Shown: positions 1 to 64,000 of the stretch, in pieces
How the letters are laid out: each line of letters begins with the position of its first letter
Position numbering within the stretch: position 1 is the stretch's first letter
NCBI GenBank assembly: GCA_965222225.1
Contig: CBDCTK010000002.1
Location: forward strand, 3,968,001 to 4,032,000
DNA length: 64,000 bases
DNA from: Candidatus Poribacteria bacterium
GTDB lineage: Bacteria; Poribacteria; WGA-4E; JAJDTR01
Direction of reading: 5' to 3'
Notes under the pieces: generated by a model
Seen by the model: only the letters and a program-made list of their open reading frames with translations
What the model was told of the DNA's origin: nothing
The model's database searches: none
Made by a program: the position numbers and the translations under genes

Positions 1-1640
1 GCCGCATCGCCGATAGCAATCGTCGTCACATAGATGTCGTCAGCCGCGATCTGTTCCGCGAGTGTGTTAAAATCCCCGTCAGACCTGCCATCGGACAAAA
101 GAATAAGATGTTTCTGTTTGGCATCGACCGCCTTGAGCATTTCGTACGCTCGTTTGAGTGCGGGGTACATTTTTGTGCCGCCGGTTGGGGCTAGTCCGCC
201 AACTTCGCGGATAATTCTCTCATGATCCGTTGTGGGTGAGATATCCAACCCAATCTTGGTGGAAAAACCGATTACACCCGCCTTGTCCTCCTTATCAAGC
301 TCGCGCACGCCCGCTCGGATGCCTTCAATCGCCAATTGAATCTTCTGATCCGCTCCGACGTAATTTGCCATGCTGCCGGATGTATCGATAACGAACATCA
401 GTGCCATAGATTCTTTACGCTGCCGAGGCGTCATCTCGACAGGCAACGCTCGCTCCAAGGGTGTGTCGTGATAGCCGCCCATTCCGAATGCACGTTCCCC
501 GCCGATTACAACCAATCCTTTTCCGAGATCGCGGACATAGCTCTCAATCAGATCCATCCGGGAATCTGAAAGATCATCAGCCGAAACATTATTCAGAATC
601 ACCACCGCACTGCTTCGCAAATCGGCTAACTCGGTCGTGAATTCATGCGGCGATACGACATCCACCGCAAAACCGCTGGATTTGAGGACGCGCTGCAGCA
701 CGTCGGTCTGTCCCGAATCACCCTCTACATACAACACGTGAGGTTGACCAATCACACTGACATAGCCGTAGGCCTCATTGTTTTCGAGAATGGCATCACG
801 CACCGAAATTTTGAATTGGTACGTATAGCTCCCCTGTTCGTTGATTCGTTGGTCGGGCATTCTGATCTCCTGTTTTCCCGGTTTCAGCGTAATGGACTGC
901 GGATCAGAAACCGGTGCGCCATCGCGATGCAGATGAATCTCCACCGGCTTGGCTCCCGTGCTTTCGACAATCGCACGCACGGCGAAAGTTTGACCGGATA
1001 TCACATGCGAATGAAGATGCAGGGCACGTACCCAGACCTCATCGGCTCTCTCGGAATTCAACGGGATTGTGAAGATCTCACTCCCACTCGCCCGCGCGAG
1101 GTCCAAGAGCGGCTCCAGATCGCCGGTATTCTGCAATCCGTCGCTCAGCAGCACGATTCGTCTCTGTCGATCGTCCGGTAGAATACGCAAGGCTAAATGG
1201 AGCGCGGCTGCGGCGTCCGTCGCATTGTAATCTAGTGCCGCTTCCGTCAAGGTGTCGGGGGTGAAATTCGGTTGTTCCATCTTCGGGCGCATGGGGGTGG
1301 AGGCTGTCGACTGCGCGGCGAACGGAATGACACTATACAGGTCGGTCGGCTCCAACTCATCAATTGCCGCATTGATTAGATCGATTCCCCTGTGCTGTTC
1401 TCCCGTTGGCACGCTCTCCGAAACATCCAAGAGGAAGGCGACAGCGAGAATCTCTTCGCGGTGATTCCTGTGCAAACCTGCCAGCGCCAGAACAAAACAC
1501 AGTACGGCAATCGTTCGCAAAACAAGCGTGGTCGATTTTCGCCATCGCGACGCTACGACTCGCGTGCCGCGATGGATAATCAGCAGTAGCGGAATGCTAA
1601 TGAATAACAACAAGAAAAGGGGGGTATCAAGGTGAGCCAT
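1..1640 (-). CDS. VWA domain-containing membrane-anchored protein (runs off the left edge)
   Basis: Manual translation from ATG 1640: MAHLDTPLFLLLFISIPLLLII (BatA-like TM start). A MIDAS motif FVIDTSGSM is followed by GGTKMYPAL and LILLSDG. Absent from the ORF track because no stop lies in the window. Confidence 0.8.
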   Translation of the reverse strand, partial: MAHLDTPLFLLLFISIPLLLIIHRGTRVVASRWRKSTTLVLRTIAVLCFVLALAGLHRNHREEILAVAFLLDVSESVPTGEQHRGIDLINAAIDELEPTDLYSVIPFAAQSTASTPMRPKMEQPNFTPDTLTEAALDYNATDAAAALHLALRILPDDRQRRIVLLSDGLQNTGDLEPLLDLARASGSEIFTIPLNSERADEVWVRALHLHSHVISGQTFAVRAIVESTGAKPVEIHLHRDGAPVSDPQSITLKPGKQEIRMPDQRINEQGSYTYQFKISVRDAILENNEAYGYVSVIGQPHVLYVEGDSGQTDVLQRVLKSSGFAVDVVSPHEFTTELADLRSSAVVILNNVSADDLSDSRMDLIESYVRDLGKGLVVIGGERAFGMGGYHDTPLERALPVEMTPRQRKESMALMFVIDTSGSMANYVGADQKIQLAIEGIRAGVRELDKEDKAGVIGFSTKIGLDISPTTDHERIIREVGGLAPTGGTKMYPALKRAYEMLKAVDAKQKHLILLSDGRSDGDFNTLAEQIAADDIYVTTIAIGDA

Positions 1641-1760
1641 CGTAAAAGGGACGGATTATCTGACGCCTGCAAGACTTGCGCAAAGAGCAAAATTGGAGGA
1701 TTTAGCAAATTCCTTCGTGATGTGGGGATTGTCAAATCAAGGCTTCACGACGGTAGGAGG

Positions 1761-1837
1761 GATCAAGGGAGCGAATAGCGACCGCGATAGAGTTCTTCGA
1801 GTGAAGGCGATAGAAAATCCCGTGCGATAGAGATCCC
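1761..1837 (+). repeat. GATCAA..GCGATAG hairpin unit plus truncated tail copies, inside a GTAG-type REP
   Basis: GATCAA GG GA GC GAATA GC GA CC GCGATAG (1761-1790), flanked by GTAGGAG and CTCCGAATCGCGACTCC. Confidence 0.85.
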
Positions 1838-1905
1838 CTCCGAATCGCGACTCCGAACAATCATGATAACACGGGCCTCGCGCCGATCTTAGGAAGGATT
1901 GTGAA

Positions 1906-1978
1906 TGGAGCAGACGGGATTCGAACCCGTGACCTCATCCGTGCGAGGGATGCGCTCTCCCATCTGAGCTACGGCCCC
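1906..1978 (-). tRNA. tRNA-Ala(CGC), duplicate copy with one acceptor-stem mismatch
   Basis: GGGGCCGTAGCTCAG...CATCC CT CGC AC GGATG...GGTTCGAATCC...CTGCTCCA. G3:U70 is present; C6 mismatches U67. Confidence 0.85.
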
Positions 1979-2091
1979 ATATGGCGGTGCTTCTTGAACG
2001 AAGTTCGAACGACCTATGAGCGAAGTCCGCTGGACTTCGCGCACTGATTCGCTGCGCCATCCTCGCTTCGGGGCGGAAATTTTTCGCGGTA

Positions 2092-4705
2092 CTATTCAAT
2101 CACTATATCCAAACCAGAAAACTCATCAAGCTCGCGGGATACAGCAAGCCTAACTTCATTGGCTTTCTTGTATCGTTCTGCTATTTGCCTTTGGGCTACC
2201 ATATCAAAATTACCATCGTTGTCGACTGGAATTGATATTGTTATTTTCTTTATGTCGTTAATCCTCAGGTTATTATTTGCGCTATATCCCATATTCCCGA
2301 TTTCTTTTTCAATAATATTAAGCATTGTCTGCAAAAACTCATCATCTAAATTTTTCCTAAATTCTTCCTTCAAAGAAAATTTGGCAATCCTTTGGTTTAA
2401 ATAAAATTTCCCCTCATCCCTCCACTTAGTTAGCCTGAAAAACGAACCGGATAGAGGGAGTAAATAATCACCCTTCGTTACACGGAATTTATCGTTAATC
2501 TCAATATTCTTTGGATAACGCACCAATTTTGGATTTTTCCCCGATAAGTTTTGAATCCGTATTATGGGGATATCTGATTCCTTTGCCGTGAACAGACTCT
2601 TTTTGAAAGTGAAACCAGAGACTACATCAAAAATTTCATCAATGGTTTTCTCTTTATACGAAAAGTCCTTTTTTCTATCAATAAGGTCTGCGACCTCCTC
2701 TCTGTATTCAAAAATACGATCAGCTACATCTTCTAATAGCTGGGGGAAATTATCGATGGCAATAGTTTTCTGTTCTTCCAGAATACCGAGTTTAATTTTT
2801 TCTTCCTCGCTCCACCATTTATCTACCAGCCAATCTTTTTCAATGCCGCTGATGAATTTTTCAATTGGTAGAACTTTACATCGATCATCAGAATTTATGT
2901 TCTCAAAACGGTTCTTATTTGCTCTAAAGAAGGAAAATAACGTTACTGCTTCCTGAAGGTCGTTTTGCTCACTACTGAATCTGTAAATATCCCGCGTTTC
3001 ACCTATTTCACTGACCAAGTATGTAAATACAGGTTCTTTTTGCTGTTCTGGTTTCAACTTTTTGGTGATACCAAGAATGTACGTCTTTTTGGAGGTTGTA
3101 AAGAATGTGTCTTTTGGCAGTGAAATTATTGCATCAATAAAACACTCGTCTAAAATGAAGCGCCTTAAATTTTTGTCATTTTGTCGATTAAGAATCCCAT
3201 CTGGAACTATCACAAAAGCTTTGCCCCCGGGCTTGAGAGCTCTAACGACCCATTCCATAAATAAGCCTTCAACACCCATGGCGTTTATTTTGTAATAGTT
3301 TACAAGTTTGCCATCCTTTTTAATTTCTTCTTTTAAGTTACTACTTCCCTTGGTGACATAAGGCGGATTTGTCAAAATTAACTCGTATCCATTTTCTACT
3401 GGATCTGATAGCGACCCTAGAATGGAATTTGTTTTCAGCATAAAAGTTTTGTTGAATAGCTCTGAGAATTCCTTAGTAAGTCCGGGATTTTCCTTTATTA
3501 AGTCTGAAAAATAGATGAGCATATTAGCCTTTGCCAATATGATTGTCTTTTGCTCATCTCTATCGAATCCCTTATCAAAACCTTCGATTGTAATCTGAGG
3601 GTGTATTCCTTTCTTATCAATCTTATAGAGTTCATCAAGTCTCGTAGCGAGCGGTTCTAGAAGGAATTTCCCGACGCCACAAGCAGGGTCGCAGATTTTT
3701 TTGCCCTTCTCAATTTCACTTTTTGCCATCTCCACGATGGCACGGACCACTTTTAGAGGTGTGAAAAATTGCCCCCAATTTTTCTTAACTAATGCTCTCC
3801 TTGAGAAAACTCTCAAAAAGTTTGCTCTTAAAATCGAGGTCGATGTGTTCAAGTTTTTCGTATTTAATAAACTTTTCTAAAACAGTTTTAAATGTTGTGC
3901 TATAACCCTTTACTGCTTTTTGATCTTTACTGACAAAAATTGTCCCGTTAATAATTGTTGTCTTGTCAACTGGATTTTCTGGAAATAAATCTTTGATTTT
4001 CTTTCTCACAGTATCCGCGTAATGCTCTAAAACTTCATTTTCTGTATTTTGATTGTACATTTCTGCAAGTGTATAGAAATTATGCGTTCCCTTGAGTACA
4101 CCTAGATCGCTCAGGTATTTGAATATAAAAAGCTCAACAAAAGTATACAAACAATTTTCAGGCGTCGCTCCACTGACTGACCAAATATCCTGCCAAATAC
4201 TTTTGGCTAAATCGGTTGGGTTAATAAGTTGCTTTGGTTTTATATTATCATTAAGTTCATTGATTGAATCGTATATTTTTTCAAGTAAATCAATGACTTC
4301 TTCTGATTTTGGATCGAATGGTGTTCGGATCTCATTCCCAGCCCAGTCCTTTACTCTATTTTCTGTGGCAGGATTCACCCAAACTCCATCTTTAGTATCG
4401 GTGGCAATGAATATTCTGGCTCCGAGTTTTCGTGCAACTTCGATCTCTTGCTTGACCGCTTGTTGTTTTTGGACGTTTGTTCTAAAGTCAGACGGCTTTT
4501 TATATTCAATAACTGCGATGATGTTTTTCCTTTGTGCTATCAAGGCATCTATTTTCTTTTTTTCAACTTCTCCATAATCAACGTTGCGAATAATTCCGTA
4601 TTCTTTGAGAGATTTGACGGACGTAGCACCTATATTATAAAAATCCCACTTGCCGATTTTATCCGGGCTTTTTACAAGATTCCGTTGTAATAATTCTTCA
4701 CTCAT
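2092..4705 (-). pseudogene. Fused restriction-modification protein (type IIG-like: PD-(D/E)xK nuclease, N6-adenine MTase, TRD) split by a +1 frameshift near 3787
   Basis: IDAL..VIEYKK, GQFFTP, DPACGVGKFL, NPPY and a C-terminal HsdS-like TRD. Removing one T at AGT-T-AAG joins ESIS to KKNWGQFFTP. Visibly AT-rich relative to the flanks. Confidence 0.8.
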
Positions 4706-4881
4706 ATAATTTTCGGCTAATAGTTTATCCACAGTGGCTCCAAAAACTTTTGTAATAAGCCTTAGAGTGACCACGGTAGATTTTCTGTTGCGCTGTTCTA
4801 TAAAGTGGTCCCATTGTCTAGACCATACCGGATTGTATTGAAGGGACCGTTATGCAAATAGGCGAGAAACCGGGGACGGGG

Positions 4882-5244
4882 TTATGAGGAAGCGTTTTGC
4901 AGCGCTTCCACTTTTTCCCGCAGTTGTTGAATTTCGGCTCTGATTTCCTTCCAGTCTCTTTCCTTATAGGCAATAACGATTTGGGGGATTGCTACGGCGG
5001 CGGCTATTAGACCAATGAGCGCAATCTGCAGGAGTTGTAAATCGCCAATTCTGTTATTCAGGTTTTTTTCCGCAGCGTCAATTCTAGTATTCACAGCGTC
5101 AATTTTAAGATCGATATACTCCCTCGTGCGCTTCTCGAACGCTGCGATTTCTTCTTGGATTACAGCTCGCAGATCCGCCTTCGTCAATTCAGCAAAGGCT
5201 GGTGATGTCAGAAGCAGTAGGGACAGGATTGTTATGCACTTCAT
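4882..5244 (-). CDS. Hypothetical protein (signal peptide, coiled coil, one TM helix)
   Basis: MKCITILSLLLLTSPAFAEL... with TM segment LLQIALIGLIAAAVAIPQIVIAY. Confidence 0.7.
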   Translation of the reverse strand: MKCITILSLLLLTSPAFAELTKADLRAVIQEEIAAFEKRTREYIDLKIDAVNTRIDAAEKNLNNRIGDLQLLQIALIGLIAAAVAIPQIVIAYKERDWKEIRAEIQQLREKVEALQNASS

Positions 5245-5375
5245 GATTGGATCTTCTTTCTTCTGTTTCGACCAAACACGCCGTATTGTCGGGAATCGCA
5301 ACTCACTTCGGTACGACCAATCCTGCACCGTCGCGATAATTCGAGCCTCGCGCCGATCTTAGGAAGGATTGTGAA

Positions 5376-5448
5376 TGGAGCAGACGGGATTCGAACCCGT
5401 GACCTCATCCGTGCGAGGGATGCGCTCTCCCATCTGAGCTACTGCCCC
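5376..5448 (-). tRNA. tRNA-Ala(CGC)
   Basis: Cloverleaf with acceptor GGGGCAG/CTGCTCC, G3:U70 and anticodon CGC. Confidence 0.95.
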
Positions 5449-5528
5449 ATATGGCGGTGAATTACCAATCTTTGCTCGAACCCATTCTGAACGAAACAAC
5501 TGACGCTGCGCGCTGACTTTTGCTTGTT

Positions 5529-5795
5529 TCAACGGTGAGGGCAACCGGGCCAACAACAAGGTCGCCGCTTTCCCTCTATTAGCTCCGTGCGTACTCGCTC
5601 AATATGACATCTTCTCGTCTCCGGCTTCTTGACGGCTGTAACCCAGCAAATCCATTCATTACGCGCGAGTGATGTAAGGTCATTCCACGCGTCTCGCACC
5701 GCGTTCGCAGAAATAAGGGCCTCGCGTAAATCCGCTGGCACTCTATGTACCACGCCAGTGGCGATTCCTTTTTTGGTCATAAGATTATTAGACAT
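5529..5795 (-). CDS. YdeI/OmpD-associated family protein
   Basis: VPADLREAL...WNDLTSLARNEWICWV..VKKPETRRCHI...GKRRPCCWPGC. Confidence 0.8.
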   Translation of the reverse strand: MSNNLMTKKGIATGVVHRVPADLREALISANAVRDAWNDLTSLARNEWICWVTAVKKPETRRCHIERVRTELIEGKRRPCCWPGCPHR

Positions 5796-6168
5796 CCTTC
5801 CAAAATAATCTCGGACCCCGATGGCGTCTGCCTTTGCTCTAATTGGCTTGGGAATAATGCCAATCGTCAGAACTCCGATGCCACCTGAATTTTGTCCATT
5901 ACATTGAGTTTATTATGACAAATGTCTATTCTTTTAGCGAATAGACCACTAACAAACCCAAAACTTAATAACATTAAAAGTCCATTATGATTAAAATGAG
6001 AAAAATCTCGCTTTTGGCTAAAAGAAAGTTCGAGCCGATATTTTTTCAGGTTCTTTGGCAGTTTTTAGAAACGGCAGGTCGACTGGCGGTGGCAGGCGCG
6101 CGAAAATTGCATCCGCCGCCTTCAAAATCAGTTCGAATTTTGTCGAATGCACACCGCCAGTTCGGAAA

Positions 6169-6258
6169 TGGCGGAGAGAGTGGGATTCGAACCCACGGTG
6201 CAGTTGCCCGCACAACAGTTTTCGAGACTGTCCAGTTCAACCACTCCTGCATCTCTCC
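6169..6258 (-). tRNA. tRNA-Ser(CGA)
   Basis: GGAGAGA...ACAGT CT CGA AA ACTGT, long variable arm, ends GCCA. Confidence 0.95.
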
Positions 6259-6264
6259 GCAGGT

Positions 6265-6711
6265 TCAACGACGCTCATGGAAGAAGGATTGAAGCAGAGC
6301 ACGACTTTCCTCGTCCAACACGCCTTTAACGACATTCACTCTGTGATTTAACCGCTTGTCTTGTAATATATCAAATATGGTGCCTGCAGCGCCGAACTTC
6401 GGCTCCGAAGCCGCGTAAACGACCCGCGGGATTCGCGCCAAGACAATCGCTCCGGCGCACATTGGGCAGGGTTCCAAGGTGACATATAACGTCGTATCCG
6501 TTAGCCGCCAATCCCCAACGCACCGCGACGCTGACCGAATGGCAAGCACTTCCGCGTGTGCCGTCGCATCCTCCGACTGTTGGCGTAAGTTATGCGAACG
6601 GGAAAGAACAACGCCCTCTCTGACGATTACGGCTCCAACGGGAACCTCGCCCATTTTGGATGCTTGCCGCGCAAGTTCAAGGGCTTCACGCATCCAGAAC
6701 TCATCTGACAT
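6265..6711 (-). CDS. tadA: tRNA adenosine(34) deaminase
   Basis: MSDEFWMREAL..GEVPVGAV..HAE..TLEPCPMCAGA. Confidence 0.93.
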   Translation of the reverse strand: MSDEFWMREALELARQASKMGEVPVGAVIVREGVVLSRSHNLRQQSEDATAHAEVLAIRSASRCVGDWRLTDTTLYVTLEPCPMCAGAIVLARIPRVVYAASEPKFGAAGTIFDILQDKRLNHRVNVVKGVLDEESRALLQSFFHERR

Positions 6712-6840
6712 ACTCAAACGCGAAGTTAAGTGTAGGCAACTGTCCCTATGATGCGGCGTTAGCCTACCTGTAGTAGGCATACTCCGTATGCCGTAACCCT
6801 TGTGCAGACTACGGCGCCGCGGAGTCTACCTACTGCGCTA

Positions 6841-6914
6841 AGCGCCTGAGAGGATTCGAACCTCCGGCCTTCTGATCCGTAGTCAGATGCTCTAATCCAC
6901 TGAGCTACAGGCGC
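6841..6914 (-). tRNA. tRNA-Arg(ACG)
   Basis: GCGCCTGTAGCTCAG...TCTGA CT ACG GA TCAGA...GGTTCGAATCC; CCA not encoded. Confidence 0.95.
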
Positions 6915-6920
6915 AACTAA

Positions 6921-7009
6921 TGGCGGAGAGGATGGGATTCGAACCCATGGTACCACTGAGGCACAACTGCTTAGCAGGCAGCCCGATTCAACCGCTCTCG
7001 CACCTCTCC
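6921..7009 (-). tRNA. tRNA-Ser(GCT)
   Basis: GGAGAGG...CTGC CT GCT AA GCAG, long variable arm, ends GCCA. Confidence 0.95.
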
Positions 7010-7026
7010 ACACGTGTTCCAAACAT

Positions 7027-7114
7027 TGGCGGTGGGAGTAGGATTCGAACCCACGGTACCTTGCGGCACAACGGTTTTCAAGACCGCCGCTTTCGACCAC
7101 TCAGCCATCCCACC
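7027..7114 (-). tRNA. tRNA-Ser(TGA)
   Basis: GGTGGGA...CGGT CT TGA AA ACCG, long variable arm, ends GCCA. Confidence 0.95.
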
Positions 7115-7128
7115 AAAATTGCCACTTT

Positions 7129-7158
7129 ATTTTATCAGAGATCTTTGGCTTTTGTCAA
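7129..7158 (-). promoter_or_regulatory. Sigma70-type promoter of the tRNA/tadA cluster
   Basis: TTGACA-18 bp-TAAAAT with an extended -10 TG, 14 bp upstream of tRNA-Ser(TGA). Confidence 0.7.
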
Positions 7159-7195
7159 GAAAATCCCCGCCCCAAAACAGGGTAGCCGCACCTAA

Positions 7196-7422
7196 GAGCC
7201 TGTTTGAAAAGTACAGTAGGGTGCGCACTGCGATCAAGCGAATGAATAATGAGCGATCAACTGACTGATTAAGGAAGGCGATAGTGAATCTTGATAGAGC
7301 TCCCTGAGAAATCCCGTGCGATAGAAATCCTGACAGGTATGTAGTAGCCAACAATGAAAACATGAAAAAACTTTCAACAAATGACCAAAAATGGCTTTGC
7401 CACCGATTATTCAATCAGGCTC
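7196..7422. mobile_element. MITE with IS5-like ends carrying a REP and hairpin units
   Basis: TIRs GAGCCTGTTTGAA / TTCAATCAGGCTC with TAA on both sides; sister copy at 58965-59293. Confidence 0.75.
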
Positions 7423-7654
7423 TAAGTCTACATTCTCGTTTTCTGGTCTTCCCGTTTTCTGATTTTCGATTGGCAACTTCAGGGCGTTGTTTGTATAATA
7501 CGGTGAGAGCAGGGGTTACGCCAAAGTTTCCACTATGACATGGCGTTAGTTCCTGTTTTCTGTTTGTGCTGGAGGAAGCCACTCGTGGAAGGGAGCGCGG
7601 GAAGCGATGAAACGGAAGGAGATAAATGGCTTGACTGTCAGAACCTTATGCGTT

Positions 7655-8398
7655 TTAACAAGGTGCGGCTAGAACTAGAGACACGTTGTCTTTTCCGCCG
7701 TACTCAAGAACCTTGTTAATCAGTGCGCGACTTGCGGCATCAAGGTCTGATGCGTTCGTGATTATCCGGGCGATCTCCTCATCGTCAACTATCATGTCGT
7801 GCAAACCGTCCGTGCATGCAAGAATAATGTCGTTGGAGGTGAGAGGATAAACCTCGCAATCGACCTCTACAGACGGCTCAAACCCGATTGCCCGATCGAT
7901 AATATTTCGATTGGTATGAACACGGGCCTCTCGCGGGGTTAATTTCCCGATATCCACCAGTTTTTGGACTAACGAGTGGTCTGTAGTTATCTGCTCAAGA
8001 ACGCCGTATCGCAAGATGTAGAGCCTGCTGTCTCCGACATGGGCATAGATTAGCTCGGATGGCGTAATAAAGCCCCCGATAAGGGTTGTTCCCATCCCGT
8101 TCCTATGATCTCTGGTTAACGATCTCTCGTAGATCCGGTGATTCGCCTCTTTGACAAGCTCTTTCAACGTCGTCAGTTTTCCGGCGGGGCTGGTATTCAT
8201 GCTGACCGCGGGCAAATTGTCAAGTTCATCTGCCCATTCTTGGAAAACGGCGACAGCGATACCGCTTGCCACATCACCCGCATCGTGGCCCCCCACCCCG
8301 TCCGCGAGAACAAACAGACCGATTTCTTCGTCAACGAAATATAAATCTTCGTTGAGCGTGCGATGTTTTCCTATATCTGTCCGCGCGGCGAATTTCAT
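7655..8398 (-). CDS. PP2C/Stp1-family Ser/Thr protein phosphatase
   Basis: TDIG..R..NED, LADGVGGH, GMGTT, HVGDSRLY, CTDGL, GGKDN. Confidence 0.92.
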   Translation of the reverse strand: MKFAARTDIGKHRTLNEDLYFVDEEIGLFVLADGVGGHDAGDVASGIAVAVFQEWADELDNLPAVSMNTSPAGKLTTLKELVKEANHRIYERSLTRDHRNGMGTTLIGGFITPSELIYAHVGDSRLYILRYGVLEQITTDHSLVQKLVDIGKLTPREARVHTNRNIIDRAIGFEPSVEVDCEVYPLTSNDIILACTDGLHDMIVDDEEIARIITNASDLDAASRALINKVLEYGGKDNVSLVLAAPC

Positions 8399-8522
8399 GT
8401 TTTCGGTTCTACCATCGGCGAGTCATGTGTGTGGGCTGGAATCCTACATATCAAGTAACGACACAAACGATGGAAACCGCTTTCGGTTTCATCGCCTTCG
8501 ACAGATGGCACAATAACATAAG

Positions 8523-8570
8523 GATCAAGCGACCGCATAGGGAGCGCGATAGAGTTCCCATCGAGATCCC
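8523..8570 (+). repeat. GATCAA..GCGATAG hairpin unit
   Basis: GATCAA GC GA CC GCATA GG GA GC GCGATAG plus tail fragments. Confidence 0.85.
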
Positions 8571-8636
8571 CACGAGGTGTATTTCCAATAACTTCAGGCG
8601 TTGAAAACTGACCAGAATTAGTCGGATTTTATTACT

Positions 8637-8792
8637 TAACCCAAGTTGTCACCTTTGTAGCACAATCTGTTAGATTGTGCTTGTGATGCGCAAACTGACA
8701 GTTTGCGCCACGAAATCTCCGCAATTAATGAACTATTCTCAATTAAAAACGGTGGTGCATGTCTAAAATCTTGTAAGTAGCAACTTGGGTTA
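8637..8792. mobile_element. Small MITE-like element
   Basis: Perfect TIR TAACCCAAGTTG / CAACTTGGGTTA enclosing GTAG-type palindromes. Confidence 0.55.
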
Positions 8793-8977
8793 TTTAAATC
8801 TCCTTCATTCCTGTCTAAAGGATGGAGGTAAGTTCAAAGTTCAGGCTGACATGGAAAGGAAATCTTCCTCCCTTCCATACTTCCATACTTCCATACTTCC
8901 AATCTCATTCTTCCTGCTGGTCGCTCCGGAAGATAGTCATTAATACTGAAACTTGCTTAATGAGTTGAAAGATAGAC

Positions 8978-10147
8978 ATGCAAAAGGTATTCATCGTTCA
9001 TTACGCCGAGGTCGGGCTGAAGGGCAAAAACAGGTCCTTCTTTGAGAACAGGCTCGTCCGGAATATCAGGCAAGCGCTCGAAGGTACGGAATTCGTGGAT
9101 GTCCAACGGATTTACGGCAGGATTCTGGTGAGGTTGGAGGAAAGTTCGGATATCCACGAGATTCAACGACGCTTGGGCACAGTCATGGGCATCGCGCATT
9201 TTGAGCATTGCCGCGTTACCGAGCAGAATATGGAGGCAATCAAGAACGGGGCGCTTGAGTGGATTCGGGGACGGGAATTTCAAACACTGAAGGTCGAGAC
9301 GAAGCGGGCGAACAAGCTTTTTCCGCTGACCTCCCCGGAAATTAGCGCCGAGGTCGGCGGCTATTTGCTCAAGCACACCGGTGCCAAGGCGGACATGCAC
9401 CGCCCCGATCTACTGTGTTGGATTGAGATTGTCGAGAAATCAGCCTACATTTACACTGACAAGATTCGAGGAATCGGCGGATTGCCCGTCAGTGTCAGCG
9501 GCAAGGTGCTAGTCATGCTCTCCGGCGGCATCGACTCGCCCGTGGCGGCGTGGCGCATGATGAAACGCGGCGCGAAGGCGATATTTATTCACTTCTACAG
9601 CTATCCCTACACGGACAAAGCGTCGCTTGAGAAGACGGCGGAACTCGTGGAGATATTGGCGAAGTCGAATTATCGAACGCAGGTCTATTATGTCCCGTTC
9701 GCGGAGATTCAGCGCGAGATTGTGACAAAAACCCCGGCGCCGTTTCGCGTTATTCTCTATAGGCGAATGATGGTGAGGATTGCAGAGCGGATTGCGGCGC
9801 GGGAAGGAGCGTTAGCGCTTATTACGGGAGAAAGTCTCGGGCAAGTCGCCTCGCAAACCCTTGCAAATCTCAAGGTAATCGAAGATGCGGCGGGGCTGCC
9901 CATTCTGCGTCCGCTCATCGGCGATGACAAAGAAGAGATTGTCAATCTCGCCCGGCAGATTGGCACCTTTGACATATCGACACTGCCGCATCAGGACTGC
10001 TGCTCGCTTTTTGTGCCCGACCACCCTGCCACCAACGCGGCGATTGACGACGTTCAAGCCGCAGAGGACGCGCTAGAAGTCGATGCTCTCGTGGATCAGG
10101 CATTGGAAGCGGTTGAAAAACAGACCGTCAACCCCTCATTTTCCTGA
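8978..10147 (+). CDS. thiI: tRNA 4-thiouridine synthase ThiI
   Basis: HYAEVGLKGKNR, THUMP domain, PP-loop SGGIDSPV, GESLGQVASQT, QDCC. Confidence 0.95.
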   Translation: MQKVFIVHYAEVGLKGKNRSFFENRLVRNIRQALEGTEFVDVQRIYGRILVRLEESSDIHEIQRRLGTVMGIAHFEHCRVTEQNMEAIKNGALEWIRGREFQTLKVETKRANKLFPLTSPEISAEVGGYLLKHTGAKADMHRPDLLCWIEIVEKSAYIYTDKIRGIGGLPVSVSGKVLVMLSGGIDSPVAAWRMMKRGAKAIFIHFYSYPYTDKASLEKTAELVEILAKSNYRTQVYYVPFAEIQREIVTKTPAPFRVILYRRMMVRIAERIAAREGALALITGESLGQVASQTLANLKVIEDAAGLPILRPLIGDDKEEIVNLARQIGTFDISTLPHQDCCSLFVPDHPATNAAIDDVQAAEDALEVDALVDQALEAVEKQTVNPSFS

Positions 10148-10148
10148 G

Positions 10149-10322
10149 TGTAATACACCCGAAAACTAGACAGTTTAAAAAGTCTATTTCCCACTAGCAA
10201 ATCCCTTGTCATCTGTGCGATAATATGGCACATAAAAGTCATTTGTACTTCGATAGGATAGATTGTCCAGATTTCCTGCCTTGAATTCCCTTCAATTTCG
10301 TTTCAAGGACAAGGCAAGTTCA
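10149..10322. mobile_element. IS3-family-ended MITE
   Basis: TG..CA ends: TGTAATACACCCGAAAACTAGACAG ... GGCAAGTTCA. Related right ends finish at 8836, 15395 and 23727. Confidence 0.55.
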
Positions 10323-10511
10323 GGTGCGTTTCCCGAGCACAATGATACTCCAATTGTGAGTTTTTCACTCTCGCGCAAATGTCGAGTTTCGCGAAAGACT
10401 TATTGGGTCAAGTGATGTCCCCGCCCACACCAAAAGAACGAGACATAAGTGAGATATTTCTGATTAAGGTTTACGGTTTCGACCTCAAGAAATCGTTGTG
10501 TTGTATAGAAG

Positions 10512-11555
10512 TAGGAGTTACGCAGTTGGCTGAAGCGTATAAAGAGGTTGTGCCAAATAAGCCCGTACCGCATCTCTGACAATAGAGAGTTTTGCATCAA
10601 ACCAACTGATACCGGTATGATAGCAATAGTGCTCAATTCTCAGAAAGGCTCTCAGCGCTAAACCGATATGATTTCTTTGAGTGCGAGCAGAGCGCACTTG
10701 TGCGCGTTCAATGCCAACAAATTGCTTAATCCCGCGATGATATTCTTCTATTGTCCAAGACCATTCGGCATATTTGAGACGCGTCAATTCGTCCATCTGT
10801 AAATCATTCGTTGCCCAATATTCAATGTCACCTTCTGGAGTGTCAACCTTAAATACTCGAATCAATCCATAGCCTTTGAGATGGACAATTGTACCTGTTG
10901 ATTCACTCGGAAGCGTACTCACCGGACGGTTACCGGAATAATCTTTACTGACAAGTCGGTTGGCAGCTAGACGAGTAAGCCACTTCCAACCATGACCTCG
11001 CACCGCTTTTAGATTCTTTAGACTGGCATACCAACTATCAAAACACACACATTCAGGAGCAAAACCGCGTGTTTTCGCTTCTTCAAGCATGGCGCGGAAA
11101 TGCTCATTCTTCGTCAAGCCGTCTTTGGCTTTATCATAGATTCGATAATCACACGGAATATGTCTATCGCCATCCGTCCAGAGCAAAGTGACCAAGTTAA
11201 TCCCATTCACAACTCGGTGGTGTTTCCCTGACCAGTGTTTTGTCACGAGTTCAATCTTTTGTGAATAAGGTTTATCCAGAGTCGAGTCATCTATAACTAA
11301 AATTCCGGATTCTAATTTCACCTGATTTCTCGATTCTTGCCACAGTTTGCCAGTATCGGGTTCCTCTCGATGCAAGAGCCGTGTTATCGAATCGTGAGCC
11401 GGAGGATTATCAGCTTGGGGTTGAACTTTTTCCGATTCAAGACAACTGTAACTTTTCTGAGCGGCTACCAAGAAATCAATATAGTCAGTGTCAGTATATT
11501 TAGGGGGATTCATACTCAAATTATAACCTATTTTCACTCAACTGCGTAACTCCTA
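10512..11555 (-). mobile_element. IS701-like insertion sequence
   Basis: 17-bp TIR TAGGAGTTACGCAGTTG; direct repeat AGAAG at 10507-10511 and 11556-11560. Confidence 0.9.
10518..11513 (-). CDS. DDE transposase (IS701-like)
   Basis: LVIDDSTLDKP, FDSWYAS, WTIEEYHRGIKQ. Confidence 0.9.
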   Translation of the reverse strand: MNPPKYTDTDYIDFLVAAQKSYSCLESEKVQPQADNPPAHDSITRLLHREEPDTGKLWQESRNQVKLESGILVIDDSTLDKPYSQKIELVTKHWSGKHHRVVNGINLVTLLWTDGDRHIPCDYRIYDKAKDGLTKNEHFRAMLEEAKTRGFAPECVCFDSWYASLKNLKAVRGHGWKWLTRLAANRLVSKDYSGNRPVSTLPSESTGTIVHLKGYGLIRVFKVDTPEGDIEYWATNDLQMDELTRLKYAEWSWTIEEYHRGIKQFVGIERAQVRSARTQRNHIGLALRAFLRIEHYCYHTGISWFDAKLSIVRDAVRAYLAQPLYTLQPTA

Positions 11556-12206
11556 AGAAGAAACAAAGTATGGCAGAAAAGAAGCACGCTCGTGTTAGAA
11601 CCCTGAGCAGTTTTATGAAATGGGCAATACAATTCACAGATGGACAATATCTTTTTCGAGGCGTCTCAAATGACACCTATAAAATAGAAGCATCTGCCTA
11701 TCGACGCTTGCCAAAAGAAGACAGAGAGGATCCGGGTAAACTCCTCACGATTACTCAAGAGTTAATAGATAGTGCGCGGTCTTTAGGGCATGATCGGAAT
11801 GAAGGTCAACCCCGGTCGGACTTAGAGCTACTCGCCCACCTCCAGCACTACGGAGCGGCTACTTGCCTAATAGACTTCACGCGCGACGTGATGGTTGCAC
11901 TCTGGATGGCGAGTCAACAGAGCACAAAAGAAAAAGACAAAAAAAAGAAAAAAGCAAAAGGCAAAGTGTTTGCGGTACGGAGCGACAATCTTTCCCAGTT
12001 CAGAGTTGTTTCTGACGAACAACGACGCTGTGCGAAAATTGGGGATTTTTTCGAGCAAGAAAACAAGAGGTATCCGCTCTATCAATGGCAACCCAATTAC
12101 CAGAATAACCGCATCATAGCTCAGGAGTCCGTCTTTATTTTTGGCAGTGCAGACGTTCCGGTAGAAGCAGAGTGCATTATTTTACCAAGTGCCAAGCAAA
12201 AACTTT

Positions 12207-13455
12207 CGGAATTAGTAGCTTGTAGCTTTTAGACTGACGACAAACATAAAACTTGGTACCCTGTCGTAAATCTTTTCGTCACACGTAGATGTCCATAGTG
12301 ACTATTCTTCTCGTAGGAGTTTGCTATGGACATTTTGAATCTTATGAAAGAGTTTCCAAATCAAGAATCTTGTCTCAGATTTATAGAGGAAAAACGTTGG
12401 AAGGACGGTGTTTGCTGTATCCACTGTGGCAGTGAAAAAGTTGGACGCAAGAACAAAAACGACATTACTACTGGTTGGAATTGCTACGATTGTGAATCTA
12501 GCTTTTCGGCTACAGCAGGAACCATCTTCCATGGTACCAAGATACCTCTCCAGAAATGGTTTTTGGCTATCTCAATTCTTTCCAATGCCAAGAAAAGCAT
12601 ATCGAGTTGTCAGCTTGCTCGTGACTTGGACATGAATCAAAAGTCCGCTTGGTATATGGCAATGCGCCTCCGTGAGAAAATGAGTGATAGTGATGAATTG
12701 CTGAAAGGGATAGTTGAAGCGGACGAAACCTATGTCGGCGGCAAACCCAGAGCAAAATCTAAGAGAGGTAGAGGCACAAATAAATCTCCCGTCATCGGCG
12801 TAGTCGAGAGAGGCGGTCGGGTGGTTGCTAAATTCATGAAGGTTCTATCTGGTGAAAATATCAGAGAATTCATCCTTAGCAATGTCTCACCCGATGAGTC
12901 TATTCTTATGACTGATGAATTTCGCTCTTACAATAGTCTGGACGAAGATATCGAAAGACATGTTATCCATCACCAAGAGAGATATGTTTCTGAGGACGGC
13001 GTAACTCACACCAACACCATCGAGTCGTTTTGGGCTTGTGTCAAGAGGTCATTCTACGGAACGCATCATCACTACAGCAAGAAGTGGCTGCCACTGTATA
13101 TCATGGAGTCTTGCTGGAAATATAATCGCAGAAAAGATGATGAGATTTTCATAAGATTTTTTGATGAATGCTTCACCTGAGCCACATGAATTGTTTGGCT
13201 ATCGGTATATTCTGTCAACGACAACATCATGGTGTGCTGAAAATCCCATAGTGTTGGAAATTAAAATCCCGCAGATAACCCGCAATGCTCCCGCGAGCAT
13301 GTACAAACGCTTGGTCAACATGATATGCCTCCATTTCTCTCTTATAGAGATGTATTTTAGTGTGAATCAAGATTCCGAACACTGTCTAAAATGATTGTAC
13401 ATTAAGAAGAGAAAAGCAAGCAAATCGACCAAAAAGCAGTTAACTACTAAGTCCC
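12207..13455 (+). mobile_element. IS1595-family insertion sequence
   Basis: Imperfect TIR GGA(A/C)TTAGTAG..GCTTTT; 8-bp target duplication AAAACTTT at 12199-12206 and 13456-13463. Confidence 0.9.
12326..13180 (+). CDS. IS1595-family transposase
   Basis: Zn ribbon CxHC..CxxC, VEADETYVGGK, MTDE, HTNTIESFW. Confidence 0.93.
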   Translation: MDILNLMKEFPNQESCLRFIEEKRWKDGVCCIHCGSEKVGRKNKNDITTGWNCYDCESSFSATAGTIFHGTKIPLQKWFLAISILSNAKKSISSCQLARDLDMNQKSAWYMAMRLREKMSDSDELLKGIVEADETYVGGKPRAKSKRGRGTNKSPVIGVVERGGRVVAKFMKVLSGENIREFILSNVSPDESILMTDEFRSYNSLDEDIERHVIHHQERYVSEDGVTHTNTIESFWACVKRSFYGTHHHYSKKWLPLYIMESCWKYNRRKDDEIFIRFFDECFT

Positions 13456-13719
13456 AAAACTTTTAACAGATCTATATCGAATATCAGGTATCTCCGAAGC
13501 AAGCATTTATCCTGACTTTGACGGTTTTGTCAGCCAACATGCTTGGAATAAGCCGTATCGTGAACCGGACGCATTAAACATATTGCAAAAAGGAATGCAG
13601 GCGGTCCAAGGAGAAAAACGGGATGAGAGTACCCCGTCCCCCGATGTAGGTCCGTTGCGTGATCCCCAATTACCTGAAGCTACCTCGATTGAAGCGCCAA
13701 AGCCACGAGGAGAGAAAAA

Positions 13720-15258
13720 ATGAATTCACAAAGCATAGCCTATTTCAATGAAGCCATTGCTCTTTTACAACCAGGTGACCCCACTCTCGTTACTGCGCAT
13801 CATAACCGTGGCTTTGCTTACTTCCGACAAGGCGATTATAAACGTGCTCTTGAAGACTACACCAAAGCGCTTGAACTTAGACCCGATGACGTGGAAATCT
13901 ATTTCGATCGCGGCATTGCTCATTTCCATAACCGCGAATTTGACTACGCAATTCACGACTATACCGAAGCGCTAAAACGAAAGCCCGACTATGTAGAGGT
14001 TTATCATAACCGGGGTGTTGCTCATCGTATCAATCGTAACCACGATAAAGCTCTTAAGGACTTTAACAAGACCATTGAATTGAAACCATATTATTCCACA
14101 CCTTATAACAGTCGCGGCCTTGTATTCTATCAACAAGACAATTTGGACCGTGCCATCAAGGACTTTACCAAAGCAATTCAGCTAGATCCGAATTATTTCG
14201 AGGCTTTTTGCAATCGCGGCGTTGCGCGCGATGCTAAAGGAGCCCACGATCAGGCGTTCAGGGACTACTCGAAAGCAATACATCTCAATCCCAATTATAC
14301 CGAGGCGTATTACAATCGCGGCCTCGCTTATGTCACCATGAGAGACTATGATTCTGCAATTCGGGACTTTACCAAAGCAATAGAATTGCGATTTGATTTT
14401 GCCGAGGGATATAACAGCAGGGCGGTTGCCTATGACTACAAAGGCGAATTTGATAGAGCAATTCAAGACTATAACAAAGCGATAGAACTTAGACCTAACT
14501 ACACCGAAGCATATGTTTATTGCGGTATTGCATTGAGCAAGAAGGGCGAGATTGGTAGAGCAATTCGAGGCTTTAACAAGGCTATAGAACTTCAACCGAA
14601 TTACGCTATCGCGTATGTCAATCGCGGATTAGCGTACTACAATTCAGGAGATTCCAATCATGCTCTTGAAGATTACGATAAGGCGATAAAGTTCGATCCG
14701 AGTCTCGCTCAGGCCTATAACAATCGTGGCAACGTACACCGGCGAAACGGGAATTATGACCGTGCCTTCTTGGACTATAACAAGGCAATTGAGCTAAAGC
14801 CGGATTATGCCGAGCCTTACAACAATCGCGGAAATGCTTACAGTGACAAGGACGAGCATGAGCGTGCTATCGAAGACTATTACACGGCGATAAAACTCAA
14901 ACCAGAGTTAGCCAAGCCGTATAGTAACCGTGGTGTTGCGTATTTCCACATGGGGGAGACGGAACTTGCCATTGAAAACTATAACAAAGCAATAGGACTG
15001 GCCCCCGATGATGGTGATACCTACTACAATCGTGCTGAGGTGTGGTTACATCGGAGCCAATGGGAGGACGCCCACGAGGATTTGAAGATTGCTAAAGGCA
15101 AGGGCACGGATATCATTGCTGCATTCCAGAACGACTACCAAAGCGTCAAGGACTTTGAGAAGAAAATCAATGTTGAACTGCCCACACATATCGCTGATAT
15201 GCTGACGAGCGAACTGCCTAGGAGTGCGATTACCCCAAAAAACCAGCCGGTCGAATAA
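13720..15258 (+). CDS. Tetratricopeptide-repeat protein (about 13 TPRs)
   Basis: 34-aa AYxNRG..A..DYxKAIEL.P repeats. Its C-terminus resembles that of 18893-21034. Confidence 0.92.
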   Translation: MNSQSIAYFNEAIALLQPGDPTLVTAHHNRGFAYFRQGDYKRALEDYTKALELRPDDVEIYFDRGIAHFHNREFDYAIHDYTEALKRKPDYVEVYHNRGVAHRINRNHDKALKDFNKTIELKPYYSTPYNSRGLVFYQQDNLDRAIKDFTKAIQLDPNYFEAFCNRGVARDAKGAHDQAFRDYSKAIHLNPNYTEAYYNRGLAYVTMRDYDSAIRDFTKAIELRFDFAEGYNSRAVAYDYKGEFDRAIQDYNKAIELRPNYTEAYVYCGIALSKKGEIGRAIRGFNKAIELQPNYAIAYVNRGLAYYNSGDSNHALEDYDKAIKFDPSLAQAYNNRGNVHRRNGNYDRAFLDYNKAIELKPDYAEPYNNRGNAYSDKDEHERAIEDYYTAIKLKPELAKPYSNRGVAYFHMGETELAIENYNKAIGLAPDDGDTYYNRAEVWLHRSQWEDAHEDLKIAKGKGTDIIAAFQNDYQSVKDFEKKINVELPTHIADMLTSELPRSAITPKNQPVE

Positions 15259-15648
15259 GGTGTATTTCCAACAGACAAATCTGCCATTACCTATGCGATA
15301 ATGCTACACTGAGACGCACTTTAGACGTGCCAGGCTCAAGCAGATTTCCACCTTAAATCCCCTCCATTTCTGTCTAAAGGATAGGGGTAAGTTCAACCCA
15401 CAATCCCTCTGCTTATTGCAATTGCCGGTTTATGATGGAAACTTACCACCAGCGTAACCACAAATGAGGATATCAAAGAACTCAAGGCTGACATGCTAGA
15501 GATTCGGTAAATGCTTTTCACCCACATGAGCGACGAAGAAAAACACTCCTGAAATCACATTCTATTCATCAAATCCCGCGATGCATCGCGTCACGTCTAC
15601 TGCATTACATGCTGCGTCCTGTTCTCGCACGCGCAAAGGAGGTGTATT

Positions 15649-15971
15649 GTGCAAACACACTGTTGTTGTCCCAAATGGTACGATGTCCTTGATTTAGACC
15701 CGTATTCGCCCTGATCGACAAATATGAGGCACAGCCCGTCTTTAGCAAGGGCTTTAGTATTTATCAGCCCTGCTTTATGTGCCAGAACGACGATCGAATC
15801 CCGGAAAACCCCTACGCAATTGACGAATTCAATGCTAAGGAGTTGTTTGGCGAATTGCCACACCCCGAAACGTTGAATCTATATTTCGTTGGTACCAACG
15901 ATGGCAACTTTGGGACGCAGGGCGTGCATCACCCACCCATTCTTGAAGGGTGCGATCAAGCGACTGATTAA
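15649..15971 (+). pseudogene. Degenerate small Cys-rich ORF
   Basis: Strong SD AAGGAGGTG then MQTHCCCPKWYDVLDLDP; a 1-nt shift continues into ..PCFMCQNDDRIPENP..; ends in a hairpin-repeat cluster. Confidence 0.3.
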
Positions 15972-16236
15972 GGAGACCAAGCAAGCGAATAGCGCGCGCG
16001 ATAGAAAATCCCGCGCTATTGAGATCCTGTTGCCGCGTCCTGTAACGAGTTGACCACGTAACCCGCCGCGTTAATATGCACTTGCGATCTTCGGCAGATG
16101 CCCCTGTGGTTGCTGCCCGCAGTCTTACCTATCGGAGGTAGTGCGCGAGGATACCCAAACTCCAGACGCGGGGATGAAGTGCGCGCTATTTGTAATCACT
16201 AAGGTCGGGGTTAACTTGGCGATTTCGCCATTCAGA

Positions 16237-16668
16237 TTAGGTGCTCTCGTCTTGATGGGGGCGCAACTGTTCGTCAACGCTATACTTTCCCGCGCCAATC
16301 ACGATTAAACTCAAGAAAACGATTCCGAGTTCGATGGCATGCGAGGCACCGCTCAGACCATCACCTCGACTCAGATGGCTAACAGCAGCAACCAGCATGG
16401 TTATCGTCAAGAGGATACAAGCCGGTCGAAAAACTATGCCGAGGATTAGACAGACACCGCCAAAGAACTCGGAAATCGCTGCCATGAATCCCCAGAATGC
16501 CGGCAAGAACCCGATGCCTAGACTCGCCATTGCCATGCCAATCTGTGTCCATTTCTCCGCGCCGCCAAATAGTTTGGGCGCTCCGTGAACGATGAACATC
16601 AACCCGATTCCGATGCGGAGCACTAAAAGACCGGTGTGCCTATGCTTGTTCAAAAATGTCAACACCAT
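16237..16668 (-). CDS. DoxX family membrane protein
   Basis: LLVLRIGIGLMFIVHGAPKL..EFFGG..GAGKYSVD. Confidence 0.9.
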   Translation of the reverse strand: MVLTFLNKHRHTGLLVLRIGIGLMFIVHGAPKLFGGAEKWTQIGMAMASLGIGFLPAFWGFMAAISEFFGGVCLILGIVFRPACILLTITMLVAAVSHLSRGDGLSGASHAIELGIVFLSLIVIGAGKYSVDEQLRPHQDEST

Positions 16669-17071
16669 TTCCCTGATTCTCCTTTCCTGCGATGGGTCAA
16701 TAGACCTTAAGGGAGACGACCAATGCTACGCTTCGCTTTAGCCGTCGCCGCGGCAGGGAGTGAAACTTATGCCGTTTAAACTCATCCGTTGAAATATAAT
16801 CTCCCCGGCTGGTTATGGTTGGTGCAATCTATAGCCTTTTGCTTCAAAAAGCGGAAGTCACCGGGTAAGACGGACGGGCTATGCGTGCGCCTCTCGGGAG
16901 ATTGTGATTGTCACGGTAACATAGCTGGTATACACTGTCAACAGTATAGACATTTACATTAATGTTTACACATATTGCGGTCTACAGGAAAGCAGACGAC
17001 CAGACGGACGCAAAATGAATGGAATAGAAATGTGCGATTTGATGATAGAAGATTGTGATGACAAACCGACT

Positions 17072-17255
17072 GTAGGAGATCAAGCGAGTGGTTAACGAGT
17101 GCGATAGAGATCCCTCTCCGAATCACGACCTCCTATCGCGAGCAAAACTCCCTCCTACAGAAGACGCGTAATAAAGGGATTTCTATCGATCAACCGACTG
17201 GATAAGGAGGACGATAGTAAATCCTGATCGCTATTCGCTCCCTTGATCGCGACTA
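17072..17255. repeat. REP doublet with nested GATCAA..GCGATAG units on both strands
   Basis: Plus units at 17078-17107 and 17188-17217, the second nested within a minus-strand unit. A version lacking the first insert is at 60438-60510. Confidence 0.8.
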
Positions 17256-17608
17256 CAAACCGAACAGTGTAAATCCTATATGCATAAATCTTGGTTGAAA
17301 CGACTATATCTGTTCCAATCTCGGCAGAAACTACCCGGTAGTTGGAAGTGTCAAGAACGCATACATCGGGGCCTCCAGAACCATATTGGGTATCATTGCA
17401 ATCAACTTGGACTCTTGGACTCATAGGGCAAACGCGCGTTCCCGTAGCAAGTTTCATTCCCACACTTAACCCTGAAGACCCGACCGCAAATAAGCGAAAT
17501 TAGGGCAAGTTTCGCTTACATTGGGTGGCTATCAAGTCTTACCAAGTAAACCCCAACGCTTTACCCCTCTCCATCACGCACCAAGTCAAGAATCTTTTGG
17601 GGATTCTG

Positions 17609-18178
17609 TCAAACCCTTTCAAACATCTCTAATCCCTCACGGCATACAGCGTCACACAATTTTTTGAACACAACTCCTTTAAGGGCAATACCCATGACAC
17701 TGAGTTCTTTAGCTAATTCGCTGCCAGCGGGAACGAAATGGACATTCGGCGAATTAGGAATTAGCCTCCTATGTGTCGAGCCAAGCAGAAAAATCTGAGT
17801 GACCGCATCTGTAACCCCAAAAGGGAGTTCTAACGCTTGAACGTACTCTTTACCCAATAAGAAGAAAACTAAATCATAGCGCCTAATTAACACCTTTGTC
17901 CGTTCATGAAGTTGAAGGCTGTGGCTACGCTCTAAGATTTCATTTGTCCTGAGACCTTGAAATGTACAATTGTAAGGAGCTATAACTTTGCATTCACTGA
18001 GCAAACCATATTTCGCGGAAACAATTGCTAAATCAACGGCTTGCTCTCCATAAACTTGCCGAACCTGTTTCAGCCCTTCCATCAAACGCCTATGCTGAAG
18101 TCCGGTATACATCTTTGCAGCAGGTGCTTCACAATTTAGCTTATCGCTTGTGCATGAACTGATAACCAATCTCTTCAT
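17609..18178 (-). CDS. DUF6884-like hypothetical protein
   Basis: VISSCTSDK..APAAKMYTG..H..IVSAKYGLL....IAPYN pattern. The TGA may be slightly premature because the frame continues QNPQKILDLV. Confidence 0.6.
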   Translation of the reverse strand: MKRLVISSCTSDKLNCEAPAAKMYTGLQHRRLMEGLKQVRQVYGEQAVDLAIVSAKYGLLSECKVIAPYNCTFQGLRTNEILERSHSLQLHERTKVLIRRYDLVFFLLGKEYVQALELPFGVTDAVTQIFLLGSTHRRLIPNSPNVHFVPAGSELAKELSVMGIALKGVVFKKLCDAVCREGLEMFERV

Positions 18179-18892
18179 GCTGCAAACTCCTTTCCATATC
18201 ACGACAACATCTGTACTATCATGACCACTTAATCAACAACCTCAAAGGCTTTCGTGTCCGGAGTAACGAACAGACCAATCCTCAAATCCATTCGATCTTC
18301 GGCCGCCATTATCGCACGAGGCTGCTAAACAACCAAGTTGCGGAATTAATGCAAGTATAGCAGCTATTACGTTGCTCATCATTTGCATAGTATCAATTCC
18401 TTAAACTTCAGGTCTAAGCTCGACTTTGTGCATTTGTAGGGCGGGCATCGCCCACCATCTACGTAGAGTGCACACTTCGATAGAAATTCCACCACCCTGT
18501 GAAAGCGCCAGCGGCGATCAAGCGAGTGAATAGCGAGTGCGATAGTAGTCCGTTCATCTTGCCCCGACCTCTTGAGGTGCAGAACAGTAGGTTGGGTTGA
18601 GCGGTCATTTCCGAACTCAAAAGAACTCCCCTCTTCAATGACCAACCTGCCTAAACAACAGAGCGAAACCCAACTCCGCCACCACAATCGAACGATATAG
18701 CTTTCAATGCGATGGAGCTCCCATAGATGTTCCCCGCCCGCCTTTGAAAGCTCCACCTCGCCGACAGTTGTATGCAATCACCCAAATACCCGCTTAGCCG
18801 CCACAACTTCATTTCTCCCTATCAAATCCCTCCTCGTCTGTGCAATAATATCTATTGGAAACGCTCAAATAAATCTGGGAGACGAAAACCAA

Positions 18893-21034
18893 ATGGACAA
18901 CAACACGAACACGGACGAGACGAAAAAACGCCAAGAAGACCTAGACACTGCGCAGAGGTGGCTCGGCGATGCCCGCGAATGGATCAAATTGGCGGAACAG
19001 TTGAATAGCGAAAGTGCAGAGCGCCAGAATAGCAACTCTCCCGAATTCCACAAGTTGAACGTCGCGCATGTCTGTACAGTCTTGGCATTTCAGTTGGCGT
19101 ACAACTCGCTGCTAGTTGCCGAAGCGAAATGGCCGAGGGAAAAGGATGGCGTAGAGAAAACACACAGGAGGCTGCAAAAGGAGACGCAAAGCACAATAGA
19201 GGGATGGATTAGGGAGACAGGAAACGACAACAGCAATTTATTGAAAAATCTTGACAATTACATGAACGAATACGGGATGGAAAGTGCGTTGGAAGACGGA
19301 AACCACCAATTTAACACTTCGGCGTTGGCAACGGTACTTGATGAGTTACTGACGCTAGGTGAACAAAAACTAACTGACGCTAGAAACGTCATCCATCAGA
19401 ATCAACCCGCTCCCAATCTTGATACCGTCCTTGAGAAAATCGGAGAGATAGCAAGAGCCTCGGAAGGTAGCGACTATATCTATCGCGGTGAACCTGAATA
19501 TTATGACAAAGTATCGTCAAACCTATACCGACACTACGAAGGTGATATTGAGGCAGAACATTTCCGGATAGAAATTGCCCAAGATAACATGTTGGAAGAT
19601 GCCAAACGTTATGCCGAGAAAGGCACTAACTTCGAAATCCTAACTCAACTCCAGCACTTCGGCGGAAAAACCAATCTCATAGATTTTTCTACTGATTACC
19701 TAGTTGCCCTCTTCTTCGCTTGTGATGGCTCTTTTGATGAAGACGGTAGAATTCTCCTATTGAAAGAAACTGAGGTAATCAAGAAACAATATGGCGTCAC
19801 AACACCCCGGATTCCACAAAACCGTGTCTTAGCTCAAAAAAGCAAATTCGTTCAACCTCCCGAGGGCATCATTGATCCAAGCAACGAAATTGATATTCCT
19901 AGCAGCCTCAAAAAGCCGATATTAGACTACCTGAGAAAGCACCACGACATTTCCACTGAAACCATCTATAACGACCTTCATGGATTCATTATAAATCAGA
20001 ATCGCCATCAAAGCGCTTACACGGAGTTCTTCAAAGGTAAGACATGTCACGATAATGAAAACTATCCCAAAGCCATTGCGCATTACACTGAGGCCTTGCA
20101 GCGAAACCCGCAATTGTTTGAAGTTTGTAACAATCGCGGAGTCGCTTACGGTGAGATAGGAATGCATGACTACTCTATCAAAGACTTTGGCAAGGCGATA
20201 GAACTCGAATCAAATAATCCCACGGCATACATCAATCGTGGGCTGGCTTATTACCACAAGGGAGAATATAGTCATGCGATTCAAGATTATAATAAAGCGT
20301 TAGAACTGAAACCCGATTGGGCCGACGCTCAATACAATCGCGGGTTGGCTCACTACCACAACGGCGAATATGAACCTGCTATCAGGGACTTTAGCATTGT
20401 AATAGATAGCGATGCCAACGATTCCAAAGCGTATGACAGTCGCGGAACTGCTTACAGGAAGTTAGGCAAGCATGACTACGCCATCAAAGACTATAGTAAA
20501 GCGATTGAACTCCAATCTGATTATGCCAAGGCTCGTTACAATCGTGGGTTGAGTCATAACGATCAGGCCAGATATGACCGTGCCATTCAAGATTTTAACA
20601 AAGCGATAGAACTGAAACCCGATTGGGCCGACGCCCATAACAATCGCGGGTTAGCATTCTACCACAAGCGGGAATACGACCTCGCTGCCAAAGACTTTAA
20701 CAGTGCAATAAACATCAAACTTAGCCATGCCGCAGCGTACAACAATCGTGGAATCACACACGAGAAAATGGGCAAGCGGGACTGCGCCTTCGAAGACTAT
20801 GACAAGACTATAGAATTAAAACCCGATTGGGCCCCCGCTTATTACAATCGTGGATTGATGTGTTTACACATGGAAGACTGGGAGAAAGCCGAGTCTGACT
20901 TGACTACAGCAAAGAACAAGGGCATGGATATTGTGGCGGCATTTCGTGAACGCTATGCAAGTATTTCCTACTTAGAAAAAGAAATCGGCGTGAAGTTACC
21001 GGAAGACATCGCCGCAATGCTGCAACCTAGCTGA
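18893..21034 (+). CDS. N-terminal helical (HEPN-like?) domain, FRG domain and TPR array
   Basis: YIYRGE, LQHFGGKTNLIDFS, NRVLAQKS, TETIYNDLHGF, followed by about 9 TPRs. Confidence 0.88.
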   Translation: MDNNTNTDETKKRQEDLDTAQRWLGDAREWIKLAEQLNSESAERQNSNSPEFHKLNVAHVCTVLAFQLAYNSLLVAEAKWPREKDGVEKTHRRLQKETQSTIEGWIRETGNDNSNLLKNLDNYMNEYGMESALEDGNHQFNTSALATVLDELLTLGEQKLTDARNVIHQNQPAPNLDTVLEKIGEIARASEGSDYIYRGEPEYYDKVSSNLYRHYEGDIEAEHFRIEIAQDNMLEDAKRYAEKGTNFEILTQLQHFGGKTNLIDFSTDYLVALFFACDGSFDEDGRILLLKETEVIKKQYGVTTPRIPQNRVLAQKSKFVQPPEGIIDPSNEIDIPSSLKKPILDYLRKHHDISTETIYNDLHGFIINQNRHQSAYTEFFKGKTCHDNENYPKAIAHYTEALQRNPQLFEVCNNRGVAYGEIGMHDYSIKDFGKAIELESNNPTAYINRGLAYYHKGEYSHAIQDYNKALELKPDWADAQYNRGLAHYHNGEYEPAIRDFSIVIDSDANDSKAYDSRGTAYRKLGKHDYAIKDYSKAIELQSDYAKARYNRGLSHNDQARYDRAIQDFNKAIELKPDWADAHNNRGLAFYHKREYDLAAKDFNSAINIKLSHAAAYNNRGITHEKMGKRDCAFEDYDKTIELKPDWAPAYYNRGLMCLHMEDWEKAESDLTTAKNKGMDIVAAFRERYASISYLEKEIGVKLPEDIAAMLQPS

Positions 21035-21078
21035 TTGCCTTGAGAAAACCGTGACCAAAACAACGCGTTGTGGTGTAA

Positions 21079-21247
21079 TACCATTTCTCTTTATTTACAG
21101 TGCATTACTACCATCAATCAAGTCTTTCTAATGCGGGGCAAGATGCTCGCCTACCGTTTCGGTACGCAAGGTGATGGTCGGTATAGGCTTTTTCATAATA
21201 GCATAATTGAAATCCATTATACGCAATTTTATATTAGCGAAACGGTG
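21079..21247. mobile_element. MITE
   Basis: TIR (T/C)ACC(A/G)TTTC with TAA on both sides; homologous partial copy inverted at about 42487-42553. Confidence 0.55.
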
Positions 21248-21319
21248 TAATTACCCCAAAAACGAGACAGAGGATAGGACTACTAGCCTATCAAACTCCT
21301 TTCAAAATCATACGGTGTT

Positions 21320-22231
21320 TCACTTCCCATCCTTATACTTCTCCACAGGGCTCCGTTCCTCCGGCGCCTCCCTCACATACCGCGCCGGCATCGTCGGGTC
21401 CTGCCACCGCCCCGCCCGCTGCACCTCCTTCATTGTTGCCCCGGCGTCGGCAAGCGACACCGCAGACCCGATACGAAGGGAGTGTCCACCGATCAATTCC
21501 TCCACGCCAGCTTCCACCGCCCGCCGCTGTATCGCTTCTCGTGCCCCCTTCACCCCCAGCCGATCGTCAGTCACATGATTCTGGAAGCGTATTCTCCGGA
21601 ACAGAGCCGCCGACGCAATCCCTGCTCTCCTTCGATACCGCTCTATCAACCGACGTGTCGATTCGCAGATATACAGGAATTCGCCCCGCTTCTCCGCATC
21701 TGCTTTTTTGCCGCGCACCTGAAGTCCCTCGGCTTTAACATCCTCCACATCAACAGCAACCGCCTCCGAGATGCGTAACAGGCAATCGCTCATCAAGCTA
21801 ATCATGGCGGCATCCCGCAACCCCGCCGCTGTATCTGACGATTCCGCCGCCGCGCACACCCGCTCCACTTCGTGCCATGTCAGCCCGTCTACCTGACGGC
21901 GCCCGCGCCCTTTACCTTCGCCGCGGATACTCGACAATGTGCGAATGGTGATGTCCCCAACCACATTGCCAACCCCACGGTACTCAGCCATCCACTTCAC
22001 CGCGGAAACGACCAGGTTGATTGTCGCCGGTGACTTCCCTTCTGCATGAAGGAACTTGATATATTCCTCCAACACCGCATCGGTAAGGGCGCGTCCCTCT
22101 AGCCATGCCTCCAGCTTGCGCGTCGCGTGCTCATACGCTTTGAGCGTGTTGTCCGACACGTTTGCCCTAATCTCCTCGCCCGTACCAGAGGCGATACGCA
22201 AACCGGTGTCCAGTTCCTTCCCTTGCTTCAT
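21320..22231 (-). CDS. Tyrosine recombinase (Cre-like)
   Basis: RDAAMI..LLRISEA, GHSLRIG, GRWQDPTMPARY (R-H-R-W-Y catalytic set). Confidence 0.9.
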   Translation of the reverse strand: MKQGKELDTGLRIASGTGEEIRANVSDNTLKAYEHATRKLEAWLEGRALTDAVLEEYIKFLHAEGKSPATINLVVSAVKWMAEYRGVGNVVGDITIRTLSSIRGEGKGRGRRQVDGLTWHEVERVCAAAESSDTAAGLRDAAMISLMSDCLLRISEAVAVDVEDVKAEGLQVRGKKADAEKRGEFLYICESTRRLIERYRRRAGIASAALFRRIRFQNHVTDDRLGVKGAREAIQRRAVEAGVEELIGGHSLRIGSAVSLADAGATMKEVQRAGRWQDPTMPARYVREAPEERSPVEKYKDGK

Positions 22232-22376
22232 GATAAAATCCTCGTCAGACTTACGCCTACGTTGCCATATTCATCGACCATCCTAGCCTTCCGTCCATAG
22301 CTGGCACGCCAAGTGAACATGGCAACACGAACGTCGTTATTTACAGGCAGCTCCAAAGAATCTCGACCTGCCTGCC

Positions 22377-23387
22377 TTAGAACTGGCCTTCCCTGACCAT
22401 CGTTCGACTTAATCTTCTCACCACCGACGGCGTCACCGGATCATTGTCCAGGAGGAACCCCTCGCCCTTCTTTAGTTTAACGGAAGCAACACTGTCCAGC
22501 TCAGCCAGTTCCTTCGCCCCTTGCAATGCCTTTAGATCGCCCCCGTAGTAATCGTACCAAGGCAGTCCCGCGTTTGTGTAATTCTGAGCCGTCGGCGGCT
22601 CACTTGGCGGCTGGCACCCCGTCAAGTGCAAGAGCTGAACGCTATTGACGATATGCACGAAGCAGCGTGAGCCGTTCGACGTGTCCCACGCATCGATACC
22701 GTGTTCGTCCTCGTATATCTCTTGCCGCATGAGTCCCCCCGGCGCCAACCCCATCTCCTCAATTATTTTCAAGCTTTCCCGCGATGTCTCGCTGTTCGTT
22801 GATGATAGTACCTCACCTAGCCTTTCTTCGTAATTTGACCGCTTCATGGGGTAGACGGCGATCTGAAGTCCGCCGTGCTCCGCCTCTCCCGTTAGTTGTT
22901 CCTCCGCCGTGTAGCCGTCCCCCAGCGGCATCGCCACGAACTGCCATATCAAGCCCTTCTGTACGCAGAACCCGTCCAACCACGGCTGACCCGGCACCAC
23001 CACGTAGTCCTGCGGTTCACCGCTGAGTCCCTCGCTCCATGCCTCTCCGGTCACCGCGTTCACCTTCCCCGCCGCAATCTTCACCGCCATCGGATAGTCG
23101 CCGCGAAAATTAATCCACAGCGCCTCCGCTTGGAACATCGGTAAAAACACCCCGCCATGTCGGCTCCACTTTTCCGGCAAGTCATCTGGATAGTCGTCCA
23201 CGCGGCTCAGCGGAAATTTCCCCAGCCCCGGCGGTAGATAATGTTCCCGATTATCGTCCGGAATCCGCAATGTCCGCTGGAATTCGATCGCGAGCTCCGC
23301 ATCCTCGTGTACGTCAGGGAATCGAAATATAAGCTGATCGTCTTTCAGTTCGATAGTCTTGTTTCGCTTCTTGGTCCTGTTAGCCAT
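22377..23387 (-). CDS. Conserved hypothetical protein
   Basis: FQRTLRIPDD..LPPGLGKFPL..GGVFLPMFQAEALWINF..QPWLDG..QFVAMPLG; family recognisable, function unknown. Confidence 0.8.
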   Translation of the reverse strand: MANRTKKRNKTIELKDDQLIFRFPDVHEDAELAIEFQRTLRIPDDNREHYLPPGLGKFPLSRVDDYPDDLPEKWSRHGGVFLPMFQAEALWINFRGDYPMAVKIAAGKVNAVTGEAWSEGLSGEPQDYVVVPGQPWLDGFCVQKGLIWQFVAMPLGDGYTAEEQLTGEAEHGGLQIAVYPMKRSNYEERLGEVLSSTNSETSRESLKIIEEMGLAPGGLMRQEIYEDEHGIDAWDTSNGSRCFVHIVNSVQLLHLTGCQPPSEPPTAQNYTNAGLPWYDYYGGDLKALQGAKELAELDSVASVKLKKGEGFLLDNDPVTPSVVRRLSRTMVREGQF

Positions 23388-23789
23388 TTTCGTAACACCT
23401 CTTTATTTGAGTTTGCAAAAGCAATTGCGAAAGCCGCGCAGAATCCACTTATATCCTATAACAATAATTATACAACATAAGATTGCCAAAGTCAAATCCT
23501 TTTTTTGGGAGCCCCTTTTCAATTGCGCGAAACATCGGCACGCGTTATAATTCCCTAACCAGATTTTCCACACGCTTGACAACTCACCTATTTCCGCGTT
23601 AGTCGCTTTATTCCTCGTCATCTGTGAGATGATAAGACACTGAGAAGCTGGTTGCATGTTGCCGAATTGATTAGATTCTCCACCCTAAATCTCCTCCATT
23701 TCTGTCTAAAGGATGGGGCTAAGTTCAGTTATTTTGGGTAGCAATTTCGGTTTCATGCCTTCATACCGAAATTTCATACCTACGCTCTT

Positions 23790-23818
23790 TTGACTTTAAC
23801 ATGAAAACTGCGTAGAAT
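23790..23818 (+). promoter_or_regulatory. Putative sigma70 promoter of the sensor kinase gene
   Basis: TTGACT-17 bp-TAGAAT. Confidence 0.45.
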
Positions 23819-23972
23819 CCAGTGATAGCATGAGTTCTACCCCTCTCTCTGTCTCTACCGAAAACCCCCGTTTGGTATGAAAATTATGAAATTTCCGAGG
23901 TGTACTAAACGAGGGTTTTCAGGTCACACTTGGAGTTTGCAAACAGGTTCAAAACGAAAGGACTCCTAGACC

Positions 23973-25742
23973 ATCAAACTCCACCACAAAATCTTCCTCA
24001 CCTACACGTCGCTCTTCCTCGTCACCATCGGCGGGATATTCGCGATTGCGAGTTATTTTATACGCGCCGCGTTTGACGGGCAGATTCGCGAGGAAGCGGC
24101 AGAATTCAGAACTCGTATCTCGGAGACGCACAATTCCTTGGTTGCGGACATTGAGGAGAAGGTCGAGACTGAAAGAACCGACCCCGATGTCGTGCGCGCC
24201 ATCAGAAACCAAGAAACACGGCCGACGACGATTAGAGACACCGTGCTGGAAATTCTGGAGTACGGGGACGCCGACGGGCAAATCATCGCCAGTCGATTGG
24301 ATCTGGATCTTCGCCGGGGAGAGGTTGATTCGGAAGCGCGGGATCGCGCAGTAAACAGAGCCCCCAAATCCGCGATTCGGCTGAGAAACACGCGGCGCGG
24401 CGAAATCGGTTCCTCCGAATCGGCAATCGAGGTCACGCTGCCAATCAAGGCGGGCGAGAGAATCTTGGGTTTTGTCACGGGCGGCTATTTCTTGCGAGAT
24501 CGACTTCGTCGTGCGCTGAGCAACCAATCACGACATACGGTTTTTCTTCGGGAAGCGGACGAACTAATCCCTCTGAATCGATCGGAAGGTTCCGTTCCGG
24601 TCGAGAAAAATGAGCTGATTCAGGCTGCCGGCACGGACAAAACCGGCAGGTTCTCAAAGATCAAAATTGATAACATGCCGCACAGCGTTATTCCGGTAGC
24701 GCTGCCGACGTTGCCGTCAAGCTCACCCGTCGAATTGATTATCGCGTATTCTCACCAAAACGAAATCAGGTTGCAGCGCCAGTTGACACTGATTCTTTTT
24801 GTCGTGGCGGCGGTCGGACTGCTGTTCGCCTATATTGCCAGCTACCTGATCGGACTCCGGATGACCAAACCCATTCACGAACTCACGTCAGGCGTAAGCC
24901 GGATCGCGTCCGGGGAGCTTAACCACCAACTGGATGTCCGCACCCGAGACGAAATCGGACAGCTTATGCAAGGCGTCAACCGGATGGCGACAGATCTGAA
25001 AACCAACTTGGAGCGACGAATTAGCGCTGAACGTGTCGCCGCGTGGCAGGATGTGGCGCGCCAAATTGCCCACGAAATCAAGAACCCGCTGTTTCCTATT
25101 CGAGTCTCAATCGAAAACCTTCAGAAAGCGCGCTCGCAGCCCGAAATCTTCGATAAGATATGCGACGAATGCACCGAGACCATCATTGAAGAGGTCGACC
25201 GACTCCAGCGGATGGTGGACGAATTCCATCAATTCGCTCGGCTGCCCCTTCCCGACCGAAAGCCTTCCAATCTCAATCAAATCGCCGAACACGCACTGAA
25301 TCTGTACTCCCAATCGTTATCGCAGATTCGGATTGAGGCCGACCTTCACCCCGACCTGCCTCGCATCTCCATCGACCCGGAACAGATTGCCCAAGTTTTG
25401 CAGAATCTGATCAAGAACGCCGTTGAAGCCATGCCGGACGGAGGAAGTTTGCGTATTTCAAACCTGCCAATTGATGGGAGCGGGGTTGCGGTAGAGGTTC
25501 AGGACACGGGTATGGGAATGTCGCCGGAAACACAGAAGGAAATGTTTACCCCGTACTACACAACAAAGGAAACCGGAACCGGCTTGGGCATGGCGATTGT
25601 GCAACGAATCATTTCCGATCACGGCGGCAAAATCTCCGTGACGAGTACGGAGGGGGCTGGCACAACAGTGCGTCTTGAGTTTCCGAATCCCGCCCGATCA
25701 ACCGAACGAATAGATCAAACGACCGAATTGGCAGTGCGATAG
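23973..25742 (+). CDS. NtrY-like HAMP sensor histidine kinase (probable ATC start)
   Basis: AWQDVARQIAHEIKNPL, NLIKNA, DTGMG, GTGLG. The open frame extends upstream of 24138 to IKLHHKIFLTYTSLFLVTIGGIFAIASYFI (TM1). Confidence 0.88.
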   Translation: MKLHHKIFLTYTSLFLVTIGGIFAIASYFIRAAFDGQIREEAAEFRTRISETHNSLVADIEEKVETERTDPDVVRAIRNQETRPTTIRDTVLEILEYGDADGQIIASRLDLDLRRGEVDSEARDRAVNRAPKSAIRLRNTRRGEIGSSESAIEVTLPIKAGERILGFVTGGYFLRDRLRRALSNQSRHTVFLREADELIPLNRSEGSVPVEKNELIQAAGTDKTGRFSKIKIDNMPHSVIPVALPTLPSSSPVELIIAYSHQNEIRLQRQLTLILFVVAAVGLLFAYIASYLIGLRMTKPIHELTSGVSRIASGELNHQLDVRTRDEIGQLMQGVNRMATDLKTNLERRISAERVAAWQDVARQIAHEIKNPLFPIRVSIENLQKARSQPEIFDKICDECTETIIEEVDRLQRMVDEFHQFARLPLPDRKPSNLNQIAEHALNLYSQSLSQIRIEADLHPDLPRISIDPEQIAQVLQNLIKNAVEAMPDGGSLRISNLPIDGSGVAVEVQDTGMGMSPETQKEMFTPYYTTKETGTGLGMAIVQRIISDHGGKISVTSTEGAGTTVRLEFPNPARSTERIDQTTELAVR

Positions 25743-25818
25743 AGTTCCCATAGAGATCCCTTCAAGCGAGTGGATAACGAGCAGTCAAAGGCGCGAATAG
25801 CGACTGCGATAGAAATCC
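25696..25818 (+). repeat. Stack of GATCAA..GCGATAG units overlapping the kinase 3' end
   Basis: Full unit at 25713-25742 (AC/GT, CC/GG pairs) plus several partial copies. Confidence 0.8.
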
Positions 25819-26104
25819 TAGTGAAACCCAACACCCAATCCAACTGAAGCGGGAAACAGTAGTAGGCGCGCTCCGTCGTGCCGTAACGTGCACAAGGGAC
25901 GGCATACAGAGTATGCCTACTACTGGCAACTTAGGTTAAATAGCTCTCTGCGCCCCTGAACTCCGATTGCAACAGCCCGCAACCAGCCCCCCATTTCTTC
26001 CTTGCATTTTCCATTGGCGTGTGCTAAACTCCGCAAGGTTTTCCAAGTACTAAACCGCACCAATTTTTATCGAATTTTGACATACAATATAAGGAGGATC
26101 ACAA

Positions 26105-26359
26105 ATGTTTGTTTGCACAGCTTGCGGCTATTTATGGACGGATGCGGCGGGACCACCCGACGAATGCCCCGCATGTACCGCGCCAAAGGAGAAATACGTT
26201 CCCTATGACGACCGTGCGGAAAGATGGGTGAAAAAAGCGGTGGCGTCTCATGTGATGTATCCCGATGAAGAAGGGGCAGATCTGCGCGCGGAAAATTCGG
26301 CGCTGTCCTCACATGTTCGCTTCGCACTCGTTGGTTTGCTTGAAGAACTCAAGGAGTAA
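26105..26359 (+). CDS. Rubredoxin-like domain protein
   Basis: SD AAGGAGG; FVCTACGY..PDECPACTAPK. Confidence 0.8.
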   Translation: MFVCTACGYLWTDAAGPPDECPACTAPKEKYVPYDDRAERWVKKAVASHVMYPDEEGADLRAENSALSSHVRFALVGLLEELKE

Positions 26360-26428
26360 CTTGCTAGTTATGCCATCTCTCTAAAATGACAGGCATCAAT
26401 GACGTGAATTAGAATCGCGATTCGGAGA

Positions 26429-26482
26429 GGGATTTCTATCGCGCTCCTTGTTCAGTCGCTTGATTTGTCCGCTCGCTTGATC
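26429..26482 (-). repeat. GATCAA..GCGATAG units in a REP
   Basis: AATCAA GC GA CT GAACA AG GA GC GCGATAG AAATCCC followed by TCTCCGAATCGCGA on the minus strand. Confidence 0.8.
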
Positions 26483-26516
26483 TTGAAACTAGCAGGTTTT
26501 CACCCCAAGGAGATAT

Positions 26517-28073
26517 GTGATGCGACAACCGATAATCACTAACACAAAGATAATGAAAATACTTAAACCAATTGCTTGCCTGCTGCTGACCCTATACGCG
26601 ACAGCACTATACGCGGCAGGATTCGAAGACATCGAAACTCAGGTGCAAGAGCACGTGCTGTCCAACGGAATGAAGTTCATTATCCTAGAGCGGCACGAGG
26701 CGCCCGTTTTCTCGGGATACATCTACGTCAATGTCGGCGGCGTTGACGAACCTACAGGGAACACCGGAATCGCCCATGTTTTCGAGCACATGGCGTTCAA
26801 AGGAACGACAACGCTCGGGACAAAGAACTACCAAGAAGAAAAAACCACCATGGACGAGATGGATGCGGTGTACGACCAACTTAGAAACGAGTGGGTAAAA
26901 GGCGATCGCGCCGACCCCGAGAAGTTGAAGCAGTTAGAGGCGGAGTTTGACACCCTGCAAGAAAAGGGATCGCAGCACTCCGACGGTGAGGAATATTCCA
27001 AACTTCTGGAGCAAGAGGGCGCTGTCGGTCTCAACGCAACCACATCCGCGGATTCCACCGAATATTTCTACAGTCTTCCGTCAAATCGGCTTGAACTCTG
27101 GATGGCGCTCGAATCGTCACGGTTTCTCGACCCGGTGATGAGGGAATTCTTCAAAGAGAAAGATGTCATCAAGGAGGAACGCCGAGGCCGCGTGGACAGC
27201 AGCCCTATCGGCAGGCTGCTTGAGGAACTGAAGGGAGTGGCTTTTCTGGCGCATCCCTACGGTCGTCCGATCATCGGTCACATGTCGGACATCAATACAA
27301 CAACGCGCGCCGAGGCGCTTGCATTCTTCAAGCAATATTATGCGCCAAGCAATATGGTGGCGGCTATCGTCGGGGATGTCCAGGCAGATCTAGTGATGCA
27401 AATGGCGGAAGAATATTTTGGCAAAATCCCGTCGCGTGCGAATCCGCCCCTTGTCGAGACCACGGAGCCGAAACAGTTGGGGACACGGCATGTTAAACTT
27501 CTGGAGCAATCACAACCCATTTTCATTGCCGCTTACCATGTCCCAGCCGTCAGGCATCCCAATTACATTGTCCTGGGAGCCATTGCGGACATTCTGTCCT
27601 CCGGGCGCACGTCGCGCTTTCACAAGAAGTTAATCCGTGACGAGAAATCCTCAATCTCTATCGGCGCTTTTCCGGGGTATCCGGGCGACAAATATGCCAG
27701 CCTTTTCGTAATTTACTCCTTCCCGGCGCAGGGACATTCAAACGAGAAAAACGAAGAGATGATAATGGCTGAGATTGAGAATCTCAAGACCGAACATGTG
27801 ACAGAAGACGAGTTGAAGAAAGTCAAGAGGAACGCGAAAGCTGGTTTTATCCGATCGTTGCGCTCCAACCAAGGCTTAGCCGCGCAGTTGTGCACCTACG
27901 AATTTATCCACGACGATTGGCGCGAGATTTTCAACCTGTTGGAACAGATTGAGAAGATAACCCGGGAAGACATCAAACGCGTCGCGAACGAATACTTCGT
28001 GGATAGCAATCGTTCTGTCGCAGAAATCGTTACGGAAGAAGCATCGAAAGAAGACATGGAGGCGGGTGAATGA
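26517..28073 (+). CDS. M16 family zinc peptidase (active subunit)
   Basis: Inverted zinc motif HVFEH, NATTSADSTEY, signal-like N-terminus. Confidence 0.92.
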   Translation: MMRQPIITNTKIMKILKPIACLLLTLYATALYAAGFEDIETQVQEHVLSNGMKFIILERHEAPVFSGYIYVNVGGVDEPTGNTGIAHVFEHMAFKGTTTLGTKNYQEEKTTMDEMDAVYDQLRNEWVKGDRADPEKLKQLEAEFDTLQEKGSQHSDGEEYSKLLEQEGAVGLNATTSADSTEYFYSLPSNRLELWMALESSRFLDPVMREFFKEKDVIKEERRGRVDSSPIGRLLEELKGVAFLAHPYGRPIIGHMSDINTTTRAEALAFFKQYYAPSNMVAAIVGDVQADLVMQMAEEYFGKIPSRANPPLVETTEPKQLGTRHVKLLEQSQPIFIAAYHVPAVRHPNYIVLGAIADILSSGRTSRFHKKLIRDEKSSISIGAFPGYPGDKYASLFVIYSFPAQGHSNEKNEEMIMAEIENLKTEHVTEDELKKVKRNAKAGFIRSLRSNQGLAAQLCTYEFIHDDWREIFNLLEQIEKITREDIKRVANEYFVDSNRSVAEIVTEEASKEDMEAGE

Positions 28074-30277
28074 AGAATTTCTTGTGTTATTTGACAATCT
28101 GGAGTTGCGTTTTCGTTGTCGCCGCTTGGGGCGAGAGACCGCCGGAAGCGCTTGAGGAATCAATCATGGCGGTCGCGACAGATACATCGAGCGTTCAAGA
28201 GATGGACGTTCTTTCAAAAAAGCCGCACGAAGGGCTTGTGTTTCCCCCACTGAACCAACCTCAACCGCCCGTGCCTCAGAGGGTCGAATTGGACAACGGC
28301 ATGATCATTTATCTGTTGGAAGATCATGAGCTGCCCATTGTCGACATTTCGGCGCGAATTCGCACCGGGGCGATTTACGAGCCGGAAGACAAAATCGGAT
28401 TAGCCGCGATCGCCGGCGCCGTGATGCGTACCGGCGGAACCACCAGTAAAACGGGGGACGAGCTAGACGAGATTCTGGAGAATCTCGCCGCCTCCGTTGA
28501 AGTGGGGATAGGCGGTGATTCCGGGACGGCGTCAATGTCCGTACTGGAAGAAGATCTCGACACAGGCCTGGAAATCCTCGCGGACGTGCTGATGAATCCG
28601 GCGTTTCGGGAAGACAAAATCGACTTGGAAAAAGTTCAACATCGCAGCGGTATTGCCCGGCGAAATGATAATACCCGCAGTATCACGTCGAGAGAATTCC
28701 GGAAGCTAATCTACGGTGCGGACAGCCCGTATGCCCGCACAACGGAATACAACACCATCAACAGCATCACGCGGGATGACCTTGTCGCTTTCCACGCGAG
28801 GTATTTCCGCCCGAACAACACCATCTTGGGGGTGCTCGGGGACTTCGACTCCGAGGAGATACTCGGCAAAATTAGAGAGGCCTTCAAAGGGTGGCAGCCG
28901 AGGGAGATTGACCTTCCCGAAAAGCCCAAGGTGCCCGAGGGAATGGGGAGAAGAATCGCTTTGGTAACGAAAGACGACGTAAATCAGACGAACATCAGGA
29001 TGGGGCATGTCGGCTGGCTGCGCAGCAATGAGGATTACCCCGCCTTGGTCGTGGGGTGTCAAATCTTGGGAATTGGTTTCAGCAGCAGATTGGTGAACAG
29101 CATTCGAGTCGAAAAAGGATTGGCATATTCAGTAGGCAACAATTACGGCGCGGGCTACGATGTTCCCGGCGTTTTTCTTATCTCCTGCGGAACCAAGTCG
29201 GAGAGCACGGTTACGGCTACCGAGGCGATTCTGGCGGAAGTCGAACGGATGCGCGTCGAAGAGGTGTCGGACGAAGAGTTGAAGCAGGCGATTGATGGAT
29301 TCATGAACTCGTCCGTGTTTGACTACGATTCAAAGGGCGAGATCTTGTCGAGAGCCCTCCGATACGCGTATTATGATTACCCTCAAGATTTTGTCGAGCA
29401 ATTGATGGCGGGGATTCGGAATATCAAAAAATCGGACGTGAAGAGGGTTGTCGCCAAATATATGCATCCCGACCAATTCACTATCTTGGCGGTCGGCAAA
29501 GCGAGCGACTTCGAAAAGCCCCTTGATTCCTTGGGCGAGGTGGCCGAGATTGATATTACCATTCCGAGTCCATCGCCGGAGCCTGTGCCCGAAGCGGGTG
29601 AAGGCGATGTTGCCAAAGCGAGAGAGATCCTCGCCGCTGCCATTGACGCACACGGCGGGTTGGAGAATCTCAAGCAGGTGAAAACAATCGTGTCGATCGG
29701 AGAGATAGTTATGCATACGCCGGGCGGAGCGATGACGCTGGATGGAGAAGTTACCGTCGTGCTACCTAGCAAAGCACGATATGATGTGACTTTCCAAGGG
29801 ATGGGAATGACAATGAGTCGGGTTCTCGGTGAGCAATCGGCGTGGATGGCGTCTCCCCAAGGCACGCAAACGATGCCGGAAGTTTTTGCCGAGGAAGGCA
29901 GGAATGAACTTTTTCGACTGGATTCCCAGTTGCTTACCCATGTTTCCAATACCGATGCTGCCGTCCAATACCTCGGCGAAGAAGACGTAAACGGGAAAAT
30001 GGCAGATGCGGTTTTGGTTAGTGACACGCCCGCGGGTTCCATCAAACTCTTCATCGATCAGGAGTCAAAATATATCGTCAAGAAGGCGTTTCAGGCTTTG
30101 GGTCAACAGGGCGATCCCGTGCAGCGCGAGGAATTCCCCGGCGATTATCAAGACATCTCCGGAGTGAAGATTGCTTTTCATGTTGTCTCGATTGATAATG
30201 GCGAGAAAGCTGCCGAAGTGACCCTTAGCGAAGTGACAATCAACGCGGAAGTGGACGAATCAATTTTCGAGCAGTAG
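28070..30277 (+). CDS. M16 peptidase non-catalytic subunit with an extra C-terminal beta-rich domain
   Basis: EDHELP, SRL..IRVEKGLAYS, no HxxEH; about 220-aa extension beginning AIDAHGG. Confidence 0.88.
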   Translation: MKNFLCYLTIWSCVFVVAAWGERPPEALEESIMAVATDTSSVQEMDVLSKKPHEGLVFPPLNQPQPPVPQRVELDNGMIIYLLEDHELPIVDISARIRTGAIYEPEDKIGLAAIAGAVMRTGGTTSKTGDELDEILENLAASVEVGIGGDSGTASMSVLEEDLDTGLEILADVLMNPAFREDKIDLEKVQHRSGIARRNDNTRSITSREFRKLIYGADSPYARTTEYNTINSITRDDLVAFHARYFRPNNTILGVLGDFDSEEILGKIREAFKGWQPREIDLPEKPKVPEGMGRRIALVTKDDVNQTNIRMGHVGWLRSNEDYPALVVGCQILGIGFSSRLVNSIRVEKGLAYSVGNNYGAGYDVPGVFLISCGTKSESTVTATEAILAEVERMRVEEVSDEELKQAIDGFMNSSVFDYDSKGEILSRALRYAYYDYPQDFVEQLMAGIRNIKKSDVKRVVAKYMHPDQFTILAVGKASDFEKPLDSLGEVAEIDITIPSPSPEPVPEAGEGDVAKAREILAAAIDAHGGLENLKQVKTIVSIGEIVMHTPGGAMTLDGEVTVVLPSKARYDVTFQGMGMTMSRVLGEQSAWMASPQGTQTMPEVFAEEGRNELFRLDSQLLTHVSNTDAAVQYLGEEDVNGKMADAVLVSDTPAGSIKLFIDQESKYIVKKAFQALGQQGDPVQREEFPGDYQDISGVKIAFHVVSIDNGEKAAEVTLSEVTINAEVDESIFEQ

Positions 30278-30487
30278 CGCATTGTCGAAACTCGATTTTG
30301 TACATTTAAGCAGCACAACAGGCGATGGTAATCAAGCGTTAAAGAAAAGTAGGGAGTCTTTGATTTTCTCGGCTTTTTGCCAGTCCATTGAAAAAAGTCG
30401 CATCCGTAGACCAGAACCGGAGTCTCATCCAACCCCGTGCATCATCGGAATAAATCGCCAACGGTTTCTGATACCGTGCAGCCTGCC

Positions 30488-30610
30488 GGGATTTCTATCG
30501 CACTCACTACTCGCTCGCTTGATCGCCGCTGGCGCTTTCAAAGGCTGGTAAGAACTCTATCACATTCGCTATGGGACTTCTATCGCACTCACTATCCGTT
30601 CGTTCGATCC
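30488..30610 (-). repeat. GATCAA..GCGATAG units
   Basis: GATCAA GC GA GC GAGTA GT GA GT GCGATAG and GATCGA AC GA AC GGATA GT GA GT GCGATAG. Confidence 0.8.
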
Positions 30611-30782
30611 TACAACATCCTCCCCCAAACATCATTTCCCATTGCAACATTGGACTTAATCCTTTAACATTATAGTCGGGCGCACCCGCGAAGACGTGGG
30701 ATGAATTGCACTACTTAAGAATCGCGTACACCGCGAACTCCCTATTGCAATCCGAGTGCGTAAATCCAATGGTACCCTTCCA

Positions 30783-31901
30783 ATGCAAGTTGATGTTAAA
30801 CCCATCCGGTCTCCATCAGATCTGAAAGCGTTCATCGAGTTGCCTTGGCAAATTTATCGCAACAACGCGCAGTGGGTGCCGCAATTGCGCAGCCAACTCA
30901 AGGAACGGCTTAGCCGATCGACATCCCCGGTTTTTGATTACGCCGAGGTGGAGTTTTTCCTTGCTCGGCAGAATGGCAGTGTCGTCGGACGAATTGCCGC
31001 AATCAAAAACGAGAATCATATCATCTTCCATGACGAACGTGTGGGGTTCTTCGGGTTCTTTGAGTGTATTCAGGATCAACCTGTGGCGGATGCACTGTTT
31101 ACCAAGGCTGCCGACTGGCTGAAAAGCCGATATCTCAACGTGATGCGCGGTCCGACGAGCTACTCGACCAACGGCGAGTGTGGACTACTCATCGACGGAT
31201 TCGACTTCTCACCGGCAATCATGATGTCGTACAATCTACCGTATTACAGCGATCTCGTTGAGGGGTTCGGGATCAAGAAGACAAAAGACCTGTTAGCCTA
31301 CGAGGTTACGGATGAGGCATTCGCTCCGGATCGGCTGGGCAAAATCGTTGAGCGCATCAAGAGGCGAAGAAAGGTTGTGGTGCGTCCGCTTGAAAAGAAA
31401 CAGATTGATCGAGAAATCGAACGCATCCGAGAAATCTATAATTCCGCATGGGAGAGGAATTGGGGGTTTGTACCGATGACCGATCGGGAGATTGATTATC
31501 TGGCGGACGAACTCATCCAGATTGTTGACCCCGATATTGTGCTGTTTGCCGAAGTCGAGGACGAACCGATTGCCTTCATCCTTGCCCTGCCCGACTTTAA
31601 TCAAGCGCTGAGACATGCCAATGGACGCCTATTTCCACTCGGCTTGTTCAAGATCCTCTGGCACGCTCGAAAGATTAAAGATGCCCGCATGGTGGCGTTT
31701 GGCGTCAAGGAGTCGCACCGCCAGCAGGGCATTGATGCGCTCCTATACTATGAAGCCTTTCAAGCAAGCGTCAAGAAGGGTTACCGCCGCGCAGAGTTGT
31801 CGTGGATTTTGGAAGACAACCGTCTCATGAACCGAGCGCTCGAAACCATGGGAGCCAAAATCCATAAGCGCTATCGGCTCTACGATTATCCGCTTGTTTG
31901 A
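30783..31901 (+). CDS. GNAT N-acetyltransferase (YghO-like)
   Basis: FIELPWQIY, VGRIAA, GFFGFFEC, AWERNWGFVP, ELSWILEDN. Confidence 0.85.
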   Translation: MQVDVKPIRSPSDLKAFIELPWQIYRNNAQWVPQLRSQLKERLSRSTSPVFDYAEVEFFLARQNGSVVGRIAAIKNENHIIFHDERVGFFGFFECIQDQPVADALFTKAADWLKSRYLNVMRGPTSYSTNGECGLLIDGFDFSPAIMMSYNLPYYSDLVEGFGIKKTKDLLAYEVTDEAFAPDRLGKIVERIKRRRKVVVRPLEKKQIDREIERIREIYNSAWERNWGFVPMTDREIDYLADELIQIVDPDIVLFAEVEDEPIAFILALPDFNQALRHANGRLFPLGLFKILWHARKIKDARMVAFGVKESHRQQGIDALLYYEAFQASVKKGYRRAELSWILEDNRLMNRALETMGAKIHKRYRLYDYPLV

Positions 31902-31959
31902 GAAGGGGCAACTGGACAAATCTACGAAGTGACGTGGACATTACGGAACTCGCGATCCA

Positions 31960-32829
31960 ATGAACGCAATAAAGACAGATTTTTACCTTGGCGATTGCCT
32001 AGAGGTACTCTCAAAATTTGATACCGACTCGTTTGACCTGATCGTTACCTCGCCGCCGTATGCCGACAGACGCTCAAAAACGTACGGCGGAATCAAACCG
32101 GATCAGTATGTCGAGTGGTTCTTGCCTCGAGCCGCGGAGTTCCTGAGGGTATTAAAGCCGTCCGGCACCTTCATCTTGAACATCAAGGAGAAAGCCGTTA
32201 ACGGCGAACGCCATACCTACGTTATTGAGTTGATACTTGAGATGAAAAAGCAGGGCTGGTTGTGGACGGAGGAATTCGTTTGGCACAAGAAGAATTGCTA
32301 TCCGGGAAAATGGCCAAATCGGTTCAGAGATGCTTGGGAAAGGTGCATACAATTCAATAAGACCAAAGAGTTCAATATGTACCAAGAGGCAGTAATGGTG
32401 CCGATGGGAGATTGGGCGGAAAAAAGACTGAAGCATCTCAGCGAAGTCGATCAGAGTCGGGATACGTCGAAAGTCGGGAGCGGTTTCGGCAAGAACGTTT
32501 CAAATTGGGTTGACAGGAAGATGGCTTACCCGACAAACGTGCTGCACTTGGCGACAGAAACGGGCAATCGAAATCACAGCGCGGTTTTTCCCAAATCGTT
32601 GCCTGAATGGTTTATCAAACTCTTTACGAAGGAAGACGATTGGGTGCTTGACCCGTTTGCGGGCGCTGGCACGACGTGTCAGGTCGCTCAGACATTGTTA
32701 AGAAATTCTACCGGTATTGAGATTTTGCCCCAATACTACCAATTAGCTAAAGACAATATCAAACCGACACAATACCTGTTATTTGAAGAGACCCAAGATG
32801 AAACCCATTACACAACAGGAAATCGTTGA
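31960..32829 (+). CDS. Site-specific DNA amino-methyltransferase (beta class, probably N4-C)
   Basis: TSPPY precedes DPFAGAGTT. Confidence 0.92.
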   Translation: MNAIKTDFYLGDCLEVLSKFDTDSFDLIVTSPPYADRRSKTYGGIKPDQYVEWFLPRAAEFLRVLKPSGTFILNIKEKAVNGERHTYVIELILEMKKQGWLWTEEFVWHKKNCYPGKWPNRFRDAWERCIQFNKTKEFNMYQEAVMVPMGDWAEKRLKHLSEVDQSRDTSKVGSGFGKNVSNWVDRKMAYPTNVLHLATETGNRNHSAVFPKSLPEWFIKLFTKEDDWVLDPFAGAGTTCQVAQTLLRNSTGIEILPQYYQLAKDNIKPTQYLLFEETQDETHYTTGNR

Positions 32830-33532
32830 CTACGTTGAGGCGAACATTCAGACGTTTCACCGGAGAAGGTTAGATAAACTTCAAGAATTGAAGTTGATGG
32901 ATGTCGTCAAACGGAAAAACCCCTATCTATTCAAAGCGAAAAACATTAACGCGGCGTCGGAATATGTGAAGACGATCCTAGACGCTTTTCTATCTTCGCA
33001 AGAAGAGGGGATTTTTGGCGGGTTTCTGGAAGAACTTGCGGTTTTCATTTGTGCACAGGTATATGGTGGTCGGAAGTCCTCTGCAGTGGGGATTGATTTA
33101 GAATTTGAGAAAGACGATAAAAGGTACATTGTATCAATCAAATCCGGCCCCAATTGGGGAAACAGCAGCCAAATCGCCAAGATGCTGGATAATTTCGGGA
33201 AGGCAAAACGGATCCTCAGAACAAATACATCATTGATTAACGTTATCGCTGTCAATGGCTGTTGCTACGGGAAAAATCAGGTTCAGGATAAGGGCGACTA
33301 TTTGAAGTTGTGCGGACAGCGGTTCTGGGAATTCATCTCGGGAGATGACAACCTATACACCGACATCATTGAACCCCTTGGGCATCGAGCCAAAGAGAAA
33401 AATGAGCAGTTTGGTCAAGAGTATGACAAAGTCCTCAACAGGTTTACGGGCGAATTCATCACGGCATTCTGCGACGCTGACGGCAGCATTCGCTGGGAAG
33501 ATATTGTCAAGATGAATTCAGCATCAGCGTGA
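32798..33532 (+). CDS. Type II restriction endonuclease (PmeII/EcoO109I-like)
   Basis: KRKNPYLF, GIDLEF..IVSIKSGPNWGNS, GQRFWEFISGD; overlaps the MTase gene. Confidence 0.8.
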   Translation: MKPITQQEIVDYVEANIQTFHRRRLDKLQELKLMDVVKRKNPYLFKAKNINAASEYVKTILDAFLSSQEEGIFGGFLEELAVFICAQVYGGRKSSAVGIDLEFEKDDKRYIVSIKSGPNWGNSSQIAKMLDNFGKAKRILRTNTSLINVIAVNGCCYGKNQVQDKGDYLKLCGQRFWEFISGDDNLYTDIIEPLGHRAKEKNEQFGQEYDKVLNRFTGEFITAFCDADGSIRWEDIVKMNSASA

Positions 33533-33698
33533 TTAGGTGAACTTACCCCAAAAACTAGCAGGTTAAATCAGATGAATTTCCGACTGGCATATTAATAATC
33601 ACTTAGGCGACAATATGGCTCAGGAACGCCAAGTAGAAGAAAGAGGGACATCTGATCCATTAGACAACATAATTTAGAAAGGTACTTCGAGCGAAATC

Positions 33699-33896
33699 AT
33701 GGCAAATCAGCACGCGGACTCTACACGAACCGAAGATAAATACAAATCCTTGCCCTGCTACAACGAAGAAGACATCCTTTACTGGAATATTGCAATTGAA
33801 AAACCGCCACCTCGTCCATCCGGCACCATACATGTTAAGCTAAAATACAAAGGACGCAGTAAACCAATTCCTGTCGACGACTTTTGGGAAGAATAA
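33699..33896 (+). CDS. Small hypothetical protein
   Basis: 65-aa ORF ..PPPRPSGTIHVKLKYKGRSKPIP. Confidence 0.5.
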   Translation: MANQHADSTRTEDKYKSLPCYNEEDILYWNIAIEKPPPRPSGTIHVKLKYKGRSKPIPVDDFWEE

Positions 33897-34314
33897 CATC
33901 CCAGTCACCTCCAAAAGAGAAAACGATGCGGCTTGCTCCTCAATTCCAACGTCAAGAATCGGAGGAGGGTTTGAAGCGCGTCCGCTCCTTCCGAGCCGAA
34001 ATCTGTGTAATCCGAGTAATCCGTTTAATCCGTGATTCAGACAATTACCAAAAAGCCTGGCGTGACATCTTCAATTGCCATTTCCACGATTCCTTTTCTT
34101 TGGTCTTTTCTAGCCACTGACCACCGGACGCCCACCACTGACTGTTTACCCCTTGACCAACCCCCTGAAATTGCTATAATATCAACATCTCTTTCGGTAG
34201 TCGACATGTACAATTCTCAAATTGCGGCGGTATATTGAGCATGATTTTTAGCTGAACTCCCGTCCCGAATATGAGGGCCCATTACAATAACCCCACCACC
34301 CCACCAGACATCTT

Positions 34315-36231
34315 GTGCAACCTAGCCCCCCTACAACCCCTCCACACATCGGCGCGTCATGGCGAGCTATCATCGTTGGCGCGCTGCTGATCATTCCAAA
34401 CGTATACTGGGTTACAGATTCGGCAGAGCAGGGCGATCCGACCACGGTCTCACTATACTTTAATGTCGTATTCTGCATTTTCATCATCACTTGCCTAAAC
34501 GCTCTACTTGCGCGAATCCACTCGGCCGTGGCGCTCAAACCGGGCGAACTGGTGACCATCTATGCGATGTTGGCGATCGCCTCGTCGCTGGCGGGGCACG
34601 ATCTGCTTAGCGGCTTAATCCCGATGATTCCCCACCCCTTCTGGTATGCCACGCCAGAAAATGACTGGGCGGCGCTGTTTCACCGCCACATCCCGGATTG
34701 GCTCGCCGTTAAAGACAAAGCGTTCTTAACGGACTATTACCGCGGGGAATCCAGTTTTTATCATTGGGAGGTGATACGGGGATGGCTGATAACAACAATC
34801 ACGTGGGGGAGTTTCGTATGCGTCCTGTTATTCCTGATGGTTTGCATCAACAGCATAATTCGAAGGCAGTGGATTGAAACCGAGAAACTTTCGTACCCGA
34901 TCATTCAACTCCCGCTCGCGCTTTCAACGGGACGAGAAACCTCAAGTATCCTAACCAGTAGAATGTTGTGGATTGGGTTTTGTACCGCTGGCGCGGTTGA
35001 CCTTCTCAATGGTCTGCATTTTCTCTATCCCGCGTTGCCCTCTTTGGGCGGGAAAGTGTATGACATCGGCACGCTGTTCACCGAAAAACCGTGGAGCGCA
35101 ATCGGCTGGACACCCGTGGCGGTTTATCCATTTGCCGTTGGATTGGCATCCTTTATTCCGTTGGATCTTTCGTTCTCCTGTTGGTTCTTTTATCTCTTTT
35201 GGAAAGTGGTCATAGTCTACGATGACGCGGCGAAGATGCTGCCGAATAATGCACTTACTTACCAAACCTTCGGGACGTGCATAGGACTCGCCATGATTGC
35301 GCTTTATGTGACCCGACGACATCTCGCGCTAGCGATACGGAAGGCTGTTACAAATGACAGTTCGCTTGATGATTCAAATGAACCGATGTCGTACCGCACC
35401 GCGACACTCGGAACCGTTGCGGGGATGCTATTTATCATGCTGTTCTGCAACGCCGCGGGAATGTCGATTTGGGTGGTGATGGTGTTCTTTGGCACCTACT
35501 ACGCCATCTCGATAGCCGTGACCCGCATGAGGGCGGAGCTCGGCGCCCCGGTACACGAACTGCTTTATATTGGCCCCGACGAGATTATGCCCGCCATGTT
35601 CGGCGCCCGCGCACTCGGTCCCCAAAACTTGACCATCTCCGCCTTCTTCTATTCCTTCAATCGTGCGTACCGTGGCCACCCCATGCCGCATCAACTCGAG
35701 GGGTTCAAACTTGCCGAACGAACCGGAACAAACAACCGTCGCTTACTAATCGCGATGCTCATTGCAATTGTTGCAGGGACGCTTGCCACATTCTGGGCGT
35801 TCTACCATATCTCTTATATCAAGGGCGTCGAAGGCTTACGGGACTGGTTGGCATACGACACCTTTCATCGCCTCGAAAGCTGGCTGGGTTGGCCCTACCA
35901 ACAATTCGCCGATTTCCCCGCGATAATTGCGATGGTGCTCGGTTTCATCAGTACCTTGTTCCTGATGTTTATGCGAATGCGTTTCTTATGGTGGCCCTTT
36001 CATCCCGCAGGCTACGTCATGTCCTACAGTCGGTCAATGGATGTGTTATGGTTCTCAATCCTCATTAGTTCCGGTATCAAATGGATTCTTTTGAAGCATG
36101 GAGGCAGGAGAACATACCGAAAACTGATTCCATTTTTTCTAGGGCTGATATTGGGCGAGTTCGTCATTGGAAGCCTGTGGAGCCTTATCGGAATTATCGT
36201 GCAACGTCCGATGTACCGATTTCTTTACTGA
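34315..36231 (+). CDS. DUF6785/DUF6784-type multi-pass membrane protein (putative transporter)
   Basis: Many TM helices; RRQWIETEKLSYPIIQLP, WWPFHPAGY, FFLGLILGEF. Confidence 0.8.
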   Translation: MQPSPPTTPPHIGASWRAIIVGALLIIPNVYWVTDSAEQGDPTTVSLYFNVVFCIFIITCLNALLARIHSAVALKPGELVTIYAMLAIASSLAGHDLLSGLIPMIPHPFWYATPENDWAALFHRHIPDWLAVKDKAFLTDYYRGESSFYHWEVIRGWLITTITWGSFVCVLLFLMVCINSIIRRQWIETEKLSYPIIQLPLALSTGRETSSILTSRMLWIGFCTAGAVDLLNGLHFLYPALPSLGGKVYDIGTLFTEKPWSAIGWTPVAVYPFAVGLASFIPLDLSFSCWFFYLFWKVVIVYDDAAKMLPNNALTYQTFGTCIGLAMIALYVTRRHLALAIRKAVTNDSSLDDSNEPMSYRTATLGTVAGMLFIMLFCNAAGMSIWVVMVFFGTYYAISIAVTRMRAELGAPVHELLYIGPDEIMPAMFGARALGPQNLTISAFFYSFNRAYRGHPMPHQLEGFKLAERTGTNNRRLLIAMLIAIVAGTLATFWAFYHISYIKGVEGLRDWLAYDTFHRLESWLGWPYQQFADFPAIIAMVLGFISTLFLMFMRMRFLWWPFHPAGYVMSYSRSMDVLWFSILISSGIKWILLKHGGRRTYRKLIPFFLGLILGEFVIGSLWSLIGIIVQRPMYRFLY

Positions 36232-36540
36232 TGCAATGAAACTCGACGGCAGGACATGGGACATAGCCAACCGTGTTGTTCAGGGGACAGATTGGCATTT
36301 TTCGCTTGCCTGCACCACGCTCTCTATTATATACTCTGTGCTCAACATGAGGTGGATACCTAGCCAACAGGTTAGTTGTGCACTCGTTCTTGACGTCAGC
36401 CTACAGCCATGGCAATCTTCCAGCCCATTTACCTACGTTAGATGGACTTGGTACATTTGTAGGGTGGCACTGCCCACCAGCCTCTAATATCCCCGGAGCG
36501 AGATTAAGCGACGAATAAATCAACCGAGCGAATAACAAGG

Positions 36541-36590
36541 GATCAACTGACTGGATAAGGAAGGCGATAGAAAATCCTGATAGAAATCCT
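36541..36590 (+). repeat. GATCAA..GCGATAG hairpin unit
   Basis: GATCAA CT GA CT GGATA AG GA AG GCGATAG plus a duplicated tail. Confidence 0.85.
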
Positions 36591-36665
36591 CAAGGTGTAT
36601 AGCAACACAATCGATCGGGAGTGGCTTTGCTACATATATTTCAACTAGGCTCGTGAGAATCTAAC

Positions 36666-37520
36666 ATGGTACTCAAAAAAGCAAATTTCATTCTCAGCGC
36701 CGTATTATTCCTAGTCGTTGGAGTTTCAACAACGCTCGGTTATGTCCCCGACCCCCAGCTCTGGTTCGACGCAAGTGACAATCCTGATCATCCGGAGGCG
36801 TGGACAAACCTTGGCACCGCCGGAGGAAAGTTAGTCGCTAGCGCCAAGGGCGTCCCCGTGCTTGAACCGCATGCCGGACCGGATGGTGGTCCCGCTTATA
36901 CAGCCAAAAAGGAGGGGCAAAGCTACGGAAAAAATGCGTGGGGATTACTCCACCCCGACATCACGCCCGCGCCACGAATTGAGAATTGGACAATTGAAGT
37001 CTGGTTGAAACGTGAAGGCCCCGCATTCGACAATGCTGAGCACCAGATTCTCGGCATTATGGATACCCCGCCGTGGCCCAGGCAAGCCGTTCTTTTCTTC
37101 TTCGAACAACCCAACAATAACAGAATTTTCTTGGCAGTTATCGGAAGGGAGCCGGTCAACGACGATCAGCGCGTTGTCACCAACATTGACGTAGGCTTAA
37201 AGGAATGGCATCAGATAGCCTTCACATACGACAACGATCGAGGTGAGCTTCAATCCTTTATTGACGGCAAACAGGTCGGACGTTCAACAAAATTTCGGCA
37301 GAAGTTCAGCCCGGAGAGCGAAATGAAGAATAACTCCATATTCACCACCGAATTTGGGAAGCGTGCGCTAAACGGCTCGATTAGTCTTGTCAGAATGTAC
37401 GACCGGCAGTTGAGCGAAGAGGAAATCCACGAGAACTTTGTACAACCCAGGATACCCCAAGCTGTCTCGTTGAGCGGAAAACTGGCAACAATCTGGGGAA
37501 GCGTCAAGGCGGCCCCATAG
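36666..37520 (+). CDS. Secreted LamG-like jellyroll protein
   Basis: Signal peptide, WTIEVWLK, WHQIAFTYD, VRMYDRQLS, C-terminal GKLATIWGSVK. Confidence 0.85.
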   Translation: MVLKKANFILSAVLFLVVGVSTTLGYVPDPQLWFDASDNPDHPEAWTNLGTAGGKLVASAKGVPVLEPHAGPDGGPAYTAKKEGQSYGKNAWGLLHPDITPAPRIENWTIEVWLKREGPAFDNAEHQILGIMDTPPWPRQAVLFFFEQPNNNRIFLAVIGREPVNDDQRVVTNIDVGLKEWHQIAFTYDNDRGELQSFIDGKQVGRSTKFRQKFSPESEMKNNSIFTTEFGKRALNGSISLVRMYDRQLSEEEIHENFVQPRIPQAVSLSGKLATIWGSVKAAP

Positions 37521-37773
37521 CACCATTTGTCTGTGATTTGGAAACATAACTCACCGGTTCTATCGTATGCGTGTTTCAACAAGCTAACGCATGAAAGGAG
37601 GTAGAATCAAGCAGATAGTTTTTAGGTCTACGAGCCTGAAACACCCGCCCGCATGTAAGCGGTACGGATAGTTATTTTCAACCTTTTTCAATAATTCAAC
37701 CTTCCACTCATCTGCAAAGAGAAGCGGATAAAATTTATAACTCAATACTGTGATTGAAACTAGCAGGAAAAAA

Positions 37774-38613
37774 ATGAGAAGAGTGGTCGCAATGTGTTGC
37801 ATGGTCTTTTTCATGACAGTTACTTGCATTATCGGGGTCAGTCAGGCGGATATGGTAATAGATCTTGATGCCTCCAATAACCCGGACCATCCAAACGCTT
37901 GGACAAACTTGGGTACCGCTGGCGGTGCCTTTCTGGGGAACGACGACCCCCCCGCGCTTGAAGAGGGCACAATCGAAATCCCGGCGCTCGGGTACGTTCA
38001 GCCAAACGCGAAATACTACACCGCGAAGGCAACCCGTCAAATTTGGGGCGGCCCCGTGGGCGCGAATCCGGAAGTGAAGGTGACGCACTGGAGTTTTGAG
38101 TTCATCGTTAAGCGCAACGGCGAAGGGTTTGACCCGGAGCATCAGTTTTTTGGATTCCATAGCTCCGAGCCGCTATGGGGCGGTACCTATATGTCCATAT
38201 CCGATGGTAGCACACTCTGGTTTGCGCATCCGCCCCCCCATGTCGGACCGGCGGTGGAGGATGTAGAGGAATGGTGGCGCGGTTCTGAAGATTACGGACT
38301 CAGGCTCAATCAAGGCGAGTGGACCTGGATCGTGATTACAAGCAATGAGGATACCTTCCGAGTCTATCAAGATGGTGTGGAAATTGCCAAAGACACCCCT
38401 CTTCCCTTCGACGGCGATAACGCTATAGATGACATCGCCATAGGCGCGGGAATGTATGAGGAACGCGCGCGCAACTTCAACGGCTCATTTTCCTTGGTTC
38501 GAGTTTATAACCGGGCGCTGAGCGCGGATGAGGTTCAGCTTGGGCCTGCCACTGCCGTGGAATCCGTCGGCAAGTTAACGACGACCTGGGGCAAAGTCAA
38601 GGCGACCTATTAG
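37774..38613 (+). CDS. Secreted LamG-like jellyroll protein (paralog)
   Basis: Shares DASxNPDHPxAWTNLGTAGG with the upstream gene; C-terminal GKLTTTWGKVK. Confidence 0.85.
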   Translation: MRRVVAMCCMVFFMTVTCIIGVSQADMVIDLDASNNPDHPNAWTNLGTAGGAFLGNDDPPALEEGTIEIPALGYVQPNAKYYTAKATRQIWGGPVGANPEVKVTHWSFEFIVKRNGEGFDPEHQFFGFHSSEPLWGGTYMSISDGSTLWFAHPPPHVGPAVEDVEEWWRGSEDYGLRLNQGEWTWIVITSNEDTFRVYQDGVEIAKDTPLPFDGDNAIDDIAIGAGMYEERARNFNGSFSLVRVYNRALSADEVQLGPATAVESVGKLTTTWGKVKATY

Positions 38614-38711
38614 AACCGGTTTGAAAAGTCATTTTGAGTAGAATCATGGGTCTCGAAACCGAGTGTTTTCTTCAAAACTAGGTTTCTTTCTCGCACAATC
38701 CTGTAGGGTGC

Positions 38712-38741
38712 GATCAACCGAGTGGATAACGAGGGCGATAG
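38712..38741 (+). repeat. GATCAA..GCGATAG hairpin unit in a REP
   Basis: GATCAA CC GA GT GGATA AC GA GG GCGATAG directly after GTAGGGTGC. Confidence 0.85.
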
Positions 38742-38948
38742 TGATGCCCTCCCCGCCCAATAGGGACTAAGTTAAGGGTTTTTCGACGGAAAACCCCACA
38801 AATACCAGACGAACTCTCTTAGGTTGATCCTTACGGGGGACGGCGCCTGTGTCGTCCCATTATTAGCTAACCAAGGTGACAATAGAGAAACTCAAATTGG
38901 CGGCTTGCGACACGGTAAAACTACGTAAAAGAGATTAATCATACACTC

Positions 38949-39486
38949 ATGCCTATAGATTCCACTCCTCCAAGTGATTCATCCCAACTAAAACAGACAG
39001 ATGTTTTCATCCGCGGACAAGACGGTTCGCATACCTATCGCATTCCGTCCGTCGCCGTTGCGCCCGATGGGGGGGCTGCTTGCGTTTTGCGAGGCGCGAA
39101 GGACGACCGGTTCCGATACCGGCGACATTGACCTTGTCCTAAAGCGCAGTGCGGATGGTGGCGCCACATGGGGCGATGTGCGAAAAGATCAAGCGCTCAT
39201 CGATCCGCGCTGCCAAGCGAGTATATTCCGTCACACGAGTGGAAATGCGATACTCTTTTCCAATCCGGCGAACACGGTTCGCGACCATATGACCGTCCGC
39301 GTGAGTTACGACGAGGGAAAGACTTGGGCCACCTCCAAAATGCTGCATCCCGGTCCGTCCGCCTACTCCTGTCTAACGGTCTTGCCGGATAACAGTATCG
39401 GATGTTTCTACGAGCGTGGGGAGGAGCAGCCCCGCGAGAAGATTACGTTTGCGCGATTCTCGCTAGAATGGTTGTCGGAGGGGTAA
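38949..39486 (+). pseudogene. Sialidase (GH33/BNR) remnant
   Basis: YRIP motif and Asp-boxes SADGGATW, SYDEGKTW. Frameshift at the G7 run 39069-39075. Far too short for a six-blade propeller. Confidence 0.8.
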
Positions 39487-39777
39487 GCCTCCGTATAGTG
39501 GGCGGATTTCCTGTACGGTGCGCACTGCGCACCAGCCTCTACAAACTCCAGAGGAACAACCAATGTGTAGAAACGTTGAGCACCAACACACGTAAGCCTA
39601 GCCCACAACAGGTATAGTGTAAGAGAAAAAGACATTTAGATATGTATTTCGGTTGGTAGCAGTTCGGTTCTTATGGCATCGGCAACGTATTTTCCGGTGC
39701 TGGATTTAAACAACTGATTGAGCCCAAGAGGCAACGTGGCACAAGTTACTCAGCCCCGAATGTGAGAAATTAACACC

Positions 39778-41184
39778 ATGAAAGGATCCATTACTTGGAC
39801 AACCCGACTGTTTATCATAAACCCAATACTTGCCTTCGGATTTCTTTGGCTTTGCCCGATAGGAGCAGATTGCGAAAATCAAAATCGTTTCACCTTTGGG
39901 TCAACCATATCTGAGGTTGTTGCTGCACAAGGAGAACCGGACTCTGTTGTTGTTAACTCTTTCCAACTCGATCATCATTCTAAAAAAGTGGACGCAAGTT
40001 TTACATACAATTACGGAAAATCTAAAGTGGACATCAATGTCGATGACGGGCGCGTTCACGGTTGGCGACACTATCGTGACAATCCGTTGAAAACTTCGTT
40101 CAGAAAGGATTATTTGTTGCTTCCTGAACATTTTGACACAGACAAGGATTATTTTACGCATAATGCAACAGAAGACGAAGTTATTGTAATACAGGGGAGA
40201 CCAGATTATATTGTTCGTTATAGATATAAGGTTTTAGGGGAAACTCATAGGTTTATATACGGGGATATAGACAGTGAAAGTGGTTCAGTCGTATTTGAAA
40301 AAGGAAGGGTTGTTGGTTGGGACATCAGAACCATTCCATTGAAAGTAAAGCTAGTTCCCAAGAAAAATACCGTTGAAAAAGATTACTTCACACTTGGATC
40401 CACTATGGACGAAGTGGCCGCCATACAAGGAACTCCAGATTATTACGATGGACGGACAGTAGTCCAATATGGTTCATCTAAATTACATTTGCGAAATGGA
40501 CGCGTTAGTGACTGGTGGAACTCGGACTCCAATCCGTTAAAGGTGAAGTTGCTTCCCAAGCGAAACGTAATCAACACGGATTCCTTCACACTTGAATCTA
40601 CGAAAGACGAAGTTCTCGCAGTACAAGGAACTCCAGATATGTTTGTTGGCCATGACACTTTCTATTACGGTTCATCTGATGAAGTGACACAACACTCCAA
40701 GGTATACTTTGAAAATGACCGCGTCATTGGATGGGGTAGCGAGACTTCCAATCCGTTAAAGACAAAACCGTTTTCTGGGGACTGTTTCACCATTGGTTCA
40801 ACCCAAGAGGAAGTCCTTGCTATACATGGAACACCAGATTACCAAGACGATTATACATTCTGGTACTCTGCTTCCCGCGTATCTTTCAACGATAACCGCG
40901 TTACAGGATGGTATAGCTTTCATACACGGCGATTGAAAGTAGAGCTTCTTCCCAATGAAAATACTGCTAACAGAGGTTATTTCACAATTGGATCGACGAT
41001 AGACGAAGTTCTTACTGTACAAGGAACGCCAGACGGTTACCGCATAGGAACACCGGATGACTCCGATAGAGGTAGGAGGTTCAGATACGATTTATCTGAA
41101 GTATATTTCCGAAACGGACGTGTTACTGAATGGGACAACAGCCCATACAGTCCTTTAAAGGTGAAAGAATCTCCCGATAACTAA
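39778..41184 (+). CDS. Secreted protein with six tandem ~65-aa repeats (SmpA/BamE-like)
   Basis: FTxGSTxxEVxxxQGxPD...GRVxxW...PLK repeated six times. Confidence 0.75.
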   Translation: MKGSITWTTRLFIINPILAFGFLWLCPIGADCENQNRFTFGSTISEVVAAQGEPDSVVVNSFQLDHHSKKVDASFTYNYGKSKVDINVDDGRVHGWRHYRDNPLKTSFRKDYLLLPEHFDTDKDYFTHNATEDEVIVIQGRPDYIVRYRYKVLGETHRFIYGDIDSESGSVVFEKGRVVGWDIRTIPLKVKLVPKKNTVEKDYFTLGSTMDEVAAIQGTPDYYDGRTVVQYGSSKLHLRNGRVSDWWNSDSNPLKVKLLPKRNVINTDSFTLESTKDEVLAVQGTPDMFVGHDTFYYGSSDEVTQHSKVYFENDRVIGWGSETSNPLKTKPFSGDCFTIGSTQEEVLAIHGTPDYQDDYTFWYSASRVSFNDNRVTGWYSFHTRRLKVELLPNENTANRGYFTIGSTIDEVLTVQGTPDGYRIGTPDDSDRGRRFRYDLSEVYFRNGRVTEWDNSPYSPLKVKESPDN

Positions 41185-41321
41185 AACAATCATCCTTATA
41201 AGGTGGTAACATAATGGCGATGAATCGTCGGACTAAAAGACTATGGGCAATTCAATTGCGAAAGTTCTAAAGATAAAGAAAGCCTTCATCAAATAACTAA
41301 ACCAGACGCCGACAAAACCCT

Positions 41322-42344
41322 ATGAACACAAACATCGAAACAAACCGCCTCCGAATGGTTGTCGTCGGCTGCGGCCGCGGACAATCACACGCCCGCAGTA
41401 TGCTGGCGCTATCTGACAAGTTCGAACTGGTTGGATTGGTAGACATGGACGAGAAGCGGCTCAAAGCCACAATCGACAATCTTGGCCTGCCAGCAGACCT
41501 TGCCTACACCTCATTCGCCGAATCGTTGGAGAAGTCCGAGTGTGACGGCGTCGTGGTCGCAACGTGGGCGCGTAGCCATGACCCACTGGTTGAAGAGGCG
41601 ATCAAAGCCGGCAAACACATCATGGTGGAAAAGCCGTTCACGCTTGAGGTCGCCCCAGCCCGACGACTGACGGAGATGGCGGAGGCGCGCGGTCTGAAAA
41701 TCGTTGTCACCCAACAGTGGCGCTACATGCCGGGGAGACGCACGATTCGCCGCTTGATGACGGAGAAGGCTTACGGCGAACTCCAAACCGGGCACATGGT
41801 GACCTACAAAGCCCGCGGCGGCGAATATCCGGATTCCGAACATTCGCAACTTTGGCAGATGACCGTCCACGAGATTGACGCGCTAATCGCAATGGTGAAC
41901 CAGAATGTCGCGGAAGTGTACGGACATTCCTACCGTCCACCGGCAACCACGTGGCGCCGTGAATCCACCGCCACAGCCGAGATTACCTTCGAGAGCGGTG
42001 CACGCTTCGCGATCGTCTCCACGTCCGATGCACGTGCCGAGGGCAACGAGTTCCGCGCTGAATGCGAACGCGGCGCCATCGTCTTGCACTCTACGGGGGC
42101 TTTTGGTGGAGAGGAAACCTTGCTCGTCGGGACTGACCGCAGCGTTGGATTGCAGCCGCTAGAAATAGATCCCGGGCTATCCGATGATCAACTCGATCAA
42201 CACGTTGCCGTGACATTTGCCGATTGGGTAAACGGAGGACCCGAACCGGAGACTAGTGGCAGGAACAACCTGCATGTCTTGGCTATCCTGAATGCCCTCA
42301 TTGATTCGGGAGCGTCGGGAAGGCCGGTAAGAGTGGAAATTTAA
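41322..42344 (+). CDS. Gfo/Idh/MocA oxidoreductase
   Basis: VVGCGRG, GKHIMVEKP. Confidence 0.9.
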   Translation: MNTNIETNRLRMVVVGCGRGQSHARSMLALSDKFELVGLVDMDEKRLKATIDNLGLPADLAYTSFAESLEKSECDGVVVATWARSHDPLVEEAIKAGKHIMVEKPFTLEVAPARRLTEMAEARGLKIVVTQQWRYMPGRRTIRRLMTEKAYGELQTGHMVTYKARGGEYPDSEHSQLWQMTVHEIDALIAMVNQNVAEVYGHSYRPPATTWRRESTATAEITFESGARFAIVSTSDARAEGNEFRAECERGAIVLHSTGAFGGEETLLVGTDRSVGLQPLEIDPGLSDDQLDQHVAVTFADWVNGGPEPETSGRNNLHVLAILNALIDSGASGRPVRVEI

Positions 42345-42724
42345 GTGGGGTTTATCCATCCGCAACCGAGCCGGGATTAGCTGCGTGCCACTCTAAGCTC
42401 GACTTTGTACAAACGTACAACGGTTGGGTTGAACGGAAACCCGTACAACACCAAACCCTAGGCGTGGGCCAAGGGATAGAGATCCCGTTGCCCCGCATTG
42501 GAAAGATTTGATTAATGCTGTTAATGCACTTCAAAAATAGAGAAATGGTATTAATATCAGAAATCTGAACTCATGCCATGAGTTAGGCGGATTAGAAATC
42601 TGCCCTACAGTCAACCCACAAGCAATGATAACCCTTTTCTAATCCAATTCATACCCACACAAAGGAGAGGCGGCGTTCCTCCCAACATTAGGAACAGGTA
42701 TCAGGAATCGTCGCAACGGAGTTT

Positions 42725-43339
42725 ATGGTCGCTATACAAGAAGAGAATGTTTTACGTGTGATTCATCGAATGGAAGAGGAAGACACCGAGGATCGGCGCA
42801 TACGCAGCCAGCAGGGCAAAGAGAAAAGCCAAGAACCGATGCTAACCCTCCATCCTGACACTGCACGGCTGTGTCACATCATGGTTCAATCCATCTGTGC
42901 CCAGAGATTGGTGGAAATTGGCGGCTCCTACGGTTACTCCACCGTCTGGCTGGCTCATGCCGCGCGTATCACCGGAGGACAGTTCACCTCCTTGGAGGTT
43001 AATCCAAAGTTGATTGAAATCGCCAAGCGGAACGTGGCGGAAGCCGGATTGACGGATAACGTCACGCACATTTCGGGAGATGCGCGCGAGACATTAGTTT
43101 CTGTGGAAGGACCCCTAGACTTCGTGCTGCTAGATTGTTGGGAACCGCTGTATGTGGAGCTTCTCGACCTTATCGCTGCCAAATTGCGTCCCGGCGGGCT
43201 GCTCGTGGCGGACAACGTTATTCCCGGAAGAGAGGGGTCGGACGAGTATATTCAAGCATTGGCGGATCACCCTCTGATGGAAACTGTCAGTGTCCCTATC
43301 GGCAAAGAGATTGAAGTCAGCGTAAAAAGATTAGAATAA
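42725..43339 (+). CDS. SAM-dependent O-methyltransferase
   Basis: VEIGGSYGYSTVWLA, DFVLLD, LRPGGLLVADN. Confidence 0.9.
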   Translation: MVAIQEENVLRVIHRMEEEDTEDRRIRSQQGKEKSQEPMLTLHPDTARLCHIMVQSICAQRLVEIGGSYGYSTVWLAHAARITGGQFTSLEVNPKLIEIAKRNVAEAGLTDNVTHISGDARETLVSVEGPLDFVLLDCWEPLYVELLDLIAAKLRPGGLLVADNVIPGREGSDEYIQALADHPLMETVSVPIGKEIEVSVKRLE

Positions 43340-43376
43340 GCTGATTGACGGCTTAAATTATCTAACTCAAGCTCTT

Positions 43377-43872
43377 GTAGGGTGGGCACTGCCCACCATT
43401 TCTTGTAGGGAGCGATCGACAATCGCCACCCTCATTTCCTACCTTTACACGTGTATAGTCGGGCCTCACCAAATGTCAAAGCCCCAGAGTGGGATCAAGG
43501 GAGCGAATAGCGATCAAGGGAATGGATAATGACCGCGATAGAAAATCCTACTCGTTATTCATTCCCTCGATCGCAATAAGAGGGGAAATCGGCGATTTGA
43601 TGATTCCCGATCGCACCCTACAAACTAAGATAATCTATGTAGGAGCGATCTCCGAATCGCGACTCCGATTGTGTCGCCACGCTTGGACTTTAGTATTTGA
43701 GTCAGGCATTGCGATGGATATTGCGCTCCGCTGGAGCGCAGGCATGACAGGTTGGGTCTCTACAGACATGGAGATTGCTATCGCACTCCCTGTTCAGTCG
43801 TTTGATCTCCTCCGGAGCGAAAGCAGAATAGTATGGGGATTTTGCTGTAGGGAATAACAATCGTTATTCCTT
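43377..43872. repeat. Cluster of GTAG-type REPs and hairpin units
   Basis: GTAGGGTGGGCACTGCCCACC and GTAGGAGCGATCTCCGAATCGCGAC; units at 43493-43541 (+) and 43778-43807 (-). Confidence 0.75.
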
Positions 43873-43926
43873 CTAAAAGTCTAAACGGGAATTTCCCATG
43901 ATCCGACCAAGTTCTCGGGCTATTTA

Positions 43927-46038
43927 CTATCTCCCGCGAACGGAAACATCCCGAAAGTCAACGCGGCCCTCGGTGCAAACCAGAGCGACGCTGCCGGTTA
44001 ACAGTGGACGATTTGTATCCGAGTACTCGAAGACGACATTGCCGTCAATGCAGGCAATCAAGTTTGAACCCGCCGCCTCCAAGCGCAGTTCGTAGTCCGT
44101 ATCCCAGTTCCAAGCAAATTCTTTCTCGGCAATTTTCCTCCGTCCGTCAAGTTCCTTAATTAGGCGCAGTTTCCCGTCATCGCAAAGCAGGAGGGCGTAA
44201 TATCGCTTGAGGCCTTGAACACACACCGCGATTCCGGCCTCCTTGGCAAGATGCGGATTGACTAAAGCTGAAAAGGAATAGTTCTCCCACTCGCGAGTTC
44301 CCTGAATAAATAAACCCGTGTCGTGATTTTGCATGATTCGATAGGCCGCTACGTCTGCTCTGCTGGTAATCGCGTTGTCGACAGCGTCGATCCATGCCCG
44401 TTTCCACATCGTGCCACCCGAAGACGGTTTGATTAGCGAAAGTTCCGGCGTGCCCTTCCAAGTCAGGTAATCAAGGTATACCACGCCGGACGCTCCGGCG
44501 TCCGAACTCACCTCGATTCCCACAGCCGCGATCGGGGCGCCATCCGTCGGATCCACCTTCCAGTTGAACAACGCCTCGCCTCCCGGTGAAACCTCGTGCG
44601 TCTCGCCTCGCCGCATGACCAAAGCGTCATCCGCTCCGTAGACCTGAATGTAAAGCGTACACGTCACCGTCTGGCAGTTTTCCTTGTCTGCGGTTAGGCG
44701 CGCTTGAACTGTTTGCCCCGAATAGAGTGTGGGCGACGCCATCAACTGATATCCCGGCATATCAATGGCTTCGGGCGGAATGAAGGTCGGCGTTGCCACG
44801 CGCGCCATTCTGCCGACCGCCAGTTGATTGTATCGGATGGCTAGGCTTCGGGTGCCGCTAACGCTATTGCCAACGACGTTTTCAATCACCGCGGTTCCGT
44901 CGCTTTCCGGGCTTTCCTCAAGCGTGAACCCTTGCACCGACCCCGGAAGTTCAAAGTGGAATCGCGCTCCGTTCTTGGGCGATTCAATCGGCTGATTTGC
45001 CAGCGCCCGTGCTGCCTTACTGATTGTATATGTCTCGCGCACGGCATCCGTGACGGCGCGCCCTCCGTCGGCGGCAGAAATATAAAGCCGGTCCGCAACA
45101 GGGCGGCGCCAATCGGGACCGGCGTCAATTCCAGCCAATCCGTTCTTGATTCCCATAATGCAACCAACGTTTCCAGAATTACAGTCGGTATCCCACCCCG
45201 CCGTGTTCACGATTGTCAGGGCGCGCTGAAAGTCGTCCTCGCTGTAGAGCAGAGCGAGAACAATCAAGGCGTGATTCGGCACCATGTGCACATTCCCGCC
45301 GTACTTGTCATAACCGTAATTGGCTGCGATTCGCTCACGCGTCAGACGCCAGTCGCCGTCCCGCTGATGCCAGTCGCGAAGATCATCAATCAGTCGGTAT
45401 ATAACCGAATTTTTGGGAATGAAACCGATCGCCGTATCCAACAGGTTGTCAATGTTGGATTCCGCGAATGCCTGCGCCTCAATCGTGGCGACGACTTGTG
45501 CGCCGTAAATGGCTTCGCCGTCATGGCTAACGCTCGCGGCTCTGCGCGCAAATTCAACGGCGAGTTCAGGGTTGCCGGGACAAGCCATCCCCCAGGCGTC
45601 GATAAATATCTGCGCGCCAATCTGCTCGGCGACTACTTGACTGTTCAACTCGATTGAGCCGCTTTGAGGTGCGGGCGTGCCTGCCTTGAGGCGCAAAAAG
45701 GCGGTGTGCTCCGTTGAATTGCCCATGCCTCCCCACCAGAGGATAGTCCGCCCTTCAATTATGTAATTGAGCCAAGACTGACCAATCTGTTGCGGTGTGA
45801 GTTCGCTGTTGTCCCCATAATCCGCCAACGCCCGGAAAAAAGTAAAGGTGCCGGAGATGTCGTCGTCCGTGACAATCAGCGGCTTGTTCAGCCGTTCGTG
45901 GACATAGTAGTTGATTTCTCCGAGATCAGCCATGATTTGGTCGTACGTCCAGTTCTCAAAGGGGCGTCCCAGGTAGACGCCGATTATCTTGCCAAGAACG
46001 CCGGCGTATAGGCGCTCCTCATAGTCATTGGGTATCAT
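43927..46038 (-). CDS. ADP-ribosylglycohydrolase family protein with a C-terminal beta-sandwich
   Basis: GKIIGVYLGRPFE, TDDD, HDGEAIYGA, GWDTDCN. Confidence 0.88.
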   Translation of the reverse strand: MIPNDYEERLYAGVLGKIIGVYLGRPFENWTYDQIMADLGEINYYVHERLNKPLIVTDDDISGTFTFFRALADYGDNSELTPQQIGQSWLNYIIEGRTILWWGGMGNSTEHTAFLRLKAGTPAPQSGSIELNSQVVAEQIGAQIFIDAWGMACPGNPELAVEFARRAASVSHDGEAIYGAQVVATIEAQAFAESNIDNLLDTAIGFIPKNSVIYRLIDDLRDWHQRDGDWRLTRERIAANYGYDKYGGNVHMVPNHALIVLALLYSEDDFQRALTIVNTAGWDTDCNSGNVGCIMGIKNGLAGIDAGPDWRRPVADRLYISAADGGRAVTDAVRETYTISKAARALANQPIESPKNGARFHFELPGSVQGFTLEESPESDGTAVIENVVGNSVSGTRSLAIRYNQLAVGRMARVATPTFIPPEAIDMPGYQLMASPTLYSGQTVQARLTADKENCQTVTCTLYIQVYGADDALVMRRGETHEVSPGGEALFNWKVDPTDGAPIAAVGIEVSSDAGASGVVYLDYLTWKGTPELSLIKPSSGGTMWKRAWIDAVDNAITSRADVAAYRIMQNHDTGLFIQGTREWENYSFSALVNPHLAKEAGIAVCVQGLKRYYALLLCDDGKLRLIKELDGRRKIAEKEFAWNWDTDYELRLEAAGSNLIACIDGNVVFEYSDTNRPLLTGSVALVCTEGRVDFRDVSVRGR

Positions 46039-46469
46039 CAAAAGTGAATACCTCCCGTATTGTAAAATGTTCAGAACTTGCGCAAATCGCAGAAATGATG
46101 ATATTCCGCGAGAATCTTATATTGCAGGACTCTTCTAGGGAATTGCGAGGAATTTCTATTGCATTCGCTACGGGAACTCTATCGCACGGGATTTGCTATC
46201 GCACTCGCTAATCGCTCCCTTGATCCCTACAATAACGCTCCCTTGCCATCGTCAAGGAAATTCGATAATATAATGGCGAAACTTGACACCGCTCGTCCGT
46301 AGCATGGTGCCTCTTCCCCTGATTTTACCATATATTCCCTTCGGGATTGTACCTTTATACATAGTCCAGGTTAATATCAATAGCTCTGAGCGCCCTGTGA
46401 GAAGAGAACATCAACCGGTTAGACTTGGCAGAACTCTATGAACTGGCTCGTGCCATCATAACGCAATGA

Positions 46470-46750
46470 AATCGAACGAGCGAATAACGAATGCGATAGA
46501 AATCCCTATTTTCTTGAAAACGCCATTCTTTCTTGCGCAATCCCGTAGCGTGCGATCAAAGGAATGAATAATGACTGCGATAGAGATCCCCTGCGCACCA
46601 GCCTTTGTAAGCCCCAGAGTGGGATCAAGCTAGCGAATAGTGAGTGCGATAGAAATCCTGACAGGTGTATAGCAGGCGACCACAAAAGCATGAAAAAGCC
46701 GCACCAAAAGTGACCGAAATTGCTTTGTCACCTATTGTTCAAACAGGCTC
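46470..46750 (+). repeat. Hairpin-unit stack within a partial IS5-like MITE
   Basis: Units at 46554-46583 (AG/CT, AT/AT) and 46623-46652; right TIR TTCAAACAGGCTC. Confidence 0.75.
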
Positions 46751-46781
46751 TAAAATTTCTATCGCACTCGCTTGATCGCTA

Positions 46782-46810
46782 TTGACAAACGTTTGGAGAA
46801 GTGCTATGCT
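46782..46810 (+). promoter_or_regulatory. Sigma70 promoter
   Basis: TTGACA-17 bp-TATGCT with an extended -10 TG. Confidence 0.65.
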
Positions 46811-46943
46811 AAACGGCGTAGCATTGTCCACATTGGGACAGGAAGGAGGTGATCATTCTGCTAGCCGACTTTAGCGGAATGGTCAAGGGAGGTGCTGACT
46901 CCTAGGAGCCAGCGCATCCCTTAATCATTCCGTTTTTCCAGTC

Positions 46944-47029
46944 AAAGCCCTCCTCTCGATCTCCCTAACCCCTCGTCCCCAATAGTTTGGGGGTTGGGGA
47001 GCAGAGGAGATGGGGAGTAGGGCTTTTTT
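46944..47029 (+). terminator. Long intrinsic terminator-like hairpin
   Basis: AAAGCCCT...AGGGCTTTTTT enclosing C-rich and G-rich arms. Confidence 0.55.
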
Positions 47030-47108
47030 CGTGAGTCAAGGAACGGTTGAGAACGGTGTGGCAATGTGGCAGATAAATTACGAAGCGAATTGTGGAAAGG
47101 AATGAATC

Positions 47109-47906
47109 ATGATTTCTGTAATTATCGATGGCGCATGCGGACGCATGGGGAAAATGATTACCCAAGGTGTGGTAACACAAAGTGACATGCAATTGGTTGG
47201 CGCCATCGAATACAGCGGGCATCCCCAAATTGGTCAGGATGTGGGTGAGTTTGTCGGTGTAGGAACACTCGGGGTTTCGATTAGTGACAGTCTATCCGAA
47301 ATTCTGGACGAAGCGGACGTGGTCATTGAATTTACCGCGCCCAGTGCATCGATTGAACATCTGCGTAACGTCGTCGATGCCGGTAAAACAATAGTTCTTG
47401 CGACGACGGGATTCACGCAGGCTGAGCTTGCGGAGGTTCACGAACTAGCCGAAAAGATCTCGTGCGTGATGGCTCCCAATATGAGCGTCGGTGTCAACGT
47501 TATGCTCCAAGCCATTCAACTTGTGGCGAAAGCGCTTGGCGATGACTATGACGTTGAGGTCATTGAAGCGCACCATAACCAAAAGGCGGATTCCCCTAGC
47601 GGGACGGCGTTGCGAATCGCCGAAGTGTTGGCGGAATCACTTGATAGAAATCTCGCCGAGGTTGGCGTTTACGGCAGGCACGGTATGGTCGGCGCTCGGT
47701 CGCAGAAAGAGATTGGGATACACGCTATCCGCGGTGGCGATATTTCGGGCGATCACACGGTGCTCTATGCCGGCGCCGGAGAACGGATTGAAATCACGCA
47801 CCGGGCGCACACACGAGAGGCATTCGCCAAAGGCGCCATCCGCGCCGCACGGTGGGTGGTGAATGCGCCGAAGGGGTTGCATGACATTTCGGAAGTTCTG
47901 TTCTAG
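47109..47906 (+). CDS. dapB: 4-hydroxy-tetrahydrodipicolinate reductase
   Basis: GACGRMG, APNMSVGVN, EAHHNQKADSPSGTA. Confidence 0.96.
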   Translation: MISVIIDGACGRMGKMITQGVVTQSDMQLVGAIEYSGHPQIGQDVGEFVGVGTLGVSISDSLSEILDEADVVIEFTAPSASIEHLRNVVDAGKTIVLATTGFTQAELAEVHELAEKISCVMAPNMSVGVNVMLQAIQLVAKALGDDYDVEVIEAHHNQKADSPSGTALRIAEVLAESLDRNLAEVGVYGRHGMVGARSQKEIGIHAIRGGDISGDHTVLYAGAGERIEITHRAHTREAFAKGAIRAARWVVNAPKGLHDISEVLF

Positions 47907-47935
47907 GAATATCTTGCCGCAAAACAGGTGATTTG

Positions 47936-49891
47936 ATGAAGCGCCATCGTGCCGATACGTTCCATAGTCCATTTTCTAGAATCCTGTCGATTGTCGCCGG
48001 GATTGCGATTCTTGTCATGTGTGGTTGCGAGACCGGTCGCGAATCGAAATCGGGGCGCTGGAAAGCTGTCCGGCGTGCGGATTGGGATGCACGCTTCTAC
48101 GATGTATTTTTTATCGACAAGAATACCGGATGGGCGGTAGGAAATCACGAGGGGAGTTCTCTCACGGAAGAACTGGAGAGTGTTATCGCGCATACAACCG
48201 ATGGCGGTACGACGTGGATAACTCAAAGCAGCGGTGTTTATGAGCAACCGCTCCGGAAAATACATTTTGTCGATGCTCGGAGGGGCTGGATTGCCGGTGG
48301 TGGCGGGGTTGTTCTCTATACGGAAAACGGTGGAAAAGATTGGGTGAGGCAGAGGACAAATACCTTCAGCGATTTGAATGATATTCAATTCCTGTCACCG
48401 CGGGAAGGCTGGGCGGTCGGCGATTGGGGTACCGTGCTGCATACCCGCGATGGAGGGAAAACCTGGACGAAGCGGGTGTTTGGTTTGGGTGAAAGAGACT
48501 CGTTGTGGGGGGTATATTTTCTCGACGAGCGATACGGCTGGATTGTCACGAAAGCAGGTTTGATATACCATACGCGCGACGGTGGAGGTACCTGGGGGAC
48601 GCAGAAATCGGGCGTAGGTTACGCGTTGTCCCATGTGCATTTCGTTAATCGAACCACGGGCTGGATCGTTGGCGACAGACGGACAATCTTAAAAACCGTA
48701 AACGGCGGGCAAACCTGGAATTATTTGACACAAGGTACAAACAATCGACACAGAACGGTCTACGGGCAACCGCTCCGCATGGAGGGTATACCGTTGCACA
48801 GTTTCCTTCTGTACGACCTCTGTTTTGTCGACGAGAATCACGGATGGATTGTCGGCGACCTGGGCGTGGTATTGCACACAAGCGATGGCGGGACGACGTG
48901 GAAACATCAGAGGGGAGGTCACCGATTCCATGTTGGAGGAGACAATGTTCTGCTCGGGGTGCATTTTGTGGACAATCGGGTTGGCTGGGCGGTCGGCGAA
49001 TCCGGGACGATTTTCAAAACAGCCAACGGCGGCGTGACGTGGCAACTACAGTCCTCGCAAAGCTATCTACTCTACGACCTCCACTTTGTCAACGATAAAG
49101 TTGGATACGCGGTTGGCGATCGCGGCGAGATCTTGTATACAAATAATGGAGGAAAGGATTGGGAGTCGCAGGACAGCCGAACGACCGAGTGTTTTGGCGG
49201 AACACACTTCATCAATGAAAAAGTGGGATGGGCGGTTGCGGAGTTCGGAACGATTCTGCACACGCAAAACGGCGGAAAAACCTGGGAATCGCAGGAGACA
49301 AACACGGCATATTTCCTTTTGGGCGTCTTTTTTGTCGACGAAAGCACGGGATGGGCGATTGGTCAGCGCGGCGCCATTATCCACACAACCGATGGCGGAA
49401 AAACCTGGACTTCGCAGGATAGCGGCGTGCAATACAACCTGTTCGGGGTTCACTTTGTTGACGTCAGATCCGGATGGGTTATCGGTCTTGACGGGACTCT
49501 GTTGCACACAACCGACGGCGGAATGAATTGGGTGCAGCAACAAGACTTCGGTGAATTATGGCTTGACGACATCTTCTTTGCCGATCTTCGCCACGGCTGG
49601 ATAGTCGGGGTTGATGGAACGATTATGCGCACCGGGGATGGCGGTAACACATGGGAGCGGCAGCAAAGCAACACAACGAACTTCTTGGACAACGTGTTTT
49701 TCCTTGACACGAACGAAGGCTGGGTTGTAGGCGGAGAGGGCGTTGTGCTGCACACTACCAATGGAGGTCAGAATTGGCGTCCTCAATGGTGTGAAACTCG
49801 ATACGACTTGAAAGCAATCCATATGACGAGTCCGAAGAAGGGCTGGATTGTCGGTAACCTGGGGATTATCTTGAAATACGTGGTGGAGTAA
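47936..49891 (+). CDS. YCF48-like beta-propeller (BNR repeat) protein, probable lipoprotein
   Basis: About 14 repeats of GWxVG..G.ILHTxDGGxTW. Confidence 0.88.
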   Translation: MKRHRADTFHSPFSRILSIVAGIAILVMCGCETGRESKSGRWKAVRRADWDARFYDVFFIDKNTGWAVGNHEGSSLTEELESVIAHTTDGGTTWITQSSGVYEQPLRKIHFVDARRGWIAGGGGVVLYTENGGKDWVRQRTNTFSDLNDIQFLSPREGWAVGDWGTVLHTRDGGKTWTKRVFGLGERDSLWGVYFLDERYGWIVTKAGLIYHTRDGGGTWGTQKSGVGYALSHVHFVNRTTGWIVGDRRTILKTVNGGQTWNYLTQGTNNRHRTVYGQPLRMEGIPLHSFLLYDLCFVDENHGWIVGDLGVVLHTSDGGTTWKHQRGGHRFHVGGDNVLLGVHFVDNRVGWAVGESGTIFKTANGGVTWQLQSSQSYLLYDLHFVNDKVGYAVGDRGEILYTNNGGKDWESQDSRTTECFGGTHFINEKVGWAVAEFGTILHTQNGGKTWESQETNTAYFLLGVFFVDESTGWAIGQRGAIIHTTDGGKTWTSQDSGVQYNLFGVHFVDVRSGWVIGLDGTLLHTTDGGMNWVQQQDFGELWLDDIFFADLRHGWIVGVDGTIMRTGDGGNTWERQQSNTTNFLDNVFFLDTNEGWVVGGEGVVLHTTNGGQNWRPQWCETRYDLKAIHMTSPKKGWIVGNLGIILKYVVE

Positions 49892-49933
49892 AGCGCTTGC
49901 GTATCCACATTCACACAGTCGCGAGGGGGAAAG

Positions 49934-50878
49934 ATGAAGATTTTAATTAACACGAAGCTTACAGACGATCATCGCCAACAGATTCAATCCGTATCTAATA
50001 CGCTCAGAATCGTCGAGCCTGAAGATGAGGCCGCCCGGCTCGCGGAAATTCGTGATACGGATATTGTGTTCGGCAATTTCAACCGATCGCTTTTCGAGGC
50101 GGCTGAACAACTGAAATGGGTGCAGGTTCTCGGCGCCGGCGTTGACGGACTGCTTTTCCCCGAATTTGTCGAAAGCGATGTCGTTTTGCTAAGCGCGAAA
50201 GGGTTTGTCGGTCCCCATCTCGCCGATCAGACGTGGGCGCTGATTCTCGGTCTGATACGCGGTGTTGGTCGTGCCGTGCGCGAGCGCACCTGGGAAAACC
50301 ACATGTCCATCCGCAACGAAACGTGGGAGCTGGCTGATTGCACCCTCGGAATTGTGGGACTCGGCGGCACCGGCATTGAGGTGGCTAAACGGGCGCAGGG
50401 ATTTGACATGCGCGTGATTGCGGTTGACCCGGAGGATGTAGACGCCCCCTCATTCGTCCACGAGGTCTGGGAGATGAGCCGGTTCTACGATTTGCTTGCC
50501 GAATCGGATATCGTTTCGATTTGCGCTCCGCTGACGGATGAAACCCACGGCATGTTCGACGACGAAGCCTTCCGGCGGATGAAACCGAGCGCGCTGCTCA
50601 TTAACGTCACGCGTGGAAAAATCGTTGATGAGCCTTCTCTGCTCCGCGCACTGGAGGATGGTTTGATTGGCGGCGCCGGGCTGGACGTAACTCCGGAAGA
50701 ACCCCTTCCGCAGGATAGCCCGCTCTGGGATATGCCCAACGTCATTGTCACGCCCCACGTAGCGGGCGGTTCGCCCATTCGACTCGATCGGACGGTCGGG
50801 CTTTTCTGCGACAACCTCGAACGCTTCTTGGTGGGCAAACCCCTCCTAAGCGTGATAGACAAGCGCAAAGGTTACTAA
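49934..50878 (+). CDS. D-2-hydroxyacid dehydrogenase
   Basis: GLGGTG, INVTRG, LDV..EEP, TPHVAG. Confidence 0.92.
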   Translation: MKILINTKLTDDHRQQIQSVSNTLRIVEPEDEAARLAEIRDTDIVFGNFNRSLFEAAEQLKWVQVLGAGVDGLLFPEFVESDVVLLSAKGFVGPHLADQTWALILGLIRGVGRAVRERTWENHMSIRNETWELADCTLGIVGLGGTGIEVAKRAQGFDMRVIAVDPEDVDAPSFVHEVWEMSRFYDLLAESDIVSICAPLTDETHGMFDDEAFRRMKPSALLINVTRGKIVDEPSLLRALEDGLIGGAGLDVTPEEPLPQDSPLWDMPNVIVTPHVAGGSPIRLDRTVGLFCDNLERFLVGKPLLSVIDKRKGY

Positions 50879-51035
50879 ATTCGACGCTTACTTTGTAGGG
50901 TGCGCACCGCCCACCAGCCTTTGAAAAGCGCCAGCGCTGCGACAGGTGTATAACGAACAACGACAAAAACACGAACAGTCCCCTTCCCATGTGCCCAAGC
51001 ACTACTTTGCCGCCTGCTATTCAAATTAGGTCATT

Positions 51036-51839
51036 ATGATAAAAGTTGGCATCTACGCCTCATATTTTGGCAAAGACGAACCCAAAGCGTTCCCGGATGT
51101 CGAATCCTTCATCGATCTGGCGTATGAATTGCGGCTGGATGCCATCGACTTCCGCGCCGATGTCGGATTCAGCTCCCGAGATCCCGACTATCTGCTGGAC
51201 ATCAAACTAAAATGCCTGAAGGCAGGGTTGTCCATCGGTTATCTGGCGTCTGGCGGTCATTTCGTGGGAGCTGAGGAGGAATTGCAAGCGAAAGTTGACG
51301 AAACCAAAGCGGATGTCGAAATGGCTGCGTTCTTGGGAGCGCCCATGATTCGGCTCTTCTGCGGCGCCCCGGAGGAGGGCGGCGGTGAAAGTGAAATTGA
51401 ATGCTTCCGAGAAGTGTGCGATTTTGCCGCCGATGCCGGGATTATGGTAGGCTTGCAAAATCATCCGTGCACGGGCGACGACATCTTGCGTATACTGCGA
51501 GATACGCACCGCGAAAACTTTACCTTTATCTTGGATACCGGTCAGTGGGTTGGCTCACCCGGACGGAACCGCGGCGTGGGCGATCCAAACGTGGATATTT
51601 ATCGCTATATGGAACAGACAGCCCCCTACGCATCCTACGTTCGGGCAAAAATCTACAAAATCGACAGCGGTCGCGAGGAATGGCTGGATTACGCCCGCAT
51701 TGTGCAGATTCTGAAATCTGCGGATTTCAACGGCGTGATGTCCATCACGTTTGAAGGGGAGGATGTCAACCGGTGCGATGACAGGGAGACGTTCAGATTG
51801 GCGGCTCGGCACCTGCGCGAATTGATCGCCGAAACGTAA
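51036..51839 (+). CDS. Sugar phosphate isomerase/epimerase (TIM barrel)
   Basis: LGAPMIRLFCG, GLQNH, LDTGQW, SITFEG. Confidence 0.85.
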   Translation: MIKVGIYASYFGKDEPKAFPDVESFIDLAYELRLDAIDFRADVGFSSRDPDYLLDIKLKCLKAGLSIGYLASGGHFVGAEEELQAKVDETKADVEMAAFLGAPMIRLFCGAPEEGGGESEIECFREVCDFAADAGIMVGLQNHPCTGDDILRILRDTHRENFTFILDTGQWVGSPGRNRGVGDPNVDIYRYMEQTAPYASYVRAKIYKIDSGREEWLDYARIVQILKSADFNGVMSITFEGEDVNRCDDRETFRLAARHLRELIAET

Positions 51840-51872
51840 TTTGACCTGCCCGATTAGGGGGAGATTCTGTAG

Positions 51873-51953
51873 GATCAAGCGATCGAATAGCGAGCGCGAT
51901 AGACATTCCTGCGATAGAGTTCCCGTAGAAAATCTCACGCCATAGAGATTCCC
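51873..51953 (+). repeat. Hairpin unit plus three tail fragments
   Basis: GATCAA GC GA TC GAATA GC GA GC GCGATAG, then tails such as GATAGAGTTCCC and ATAGAGATTCCC. Confidence 0.8.
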
Positions 51954-51981
51954 TCAACCGACCGGATAGGGAGTACGGAGG

Positions 51982-54689
51982 ATGCACAAAATGATTAGAT
52001 TCACACGTTTCCACGCATTATGCGTCGCCTTAACATTGCTCGTCAACGCCGCCGCCGCACAGGTTGTTACTATTCCCGACCCTAACTTAGAACAGCTTGT
52101 CAGAGAAACACTTCGACTTCCGAACAACGTTCAAATTGAGCGTGGGCACATGCTCCAGCTACGCGACCTTGATGCTGGAGGTAACCGAGAAATTCTAAAT
52201 ATCACGGGACTAGAATACGCCACCAACATCGTAAGTCTGAACCTCTATGACAACCCTATCGAAGATATTAGCCCTTTGGCTAATATGACCAAGATGACAG
52301 GTTTCAACTTGTGGGGGTGTCGCATTGTTGATTTGAGTCCACTCCGTAACTTGATGAATCTGAGTTGGATTGTATTAGGGAGTAACCAAATCTCCAACCT
52401 CAGTCCGCTGTCTGAACTAACGAATCTCACTTATCTGAATCTCTCATTGAACCAAATTTCTGACATCAGCCCCCTTGCAAACCTTGTTAACCTTCAGGAA
52501 CTCTTGATAGACCAAAATTCGGTTGAAGATATTACAATACTCGCAAATTTGACACAACTTACTCGCTTGCGCTCGGACACAAATCAGATTCACGACATCA
52601 GTCCCCTTGCCAATCTCACCCGGTTAGAAGAATTGTGGCTCAATAGAAATGCGATTACAAATCTCGCCCCACTGACTGGATTGAACAACTTACAGAAACT
52701 TTACATTGCTGACAACCCCTTCCACGACTTTAGTCCCCTTTTTGAACTTGAAGGGGTAGAACTGGACATTGAAATAGATGAGGGATTCAACCTCGTCGTC
52801 GAAATGCCCGAACCGAACTTAAGACTGTTGATGCGAGAAACGCTGTCTCTCCCTGAAGTGGTGCCTCTTACACAAGGACAGATGCTACGATTGACAGGAC
52901 TGGACGCCGGTGGGGACCGTGGAATCACCGACCTAACGGGACTGGAATACGCAACCAACCTCCAATCTCTCGCGCTTTACCACAATCCAATCGTAGATAT
53001 TAGTCCTTTAGCCCATCTTGCAAAATTGGAAGGATTACATCTCTGGGGGTGCCGCATTGTTGATTTGAGTCCACTCCGTAACTTGAAGAATCTGAGATGG
53101 ATTGTCTTAGGGAATAACCAAATCTTGGACATCAGTCCATTGGCTGAATTAATCAATCTTACCGATTTGCGCCTAGATAGCAACCAAATTGTCGACTTCA
53201 GTCCCCTTGCCAATCTCGTTAACCTTGAGACGCTATGGATACAGGCAAACCCGGACGATGACTTTTCAGCATTGGATAGGTTGAGTCTAACCGATTTCCG
53301 ATACGACCAAGTATGCGATATTCCACCTCTATTTCCGCTGGAGGAGCGTCTGAACAATCGCAGCTATCCCTCTATCGTTCGCGCCTGGGATGATGTTGTC
53401 GGACAGGATCGCCTCTCTCCCATAGAAAGGGGCATGTTGCACGATCTCTGGTTCAATCCGGCCCCTCACTTTGAGATACAATGGGATATAACCCCGACTG
53501 CGCTAACGCCAGGACTGTCTACTCAACTGGCAGGAGTGCCGGGCGTGTCTTATGACCTAAGGCGAAGCGCCCAGCAGTTGAATCCGGACACCATAGTTCT
53601 CGCCGATATTCACATTCTTAGCCTATTACCGGAAGAAGAGTTCCCTCCTGATTCGCGCTTCTGGCTTAGAGACAGCAATGGAGAGATTGCAAAGAGGCTA
53701 GACTCTGACGGTAACCTTTATCCCATGGTCGATATTTTCGAACCCGAAGTCCAGAATCTCTTCGTAAACCGGATTCTTGCCATTGAACGCTGTGGGGTGT
53801 TTGATGGTGTGTTTCTAGATGAATTTTTCCACCATGGGACAGCCTTTGCGGGAAGACACTTATACGACGCGAGTGACGAGGAACTTATCCAAGTATGGAT
53901 GAATATACTTAAAGCTGTTCGGGCCCAAGCTCGTGATGATTTTCTCATACTGATGAATGTTAACGAGACTAAACCGACGCGGGTCGCCGAATACGTTAAT
54001 GGCGTGCTCACGGAATCCTTCAGAGACCATCCGGGCGGGTACAGCCGCGAATGGATTATGACACATGAAGATACGCTCTCGTGGGCTGAGAATAATCTCA
54101 GAGAACCTCACATAAACTGTCTATACGGCGCGGGAATGAGCATAGAGCCACCCGATGGCCCGAACAACCTACGCTGGATGCGGATGTTCACAACCTTGAG
54201 CCTAACTCATTCCAATGGCTACGTAATATACACCGATGGTCAAAGAGGCGATCCCTCTGCAGACGCTCCATTTGGTACTCACCACGCACACCTATGGTAT
54301 GACTTCTGGAACGCCGACATTGGTCAGCCAGTAGGTCCGAAAGCCCAGCTCCATGAGAATACGGAAGGTCTATTCATTCGTGAGTTCACAACGGGCTGGA
54401 CAGTGTATAATCGGAGCGGTAAGTCTCACGTTGTCACATTACCTGAGCGCGTGCAATCTGTACGAAGTGGTGTCCAAAACACCCAGCACGCTGTTCCCGC
54501 CTTGACGGCGACATCTACCTCCGCGTAGCGCCGGTTAACCCTGCAGATATAAACGGTGACGGTGTTATGAACATCCTAGACTTAGTTCTCGTGGCAAATG
54601 CGTTTGGCACCGACGCGCACGATGTCAACGGTGACGGCGTTACTAATATCCTAGACTTGGTCATAGTAGCACAAGCCATTAACCAGTAA
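51982..54689 (+). CDS. Internalin-like LRR, putative glycoside-hydrolase barrel and dockerin; 1-bp frameshift near 54501
   Basis: 22-aa LRRs and FDGVFLD. The shifted frame gives LDGDIYL..DINGDGVMNILDLV..DVNGDGVTNILDLV, with the stop at 54689. Confidence 0.82.
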
Positions 54690-54788
54690 TTGAAGAAGTG
54701 GCTATCTGATAGGCAAGTACATTTGCCCGTTGACTATCGAGTCTTAACTGACCACTAGCCACTAATCACTGCCTTTTAGGAAGCCCTT

Positions 54789-55538
54789 ATGTTAACGCCG
54801 CAGCAACTAACACATTACCATGAACAGGGCTTCGTGATTCCGGATTTTCGCTTGCCCGCCTCAACCATACAGTCAATCAAGGACGACTTTGAGCGGTTGC
54901 TGATGCGGTACCCCGAGTTCCGGCAAAATTGCCCGTCTCTGCTCACCTACGACACGACCTTCCTGAATTACGCGAGGAACCCGGACATCCTTGACATGGT
55001 GACCCAAATTCTCGGAGAAGATATAGCCGTTTGGAATTCCAGCTATTTTGGCAAACCTGCACATGATGGGAAAAGGGTGCCTTGGCATCAAGATGGACGC
55101 TACTGGCCCATTAGCCCTCTCGCAAGTTGCTCCGTATGGATTGCGATTGACGATTCCAACACCGAGAACGGTTGCCTGCGGATTATCCCCGGTTCGCACA
55201 AATCGCGGAAATTATTCAGGCACGAAAGCAACCCCAGCGACGACCTCGTTCTTTCGCTTGAACTCCTGCGATCCGAATTTGACGAAAGCACCGCTGTGGA
55301 CATTGCCTTGGAATCGGGACAGGTTTCGCTCCACGATGTCTATTTGGTGCACGGTTCGGAACCCAACACCTCCGGTAAATCCCGCCGCGGCATGACGCTG
55401 CGCTTTTTTCCCACCACCTCCGTTTACGAGCGCGACATTGAGGGAGGAGTGCAGCCGCGATCGCTGTTCCTAATGCGGGGCACGGATCGGTCAAAACGAA
55501 ATGACTTCGTGGTGAAACCGTTGCCCGCACCCCAGTAA
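54789..55538 (+). CDS. Phytanoyl-CoA dioxygenase (PhyH) family protein
   Basis: WHQD, NGCLRIIPGSH, HGS..N.S..RR. Confidence 0.92.
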   Translation: MLTPQQLTHYHEQGFVIPDFRLPASTIQSIKDDFERLLMRYPEFRQNCPSLLTYDTTFLNYARNPDILDMVTQILGEDIAVWNSSYFGKPAHDGKRVPWHQDGRYWPISPLASCSVWIAIDDSNTENGCLRIIPGSHKSRKLFRHESNPSDDLVLSLELLRSEFDESTAVDIALESGQVSLHDVYLVHGSEPNTSGKSRRGMTLRFFPTTSVYERDIEGGVQPRSLFLMRGTDRSKRNDFVVKPLPAPQ

Positions 55539-55748
55539 ACCGCCAAACCAGAAGATAAGTGCATTTGTAGGGTGGGATCGAAAGAGCGAATAGCGATAAG
55601 GATTTTCTATCGCCCTCCCTATTTGGTCGGTTGATCGATTGAGATCTTCAGGTGTATTGCACCAGCGAGTTACCAATATCAGAAACCGCCGCCAAGGTCG
55701 TAGGCATACTCCGTATGCCGTAACCCTAGTGTGGATTGGGAAGGTGGG

Positions 55749-56447
55749 TCAAAACGCCGTGGACATCGCGATTCCGAACCGCTCAAGCCAGATGTACATG
55801 AGACTAACGCCGTGCTGTCTACGAAAATAGTTGAACATCAGGTGCGACCGATCTCCGTCATACATCCCGCGAGCGGAGAACCCTCTGCCAAAATCAACCG
55901 TGGCGCCGAAAGGATAATTGAATCCGTCATCCCATTCGGAATAGTTCACGGTCGCATATAACGACAGCGGAAGGCGCGGCAAGCGCTTGGCAAGCGTGAA
56001 AAAGTAGGCTTGAGTCCCAGCGGGTGAGCCGATGCGGTCCGAGCTTGTTCCGATGAAGAGGGCAGGTCGGGTATCCGTTTCCGTAAGGAGGAATGCGTTG
56101 AAGAGCGGAGAGATTTCCGATGCCGCGGGGTTATATTCAAGACCAAGTTGACCCCTGCTTAGGAACTGATAATTCAACGTCATCCGCCAGCGCGGACGAT
56201 CTTTCTCCGTGTCGACATAACGCCAAGAAATCGCCCATGTGGTCTGAATACCGCTTCCCCGAAGCGGTGCGCCTTCGCCAGGTCAGGCGCTTCAGGTAGG
56301 AGTCATGGAAGTCTGGGGGGCGGTCTTTAGCGGCTTGAGTTGGAGATTCGCTTCGTTTGACCAGCTATCAGCCGCCGCGGTCAAGAACAAATATAATACT
56401 AGACTCCCAATAAGCGTATGTGTCAGTGTTGCTCCAAAACGTGTCAT
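55749..56447 (-). CDS. Candidate selenoprotein (U52-S-A-U55), secreted or outer-membrane beta-barrel-like
   Basis: One frame from ATG 56447 (signal peptide) through ACC TGA AGC GCC TGA CCT into the 56183 ORF; 232 aa ending in Phe; SECIS-like hairpin downstream of the TGAs. Confidence 0.7.
56250..56268 (-). promoter_or_regulatory. Putative bacterial SECIS hairpin
   Basis: mRNA ACCGCUUC-GGG-GAAGCGGU; first loop G lies at +23 after the second UGA. Confidence 0.6.
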
Positions 56448-57103
56448 GGTTGATGAATGGGGAAATGATGGACAGGAGGCAGGTCATCCTGTTTTAATTG
56501 GTTGATGGGATAAGTAGCAGTCAGTGGGTTGCTATCGGATTCCGTTTCCATGTGAATTATAGTTAGAGCCTAATAGAATAACAGTGACTAAGCCAAATTT
56601 GTCATCAGAGTTGCTGCATACCGTACAAGCGAAGAGCAACACCGTATCACCCGTGTCAAGCTCACTCGTGCCTACAAGTCGTATATATTCTAATGCTACT
56701 GCGCCTGGTTACTTTCTTATTTGGCGTTTAAAGAATCGCTGTACCCGCGACAACCTGAAATGTCGCTCCGCTGGAGCGAAACATCTTTAGGTATGTTATA
56801 CTTCTGTAGTTAAGTGTTGGTCTGTCTTGTACTGCAGCGAAGTGGTATGTTAGGCTGCCGTAGCCATGTGAGGATTTGACTAACCACTTCTTCCTACCAC
56901 CAAACAGTTGCGTAGAATGTCTATATCGTTTTTAGTTGGTCAATCCCTGCGTCTGTGTACATCGTAATATTCTTTTATGGGTAGATGGTTAATTAGGTAT
57001 GGGGCTAGCGGATGTGTTTGATTTTGAGGAAATAGAGGATAATGTCCCAAGTGCAAAGAAACTACAAATCGCCGTATGCCGGTATTGGCTTAGTGGGCTA
57101 TGG

Positions 57104-57685
57104 TTAAAAAGGAATATCATCATGTGTTTCTTTCGTGTATGATAATTCCAAAAGCGCCCCTTTAAGTCGCTGTAAAGTATTCAATACGTCACTGGCGCTT
57201 TCAATTACAGTGTAGGTATTTTGGATATCGACGCGTTGCCGTCTAACTTCATTCATAATCAATGCGACGGAATCACCAAACCGGTCTAATTGATTTAAGT
57301 GTTCTTCGGATTGTCTCTTGGTGAACATAAATCTCCTTGTATCTATACTATCCGTACCGGGGTAATTTGGAAGATACGTCAATTGCTCAATGTAATCCTT
57401 GTCTTGCTGCCACAGACGCTGCTCCCACTCGTCGTCCCAATACTGCTCGGAATAGTCCTGATAATAGTCCTCTATGATAGAATAGGTAATATCGTCATCA
57501 AAATACTGCTCCCAGTGGTCGTCATACTCGCCAAGAAGTTCTTGTGTATGTTGGTGCAAAAAGTCTTCATAATCCTCGTCGTCCGGATTCGAAATTTCGT
57601 CAATGTAGTTCATCAGGAGGACTTTCGTGGAGTGATCACTAGCGATACCGTATAATGAATCGTCTCCGTTCGCATTTAATGCCAT
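57104..57685 (-). CDS. Acidic hypothetical protein ending DDIPF
   Basis: Asp/Glu/Tyr-rich ORF with an SSB-like C-terminal tip. Confidence 0.6.
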   Translation of the reverse strand: MALNANGDDSLYGIASDHSTKVLLMNYIDEISNPDDEDYEDFLHQHTQELLGEYDDHWEQYFDDDITYSIIEDYYQDYSEQYWDDEWEQRLWQQDKDYIEQLTYLPNYPGTDSIDTRRFMFTKRQSEEHLNQLDRFGDSVALIMNEVRRQRVDIQNTYTVIESASDVLNTLQRLKGALLELSYTKETHDDIPF

Positions 57686-57731
57686 CTTAATTGGCGGTGC
57701 AACCATGCGAGAAATAGATTTCAATCTTCCC

Positions 57732-58721
57732 TCAGGCGCAGGCGGGACTGTCTACCGTCCATCGGTTGAAAGTCGGATTTTCACTCACGGCGAGTTTGCT
57801 GCGGGCGTCATACCACATATTCGCCCACTCAATCGGATCGTGTAATTCGCTCCCCGGGTTGGATCTGCTGCGAGCGACGAAGCCCGGAAATGCGCCGCGC
57901 CCCGTTGGTTGACCTATTGGATTATAACGAAGGTCAAAACTCCAACGAATATTGTCGCTCTTGTTTGGCAGCGAAGAGTGGCAGTTCAGGCGATTGAAAA
58001 GCAGCACCGATCCGCGCTTCATGGGAAGCGGAACGCTATCCGCCGATCGTAGGTATTTGTCCGGAATGTGGAGACCGAATCCTCTCGAAATTTCCTTGTG
58101 CGCGTGACAGTGTTGGAGCAATCCCTCGCGATGGCTCCTCGGAATAACCTCTAAACAGCCGTTCTCAATCGTAGCCTCCCACAGACAGAACCACACCGTC
58201 AACATATTGGTCTCATCGGCTTCGGGCGTGACAACGCCGGTGTCTTGATGCCACGGGGTCGCACCTAGCTGAACGTTCCCGGTCTCCTCGTTAATGGGGC
58301 ATAAATGCTCCGGCGGTTTGAGCCGCACATGCTGCACCGGATTGGAGTAGATTTCCGGTCCAATCAACGACTCGACGGCATCGAGGAGTTTCTCGTTTCG
58401 CAGCATCCTGAAAACCGCGGGACCCACCCACATCGGCGTATCCGTCTGCACGTTCCGCTGCGGCAGCGAAAAGTCGAAATATTGTGCGTGCACCTTGCCG
58501 GATTCGGCGTAAATCTTGGTCAGTCGATCGCCAAACGGCAGGTCGTCATAGGTGGAGGAGACTTCACCCTTTTCCTCTAATTCGAGGGCGAGTCGATCCA
58601 ATACGGTCGCGTATTCCTCAATGACCGGATCAATATCTTGCTCGGGGTCAAACAAATCTTCCACGACCAAGTACCCCTGTTCCTCAAAGTGCGCCACTTG
58701 GGATGCGGTAAGATGTGCCAT
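57732..58721 (-). CDS. PhyH family dioxygenase
   Basis: TPWHQD, NGCLEVIPRSH, HSSLPNKSDNIRWSFDLRY. Confidence 0.92.
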   Translation of the reverse strand: MAHLTASQVAHFEEQGYLVVEDLFDPEQDIDPVIEEYATVLDRLALELEEKGEVSSTYDDLPFGDRLTKIYAESGKVHAQYFDFSLPQRNVQTDTPMWVGPAVFRMLRNEKLLDAVESLIGPEIYSNPVQHVRLKPPEHLCPINEETGNVQLGATPWHQDTGVVTPEADETNMLTVWFCLWEATIENGCLEVIPRSHREGLLQHCHAHKEISRGFGLHIPDKYLRSADSVPLPMKRGSVLLFNRLNCHSSLPNKSDNIRWSFDLRYNPIGQPTGRGAFPGFVARSRSNPGSELHDPIEWANMWYDARSKLAVSENPTFNRWTVDSPACA

Positions 58722-58964
58722 TTTTCCTTCTTCCTTTGCGTGAATCGCGTGCAATGGTTCCGAATAACGCGAGTTTGAATTCGCCTACACAACAGATGAA
58801 CACGGGGAGGCATGACTTTCACATCTGTCGAATATAAACGTAATGAGCGGTTTCTTGTTACGCTGTACTATCACGCCCCGATCTCCACCTGTGTCCCGTT
58901 CTAGCCCACTGAAAAATTCTTACCTAGAAATCACATTATCCTCTGTCCTTCTAACTCCATATTA

Positions 58965-59293
58965 GAGCCTGTTTGAAAAGTACAGTTTGTAGGGTGCGCA
59001 CTGCGCACCAGCCTCTAAAAGCCCCAGAGTGGGATCAAGGGAGCGAATAGCGACTGCGATAGAAATCCATGAAGGTGTAAGGTGTATAGAAACACCAAAA
59101 CCCCGTGCACCTAAGCCCCAGTGGGGATCAAACGAACGGATAGTGAGTGCGATAGCAATCCCATAGGTATGTAGCAGCCAACAATGAAAACATGAGAAAA
59201 CTTTCTACAAATGGCCAAAAGCATCGGATTTTCAAGACGTTTTCCCCAAAATGACCTCTCTCGAAGACGGATTTGGACTTTTCAAACAGGCTC
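58965..59293. mobile_element. MITE with IS5-like ends carrying REPs and two hairpin units
   Basis: TIR GAGCCTGTTTGAAAAGT / ACTTTTCAAACAGGCTC with TTA on both sides; units at 59033 and 59126. Confidence 0.8.
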
Positions 59294-59528
59294 TTAGGCA
59301 GGCTCTTAGGAAGTGTCAATTACAATCAAGCAACCGGATTCAGACGGATCAAAAGAGTGTATAACGAGTGATTAAAGAAATGAATAATGACCGCAATAAA
59401 AATCCATCGGCAATCATCAAATCGCTGACTTCCCCTCTTGCCACGGCACATGTTCTCGGCGATAAATCGCCGAACTGCTTGGCTTCGAATCTTCAACTAC
59501 GTAAGTCTTAAATTGACGCAGCAACATA

Positions 59529-59798
59529 TCACTTCTTATATGCCTTGCCACGATGCGGGATTCCATGCACGTTACATATTTTGCTCTCAATGTCCACATC
59601 ATATATTATTCGATAGCTTCCAACACGATAACTGTAAAGACCAGCCAATTTCCCATCCAGCTTCTTGCCAAGTAGAAGTGGATTTGCTGATAGTGACTCT
59701 ATGGCAATATTAACTCTACATTTCATATTGGAATCTAACGAATTGTATTGCTTGGATGAGTTTCCAATCAATCTTATCTCAAACTGCTTGCTTGACAT
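59529..59798 (-). CDS. RelE/ParE family toxin
   Basis: KKLDGKLAGLYSYRVGSYRIIY..HRGKAY. Confidence 0.85.
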   Translation of the reverse strand: MSSKQFEIRLIGNSSKQYNSLDSNMKCRVNIAIESLSANPLLLGKKLDGKLAGLYSYRVGSYRIIYDVDIESKICNVHGIPHRGKAYKK

Positions 59799-59976
59799 CT
59801 TCCCATTTGACATACTTGCCAGACTTGAGATCTTCTTGTGCCTTTTTTAGGCTTTCCATTGCCTCAGGATTATTAAGTATCTCCTCAGTTTCGGACAAAG
59901 CTTTTGATTCTCTAGGGGCAACTGTTACTGTCTCCGTCAAGATAGGTTTTGTTGGTGTCCCTTCACTGGTTTTCAT
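59779..59976 (-). CDS. Cognate antitoxin (YefM C-terminal-like)
   Basis: SD AAGGAG; ETEEILNNPEAMESLKKAQEDLKSGK; overlaps the toxin start. Confidence 0.75.
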   Translation of the reverse strand: MKTSEGTPTKPILTETVTVAPRESKALSETEEILNNPEAMESLKKAQEDLKSGKYVKWEDVKQAV

Positions 59977-60661
59977 TGTTATATCTCCTTGCGTTGCGAC
60001 TGTGATAGTTAAGCGTCCAATTATTGTACACGGTAAATAGTATACTCTGGAGTATACACAGACGTAAAGCAAAAGGATCGATTTTGGCAATATGCTGCGT
60101 TGTTGTCATTTTTTCGTGACATATGCTTGATGACGGCGTGGTCGTCTGCGTTTGGTTGACGATTAAGCGACTGAACAAGGAGTAAGGCTACTGTCGCAGT
60201 CACTACGGGATCTCTATCGATCAGAAGTATCAGATTAGTGGCTAGTGAATAGTAGTTAGGAAAGAAATCCTGGAGCCGTATTACAGGCGACGAAAGTCCC
60301 AACCTCCCTAGCCCCTTGTCAAGGGAGAATTGTCATCGACTGAGGCATGAAACGACGCTCGAAAAATCAGGCTCTTCAGAGTTAAGTGTGGAAATGAAAT
60401 TGACTTAGGAGTTGCGCAGTGAAGCATCCAAAGGATTGTAGGAGCGATCTCCGAATCGCGATCTCTTTCGCAAGCAAAACTCGCTCCTACAGAAGACGCG
60501 CAATAAAGGGATCTCTATCGCCTTCTATCCACTCAGTTGATGGTTTCGTTTATCCTTCGCTATTCGCTCAGTCGATCTCGTTATTAGGCAGGAAAGGCAC
60601 TTGGCGGTGGTCAGCACCGCAAACTCGTCACTCACCGCTCTGCTTCAACTAGAAAATAGCG

Positions 60662-62665
60662 TTATGAGGCAATTGTCACCGTTACGCCTTTGCTCGGTTG
60701 CTCCAAGTTTCCGCTGTCATCGACGGCGCGGCTTGAGATTGTGACGCTTCCCGCCTCCGTCGGCGCCCATTCAAAGCTCCAAACCCCCCGTCCGTTCGCC
60801 GGATGCCACGTATTACCGTTGTCCACCGATACTTCGACCCCGGCAACTGTACCGCCCCCTCTGTCCACGGCATTGCCTCTGATAATCAACGCCTCGTATG
60901 GCAGAATCGCGCCATCCGTGGGCGCATGAACCGTCGAATTCGGGGGCTCGAAATCGGTGGAGGCGCTCGCCGGGATAAGGTCTTCTTGGAGCGACGCGGG
61001 TTGTATCCCCATGTCTGCAAACAGATTGACGGTCGCTTGCTGGATATTCCTATCCGGAGCATGCGGGTCAACGCCGACGCGGGTGGAATACTCATTGGCG
61101 CGCTCCGGGGGAACGCCGGTGTCGTTGTCATGTTGCGCGTCCAACCCCCAACTCCATTGTACCGTACCCGCGCCAAAGACCAAAGCGCCGCTCTCGTGAC
61201 GATAGAGCGTCAGGTGGTGGGTTGCGGTGCCCGAGTCGAAAACCGTGCCGTGGTCTTGAATGTAGGTAACGTTGTCAATGGTCGTCTCGGACAAGCGGAA
61301 GAGACCCGGTGGGCGAAACCCGTTGTCGATGTCTTCATCCCACTCGTGCCCAAGTAAGCCTTTCAACAGAACCGCCTTGTCGCCCGGCTTGAGTTGTGCG
61401 ACATCCGTGTCGCGCCAAAAGCGCAAGTTGGCGTATTCCGCCAGCACGATGAGCGGATCGTTGCGCCACGCGTTCACGGTGAAAATCGTGCCCGTTAGCG
61501 CGTTCTCCGGCTGTGCTCCCTCTGGATTGAAAGGTCGCGAGTCCCGCCAAGTTCCGGTCCAAAGATCGGGAACGGGATCAATCTTGGCGTCGTCGTGAGT
61601 TTCCTTGTACGTGACTAACGTTCGGTGAGAGACCCCTTCTTCGTCAATAGAGGCTTCCCATCGGGTTTTCCAAAACACTTCGTTGCCGCTGAAAAAAGCG
61701 AGATGCACTCCCGCATCGCGCGCGCTCTCAACATGTCTTCTTTGGTCAAGAGACCAGTATTCGTCATGACCGACCGACAGAAACAGCCGGTGTTTCAAGA
61801 TCTCCTCGCCTCGTCGGTCGCTATCGACACCGGTAAAGTAACTAACATCATAACCGTTCGCTTCAAGCCATCGGATGAAAGGATACTCGCTATTGAAAAC
61901 CATGTTTACTGCCCGATAATAGCGTGTCTCGAACGGACGGTTGTAGCTTACCTTGTACGAGCGGGGGTGTCCCCCGTGCATGCGCGGATTGTCCGGATTG
62001 AAACGGGCATAGGTGCAGTGCCCGCCGTAGCGGTTGTATGCCTGCCACGTCGTGTCCGACGTTTGGAACAGCAGATCGGAACATCCTTCGTCGTCCCGAA
62101 CGACGAAATAGATGTGGCTTGCTCGCGGCTCGCGCAGCGCATTGGCTAAGCGTCCGCGTCCCGAGGCGCCGTAGGCGTGCGCCGACGGAACAGGCTGCGC
62201 TGCCGGACCGTGCTGCCCGTTGTCCGCACGCCAACTCGCGGGATCTGAATCCTGCCGCACCAAACGAGCAAAATAGACGCCCGACGCCGCGTCCGAAGGG
62301 GATTTCCAAGAGGCTGAGACCGCCCAATTACCGCAATCATAGAGGCGCGTCTCCGGATCTCTGATGCCTTCCTGTTGAGGTTGGGGCAGCTTAACCAACG
62401 GTTCAATCGTGTCAACGAGGCGAGCCCCCAACCCTCCATAGTAACCCATTCGATAGATGTCAATCCGATAGTCGATCGAGTCGGTTTTTATCTTGAAGAA
62501 GATAGTCTCGCCGCGATTGATACTGATATCGTGACCGAAACCTTGAATCGTCGGATCGCCGGGACCGTTAATATCCCACTCGGTAGAGGGACTGCCCGGC
62601 AGCCGATTCTCTTGAACAATCCTGTTGTCCGGTTTCCCGCCACGATTCTGCGGTTCGAGACTCAT
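60662..62665 (-). CDS. N,N-dimethylformamidase large-subunit-like protein with an Ig-like C-terminus
   Basis: IYRMGYYGG, TTWQAYN, VSYNRP, VGHDEYWS, FFSGNEVFW, VFGAGTVQWSWGLD. Confidence 0.82.
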   Translation of the reverse strand: MSLEPQNRGGKPDNRIVQENRLPGSPSTEWDINGPGDPTIQGFGHDISINRGETIFFKIKTDSIDYRIDIYRMGYYGGLGARLVDTIEPLVKLPQPQQEGIRDPETRLYDCGNWAVSASWKSPSDAASGVYFARLVRQDSDPASWRADNGQHGPAAQPVPSAHAYGASGRGRLANALREPRASHIYFVVRDDEGCSDLLFQTSDTTWQAYNRYGGHCTYARFNPDNPRMHGGHPRSYKVSYNRPFETRYYRAVNMVFNSEYPFIRWLEANGYDVSYFTGVDSDRRGEEILKHRLFLSVGHDEYWSLDQRRHVESARDAGVHLAFFSGNEVFWKTRWEASIDEEGVSHRTLVTYKETHDDAKIDPVPDLWTGTWRDSRPFNPEGAQPENALTGTIFTVNAWRNDPLIVLAEYANLRFWRDTDVAQLKPGDKAVLLKGLLGHEWDEDIDNGFRPPGLFRLSETTIDNVTYIQDHGTVFDSGTATHHLTLYRHESGALVFGAGTVQWSWGLDAQHDNDTGVPPERANEYSTRVGVDPHAPDRNIQQATVNLFADMGIQPASLQEDLIPASASTDFEPPNSTVHAPTDGAILPYEALIIRGNAVDRGGGTVAGVEVSVDNGNTWHPANGRGVWSFEWAPTEAGSVTISSRAVDDSGNLEQPSKGVTVTIAS

Positions 62666-62689
62666 TGTGCCTCCCTAAAGGATACTGTT

Positions 62690-63067
62690 TCAGCTTTCAT
62701 ATTCGACGACGACATCATCGCCGTCAATCTTCACCGGATAGGTCTTGACCCGAACGGTCGAATCCGTCAGACATTTTCCGGTGGCAATCTCGAAGGGCCA
62801 CTGATGCCATGGACAGCGCAAGACCTCTCCCAATCCATCGACAGCAATTTCCGCACTCTGAACGGAGGGCGGAGCCTCGGTGGCAACCCGACCGCTGAGT
62901 TCTCCCGTGCAGAGCGGTCCATGCTTGTGTGGACAGATGTTGCGAATCGCGTAGAATGAACCGTTGACGTTAAAGACGCCGATGCCCGCCCTGCCCCGAA
63001 ACGGCAAGACAATTTTGCGCTCGCCTATCGGAATCTCCGACACCTTGGCAACGACGACGTGCTCCAT
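62690..63067 (-). CDS. Rieske [2Fe-2S] ferredoxin
   Basis: CPHKHGPL..CPWHQW. Confidence 0.92.
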   Translation of the reverse strand: MEHVVVAKVSEIPIGERKIVLPFRGRAGIGVFNVNGSFYAIRNICPHKHGPLCTGELSGRVATEAPPSVQSAEIAVDGLGEVLRCPWHQWPFEIATGKCLTDSTVRVKTYPVKIDGDDVVVEYES

Positions 63068-63073
63068 AGAAGG

Positions 63074-64000
63074 CTACCTCCCTTCTAGTCGCAGCATCTC
63101 AACCGCGTTGTCGGCGAAGATACGCCGATGCAGTTCTTCCGGGAGTTTGGGAAAGACTGTTACCGGGTCGTTCCAGTCAAAGTGAGGAAAGTCCGAGCAA
63201 TAGATGAGCGTCTCGTCCGCGTGCAGCATCTCCAACATTTGGTACAACTGCTCGGGCTTTTCCGGCTCGTGCATCGGCTGCGTGCCGACTCGGATATGGT
63301 CTCGGAAGTATTCGCTCGGCAGACGTTTAAGCCAAGGCGTCTGATCACGCAGCCCTTTCCAGTCGGAATCCATGTGCCACATGACGGGCACCGCCCAGAA
63401 CTGCTGGACTTCGATGAGGGCAAACTTGAACTTCGGAAACTTTTCGAACACGCCCTCGCAAATCAGCGAAGCCGCGTGAGCGCTGGCGGCGTATGGTCGG
63501 CTCATTCGGGATTCCATGTAGTAGGTGGGATAGCCGACCGGGGTCGGGGTTGTTCTAGTGGCGCCTCCGCCGCCGCCGACGTGCGAAATTGCGGGCAGCC
63601 CGTGGCGTTCACACGCCTCCCAGATGGGGTGATAAAAACGATTGCCGTAGGGCATGCTCGTACCCAACGGCACCATCACGGCGGCGGTGTCCGCCCGATC
63701 TCCCAATCTATCAATCTCCTCGGCAGCTTGGGCGGGATCCGACGGTGACACCAGAATAGCGTTGACCACACGCTCGTCACGCTCAAGCCAATGCTCGATT
63801 GTCCAATCGTTGAACGCCCGACACAACGCGGCAGCCCAATCCTGATCGGGCAGCCCTGAGTAGCCGTAGAAGGGCGGGGGACCGGTGAGCAGCGCAACGT
63901 CAATATTCCAGCGGTCAAGGTGTTCCTCTTGCAGAAACTCCAGCTTGAAATTGAAATCCCGCGGATCGCCGCCGGAGAACTCCTCCTCGGCGAAATCGCT
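63074..64000 (-). CDS. Amidohydrolase family protein (5' end outside the window)
   Basis: CRAFNDW, HPIWEAC..GLPAISH, EGVFEKFP, SDFPHFD. Confidence 0.9.
   Translation of the reverse strand, partial: SDFAEEEFSGGDPRDFNFKLEFLQEEHLDRWNIDVALLTGPPPFYGYSGLPDQDWAAALCRAFNDWTIEHWLERDERVVNAILVSPSDPAQAAEEIDRLGDRADTAAVMVPLGTSMPYGNRFYHPIWEACERHGLPAISHVGGGGGATRTTPTPVGYPTYYMESRMSRPYAASAHAASLICEGVFEKFPKFKFALIEVQQFWAVPVMWHMDSDWKGLRDQTPWLKRLPSEYFRDHIRVGTQPMHEPEKPEQLYQMLEMLHADETLIYCSDFPHFDWNDPVTVFPKLPEELHRRIFADNAVEMLRLEGR

Follow-up and report, generated by a model that had tools for sequence, protein, structure and literature searches.

What is a short repeat whose framework is fixed and whose stem changes pair by pair, and how did it come to occupy so many places? 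The question arose from an initial annotation of one window (the whole stretch of 64,000 nucleotides that we analyzed, from a sponge-symbiont Poribacteria genome), which had reported more than 25 copies of a hairpin with tandem G.A pairs and had proposed either a tiny shape-recognized mobile unit or an enzyme that writes hairpins. Searching the window with GATCAANNGANNGNNTANNGANNGCGATAG at ≤3 mismatches, we found 24 copies, 18 on the + strand and 6 on the - strand, against a chance expectation of 0.01 (0/100 shuffles reached 24); with 1085 copies genome-wide, the repeat is real and abundant. The figure of more than 25 holds when degenerate copies are counted (26 at ≤4 mismatches) but not at ≤3, and the annotation's end coordinate, 60578, reflects two copies with indels on the - strand. 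All ten of its listed examples proved accurate in position and stem letters. The copies of this element, here called the GA hairpin, and one carrier are as follows.

1761..1797, +: copy, 0 mismatches; extra GCGATAG-tail modules follow
7255..7291, +: copy, 0 mismatches
8523..8559, +: copy, 0 mismatches
15975..16011, +: copy, 3 mismatches
17078..17114, +: copy, 0 mismatches
17188..17224, +: copy in an antisense copy, 1 mismatch; left flank ...TTTCTATC
17212..17248, -: degenerate copy, 4 mismatches; hosts the 17188 copy in antisense
18516..18552, +: copy, 0 mismatches
25713..25749, +: copy nested in another copy, 2 mismatches
25783..25819, +: copy, 3 mismatches
26429..26465, -: copy, 2 mismatches
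30488..30524, -: copy inside an antisense REP2-like repeat, 0 mismatches
30573..30609, -: copy, 1 mismatch
36541..36577, +: copy, 0 mismatches
38712..38748, +: copy, 0 mismatches
43512..43548, +: copy, 0 mismatches
43771..43807, -: copy, 1 mismatch
46189..46225, -: copy with extra tail modules, 0 mismatches
46470..46506, +: copy, 2 mismatches
46554..46590, +: copy inside REP-A, GTAGCGTGC / copy / CTGCGCACC
46623..46659, +: copy inside REP2, CCCCAGAGTGG / copy / GACAGGTG
51873..51909, +: copy, 0 mismatches
55600..55636, -: copy in a composite ~170-nt insert, 1 mismatch
58962..59305, +: MITE-like carrier, 344 nt, inverted ends AGCCTGTTTGAAAAG...
59033..59069, +: copy inside REP2, within the MITE
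59126..59162, +: copy in the MITE's second REP2 unit
59370..59406, +: degenerate copy, 4 mismatches
60508..60578, -: two indel-bearing degenerate copies

Sequence and predicted fold

The consensus of the 1085 genome copies is GATCAA-NN-GA-NN-GRATA-NN-GA-NN-GCGATAG-ARATCCC, a conserved unit of ~37 nt whose ends, GATCAA and GCGATAG-ARATCCC, carry neither a GTAG nor a CGTC tag. As the annotation had described, copies are mostly intergenic (983/1085, by a crude home-made gene caller). The Rfam comparison that it had suggested returned no family at E up to 10.

The reported covariation was borne out. In the window (24 copies), the paired fraction of cells was 97.0% versus 76.6% in shuffles and the covariation score was 0.617 versus 0.202 (0/500 shuffles reached either value), with two-sided changes at four pairs (38 cells). 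Genome-wide (n = 1085), pairs 7-23, 8-22, 11-19, and 12-18 were paired in 93.5, 92.9, 95.2, and 95.9% of copies versus 52.0, 52.7, 49.4, and 78.8% expected. Deviations leaned toward wobble pairs, as had been noted: G.T or T.G outnumbered A.C or C.A by 258 to 10 at pair 7-23 and by 147 to 22 at pair 12-18. The GA strand was more stable than its complement in 1010/1085 copies with RNA parameters and in 851/1085 with DNA parameters; given this and the G.T excess, only one strand folds.

The claim that stem sequence is free was right as to variety (the 889 fully paired copies fall into 44 stem classes, of which 33 have at least five copies) but not fully so as to letters: T does not occur at positions 7 and 11, nor A at position 8, and position 12 is always a pyrimidine. 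The class diversity probably reflects many active lineages. The folded GA strand is predicted to be an irregular rod. Its outer part would be an invariant 3-bp helix, A2T3C4 / G26A27T28, found in the minimum-energy fold of 739/1085 copies, followed by an internal loop AA/GC; its inner part would consist of two 2-bp free-sequence helices flanking the tandem G.A/A.G, closed by a G-R-A-T-A loop. Broken pairs per copy rose with scaffold mismatches, from 0.11 (none) through 0.21 (one) and 0.40 (two) to 0.75 (three), the pattern of ordinary decay; copies decay neutrally once inserted.

Mobility and insertion sites

The GA hairpin is mobile DNA and not a fixed motif; in this the annotation's mobile unit recognized by shape was upheld, by filled and empty sites, repeated insertions with different stems, and nesting. 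An empty paralogous site exists for 88 copies; the net gain at the filled site is ~35 nt, and the target is not duplicated. Gaps peaked at 47 for filled sites and at 10-14 (mode 12) for empty ones, and the empty forms correspond to intact repeats, which are present as well in genomes lacking the GA hairpin. Different stems numbered 21 among the 24 copies at the REP-D site, 13 among the 14 at the GTAGGGTGG site, and 15 among the 22 at the antisense-tail site; insertion at all three is recurrent and independent. Copies with differing stems share position and strand inside GTAG-type REPs, a second repeat named REP2, and other GA hairpins, the last with 87 sense and 14 antisense nestings at fixed host positions, and GTAG lay ≤14 nt upstream of 241/1085 copies versus CTAC downstream of 22. 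Insertion is thus strand-specific, with the GTAG strand of REP hairpins, REP2, and earlier GA-hairpin copies as preferred targets.

The entry point lies directly 3' of G, usually in the context S-G^C; 0-4 host bases are often lost. Among 72 filtered filled/empty pairs, the left breakpoint fell after G1 in 30 and the right one after position 37 in 24; a simple insertion fitted just 3, and 1-5 host bases were missing in 40. These unclean junctions may be partly noise, since the compared sites are paralogues. Microhomologies at the junctions were G, GA, and GATC.

Hitch-hiking in the MITE and in REPs accounts for part of the copy number. The MITE at 58962..59305 carries REP-A, two REP2 units, and two GA-hairpin copies, and the joint 58961>59306 is present in contigs of 4/4 runs. 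The stem variant at 46554..46590 is the genome's commonest (45 copies), the copy at 51873..51909 recurs in another sample's contig that is gapless over 47483-52350, and the composite insert around 55600..55636 is absent from G010 and G031. Comparing strains, we caught no filled/empty polymorphism at any single-copy GA-hairpin site. Orthologous 60-kb stretches of three congeners held 26, 18, and 14 copies (the window has 26), most of which lay in different intergenic regions or pointed the other way. Genera g1 and g3, from two different families within the order, have an identical scaffold, and stem classes are shared between species.

Orientation, the putative enzyme, and alternatives

Orientation tracks GC skew in long polarity domains, not gene direction, and is not bound to transcripts (392 sense versus 323 antisense copies where the neighboring genes are co-directional). 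The GA strand lay on the C-rich strand in 699/1082 copies (258/418 after thinning), an assignment that rests on a fragmented skew profile. The number of orientation runs was 239, with 344 expected (z = -8.1); in one 318-kb domain, whose genes run both ways, 94% of copies pointed the same way, and GTAG REPs shared the polarity in 96/123 cases. Neighbors within 200 nt were direct in 239 cases and inverted in 62. Local hopping could yield some of the orientation clustering.

We favor, at about 60%, the reading that the copies form one family of mobile DNA elements, very small and non-autonomous, that are moved in trans and recognized by hairpin shape. The copying machinery would read that shape together with the fixed scaffold letters and not the stem letters, so that many stem variants would stay mobile and coexist. 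Movement probably runs through single-stranded DNA at replication, because orientation follows GC skew and the polarity domains are shared with GTAG REPs, and the catalyst would act in trans. Our best guess at that catalyst, a tentative one, is a resident Y1 HUH transposase (RAYT or IS200-like). Counting against it, Y1 transposition is precise whereas these junctions are unclean, and the folding-strand arrangement of IS608 is opposite to a GA strand on the C-rich strand.

No gene was consistently flanked by the GA hairpin, and no candidate gene surveyed was present in all GA-bearing genomes yet absent from GA-free ones. P0001, an intact IS200-type TnpA (NF033573, 65.8 bits versus a cut-off of 55), occurs in 8/8 genomes of g1, 2/4 of g3, and 64/100 of family f3; canonical RAYTs in 6/8 and 2/4 of g1 and g3, Y1_e-like genes in 7/8 and 2/4, and Y1_b in 2/8 and 0/4. 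Mobility through a non-Y1 enzyme, such as a structure-reading, integron-integrase-like tyrosine or serine recombinase, a nuclease-ligase pair, or an exploited housekeeping single-strand enzyme, is unlikely, with three points in its favor: the element is co-distributed with none of the Y1 lineages, losses of 0-4 bases are unlike the precise chemistry of Y1 enzymes, and an identical scaffold in two families fits a conserved host factor. Against it, no candidate emerged from a search of families other than recombinases. The one Ssn-like GIY-YIG gene, small and single-domain, was rejected as the cognate enzyme, being present in 2/8 other g1 and 0/4 g3 genomes although all carry the GA hairpin.

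The annotation had linked the repeat to HUH enzymes and suggested a source locus beside an HUH or RAYT gene. This link was not confirmed: Y1 genes are present, each flanked by a different repeat. That the GA hairpin is the ordinary cognate REP of a resident RAYT or Y1, with an unusual tag, is improbable. Convergent copies do flank 2/5 Y1 loci in G000, where just 13/4437 predicted genes are so flanked; a truncated canonical RAYT (C2:1545633-1545950) lies amid many copies, the G007 RAYT has one on each side, and polarity is common to both kinds of repeat. These flanks, however, are not conserved: P0001-type loci are flanked by REP2 in 12/12 (in six GA-free genomes, too, P0001 homologues have REP2 flanks), and 4/4 full-length Y1_e homologues in the genus lack a copy within 1.5 kb. 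Canonical RAYTs carry REP-F or REP-A, Y1_c REP-D, and Y1_d REP-E, and GA-hairpin copies near such genes lie inside those REPs, which weakens a dedicated REP-RAYT pairing, as do the missing tag and the excess of direct over inverted neighbors.

Template switching at forks stalled at hairpins, with the nascent strand jumping by microhomology onto a GA hairpin, copying it and returning, would need no dedicated enzyme and would account for the microhomology, the small losses, the hairpin targets, and the replication-tied orientation. We judge it very improbable, because the ends are sharply defined, an identical 35-37 nt unit recurs at hundreds of unrelated sites, the expected range of partial and over-long copies was not seen, and scaffold letters without a pairing role are 94-99% conserved, which points to recognition by protein.

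About as improbable is a structured motif selected by the host locus by locus (a protein-binding RNA or DNA site, an mRNA 3' stabilizer, or a boxB-like pentaloop). Strong covariation, the strand-specific fold with its loop and tandem GA, the intergenic setting, and a slight sense excess between co-directional genes (392 versus 323 antisense) agree with it, as do RNA-library contigs covering some copies, although contigs cannot show strand or transcription. But positions are not conserved among congeners, copies sit inside other repeats and each other, orientation follows polarity domains over genes of both directions, structure decays in step with the scaffold, and Rfam has no match. Spread via RNA or writing by a hairpin-making polymerase is extremely improbable despite one weak reverse-transcriptase-like match (C2:4500547-4501089, 27.5 bits), since orientation is independent of gene direction, the same stem classes occur in different species, and GA facing GA with abundant G.T is not a product of fold-back copying; together with the decay-like breakage of pairs, this leaves the hairpin-writing enzyme unsupported in the annotation, whose interpretation is partly supported overall.

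Comparison with known systems

Ssn GIY-YIG proteins are nucleases not known to insert DNA. Chenal et al. 2025 (PMC11893778) describe NTS/SRM hairpin repeats cut by these single-strand nucleases; like the GA hairpin they are abundant ~30-nt intergenic hairpin repeats acting as one DNA strand only, and the present genome has a small GIY-YIG gene. That gene, however, has no GA-hairpin copy within 3 kb and is patchily distributed, and the published NTS consensus differs from the GA hairpin, being unrelated in sequence.

The IS200/IS605 family (Y1 TnpA, single-strand "peel and paste," miniature derivatives) shares with the GA hairpin a hairpin that is strand-specific, insertion 3' of a short target that is not duplicated, and orientation tied to replication, and an intact TnpA, P0001, is in the genome. 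It differs in that the GA hairpin is a single 35-nt hairpin without separate left and right ends, with a target of just 2-3 bases and small host losses; its folding strand is opposite to that of IS608, P0001 is flanked by REP2, and we found no TnpB in the genome.

Nearest among known kinds are REP/REPIN elements and the small dispersed repeats (SDRs) of cyanobacteria. REPs and REPINs, too, are intergenic, short, and imperfectly palindromic, occur in hundreds to thousands of copies, and have a single functional strand. The annotation had called the GA hairpin unlike a REP, which is not supported: GTAG REP families fall into sub-families whose stem residues differ but remain complementary, and one family carries GA residues that are unpaired (PMC3733652), and compensatory changes are common in REPINs (PMC3116915). 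The GA hairpin also shares replication polarity with its genome's own GTAG REPs. It differs in having no 5' GTAG or CGTC tag, mostly direct neighbors instead of inverted doublets, and no RAYT that it consistently flanks, and in inserting into the very REPs that flank RAYTs.

SDR4-6 of Nostocaceae (Elhai et al. 2008, Genome Res 18:1484), SDR5 above all, are likewise very small mobile repeats; they are reportedly 21-27 nt long, versus 35-37 nt for the GA hairpin, and no enzyme is known to mobilize them. They occur in another phylum, with reports from Nostocaceae only (PMC5861425). Compared by description only, SDRs resemble the GA hairpin in precise insertion into other repeats: according to PMC4390886, SDR5 inserts between bases three and four of the HIP1 octamer GCGATCGC, and the commonest left junction of the GA hairpin is also G-C-G followed by ATCAA.

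Copies and fold of the GA hairpin

The initial annotation had counted more than 25 copies in the window of the GA hairpin, a repeat of about 37 nt whose folding strand we call the GA strand. At no more than three mismatches to GATCAANNGANNGNNTANNGANNGCGATAG we found 24, versus 0.01 expected, and none of 100 shuffles reached that number; the earlier count is too high at this threshold and holds at no more than four mismatches, where there are 26. Across the genome (5.70 Mb in two contigs), 1085 copies were found at no more than three mismatches (559 with none, 307 with one, 140 with two, and 79 with three), of which 594 lie on the + strand and 488 on the - strand of the chromosome and three on the 63-kb contig, and the commonest 10-mers of the genome are those of the GA hairpin. 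By a crude gene caller, 983 of the 1085 are intergenic. A position-by-position profile places GATCAA 5' and GCGATAG 3' of the stem, and genome-wide the unit grows to about 37 nt by the tail ARATCCC. Even the apparently free positions are restricted in this profile (T does not occur at positions 7 and 11, nor A at position 8, and position 12 always holds a pyrimidine). The 889 fully paired copies fall into 44 stem classes, 33 of them with at least five copies, and the stem positions come near to free combination (4.81 bits observed versus 5.58 for independent sites).

At each of the four variable pairs, 93-96% of the 1085 copies are paired versus 49-79% expected from column composition, with mutual information of 0.42-1.14 bits. 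Among the 24 window copies, the paired share of cells is 97.0% (76.6% in shuffles) and covariation scores 0.617 (shuffles 0.202); neither value was reached in any slid register or in any of 500 shuffles. Two of the pairs tolerate wobble, and there G.T was seen 258 and 147 times versus 10 and 22 for A.C. With RNA parameters, 1010 of the 1085 GA strands are more stable than their complements, and with DNA parameters 851 are. These results confirm both earlier claims, that structure is kept while the stem sequence varies and that the fold belongs to one strand: the repeat is real and strongly structured. In a comparison with Rfam, which presumably contains a Poribacteria RNA motif, none of the 24 window copies matched a family, either at the gathering score or at E-values up to 10, and a literature search for "Poribacteria-1" returned no paper.

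A single hairpin covers positions 2-28 of the 37-nt unit. Its commonest minimum-energy fold (739 of 1085 copies) gains an invariant outer helix, A2T3C4/G26A27T28, so that part of the scaffold is structural as well. A further outer helix, GGGATC of the left flank with GATCCC of the tail, was ruled out by a flank-tail mutual information of no more than 0.083. Copies without scaffold mismatches have 0.11 broken pairs each and those with three mismatches 0.75, a rise that is expected if the constraint acts at copying and not afterwards.

Insertion into other repeats and strand polarity

When the flanks of each copy were paired against the genome, the spacings formed two peaks, one for filled sites and another shorter by 34-36 nt; 88 copies have an empty paralogous site of this kind. 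The empty forms are intact repeats: GTAG-type REPs, REP2 (a second resident repeat), a MITE, and the GA hairpin itself.

Repeats and other features of the window and of the chromosome (C2) of the source genome (G000)
REP-A: GTAG-type host, GTAGGGTGCGCACTGCGCACC; REP-B, REP-C, and REP-D are further GTAG-type hosts
REP2: GCCCCAGNGGGGCGACAGGTGTATAG
Window 58962-59305: MITE-like element, 344 nt, inverted ends AGCCTGTTTGAAAAG.../...CTTTTCAAACAGGCT; two GA copies inside, bordered by a short direct repeat of TTAG type; missing from the contigs of four of four public runs (58961 joined to 59306); the 10-mer at its end, CCTGTTTGAA, is found 98 times along the chromosome + strand
Window 60508-60578: two indel-bearing GA copies
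Window 55525-55700: composite insert of about 170 nt (GTAG REP plus GA copies) bordered by repeated GAAACCG; the sequence around it is contiguous, without the insert, in two other Poribacteria genomes, G010 and G031
Window 10518-13180: a pair of insertion-sequence-like genes, each about 1 kb long, which we take to resemble DDE (IS4/IS701-like) and IS1595-like transposases; many DNA copies, 90-98% identical, in the congener G019
Window 1906-7114, - strand: six tRNA genes; plastid and sX4 Rfam matches on them are below the gathering score and look spurious
C2 1578373-1578600: at least six 38-nt units in tandem, GATCAA...GCGATAG-TCTTGTAG, the stem differing per unit, as if by successive insertions directly after the GTAG of the preceding unit

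Intact REP2 adjoins homologues of the IS200-type Y1 transposase P0001 in six genomes without any GA hairpin, which marks the filled state as derived. One site in REP-D holds 24 copies with 21 different stems, and other sites are alike; insertions are recurrent and independent. A GA copy nested in another enters its host behind G13A14, G20A21, or G24, in the last case with loss of C25G26; 87 such nestings are in sense and 14 in antisense. In 72 filled/empty pairs, all of them comparisons between paralogous sites, the modal breakpoints are after G1 on the left (30 pairs) and after position 37 on the right (24 pairs); one to five host bases are missing in 40 pairs, and a clean insertion fits only three. 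The left junction apparently follows a G (S-G^C), target duplication is absent at the junctions, and single GA units insert on their own, not as doublets.

Three congeners have 26, 18, and 14 copies in their orthologous 60-kb stretches, most of which occupy different intergenic regions or face the opposite way, and orthologous alignment with these three yielded no clean empty site, their intergenic DNA being too diverged. When close strains were sought, the closest metagenome contig match had 73% protein identity; the contigs of four public runs break at the repeats, and the sole filled/empty polymorphism visible in them is the MITE, a result that does not bear on polymorphism of single copies. 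Part of the copy number is hitch-hiking in this MITE and in one REP-A composite, to which the commonest stem variant owes much. The earlier suggestion of a tiny mobile unit is upheld by the 88 empty paralogues, the 21 stems at the REP-D site, and the nestings, and we conclude that the repeat is a mobile hairpin element of the REP/SDR (small dispersed repeat) kind in a new form.

Between co-directional genes, 323 copies are antisense and 392 sense, and in dense regions one orientation is held across genes of both directions. Orientation runs are far too few, 239 versus 344 expected (z = -8.1). Orientation also goes with local GC skew. With skew taken from coding DNA only, the C-rich strand carries the GA strand in 699 of 1082 copies; it does so in 191 of the 302 without a recognised flanking repeat and in 258 of the 418 that are left when one copy per 5 kb is kept. 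In all three polar domains the GA strand is on the C-rich strand. The GTAG REPs of the genome have this polarity in common (96 of 123), and within them the GTAG strand carries the inserted GA copies (241 versus 22). Since 60% of predicted genes are on the G-rich strand, we take this to be the probable leading strand, although the skew profile is fragmented. The cumulative GC skew of C2 reverses many times with no single V; either the genome or its assembly is much rearranged. Together, the skew bias, the polarity domains, and the targeting of the GTAG strand point to a replication-linked process on single-stranded DNA. Strand-dependent loss is an alternative that could account for the orientation bias in place of such insertion.

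Candidate enzymes

The genome has five Pfam Y1_Tnp matches plus one truncated canonical RAYT. Convergent GA copies, which are rare as flanks (13 of 4437 genes), flank two Y1 loci, and the GA copies near Y1 genes sit inside those genes' own flanking repeats. P0001, which is IS200-type by NCBIfam, was rejected as the cognate enzyme: it and 11 homologous loci bear REP2 on both sides, and the GA copy near it interrupts a REP2 unit. Among the other Y1 lineages, full-length homologues of Y1_e have no GA copies nearby, the flanks of Y1_c and Y1_d are REP-D and REP-E, those of both canonical RAYT clades (one match to NF047646 scores 201.6 bits) are REP-F or REP-A, and no flanking repeat was seen at Y1_b. 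The GA hairpin is present in nine of nine genomes of the source genus (g1) and four of four of a genus in a second family of the order (g3), and a search of 100 genomes of family f3 found it in none; no Y1 lineage is distributed in this way. The proposed link to an HUH enzyme is thus not confirmed: as the cognate enzyme, each resident Y1 lineage is rejected by its distribution, and all but Y1_b by their flanks too.

An Ssn-type GIY-YIG nuclease was also rejected as the partner, with no GA copy within 3 kb and the gene in two of eight g1 and none of four g3 genomes, all of which (eight of eight and four of four) have the repeat. No TnpB was found in the genome, and a reverse transcriptase search gave one weak match only. 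Our first guess is that a resident Y1 enzyme acting in trans moves the GA hairpin, given the strand-specific target, the polarity in common with REPs, and the lack of target duplication.

Several of these loci have features of their own. P0001 homologues occur in 94 of 151 Poribacteria genomes sampled, and REP2 flanks the P0001-type gene at 12 of 12 loci examined (e.g., G000 C2 3080730-3080800; L017-L028), in sense upstream as AAGCCCCAGNGGGGCGACAGGTG and in antisense downstream, often in tandem, a pattern suggestive of an IS200-like/REP pairing across the phylum. The two canonical RAYT clades (NF047646; L071-L094) each have their own REP, clade a with GTAGGTTGGGTTGAACG and clade b with GTAGGGTGCGCACTGCGCACC, and the clade-b gene is truncated in G000 (C2 1545633-1545950). 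At C2 2563965-2572620, some 8 kb separates Y1_b (RAYT-like, 257 aa) from a small Ssn-like GIY-YIG gene; within the genus the two were found in G000, G019, and G115 only, probably as a shared island.

In a search of species genomes with the exact pattern, all among the matches listed were Candidatus Poribacteria MAGs. We set aside 21 copies in G127 and 5-9 in G001, two other Poribacteria genomes; those of G127 are on four contigs and are likely binning contamination. A literature search on Poribacteria with REP or RAYT found no description of such repeats.

Wider reading and comparison with known systems

A wider reading, to which we give roughly three chances in ten, is that the GA hairpin represents a new class of 35-nt "nano-transposons" read by shape alone, hyperparasites of the REP/RAYT system. 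The shape read would be the three purine-purine mismatch sites and the pentaloop of a single-strand DNA hairpin; the targets would be REP hairpins from no fewer than six families, on their GTAG strand, plus the GA hairpin itself; and the mover would be either several RAYTs acting promiscuously or an unlinked enzyme family not yet tied to transposition. If this is true, few known mobile DNAs would be as small, and the GA hairpin would be the first SDR-like element outside cyanobacteria.

How the smallest bacterial repeats move is a long-standing question. As natural material for it the GA hairpin is unusually rich: at least 13 sequenced species carry it, each genome with more than 1000 copies; its 44 stem classes, present side by side, serve as natural barcodes of independent insertions; and its insertion sites inside other repeats are well defined. 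The recognition rules (which letters are read and which only pair, the role of the tandem G.A, and the strand targeted) can thus be tested directly, using oligonucleotides and a few candidate proteins. The GA hairpin also shows repeats parasitising repeats in an uncultured sponge symbiont, and its polarity domains may aid the reading of replication direction and rearrangements in such genomes.

Like REPs and REPINs, the GA hairpin is an imperfect palindrome, short and extragenic, whose copies number well above 100 (1085, 983 of them intergenic), with sub-families that carry alternative complementary stem residues. Excerpts of published work describe REP families with alternative complementary stems and unpaired GA residues (PMC3733652) and compensatory changes in REPINs (PMC3116915); covariation alone is therefore not new, and the earlier statement that the repeat is unlike a REP is not supported. 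The GA hairpin differs in that its unit lacks the GTAG/CGTC tag, goes in singly, and habitually inserts into other REPs; its neighbour pairs within 200 nt are mostly direct (239, versus 48 convergent and 14 divergent) and not inverted doublets. It also differs in having no REPtron, that is, no RAYT with conserved GA-hairpin flanks across genomes, and the tie between REPs and RAYTs is itself one of association.

Ssn/NTS hairpins act as single strands, according to excerpts of PMC11893778, and are alike in this respect; they differ in that the GIY-YIG gene is neither near GA copies nor co-distributed with them. Miniature IS200/IS605 elements have distinct left and right ends, each with a subterminal hairpin, whereas the GA hairpin is one hairpin, and no TnpA bears the same ends, the P0001-type loci bearing REP2. 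Such elements go in precisely, 3' of a fixed tetra- or pentanucleotide and with no duplication; for the GA hairpin, the comparisons of paralogous sites show no duplication, a left junction after G, and host bases missing in 40 of 72 pairs. The SDR family of the cyanobacterial Nostocaceae is the nearest analogue in behaviour, the level that this comparison covers. To our knowledge no enzyme is known for SDRs, and they are smaller, at 21-27 nt versus 35-37 nt for the GA hairpin. In the excerpted literature, SDRs are reported from Nostocaceae only (PMC5861425) and SDR5 enters HIP1 after GCG (PMC4390886); both they and the GA hairpin are tiny units that enter other repeats without target duplication.

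Follow-up and report, generated by a model that had tools for sequence, protein, structure and literature searches.

The window, a stretch of 64,000 nucleotides from a Candidatus Poribacteria bacterium (GCA_965222225.1, CBDCTK010000002.1:3968001-4032000), carries on its minus strand a gene which, judged from sequence and with a probability of about 0.85, encodes a predicted secreted outer-membrane barrel with two selenocysteines served by one SECIS element. The evidence consists of the invariance of two in-frame TGA codons across related loci, their alignment with Cys codons in distant relatives, a covarying hairpin directly downstream and a complete set of selenocysteine genes in the same genome.

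Reading frame and conservation of the TGA pair

The minus-strand frame starts with ATG at 56447, ends with the stop TGA at 55751–55749 and is interrupted by two in-frame TGAs only, at 56294–56292 (residue 52) and 56285–56283 (residue 55), with the local reading T-U-S-A-U-P-G. The earlier note had described one frame broken at precisely these two codons, with a signal-like N-terminus and a Phe as last residue, and translation verified all three points. The read-through product comprises 232 residues, followed by the terminal TGA stop. In the ORF list, the frame is split into a 51-residue ORF and a 144-residue ORF, the latter from ATG 56183. The features were assigned as follows, with the basis of each assignment in brackets.

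55749..56447, minus strand: full CDS through two UGAs (translation; architecture in frame in 80 of 80 related loci)
56367..56447, minus strand: putative signal peptide, approximately residues 1–27 (charged, then hydrophobic N-terminus judged by eye; modelled helix 8–26)
56292..56294, minus strand: first UGA, predicted to be read as Sec52 (TGA in 81 of 81 loci; Cys aligned in CxxC relatives)
56283..56285, minus strand: second UGA, predicted to be read as Sec55 (TGA in 81 of 81 loci; Cys aligned in CxxC relatives)
56269..56290, minus strand: second stem of 6 bp, 56290–56285 with 56274–56269, not conserved (alignment test)
56250..56268, minus strand: predicted SECIS hairpin of 8 bp with GGG triloop, in the codons for A-P-L-R-G-S-G (RNAalifold, covariation)
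56267–56251, minus strand: conserved 7-bp core of the SECIS hairpin (pairing across loci)
56181..56183, minus strand: internal ATG (Met89), start chosen by gene callers (ORF list, short homologs)
55752..56240, minus strand: predicted 12-stranded outer-membrane beta-barrel domain, residues 70–232, with terminal Phe (AlphaFold2, VIA-align, Foldseek)

A large protein collection was searched for homologs and gave 252 relatives, of which 120 were listed. Among these 120, 116 are 130–173 aa long and are shortened at about the start of the window's short ORF, which bears out the earlier suggestion that the gene is invisible to standard callers. The remaining four are longer (201–233 residues), lie without exception on contigs of at most 1868 nt and have W at both places. 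Two of the four W-reading proteins are matched by the longer genome contigs L109 and L113, where both places are TGA, and we infer that the W in the long database proteins goes back to a table-4 gene call on short contigs.

For the analysis at DNA level, a scan with one genome per species was used, and the best 80 of 183 relatives were taken as related loci. These best 80 of 183 originate from at least 8 phyla, including Ca. Poribacteria, Latescibacterota, Gemmatimonadota, Acidobacteriota, Eisenbacteria, Calditrichia, Planctomycetota and Krumholzibacteriia, among other groups. TGA-N6-TGA followed by the PGEG codons was found in the window and in 80/80 of the related loci (best 80 of 183). Upstream of it, an in-frame signal peptide, divergent but recognisable, is present in 81/81 loci; the homologs thus do not begin downstream of the TGAs, a possibility that the earlier note had raised against its own reading. 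Within the phylum, the gene was matched in 39/176 Poribacteria genomes, and exactly two TGAs were counted in 35/35 of the matches spanning the motif.

In an alignment of 79 sequences, the entropy of both TGA codons is zero at every codon position; the flanking codons on either side have H1 and H2 near 0 and H3 of 0.7–1.9 bits, the pattern of coding DNA. TAA or TAG was never seen in place of either in-frame TGA in the 79 sequences, and TGG was found at either place in 0/81 loci, though it is one mutation away from TGA. At its regular end, the gene has TGA in 33, TAA in 32 and TAG in 16 of the 81 loci; since TGA is thus the terminator in 33/81, it is an ordinary stop codon in these organisms. 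The arrangement of the TGA pair is far beyond chance.

An exhaustive profile-free search gave 167 matches and reached a distant subfamily, 27–28% identical, that reads P-T-C-A-G-C-A-G-E at the aligned place, with Cys at both places in 7 representative proteins. A metagenome scan using this CxxC subfamily gave 10 loci, of which nine have TGY/TGY and the tenth, L139, has TGA/TGT and hence the form UxxC. By alignment, UGA against Cys at these places is a predicted Sec/Cys pair of the classical kind, with Cys forms in the distant subfamily only. Inside the UxxU clade no Cys form was found in 81 loci, which is unusual for selenoproteins. The earlier expectation of C or U at both places in homologs is borne out, given UGA in 81/81 loci, Cys in distant homologs and no true Trp wherever the DNA was checked. 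The database protein P0131 reads C-x-x-W, and our guess is that it represents CxxU. For the CxxC relatives P0156 and P0157, no NCBIfam match was found, and a search of the ESM Atlas with a CxxC relative returned only hypothetical clusters and clusters named 'outer membrane protein with beta-barrel domain'.

The stretch is contained in 11 RNA-library runs from three studies. Contigs from two of the studies cover 55700–56477 unbroken with both TGAs kept, and do not by themselves show strand, transcript ends, level or translation; their sole difference beside the motif is at 56298 and is silent. The contig from the third study covers 55717–56286. Past 56477 the contigs differ, so they come from a related strain. 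DNA may be present in RNA libraries, and contig cover is not proof of expression; stretches lacking cover are likewise uninformative.

SECIS hairpin, decoding and alternative readings of the UGAs

An 8-bp hairpin at 56268–56250, already described in the earlier note, is present in the window, with GGG as loop and the first loop G as the 23rd base after the second TGA. RNAalifold recovered a 7-bp stem with a 3-nt loop from 71 sequences, and 91.7% of the cells across the alignment pair. The covariation score was 0.239, compared with 0.139 in shuffles, and was reached by 0/500 shuffles; with the partner slid, scores of 0.01–0.12 were obtained, and the hairpin stood above all six slid controls. 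The covarying pairs are the two that join third codon positions, i.e. silent sites (first pair: GC 47, GU 11, AU 9, CG 1, other 3; second pair: CG 39, UA 28, UG 2, GC 1, other 1). Conservation of the hairpin, on which the earlier note had staked its reading, was thus found together with covariation. The same note had pointed to a second stem, GCGCCT/AGGCGC, starting 1 nt after the first UGA. This stem exists in the window; across the loci it is neither conserved nor compensated, as 69.2% of cells pair, no pair changed on both sides and 500/500 shuffles scored as high. It was rejected as a conserved element and is a local accident.

In the UxxU loci (n = 80), pairing in register amounts to 7/7 pairs in 75 and 6/7 in 5, with a GGG loop in 66 and a GTG loop in 14. 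In L125, where the peptide is altered to P-V-G-G-A-G, 6/7 pairs are still kept. The hairpin is present in 81/81 UGA-bearing loci and in 0/9 CxxC loci, which have 3–5 of the 7 pairs and no G-K-G loop; the UxxC locus L139 has 7/7 pairs, a GTG loop and the identical register. The hairpin therefore goes with the UGA and not with the protein family, and PGEGAPLRGSG is frozen in the Sec forms only, because the SECIS hairpin overlaps those codons.

The bacterial SECIS model given in PMC13188914 has a loop of 3–9 nt with a G within its two initial positions, a stem of 4–16 bp, a distance of 16–37 nt from the UGA and an MFE of ≤ −7.5 kcal/mol. Of the two UGAs, the second precedes the hairpin by 15 nt and the first by 24 nt; the spacings for comparison with the model are 22 and 31 nt, respectively, and the MFE is −9.1 to −10.8 kcal/mol, with −10.8 kcal/mol for the hairpin at 56268–56250. 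With a triloop starting with G and a stem of 7–8 bp, it agrees with this model for both UGAs (PMC13188914). As comparators within the genome, selD and two AhpC/TSA genes were used, taken from the 21 candidates of a relaxed genome-wide hairpin scan. The SECIS of selD has an 8-bp stem and a GGG triloop, with the loop at index 20, counting from the U of the UGA; the two AhpC/TSA genes, with U-P-F-C and a Pfam match across the TGA, have their loops at index 24. The corresponding indices in the barrel gene are 25 for the second UGA and 34 for the first, compared with 20, 24 and 24; the distance between loop and first UGA exceeds that of the comparators by 9–14 nt. The second UGA is typically placed and the first unusually far. 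Decoding at the distance of the first UGA is supported by one UxxC locus (L139), the sole natural example, and by the width of the published model.

The genome holds the full set of selA, selB, selC (tRNA-Sec) and selD, all over their cut-offs, which answers the check on Sec machinery proposed in the earlier note. The genes selA and selB and the tRNA-Sec are contiguous at C2:1590238–1593758, and selD carries an in-frame TGA of its own. ARAGORN reported one tRNA-Sec and one ordinary tRNA-Cys. No second Sec-like tRNA or tRNA(ReC) was found by ARAGORN, which may miss unusual tRNAs, or by Rfam RF01852; several of the weaker RF01852 matches fall on tRNAs, e.g. for Ser and Leu, that ARAGORN lists as ordinary ones. 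In other phyla, selB was over its cut-off in 4/5 gene-bearing genomes, and the fifth has a partial match at a contig end. Across the phylum Poribacteria, selA was over its cut-off in 163/176 genomes, compared with 39/176 for the barrel gene; since selA is nearly universal there, its co-occurrence with the barrel gene is uninformative.

Were the two TGAs true stops, the frame would give a 51-residue secreted peptide and a 144-residue protein from ATG 56183, which are exactly the two ORFs of the ORF list, and the short form is what was called for 116 of the 120 homologs listed. The short product from Met89, however, would be an outer-membrane barrel without signal peptide and, according to the model, without the first strand (residues 71–78). 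Between the second TGA and Met89, conservation is at the protein level (H1 and H2 approximately 0, third positions free), and in the window this stretch contains no in-frame ATG, GTG or TTG; the Met89 ATG is an internal codon and not the true start. Start sites chosen by the callers differ between lineages, the upstream ORF shares the frame in 81/81 loci and neither TGA is ever another stop, all of which makes termination at these codons hardly credible. It is also very improbable that the UGAs are read as Trp, by near-cognate or code-4-like decoding, or as Cys by a SECIS-dependent tRNA(ReC). The W at both places in four long database proteins would fit the former, but these proteins lie on contigs of ≤1868 nt and the DNA of two (L109, L113) is TGA; TGG occurs in 0/81 loci, TGA terminates the same gene in 33/81, and the homologs have Cys, not Trp. 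As to the latter, PMC13582414 describes tRNA(ReC)-like genes as enriched in genomes with UxxU hydrogenases and considers that one or both UGAs might be read otherwise there, while ARAGORN and RF01852 detected one tRNA-Sec and no second Sec-like tRNA in the present genome.

The spacing gives some weight to a further reading, according to which only the second UGA, at the typical index of 25 against 20–24 in the comparators, is efficiently decoded as Sec, and the first, at 34, is leaky or regulatory and acts as a brake on synthesis that depends on selenium. Against this stand the first UGA's invariance, equal to that of the second, its alignment with a conserved Cys, the locus L139 with TGA at the first place only and the hairpin in identical register, and the distances of 22 and 31 nt, both within the 16–37 nt of the model in PMC13188914; on balance, we regard decoding of the second UGA alone as improbable. 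The preferred reading is that both UGAs are probably decoded as selenocysteine with the help of the one hairpin. What speaks against it is that low efficiency is to be expected of two recoding events in a row.

Predicted barrel fold, genomic partner and proposed function

A model of the read-through protein was built with AlphaFold2 on a 59-row alignment (pLDDT 85.1, pTM 0.74; residues 70–232 with pLDDT >90). It has a helix at 8–26 and, within residues 71–231, 12 long strands plus one strand of 3 residues. The barrel is the one domain modelled with confidence; the motif-bearing arm (approximately residues 28–69) has a pLDDT of 51–69, with 51–67 around the motif itself, and its position relative to the barrel would not be fixed by the model. 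Foldseek matched FapF and the KdgM/NanC porins. Using VIA-align, Z was 16.3 to the COG4313 channel 4rl8, 16.1 to FapF 5o65, 15.8 to KdgM 4pr7 and 13.5–14.5 to autotransporter barrels. The protein is accordingly predicted to be a 12-stranded outer-membrane barrel. The earlier note had foreseen a non-thioredoxin envelope protein, which agrees with this prediction and with the Z of 15.8–16.3 to solved 12-stranded barrels; the structure prediction that it proposed returned an outer-membrane barrel with the terminal Phe in place.

Taken together, the 12-stranded barrels 4rl8, 5o65, 4pr7 and 2wjr and the autotransporters resemble the model with Z of 13.6–16.3 and an rmsd of 2.4–2.9 Å over 148–166 residues. 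They likewise have a terminal aromatic residue and an N-terminal segment before the barrel, and for the best matches the aligned range starts at model residues 44–54. They differ in sequence (identity 4–12%) and have no Cys/Sec pair on their N-terminal segment. A shared barrel fold does not give function. The read-through protein (P0001) has no Pfam match at E up to 1, including KdgM, FapF and COG4313, and no NCBIfam match at E up to 1, including NF041115 and other selenoprotein families. DUF3570, the name that one source gives to the homolog P0121, was rejected for the window protein, as no Pfam match to it was obtained at E up to 1. For the full-length protein, an assignment to SelL or the thioredoxin fold was likewise discarded, with no thioredoxin Pfam match and with confident modelling confined to a membrane barrel.

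The gene is flanked in the window by PhyH-like dioxygenase genes and the gene of an acidic protein, and the neighbours vary between Poribacteria genera. Elsewhere, the same-strand gene directly downstream encodes, in 44/80 loci, a YHS-TlpA protein with a signal peptide, a YHS domain and a TlpA/ResA-like thioredoxin containing WATWCxPC. The gap between barrel and partner gene, measured for 39 loci, is mostly 2–64 nt and reaches 236–369 nt in five. The partner is present in 44/47 of the loci outside the Poribacteria type for which 1 kb or more of DNA downstream was available; at L080, L102 and L124 none was found in a motif search. In Poribacteria-type loci with 1.5 kb downstream it is present in 0/29. 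The partner stays below every NCBIfam cut-off (best 89.3 bits vs a cut-off of 170).

In the present genome, which is 94.9% complete, the YHS domain (PF04945) gave 0 matches. When the YHS-TlpA protein of L084 was compared with this genome, generic thioredoxin domains only were returned, and the TlpA-like genes are unlinked. The one TGA reported within the genome's best partner match is simply that gene's stop codon. The CxxC relatives have 1–3 YHS domains fused N-terminally, ahead of the motif, and in 5/6 CxxC loci with long flanks a thioredoxin-like gene is directly downstream. The YHS fusion, together with the adjacency of the partner, connects the Cys/Sec pair with both YHS and a periplasmic reductase.

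YHS is a presumed metal-binding domain, and TlpA-ScoI-CoxB is a copper-site system. By analogy with the TlpA/ResA reductases and YHS (PF04945), which the partner found elsewhere resembles in its signal peptide, YHS domain and WATWCxPC thioredoxin, the data suggest that the partner may be a reductase acting on a metal-handling Cys/Sec pair. The present genome departs from the TlpA/YHS systems in lacking both a YHS domain and a linked partner.

A quick tree was calculated from the barrel columns only, with the motif removed; its root is not established. A branch with an SH-aLRT of 95 sets the 46 UxxU rows apart from the others; the 13 Poribacteria-type rows cluster as a clade (support 95) surrounded by lineages that have the partner, and the CxxC rows group separately (support 100), with the UxxC locus among them. 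With the CxxC group taken as outgroup, the simplest readings would be that Poribacteria lost the partner and that L139 gained Sec independently.

In the mechanism that we propose, the gene would give one 232-residue precursor consisting of a signal peptide, a short Sec52-x-x-Sec55 arm and a 12-stranded outer-membrane barrel. Both UGAs would be read by SelB with Sec-tRNA(Sec), and one mRNA hairpin with a stem of 7–8 bp and a G-K-G triloop would direct the reading of both. The two selenols would constitute a site where a thiophilic metal, e.g. copper, is bound or undergoes redox chemistry, situated at the periplasmic mouth or in the barrel lumen. This site would work with the periplasmic YHS-TlpA thioredoxin in most lineages, and the Poribacteria-type members, including the window gene, would have lost the linked partner. 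The part of this scheme that goes beyond decoding and fold, i.e. the selenol metal or redox site, cooperation with YHS-TlpA and loss of the partner in Poribacteria-type members, is put forward tentatively, at somewhat less than even odds. A bolder version, which we consider doubtful, would make the family the first outer-membrane channel with an obligate Sec pair as gate or binding site: selenium would be required to move a chalcophile metal across the outer membrane, the family would furnish natural proof that a pair of UGAs nine bases apart can be programmed by a single bacterial SECIS, and the Poribacteria type would work without a partner.

Relation to known UxxU proteins and significance

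Bacterial UxxU families given in PMC13188914 and PMC9312934 are a Prx-like thiol:disulfide oxidoreductase (PF00578), NF041115, a metal-binding 'putative mercuric reductase' protein, and the FmdB-family TIGR02605; UxxU variants of the large subunits of Group 4 [NiFeSe] hydrogenases are described in PMC13582414. The earlier view of UxxU as confined to SelL does not hold, given that three bacterial UxxU families and UxxU hydrogenases are listed in these sources (PMC13188914, PMC9312934, PMC13582414). The catalogued families share with the barrel gene two Sec in place of a CxxC, a presumed metal or redox role and a SECIS within the CDS. They show no sequence relation to it, as P0001 has no Pfam or NCBIfam match, and they have thioredoxin, HMA and zinc-ribbon folds, whereas the window protein is modelled as a barrel in the outer membrane. 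The absence of a Cys form inside the UxxU clade (0/81) also sets the present family apart from them. The UxxU hydrogenases described in PMC13582414 resemble the barrel gene in having two UGAs at a distance of nine bases and a single predicted SECIS downstream of them and in the existence of UxxC, CxxU and CxxC relatives, and the same question, whether one SECIS serves both codons, is raised there. Unlike the barrel, they are cytoplasmic Ni-binding enzymes, and many of their genomes contain tRNA(ReC)-like genes (PMC13582414), of which none was found here.

Full-text searches of the literature gave no description of the barrel family, and a search by term in the family tables of the 2022 and 2026 reviews brought up UxxU for three other families and no small barrel family of this type. 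The supplementary tables of PMC13582414 or the source lists of the reviews could hold the family under another name. NCBIfam release 20.0 and Pfam contain no matching model. The gene is real and almost certainly encodes a two-selenocysteine outer-membrane barrel served by one SECIS; it represents a new selenoprotein family with a known mechanism and a putative function only.

In public annotation, the family is reduced to a headless fragment of 130–173 residues or is given Trp at both places, so the selenoproteome and the outer-membrane proteome of at least 8 phyla are under-counted. With 0/81 Cys forms in the UxxU clade, the family is a good case for what Sec does that Cys cannot. Two UGAs, one covarying hairpin and a natural UxxC relative in the same register make it a clean system for the reach of SelB. 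The connection with YHS and TlpA suggests that a thiophilic metal is handled by an envelope route not described so far; if this metal route holds, selenium supply and metal handling would be coupled in these bacteria.

Surroundings of the barrel gene

The barrel gene is flanked by two genes whose products look like PhyH-type dioxygenases; confirmation of this family assignment is limited to a relative's homologous neighbour gene (L111:431-1417). The leucine-rich repeats of a further neighbour, an 848-residue protein, were read by eye from the ORF list, and the short ORF that follows its gene shows a dockerin-like D-x-N-x-D-G repeat.

Genes near the barrel gene (window coordinates)
51982-54528, plus strand, putatively secreted 848-residue protein with leucine-rich repeats in two blocks
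54789-55538, plus strand, PhyH-type dioxygenase-like, flanking
57104-57724, minus strand, very acidic protein of 206 residues
57732-58754, minus strand, PhyH-type dioxygenase-like, flanking

Just downstream of the barrel gene, two short dispersed repeats were located at 55600-55640 and 55700-55727 of the window, with approximately 52 and 14 copies, respectively, in the source genome (blastn-short). Both were found with many differing flanks and at high summed depth in contigs of RNA libraries. A 7-bp hairpin situated between them may be the terminator of the barrel gene.

UxxC relative from a metagenome

On metagenome contig L139 a UxxC member (L139:2629-3561) was placed inside the CxxC-type subfamily, and its SECIS hairpin lies in a register identical to that of the UxxU family, which together suggest that selenocysteine was gained separately here. 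The ORF downstream of this gene gave no Pfam match.

tRNA genes

A tRNA cluster is encoded on the minus strand at window positions 1905-7114 (C2:3969905-3975114, on the contig bearing the window). It comprises a pair of tRNA-Ala(cgc) genes separated by 3.4 kb, followed by genes for Ser(cga), Arg(acg), Ser(gct) and Ser(tga). Outside the window, ARAGORN called a 'tRNA-Tyr' at C2:4416735-4416831 (L151:136-232), unusual both in its length of 97 nt and in its anticodon, ATA. It was absent among the matches to RF01852, the Rfam model used for the tRNA-Sec search, in the source genome, and may represent either an atypical tRNA with a long arm or a spurious prediction.

Selenocysteine machinery and further selenoprotein genes

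The following genes of the source genome are all located on C2, outside the window.

Sec-related genes (C2 coordinates)
1590238-1593758, selA, selB and tRNA-Sec, contiguous
2933348-2934274, selD, with in-frame TGA and SECIS
TGA at 5528875 and 512176, two AhpC/TSA-family genes (L149, L150)

The source genome's selD is itself a selenoprotein gene: its in-frame TGA lies within E-C-A-G-U, and its SECIS carries a GGG triloop on an 8-bp stem. In both AhpC/TSA-family genes the active site reads U-P-F-C; one encodes a C-terminal extension of about 200 residues, the other an N-terminal CarboxypepD_reg domain. Standard gene calling would truncate or split both.
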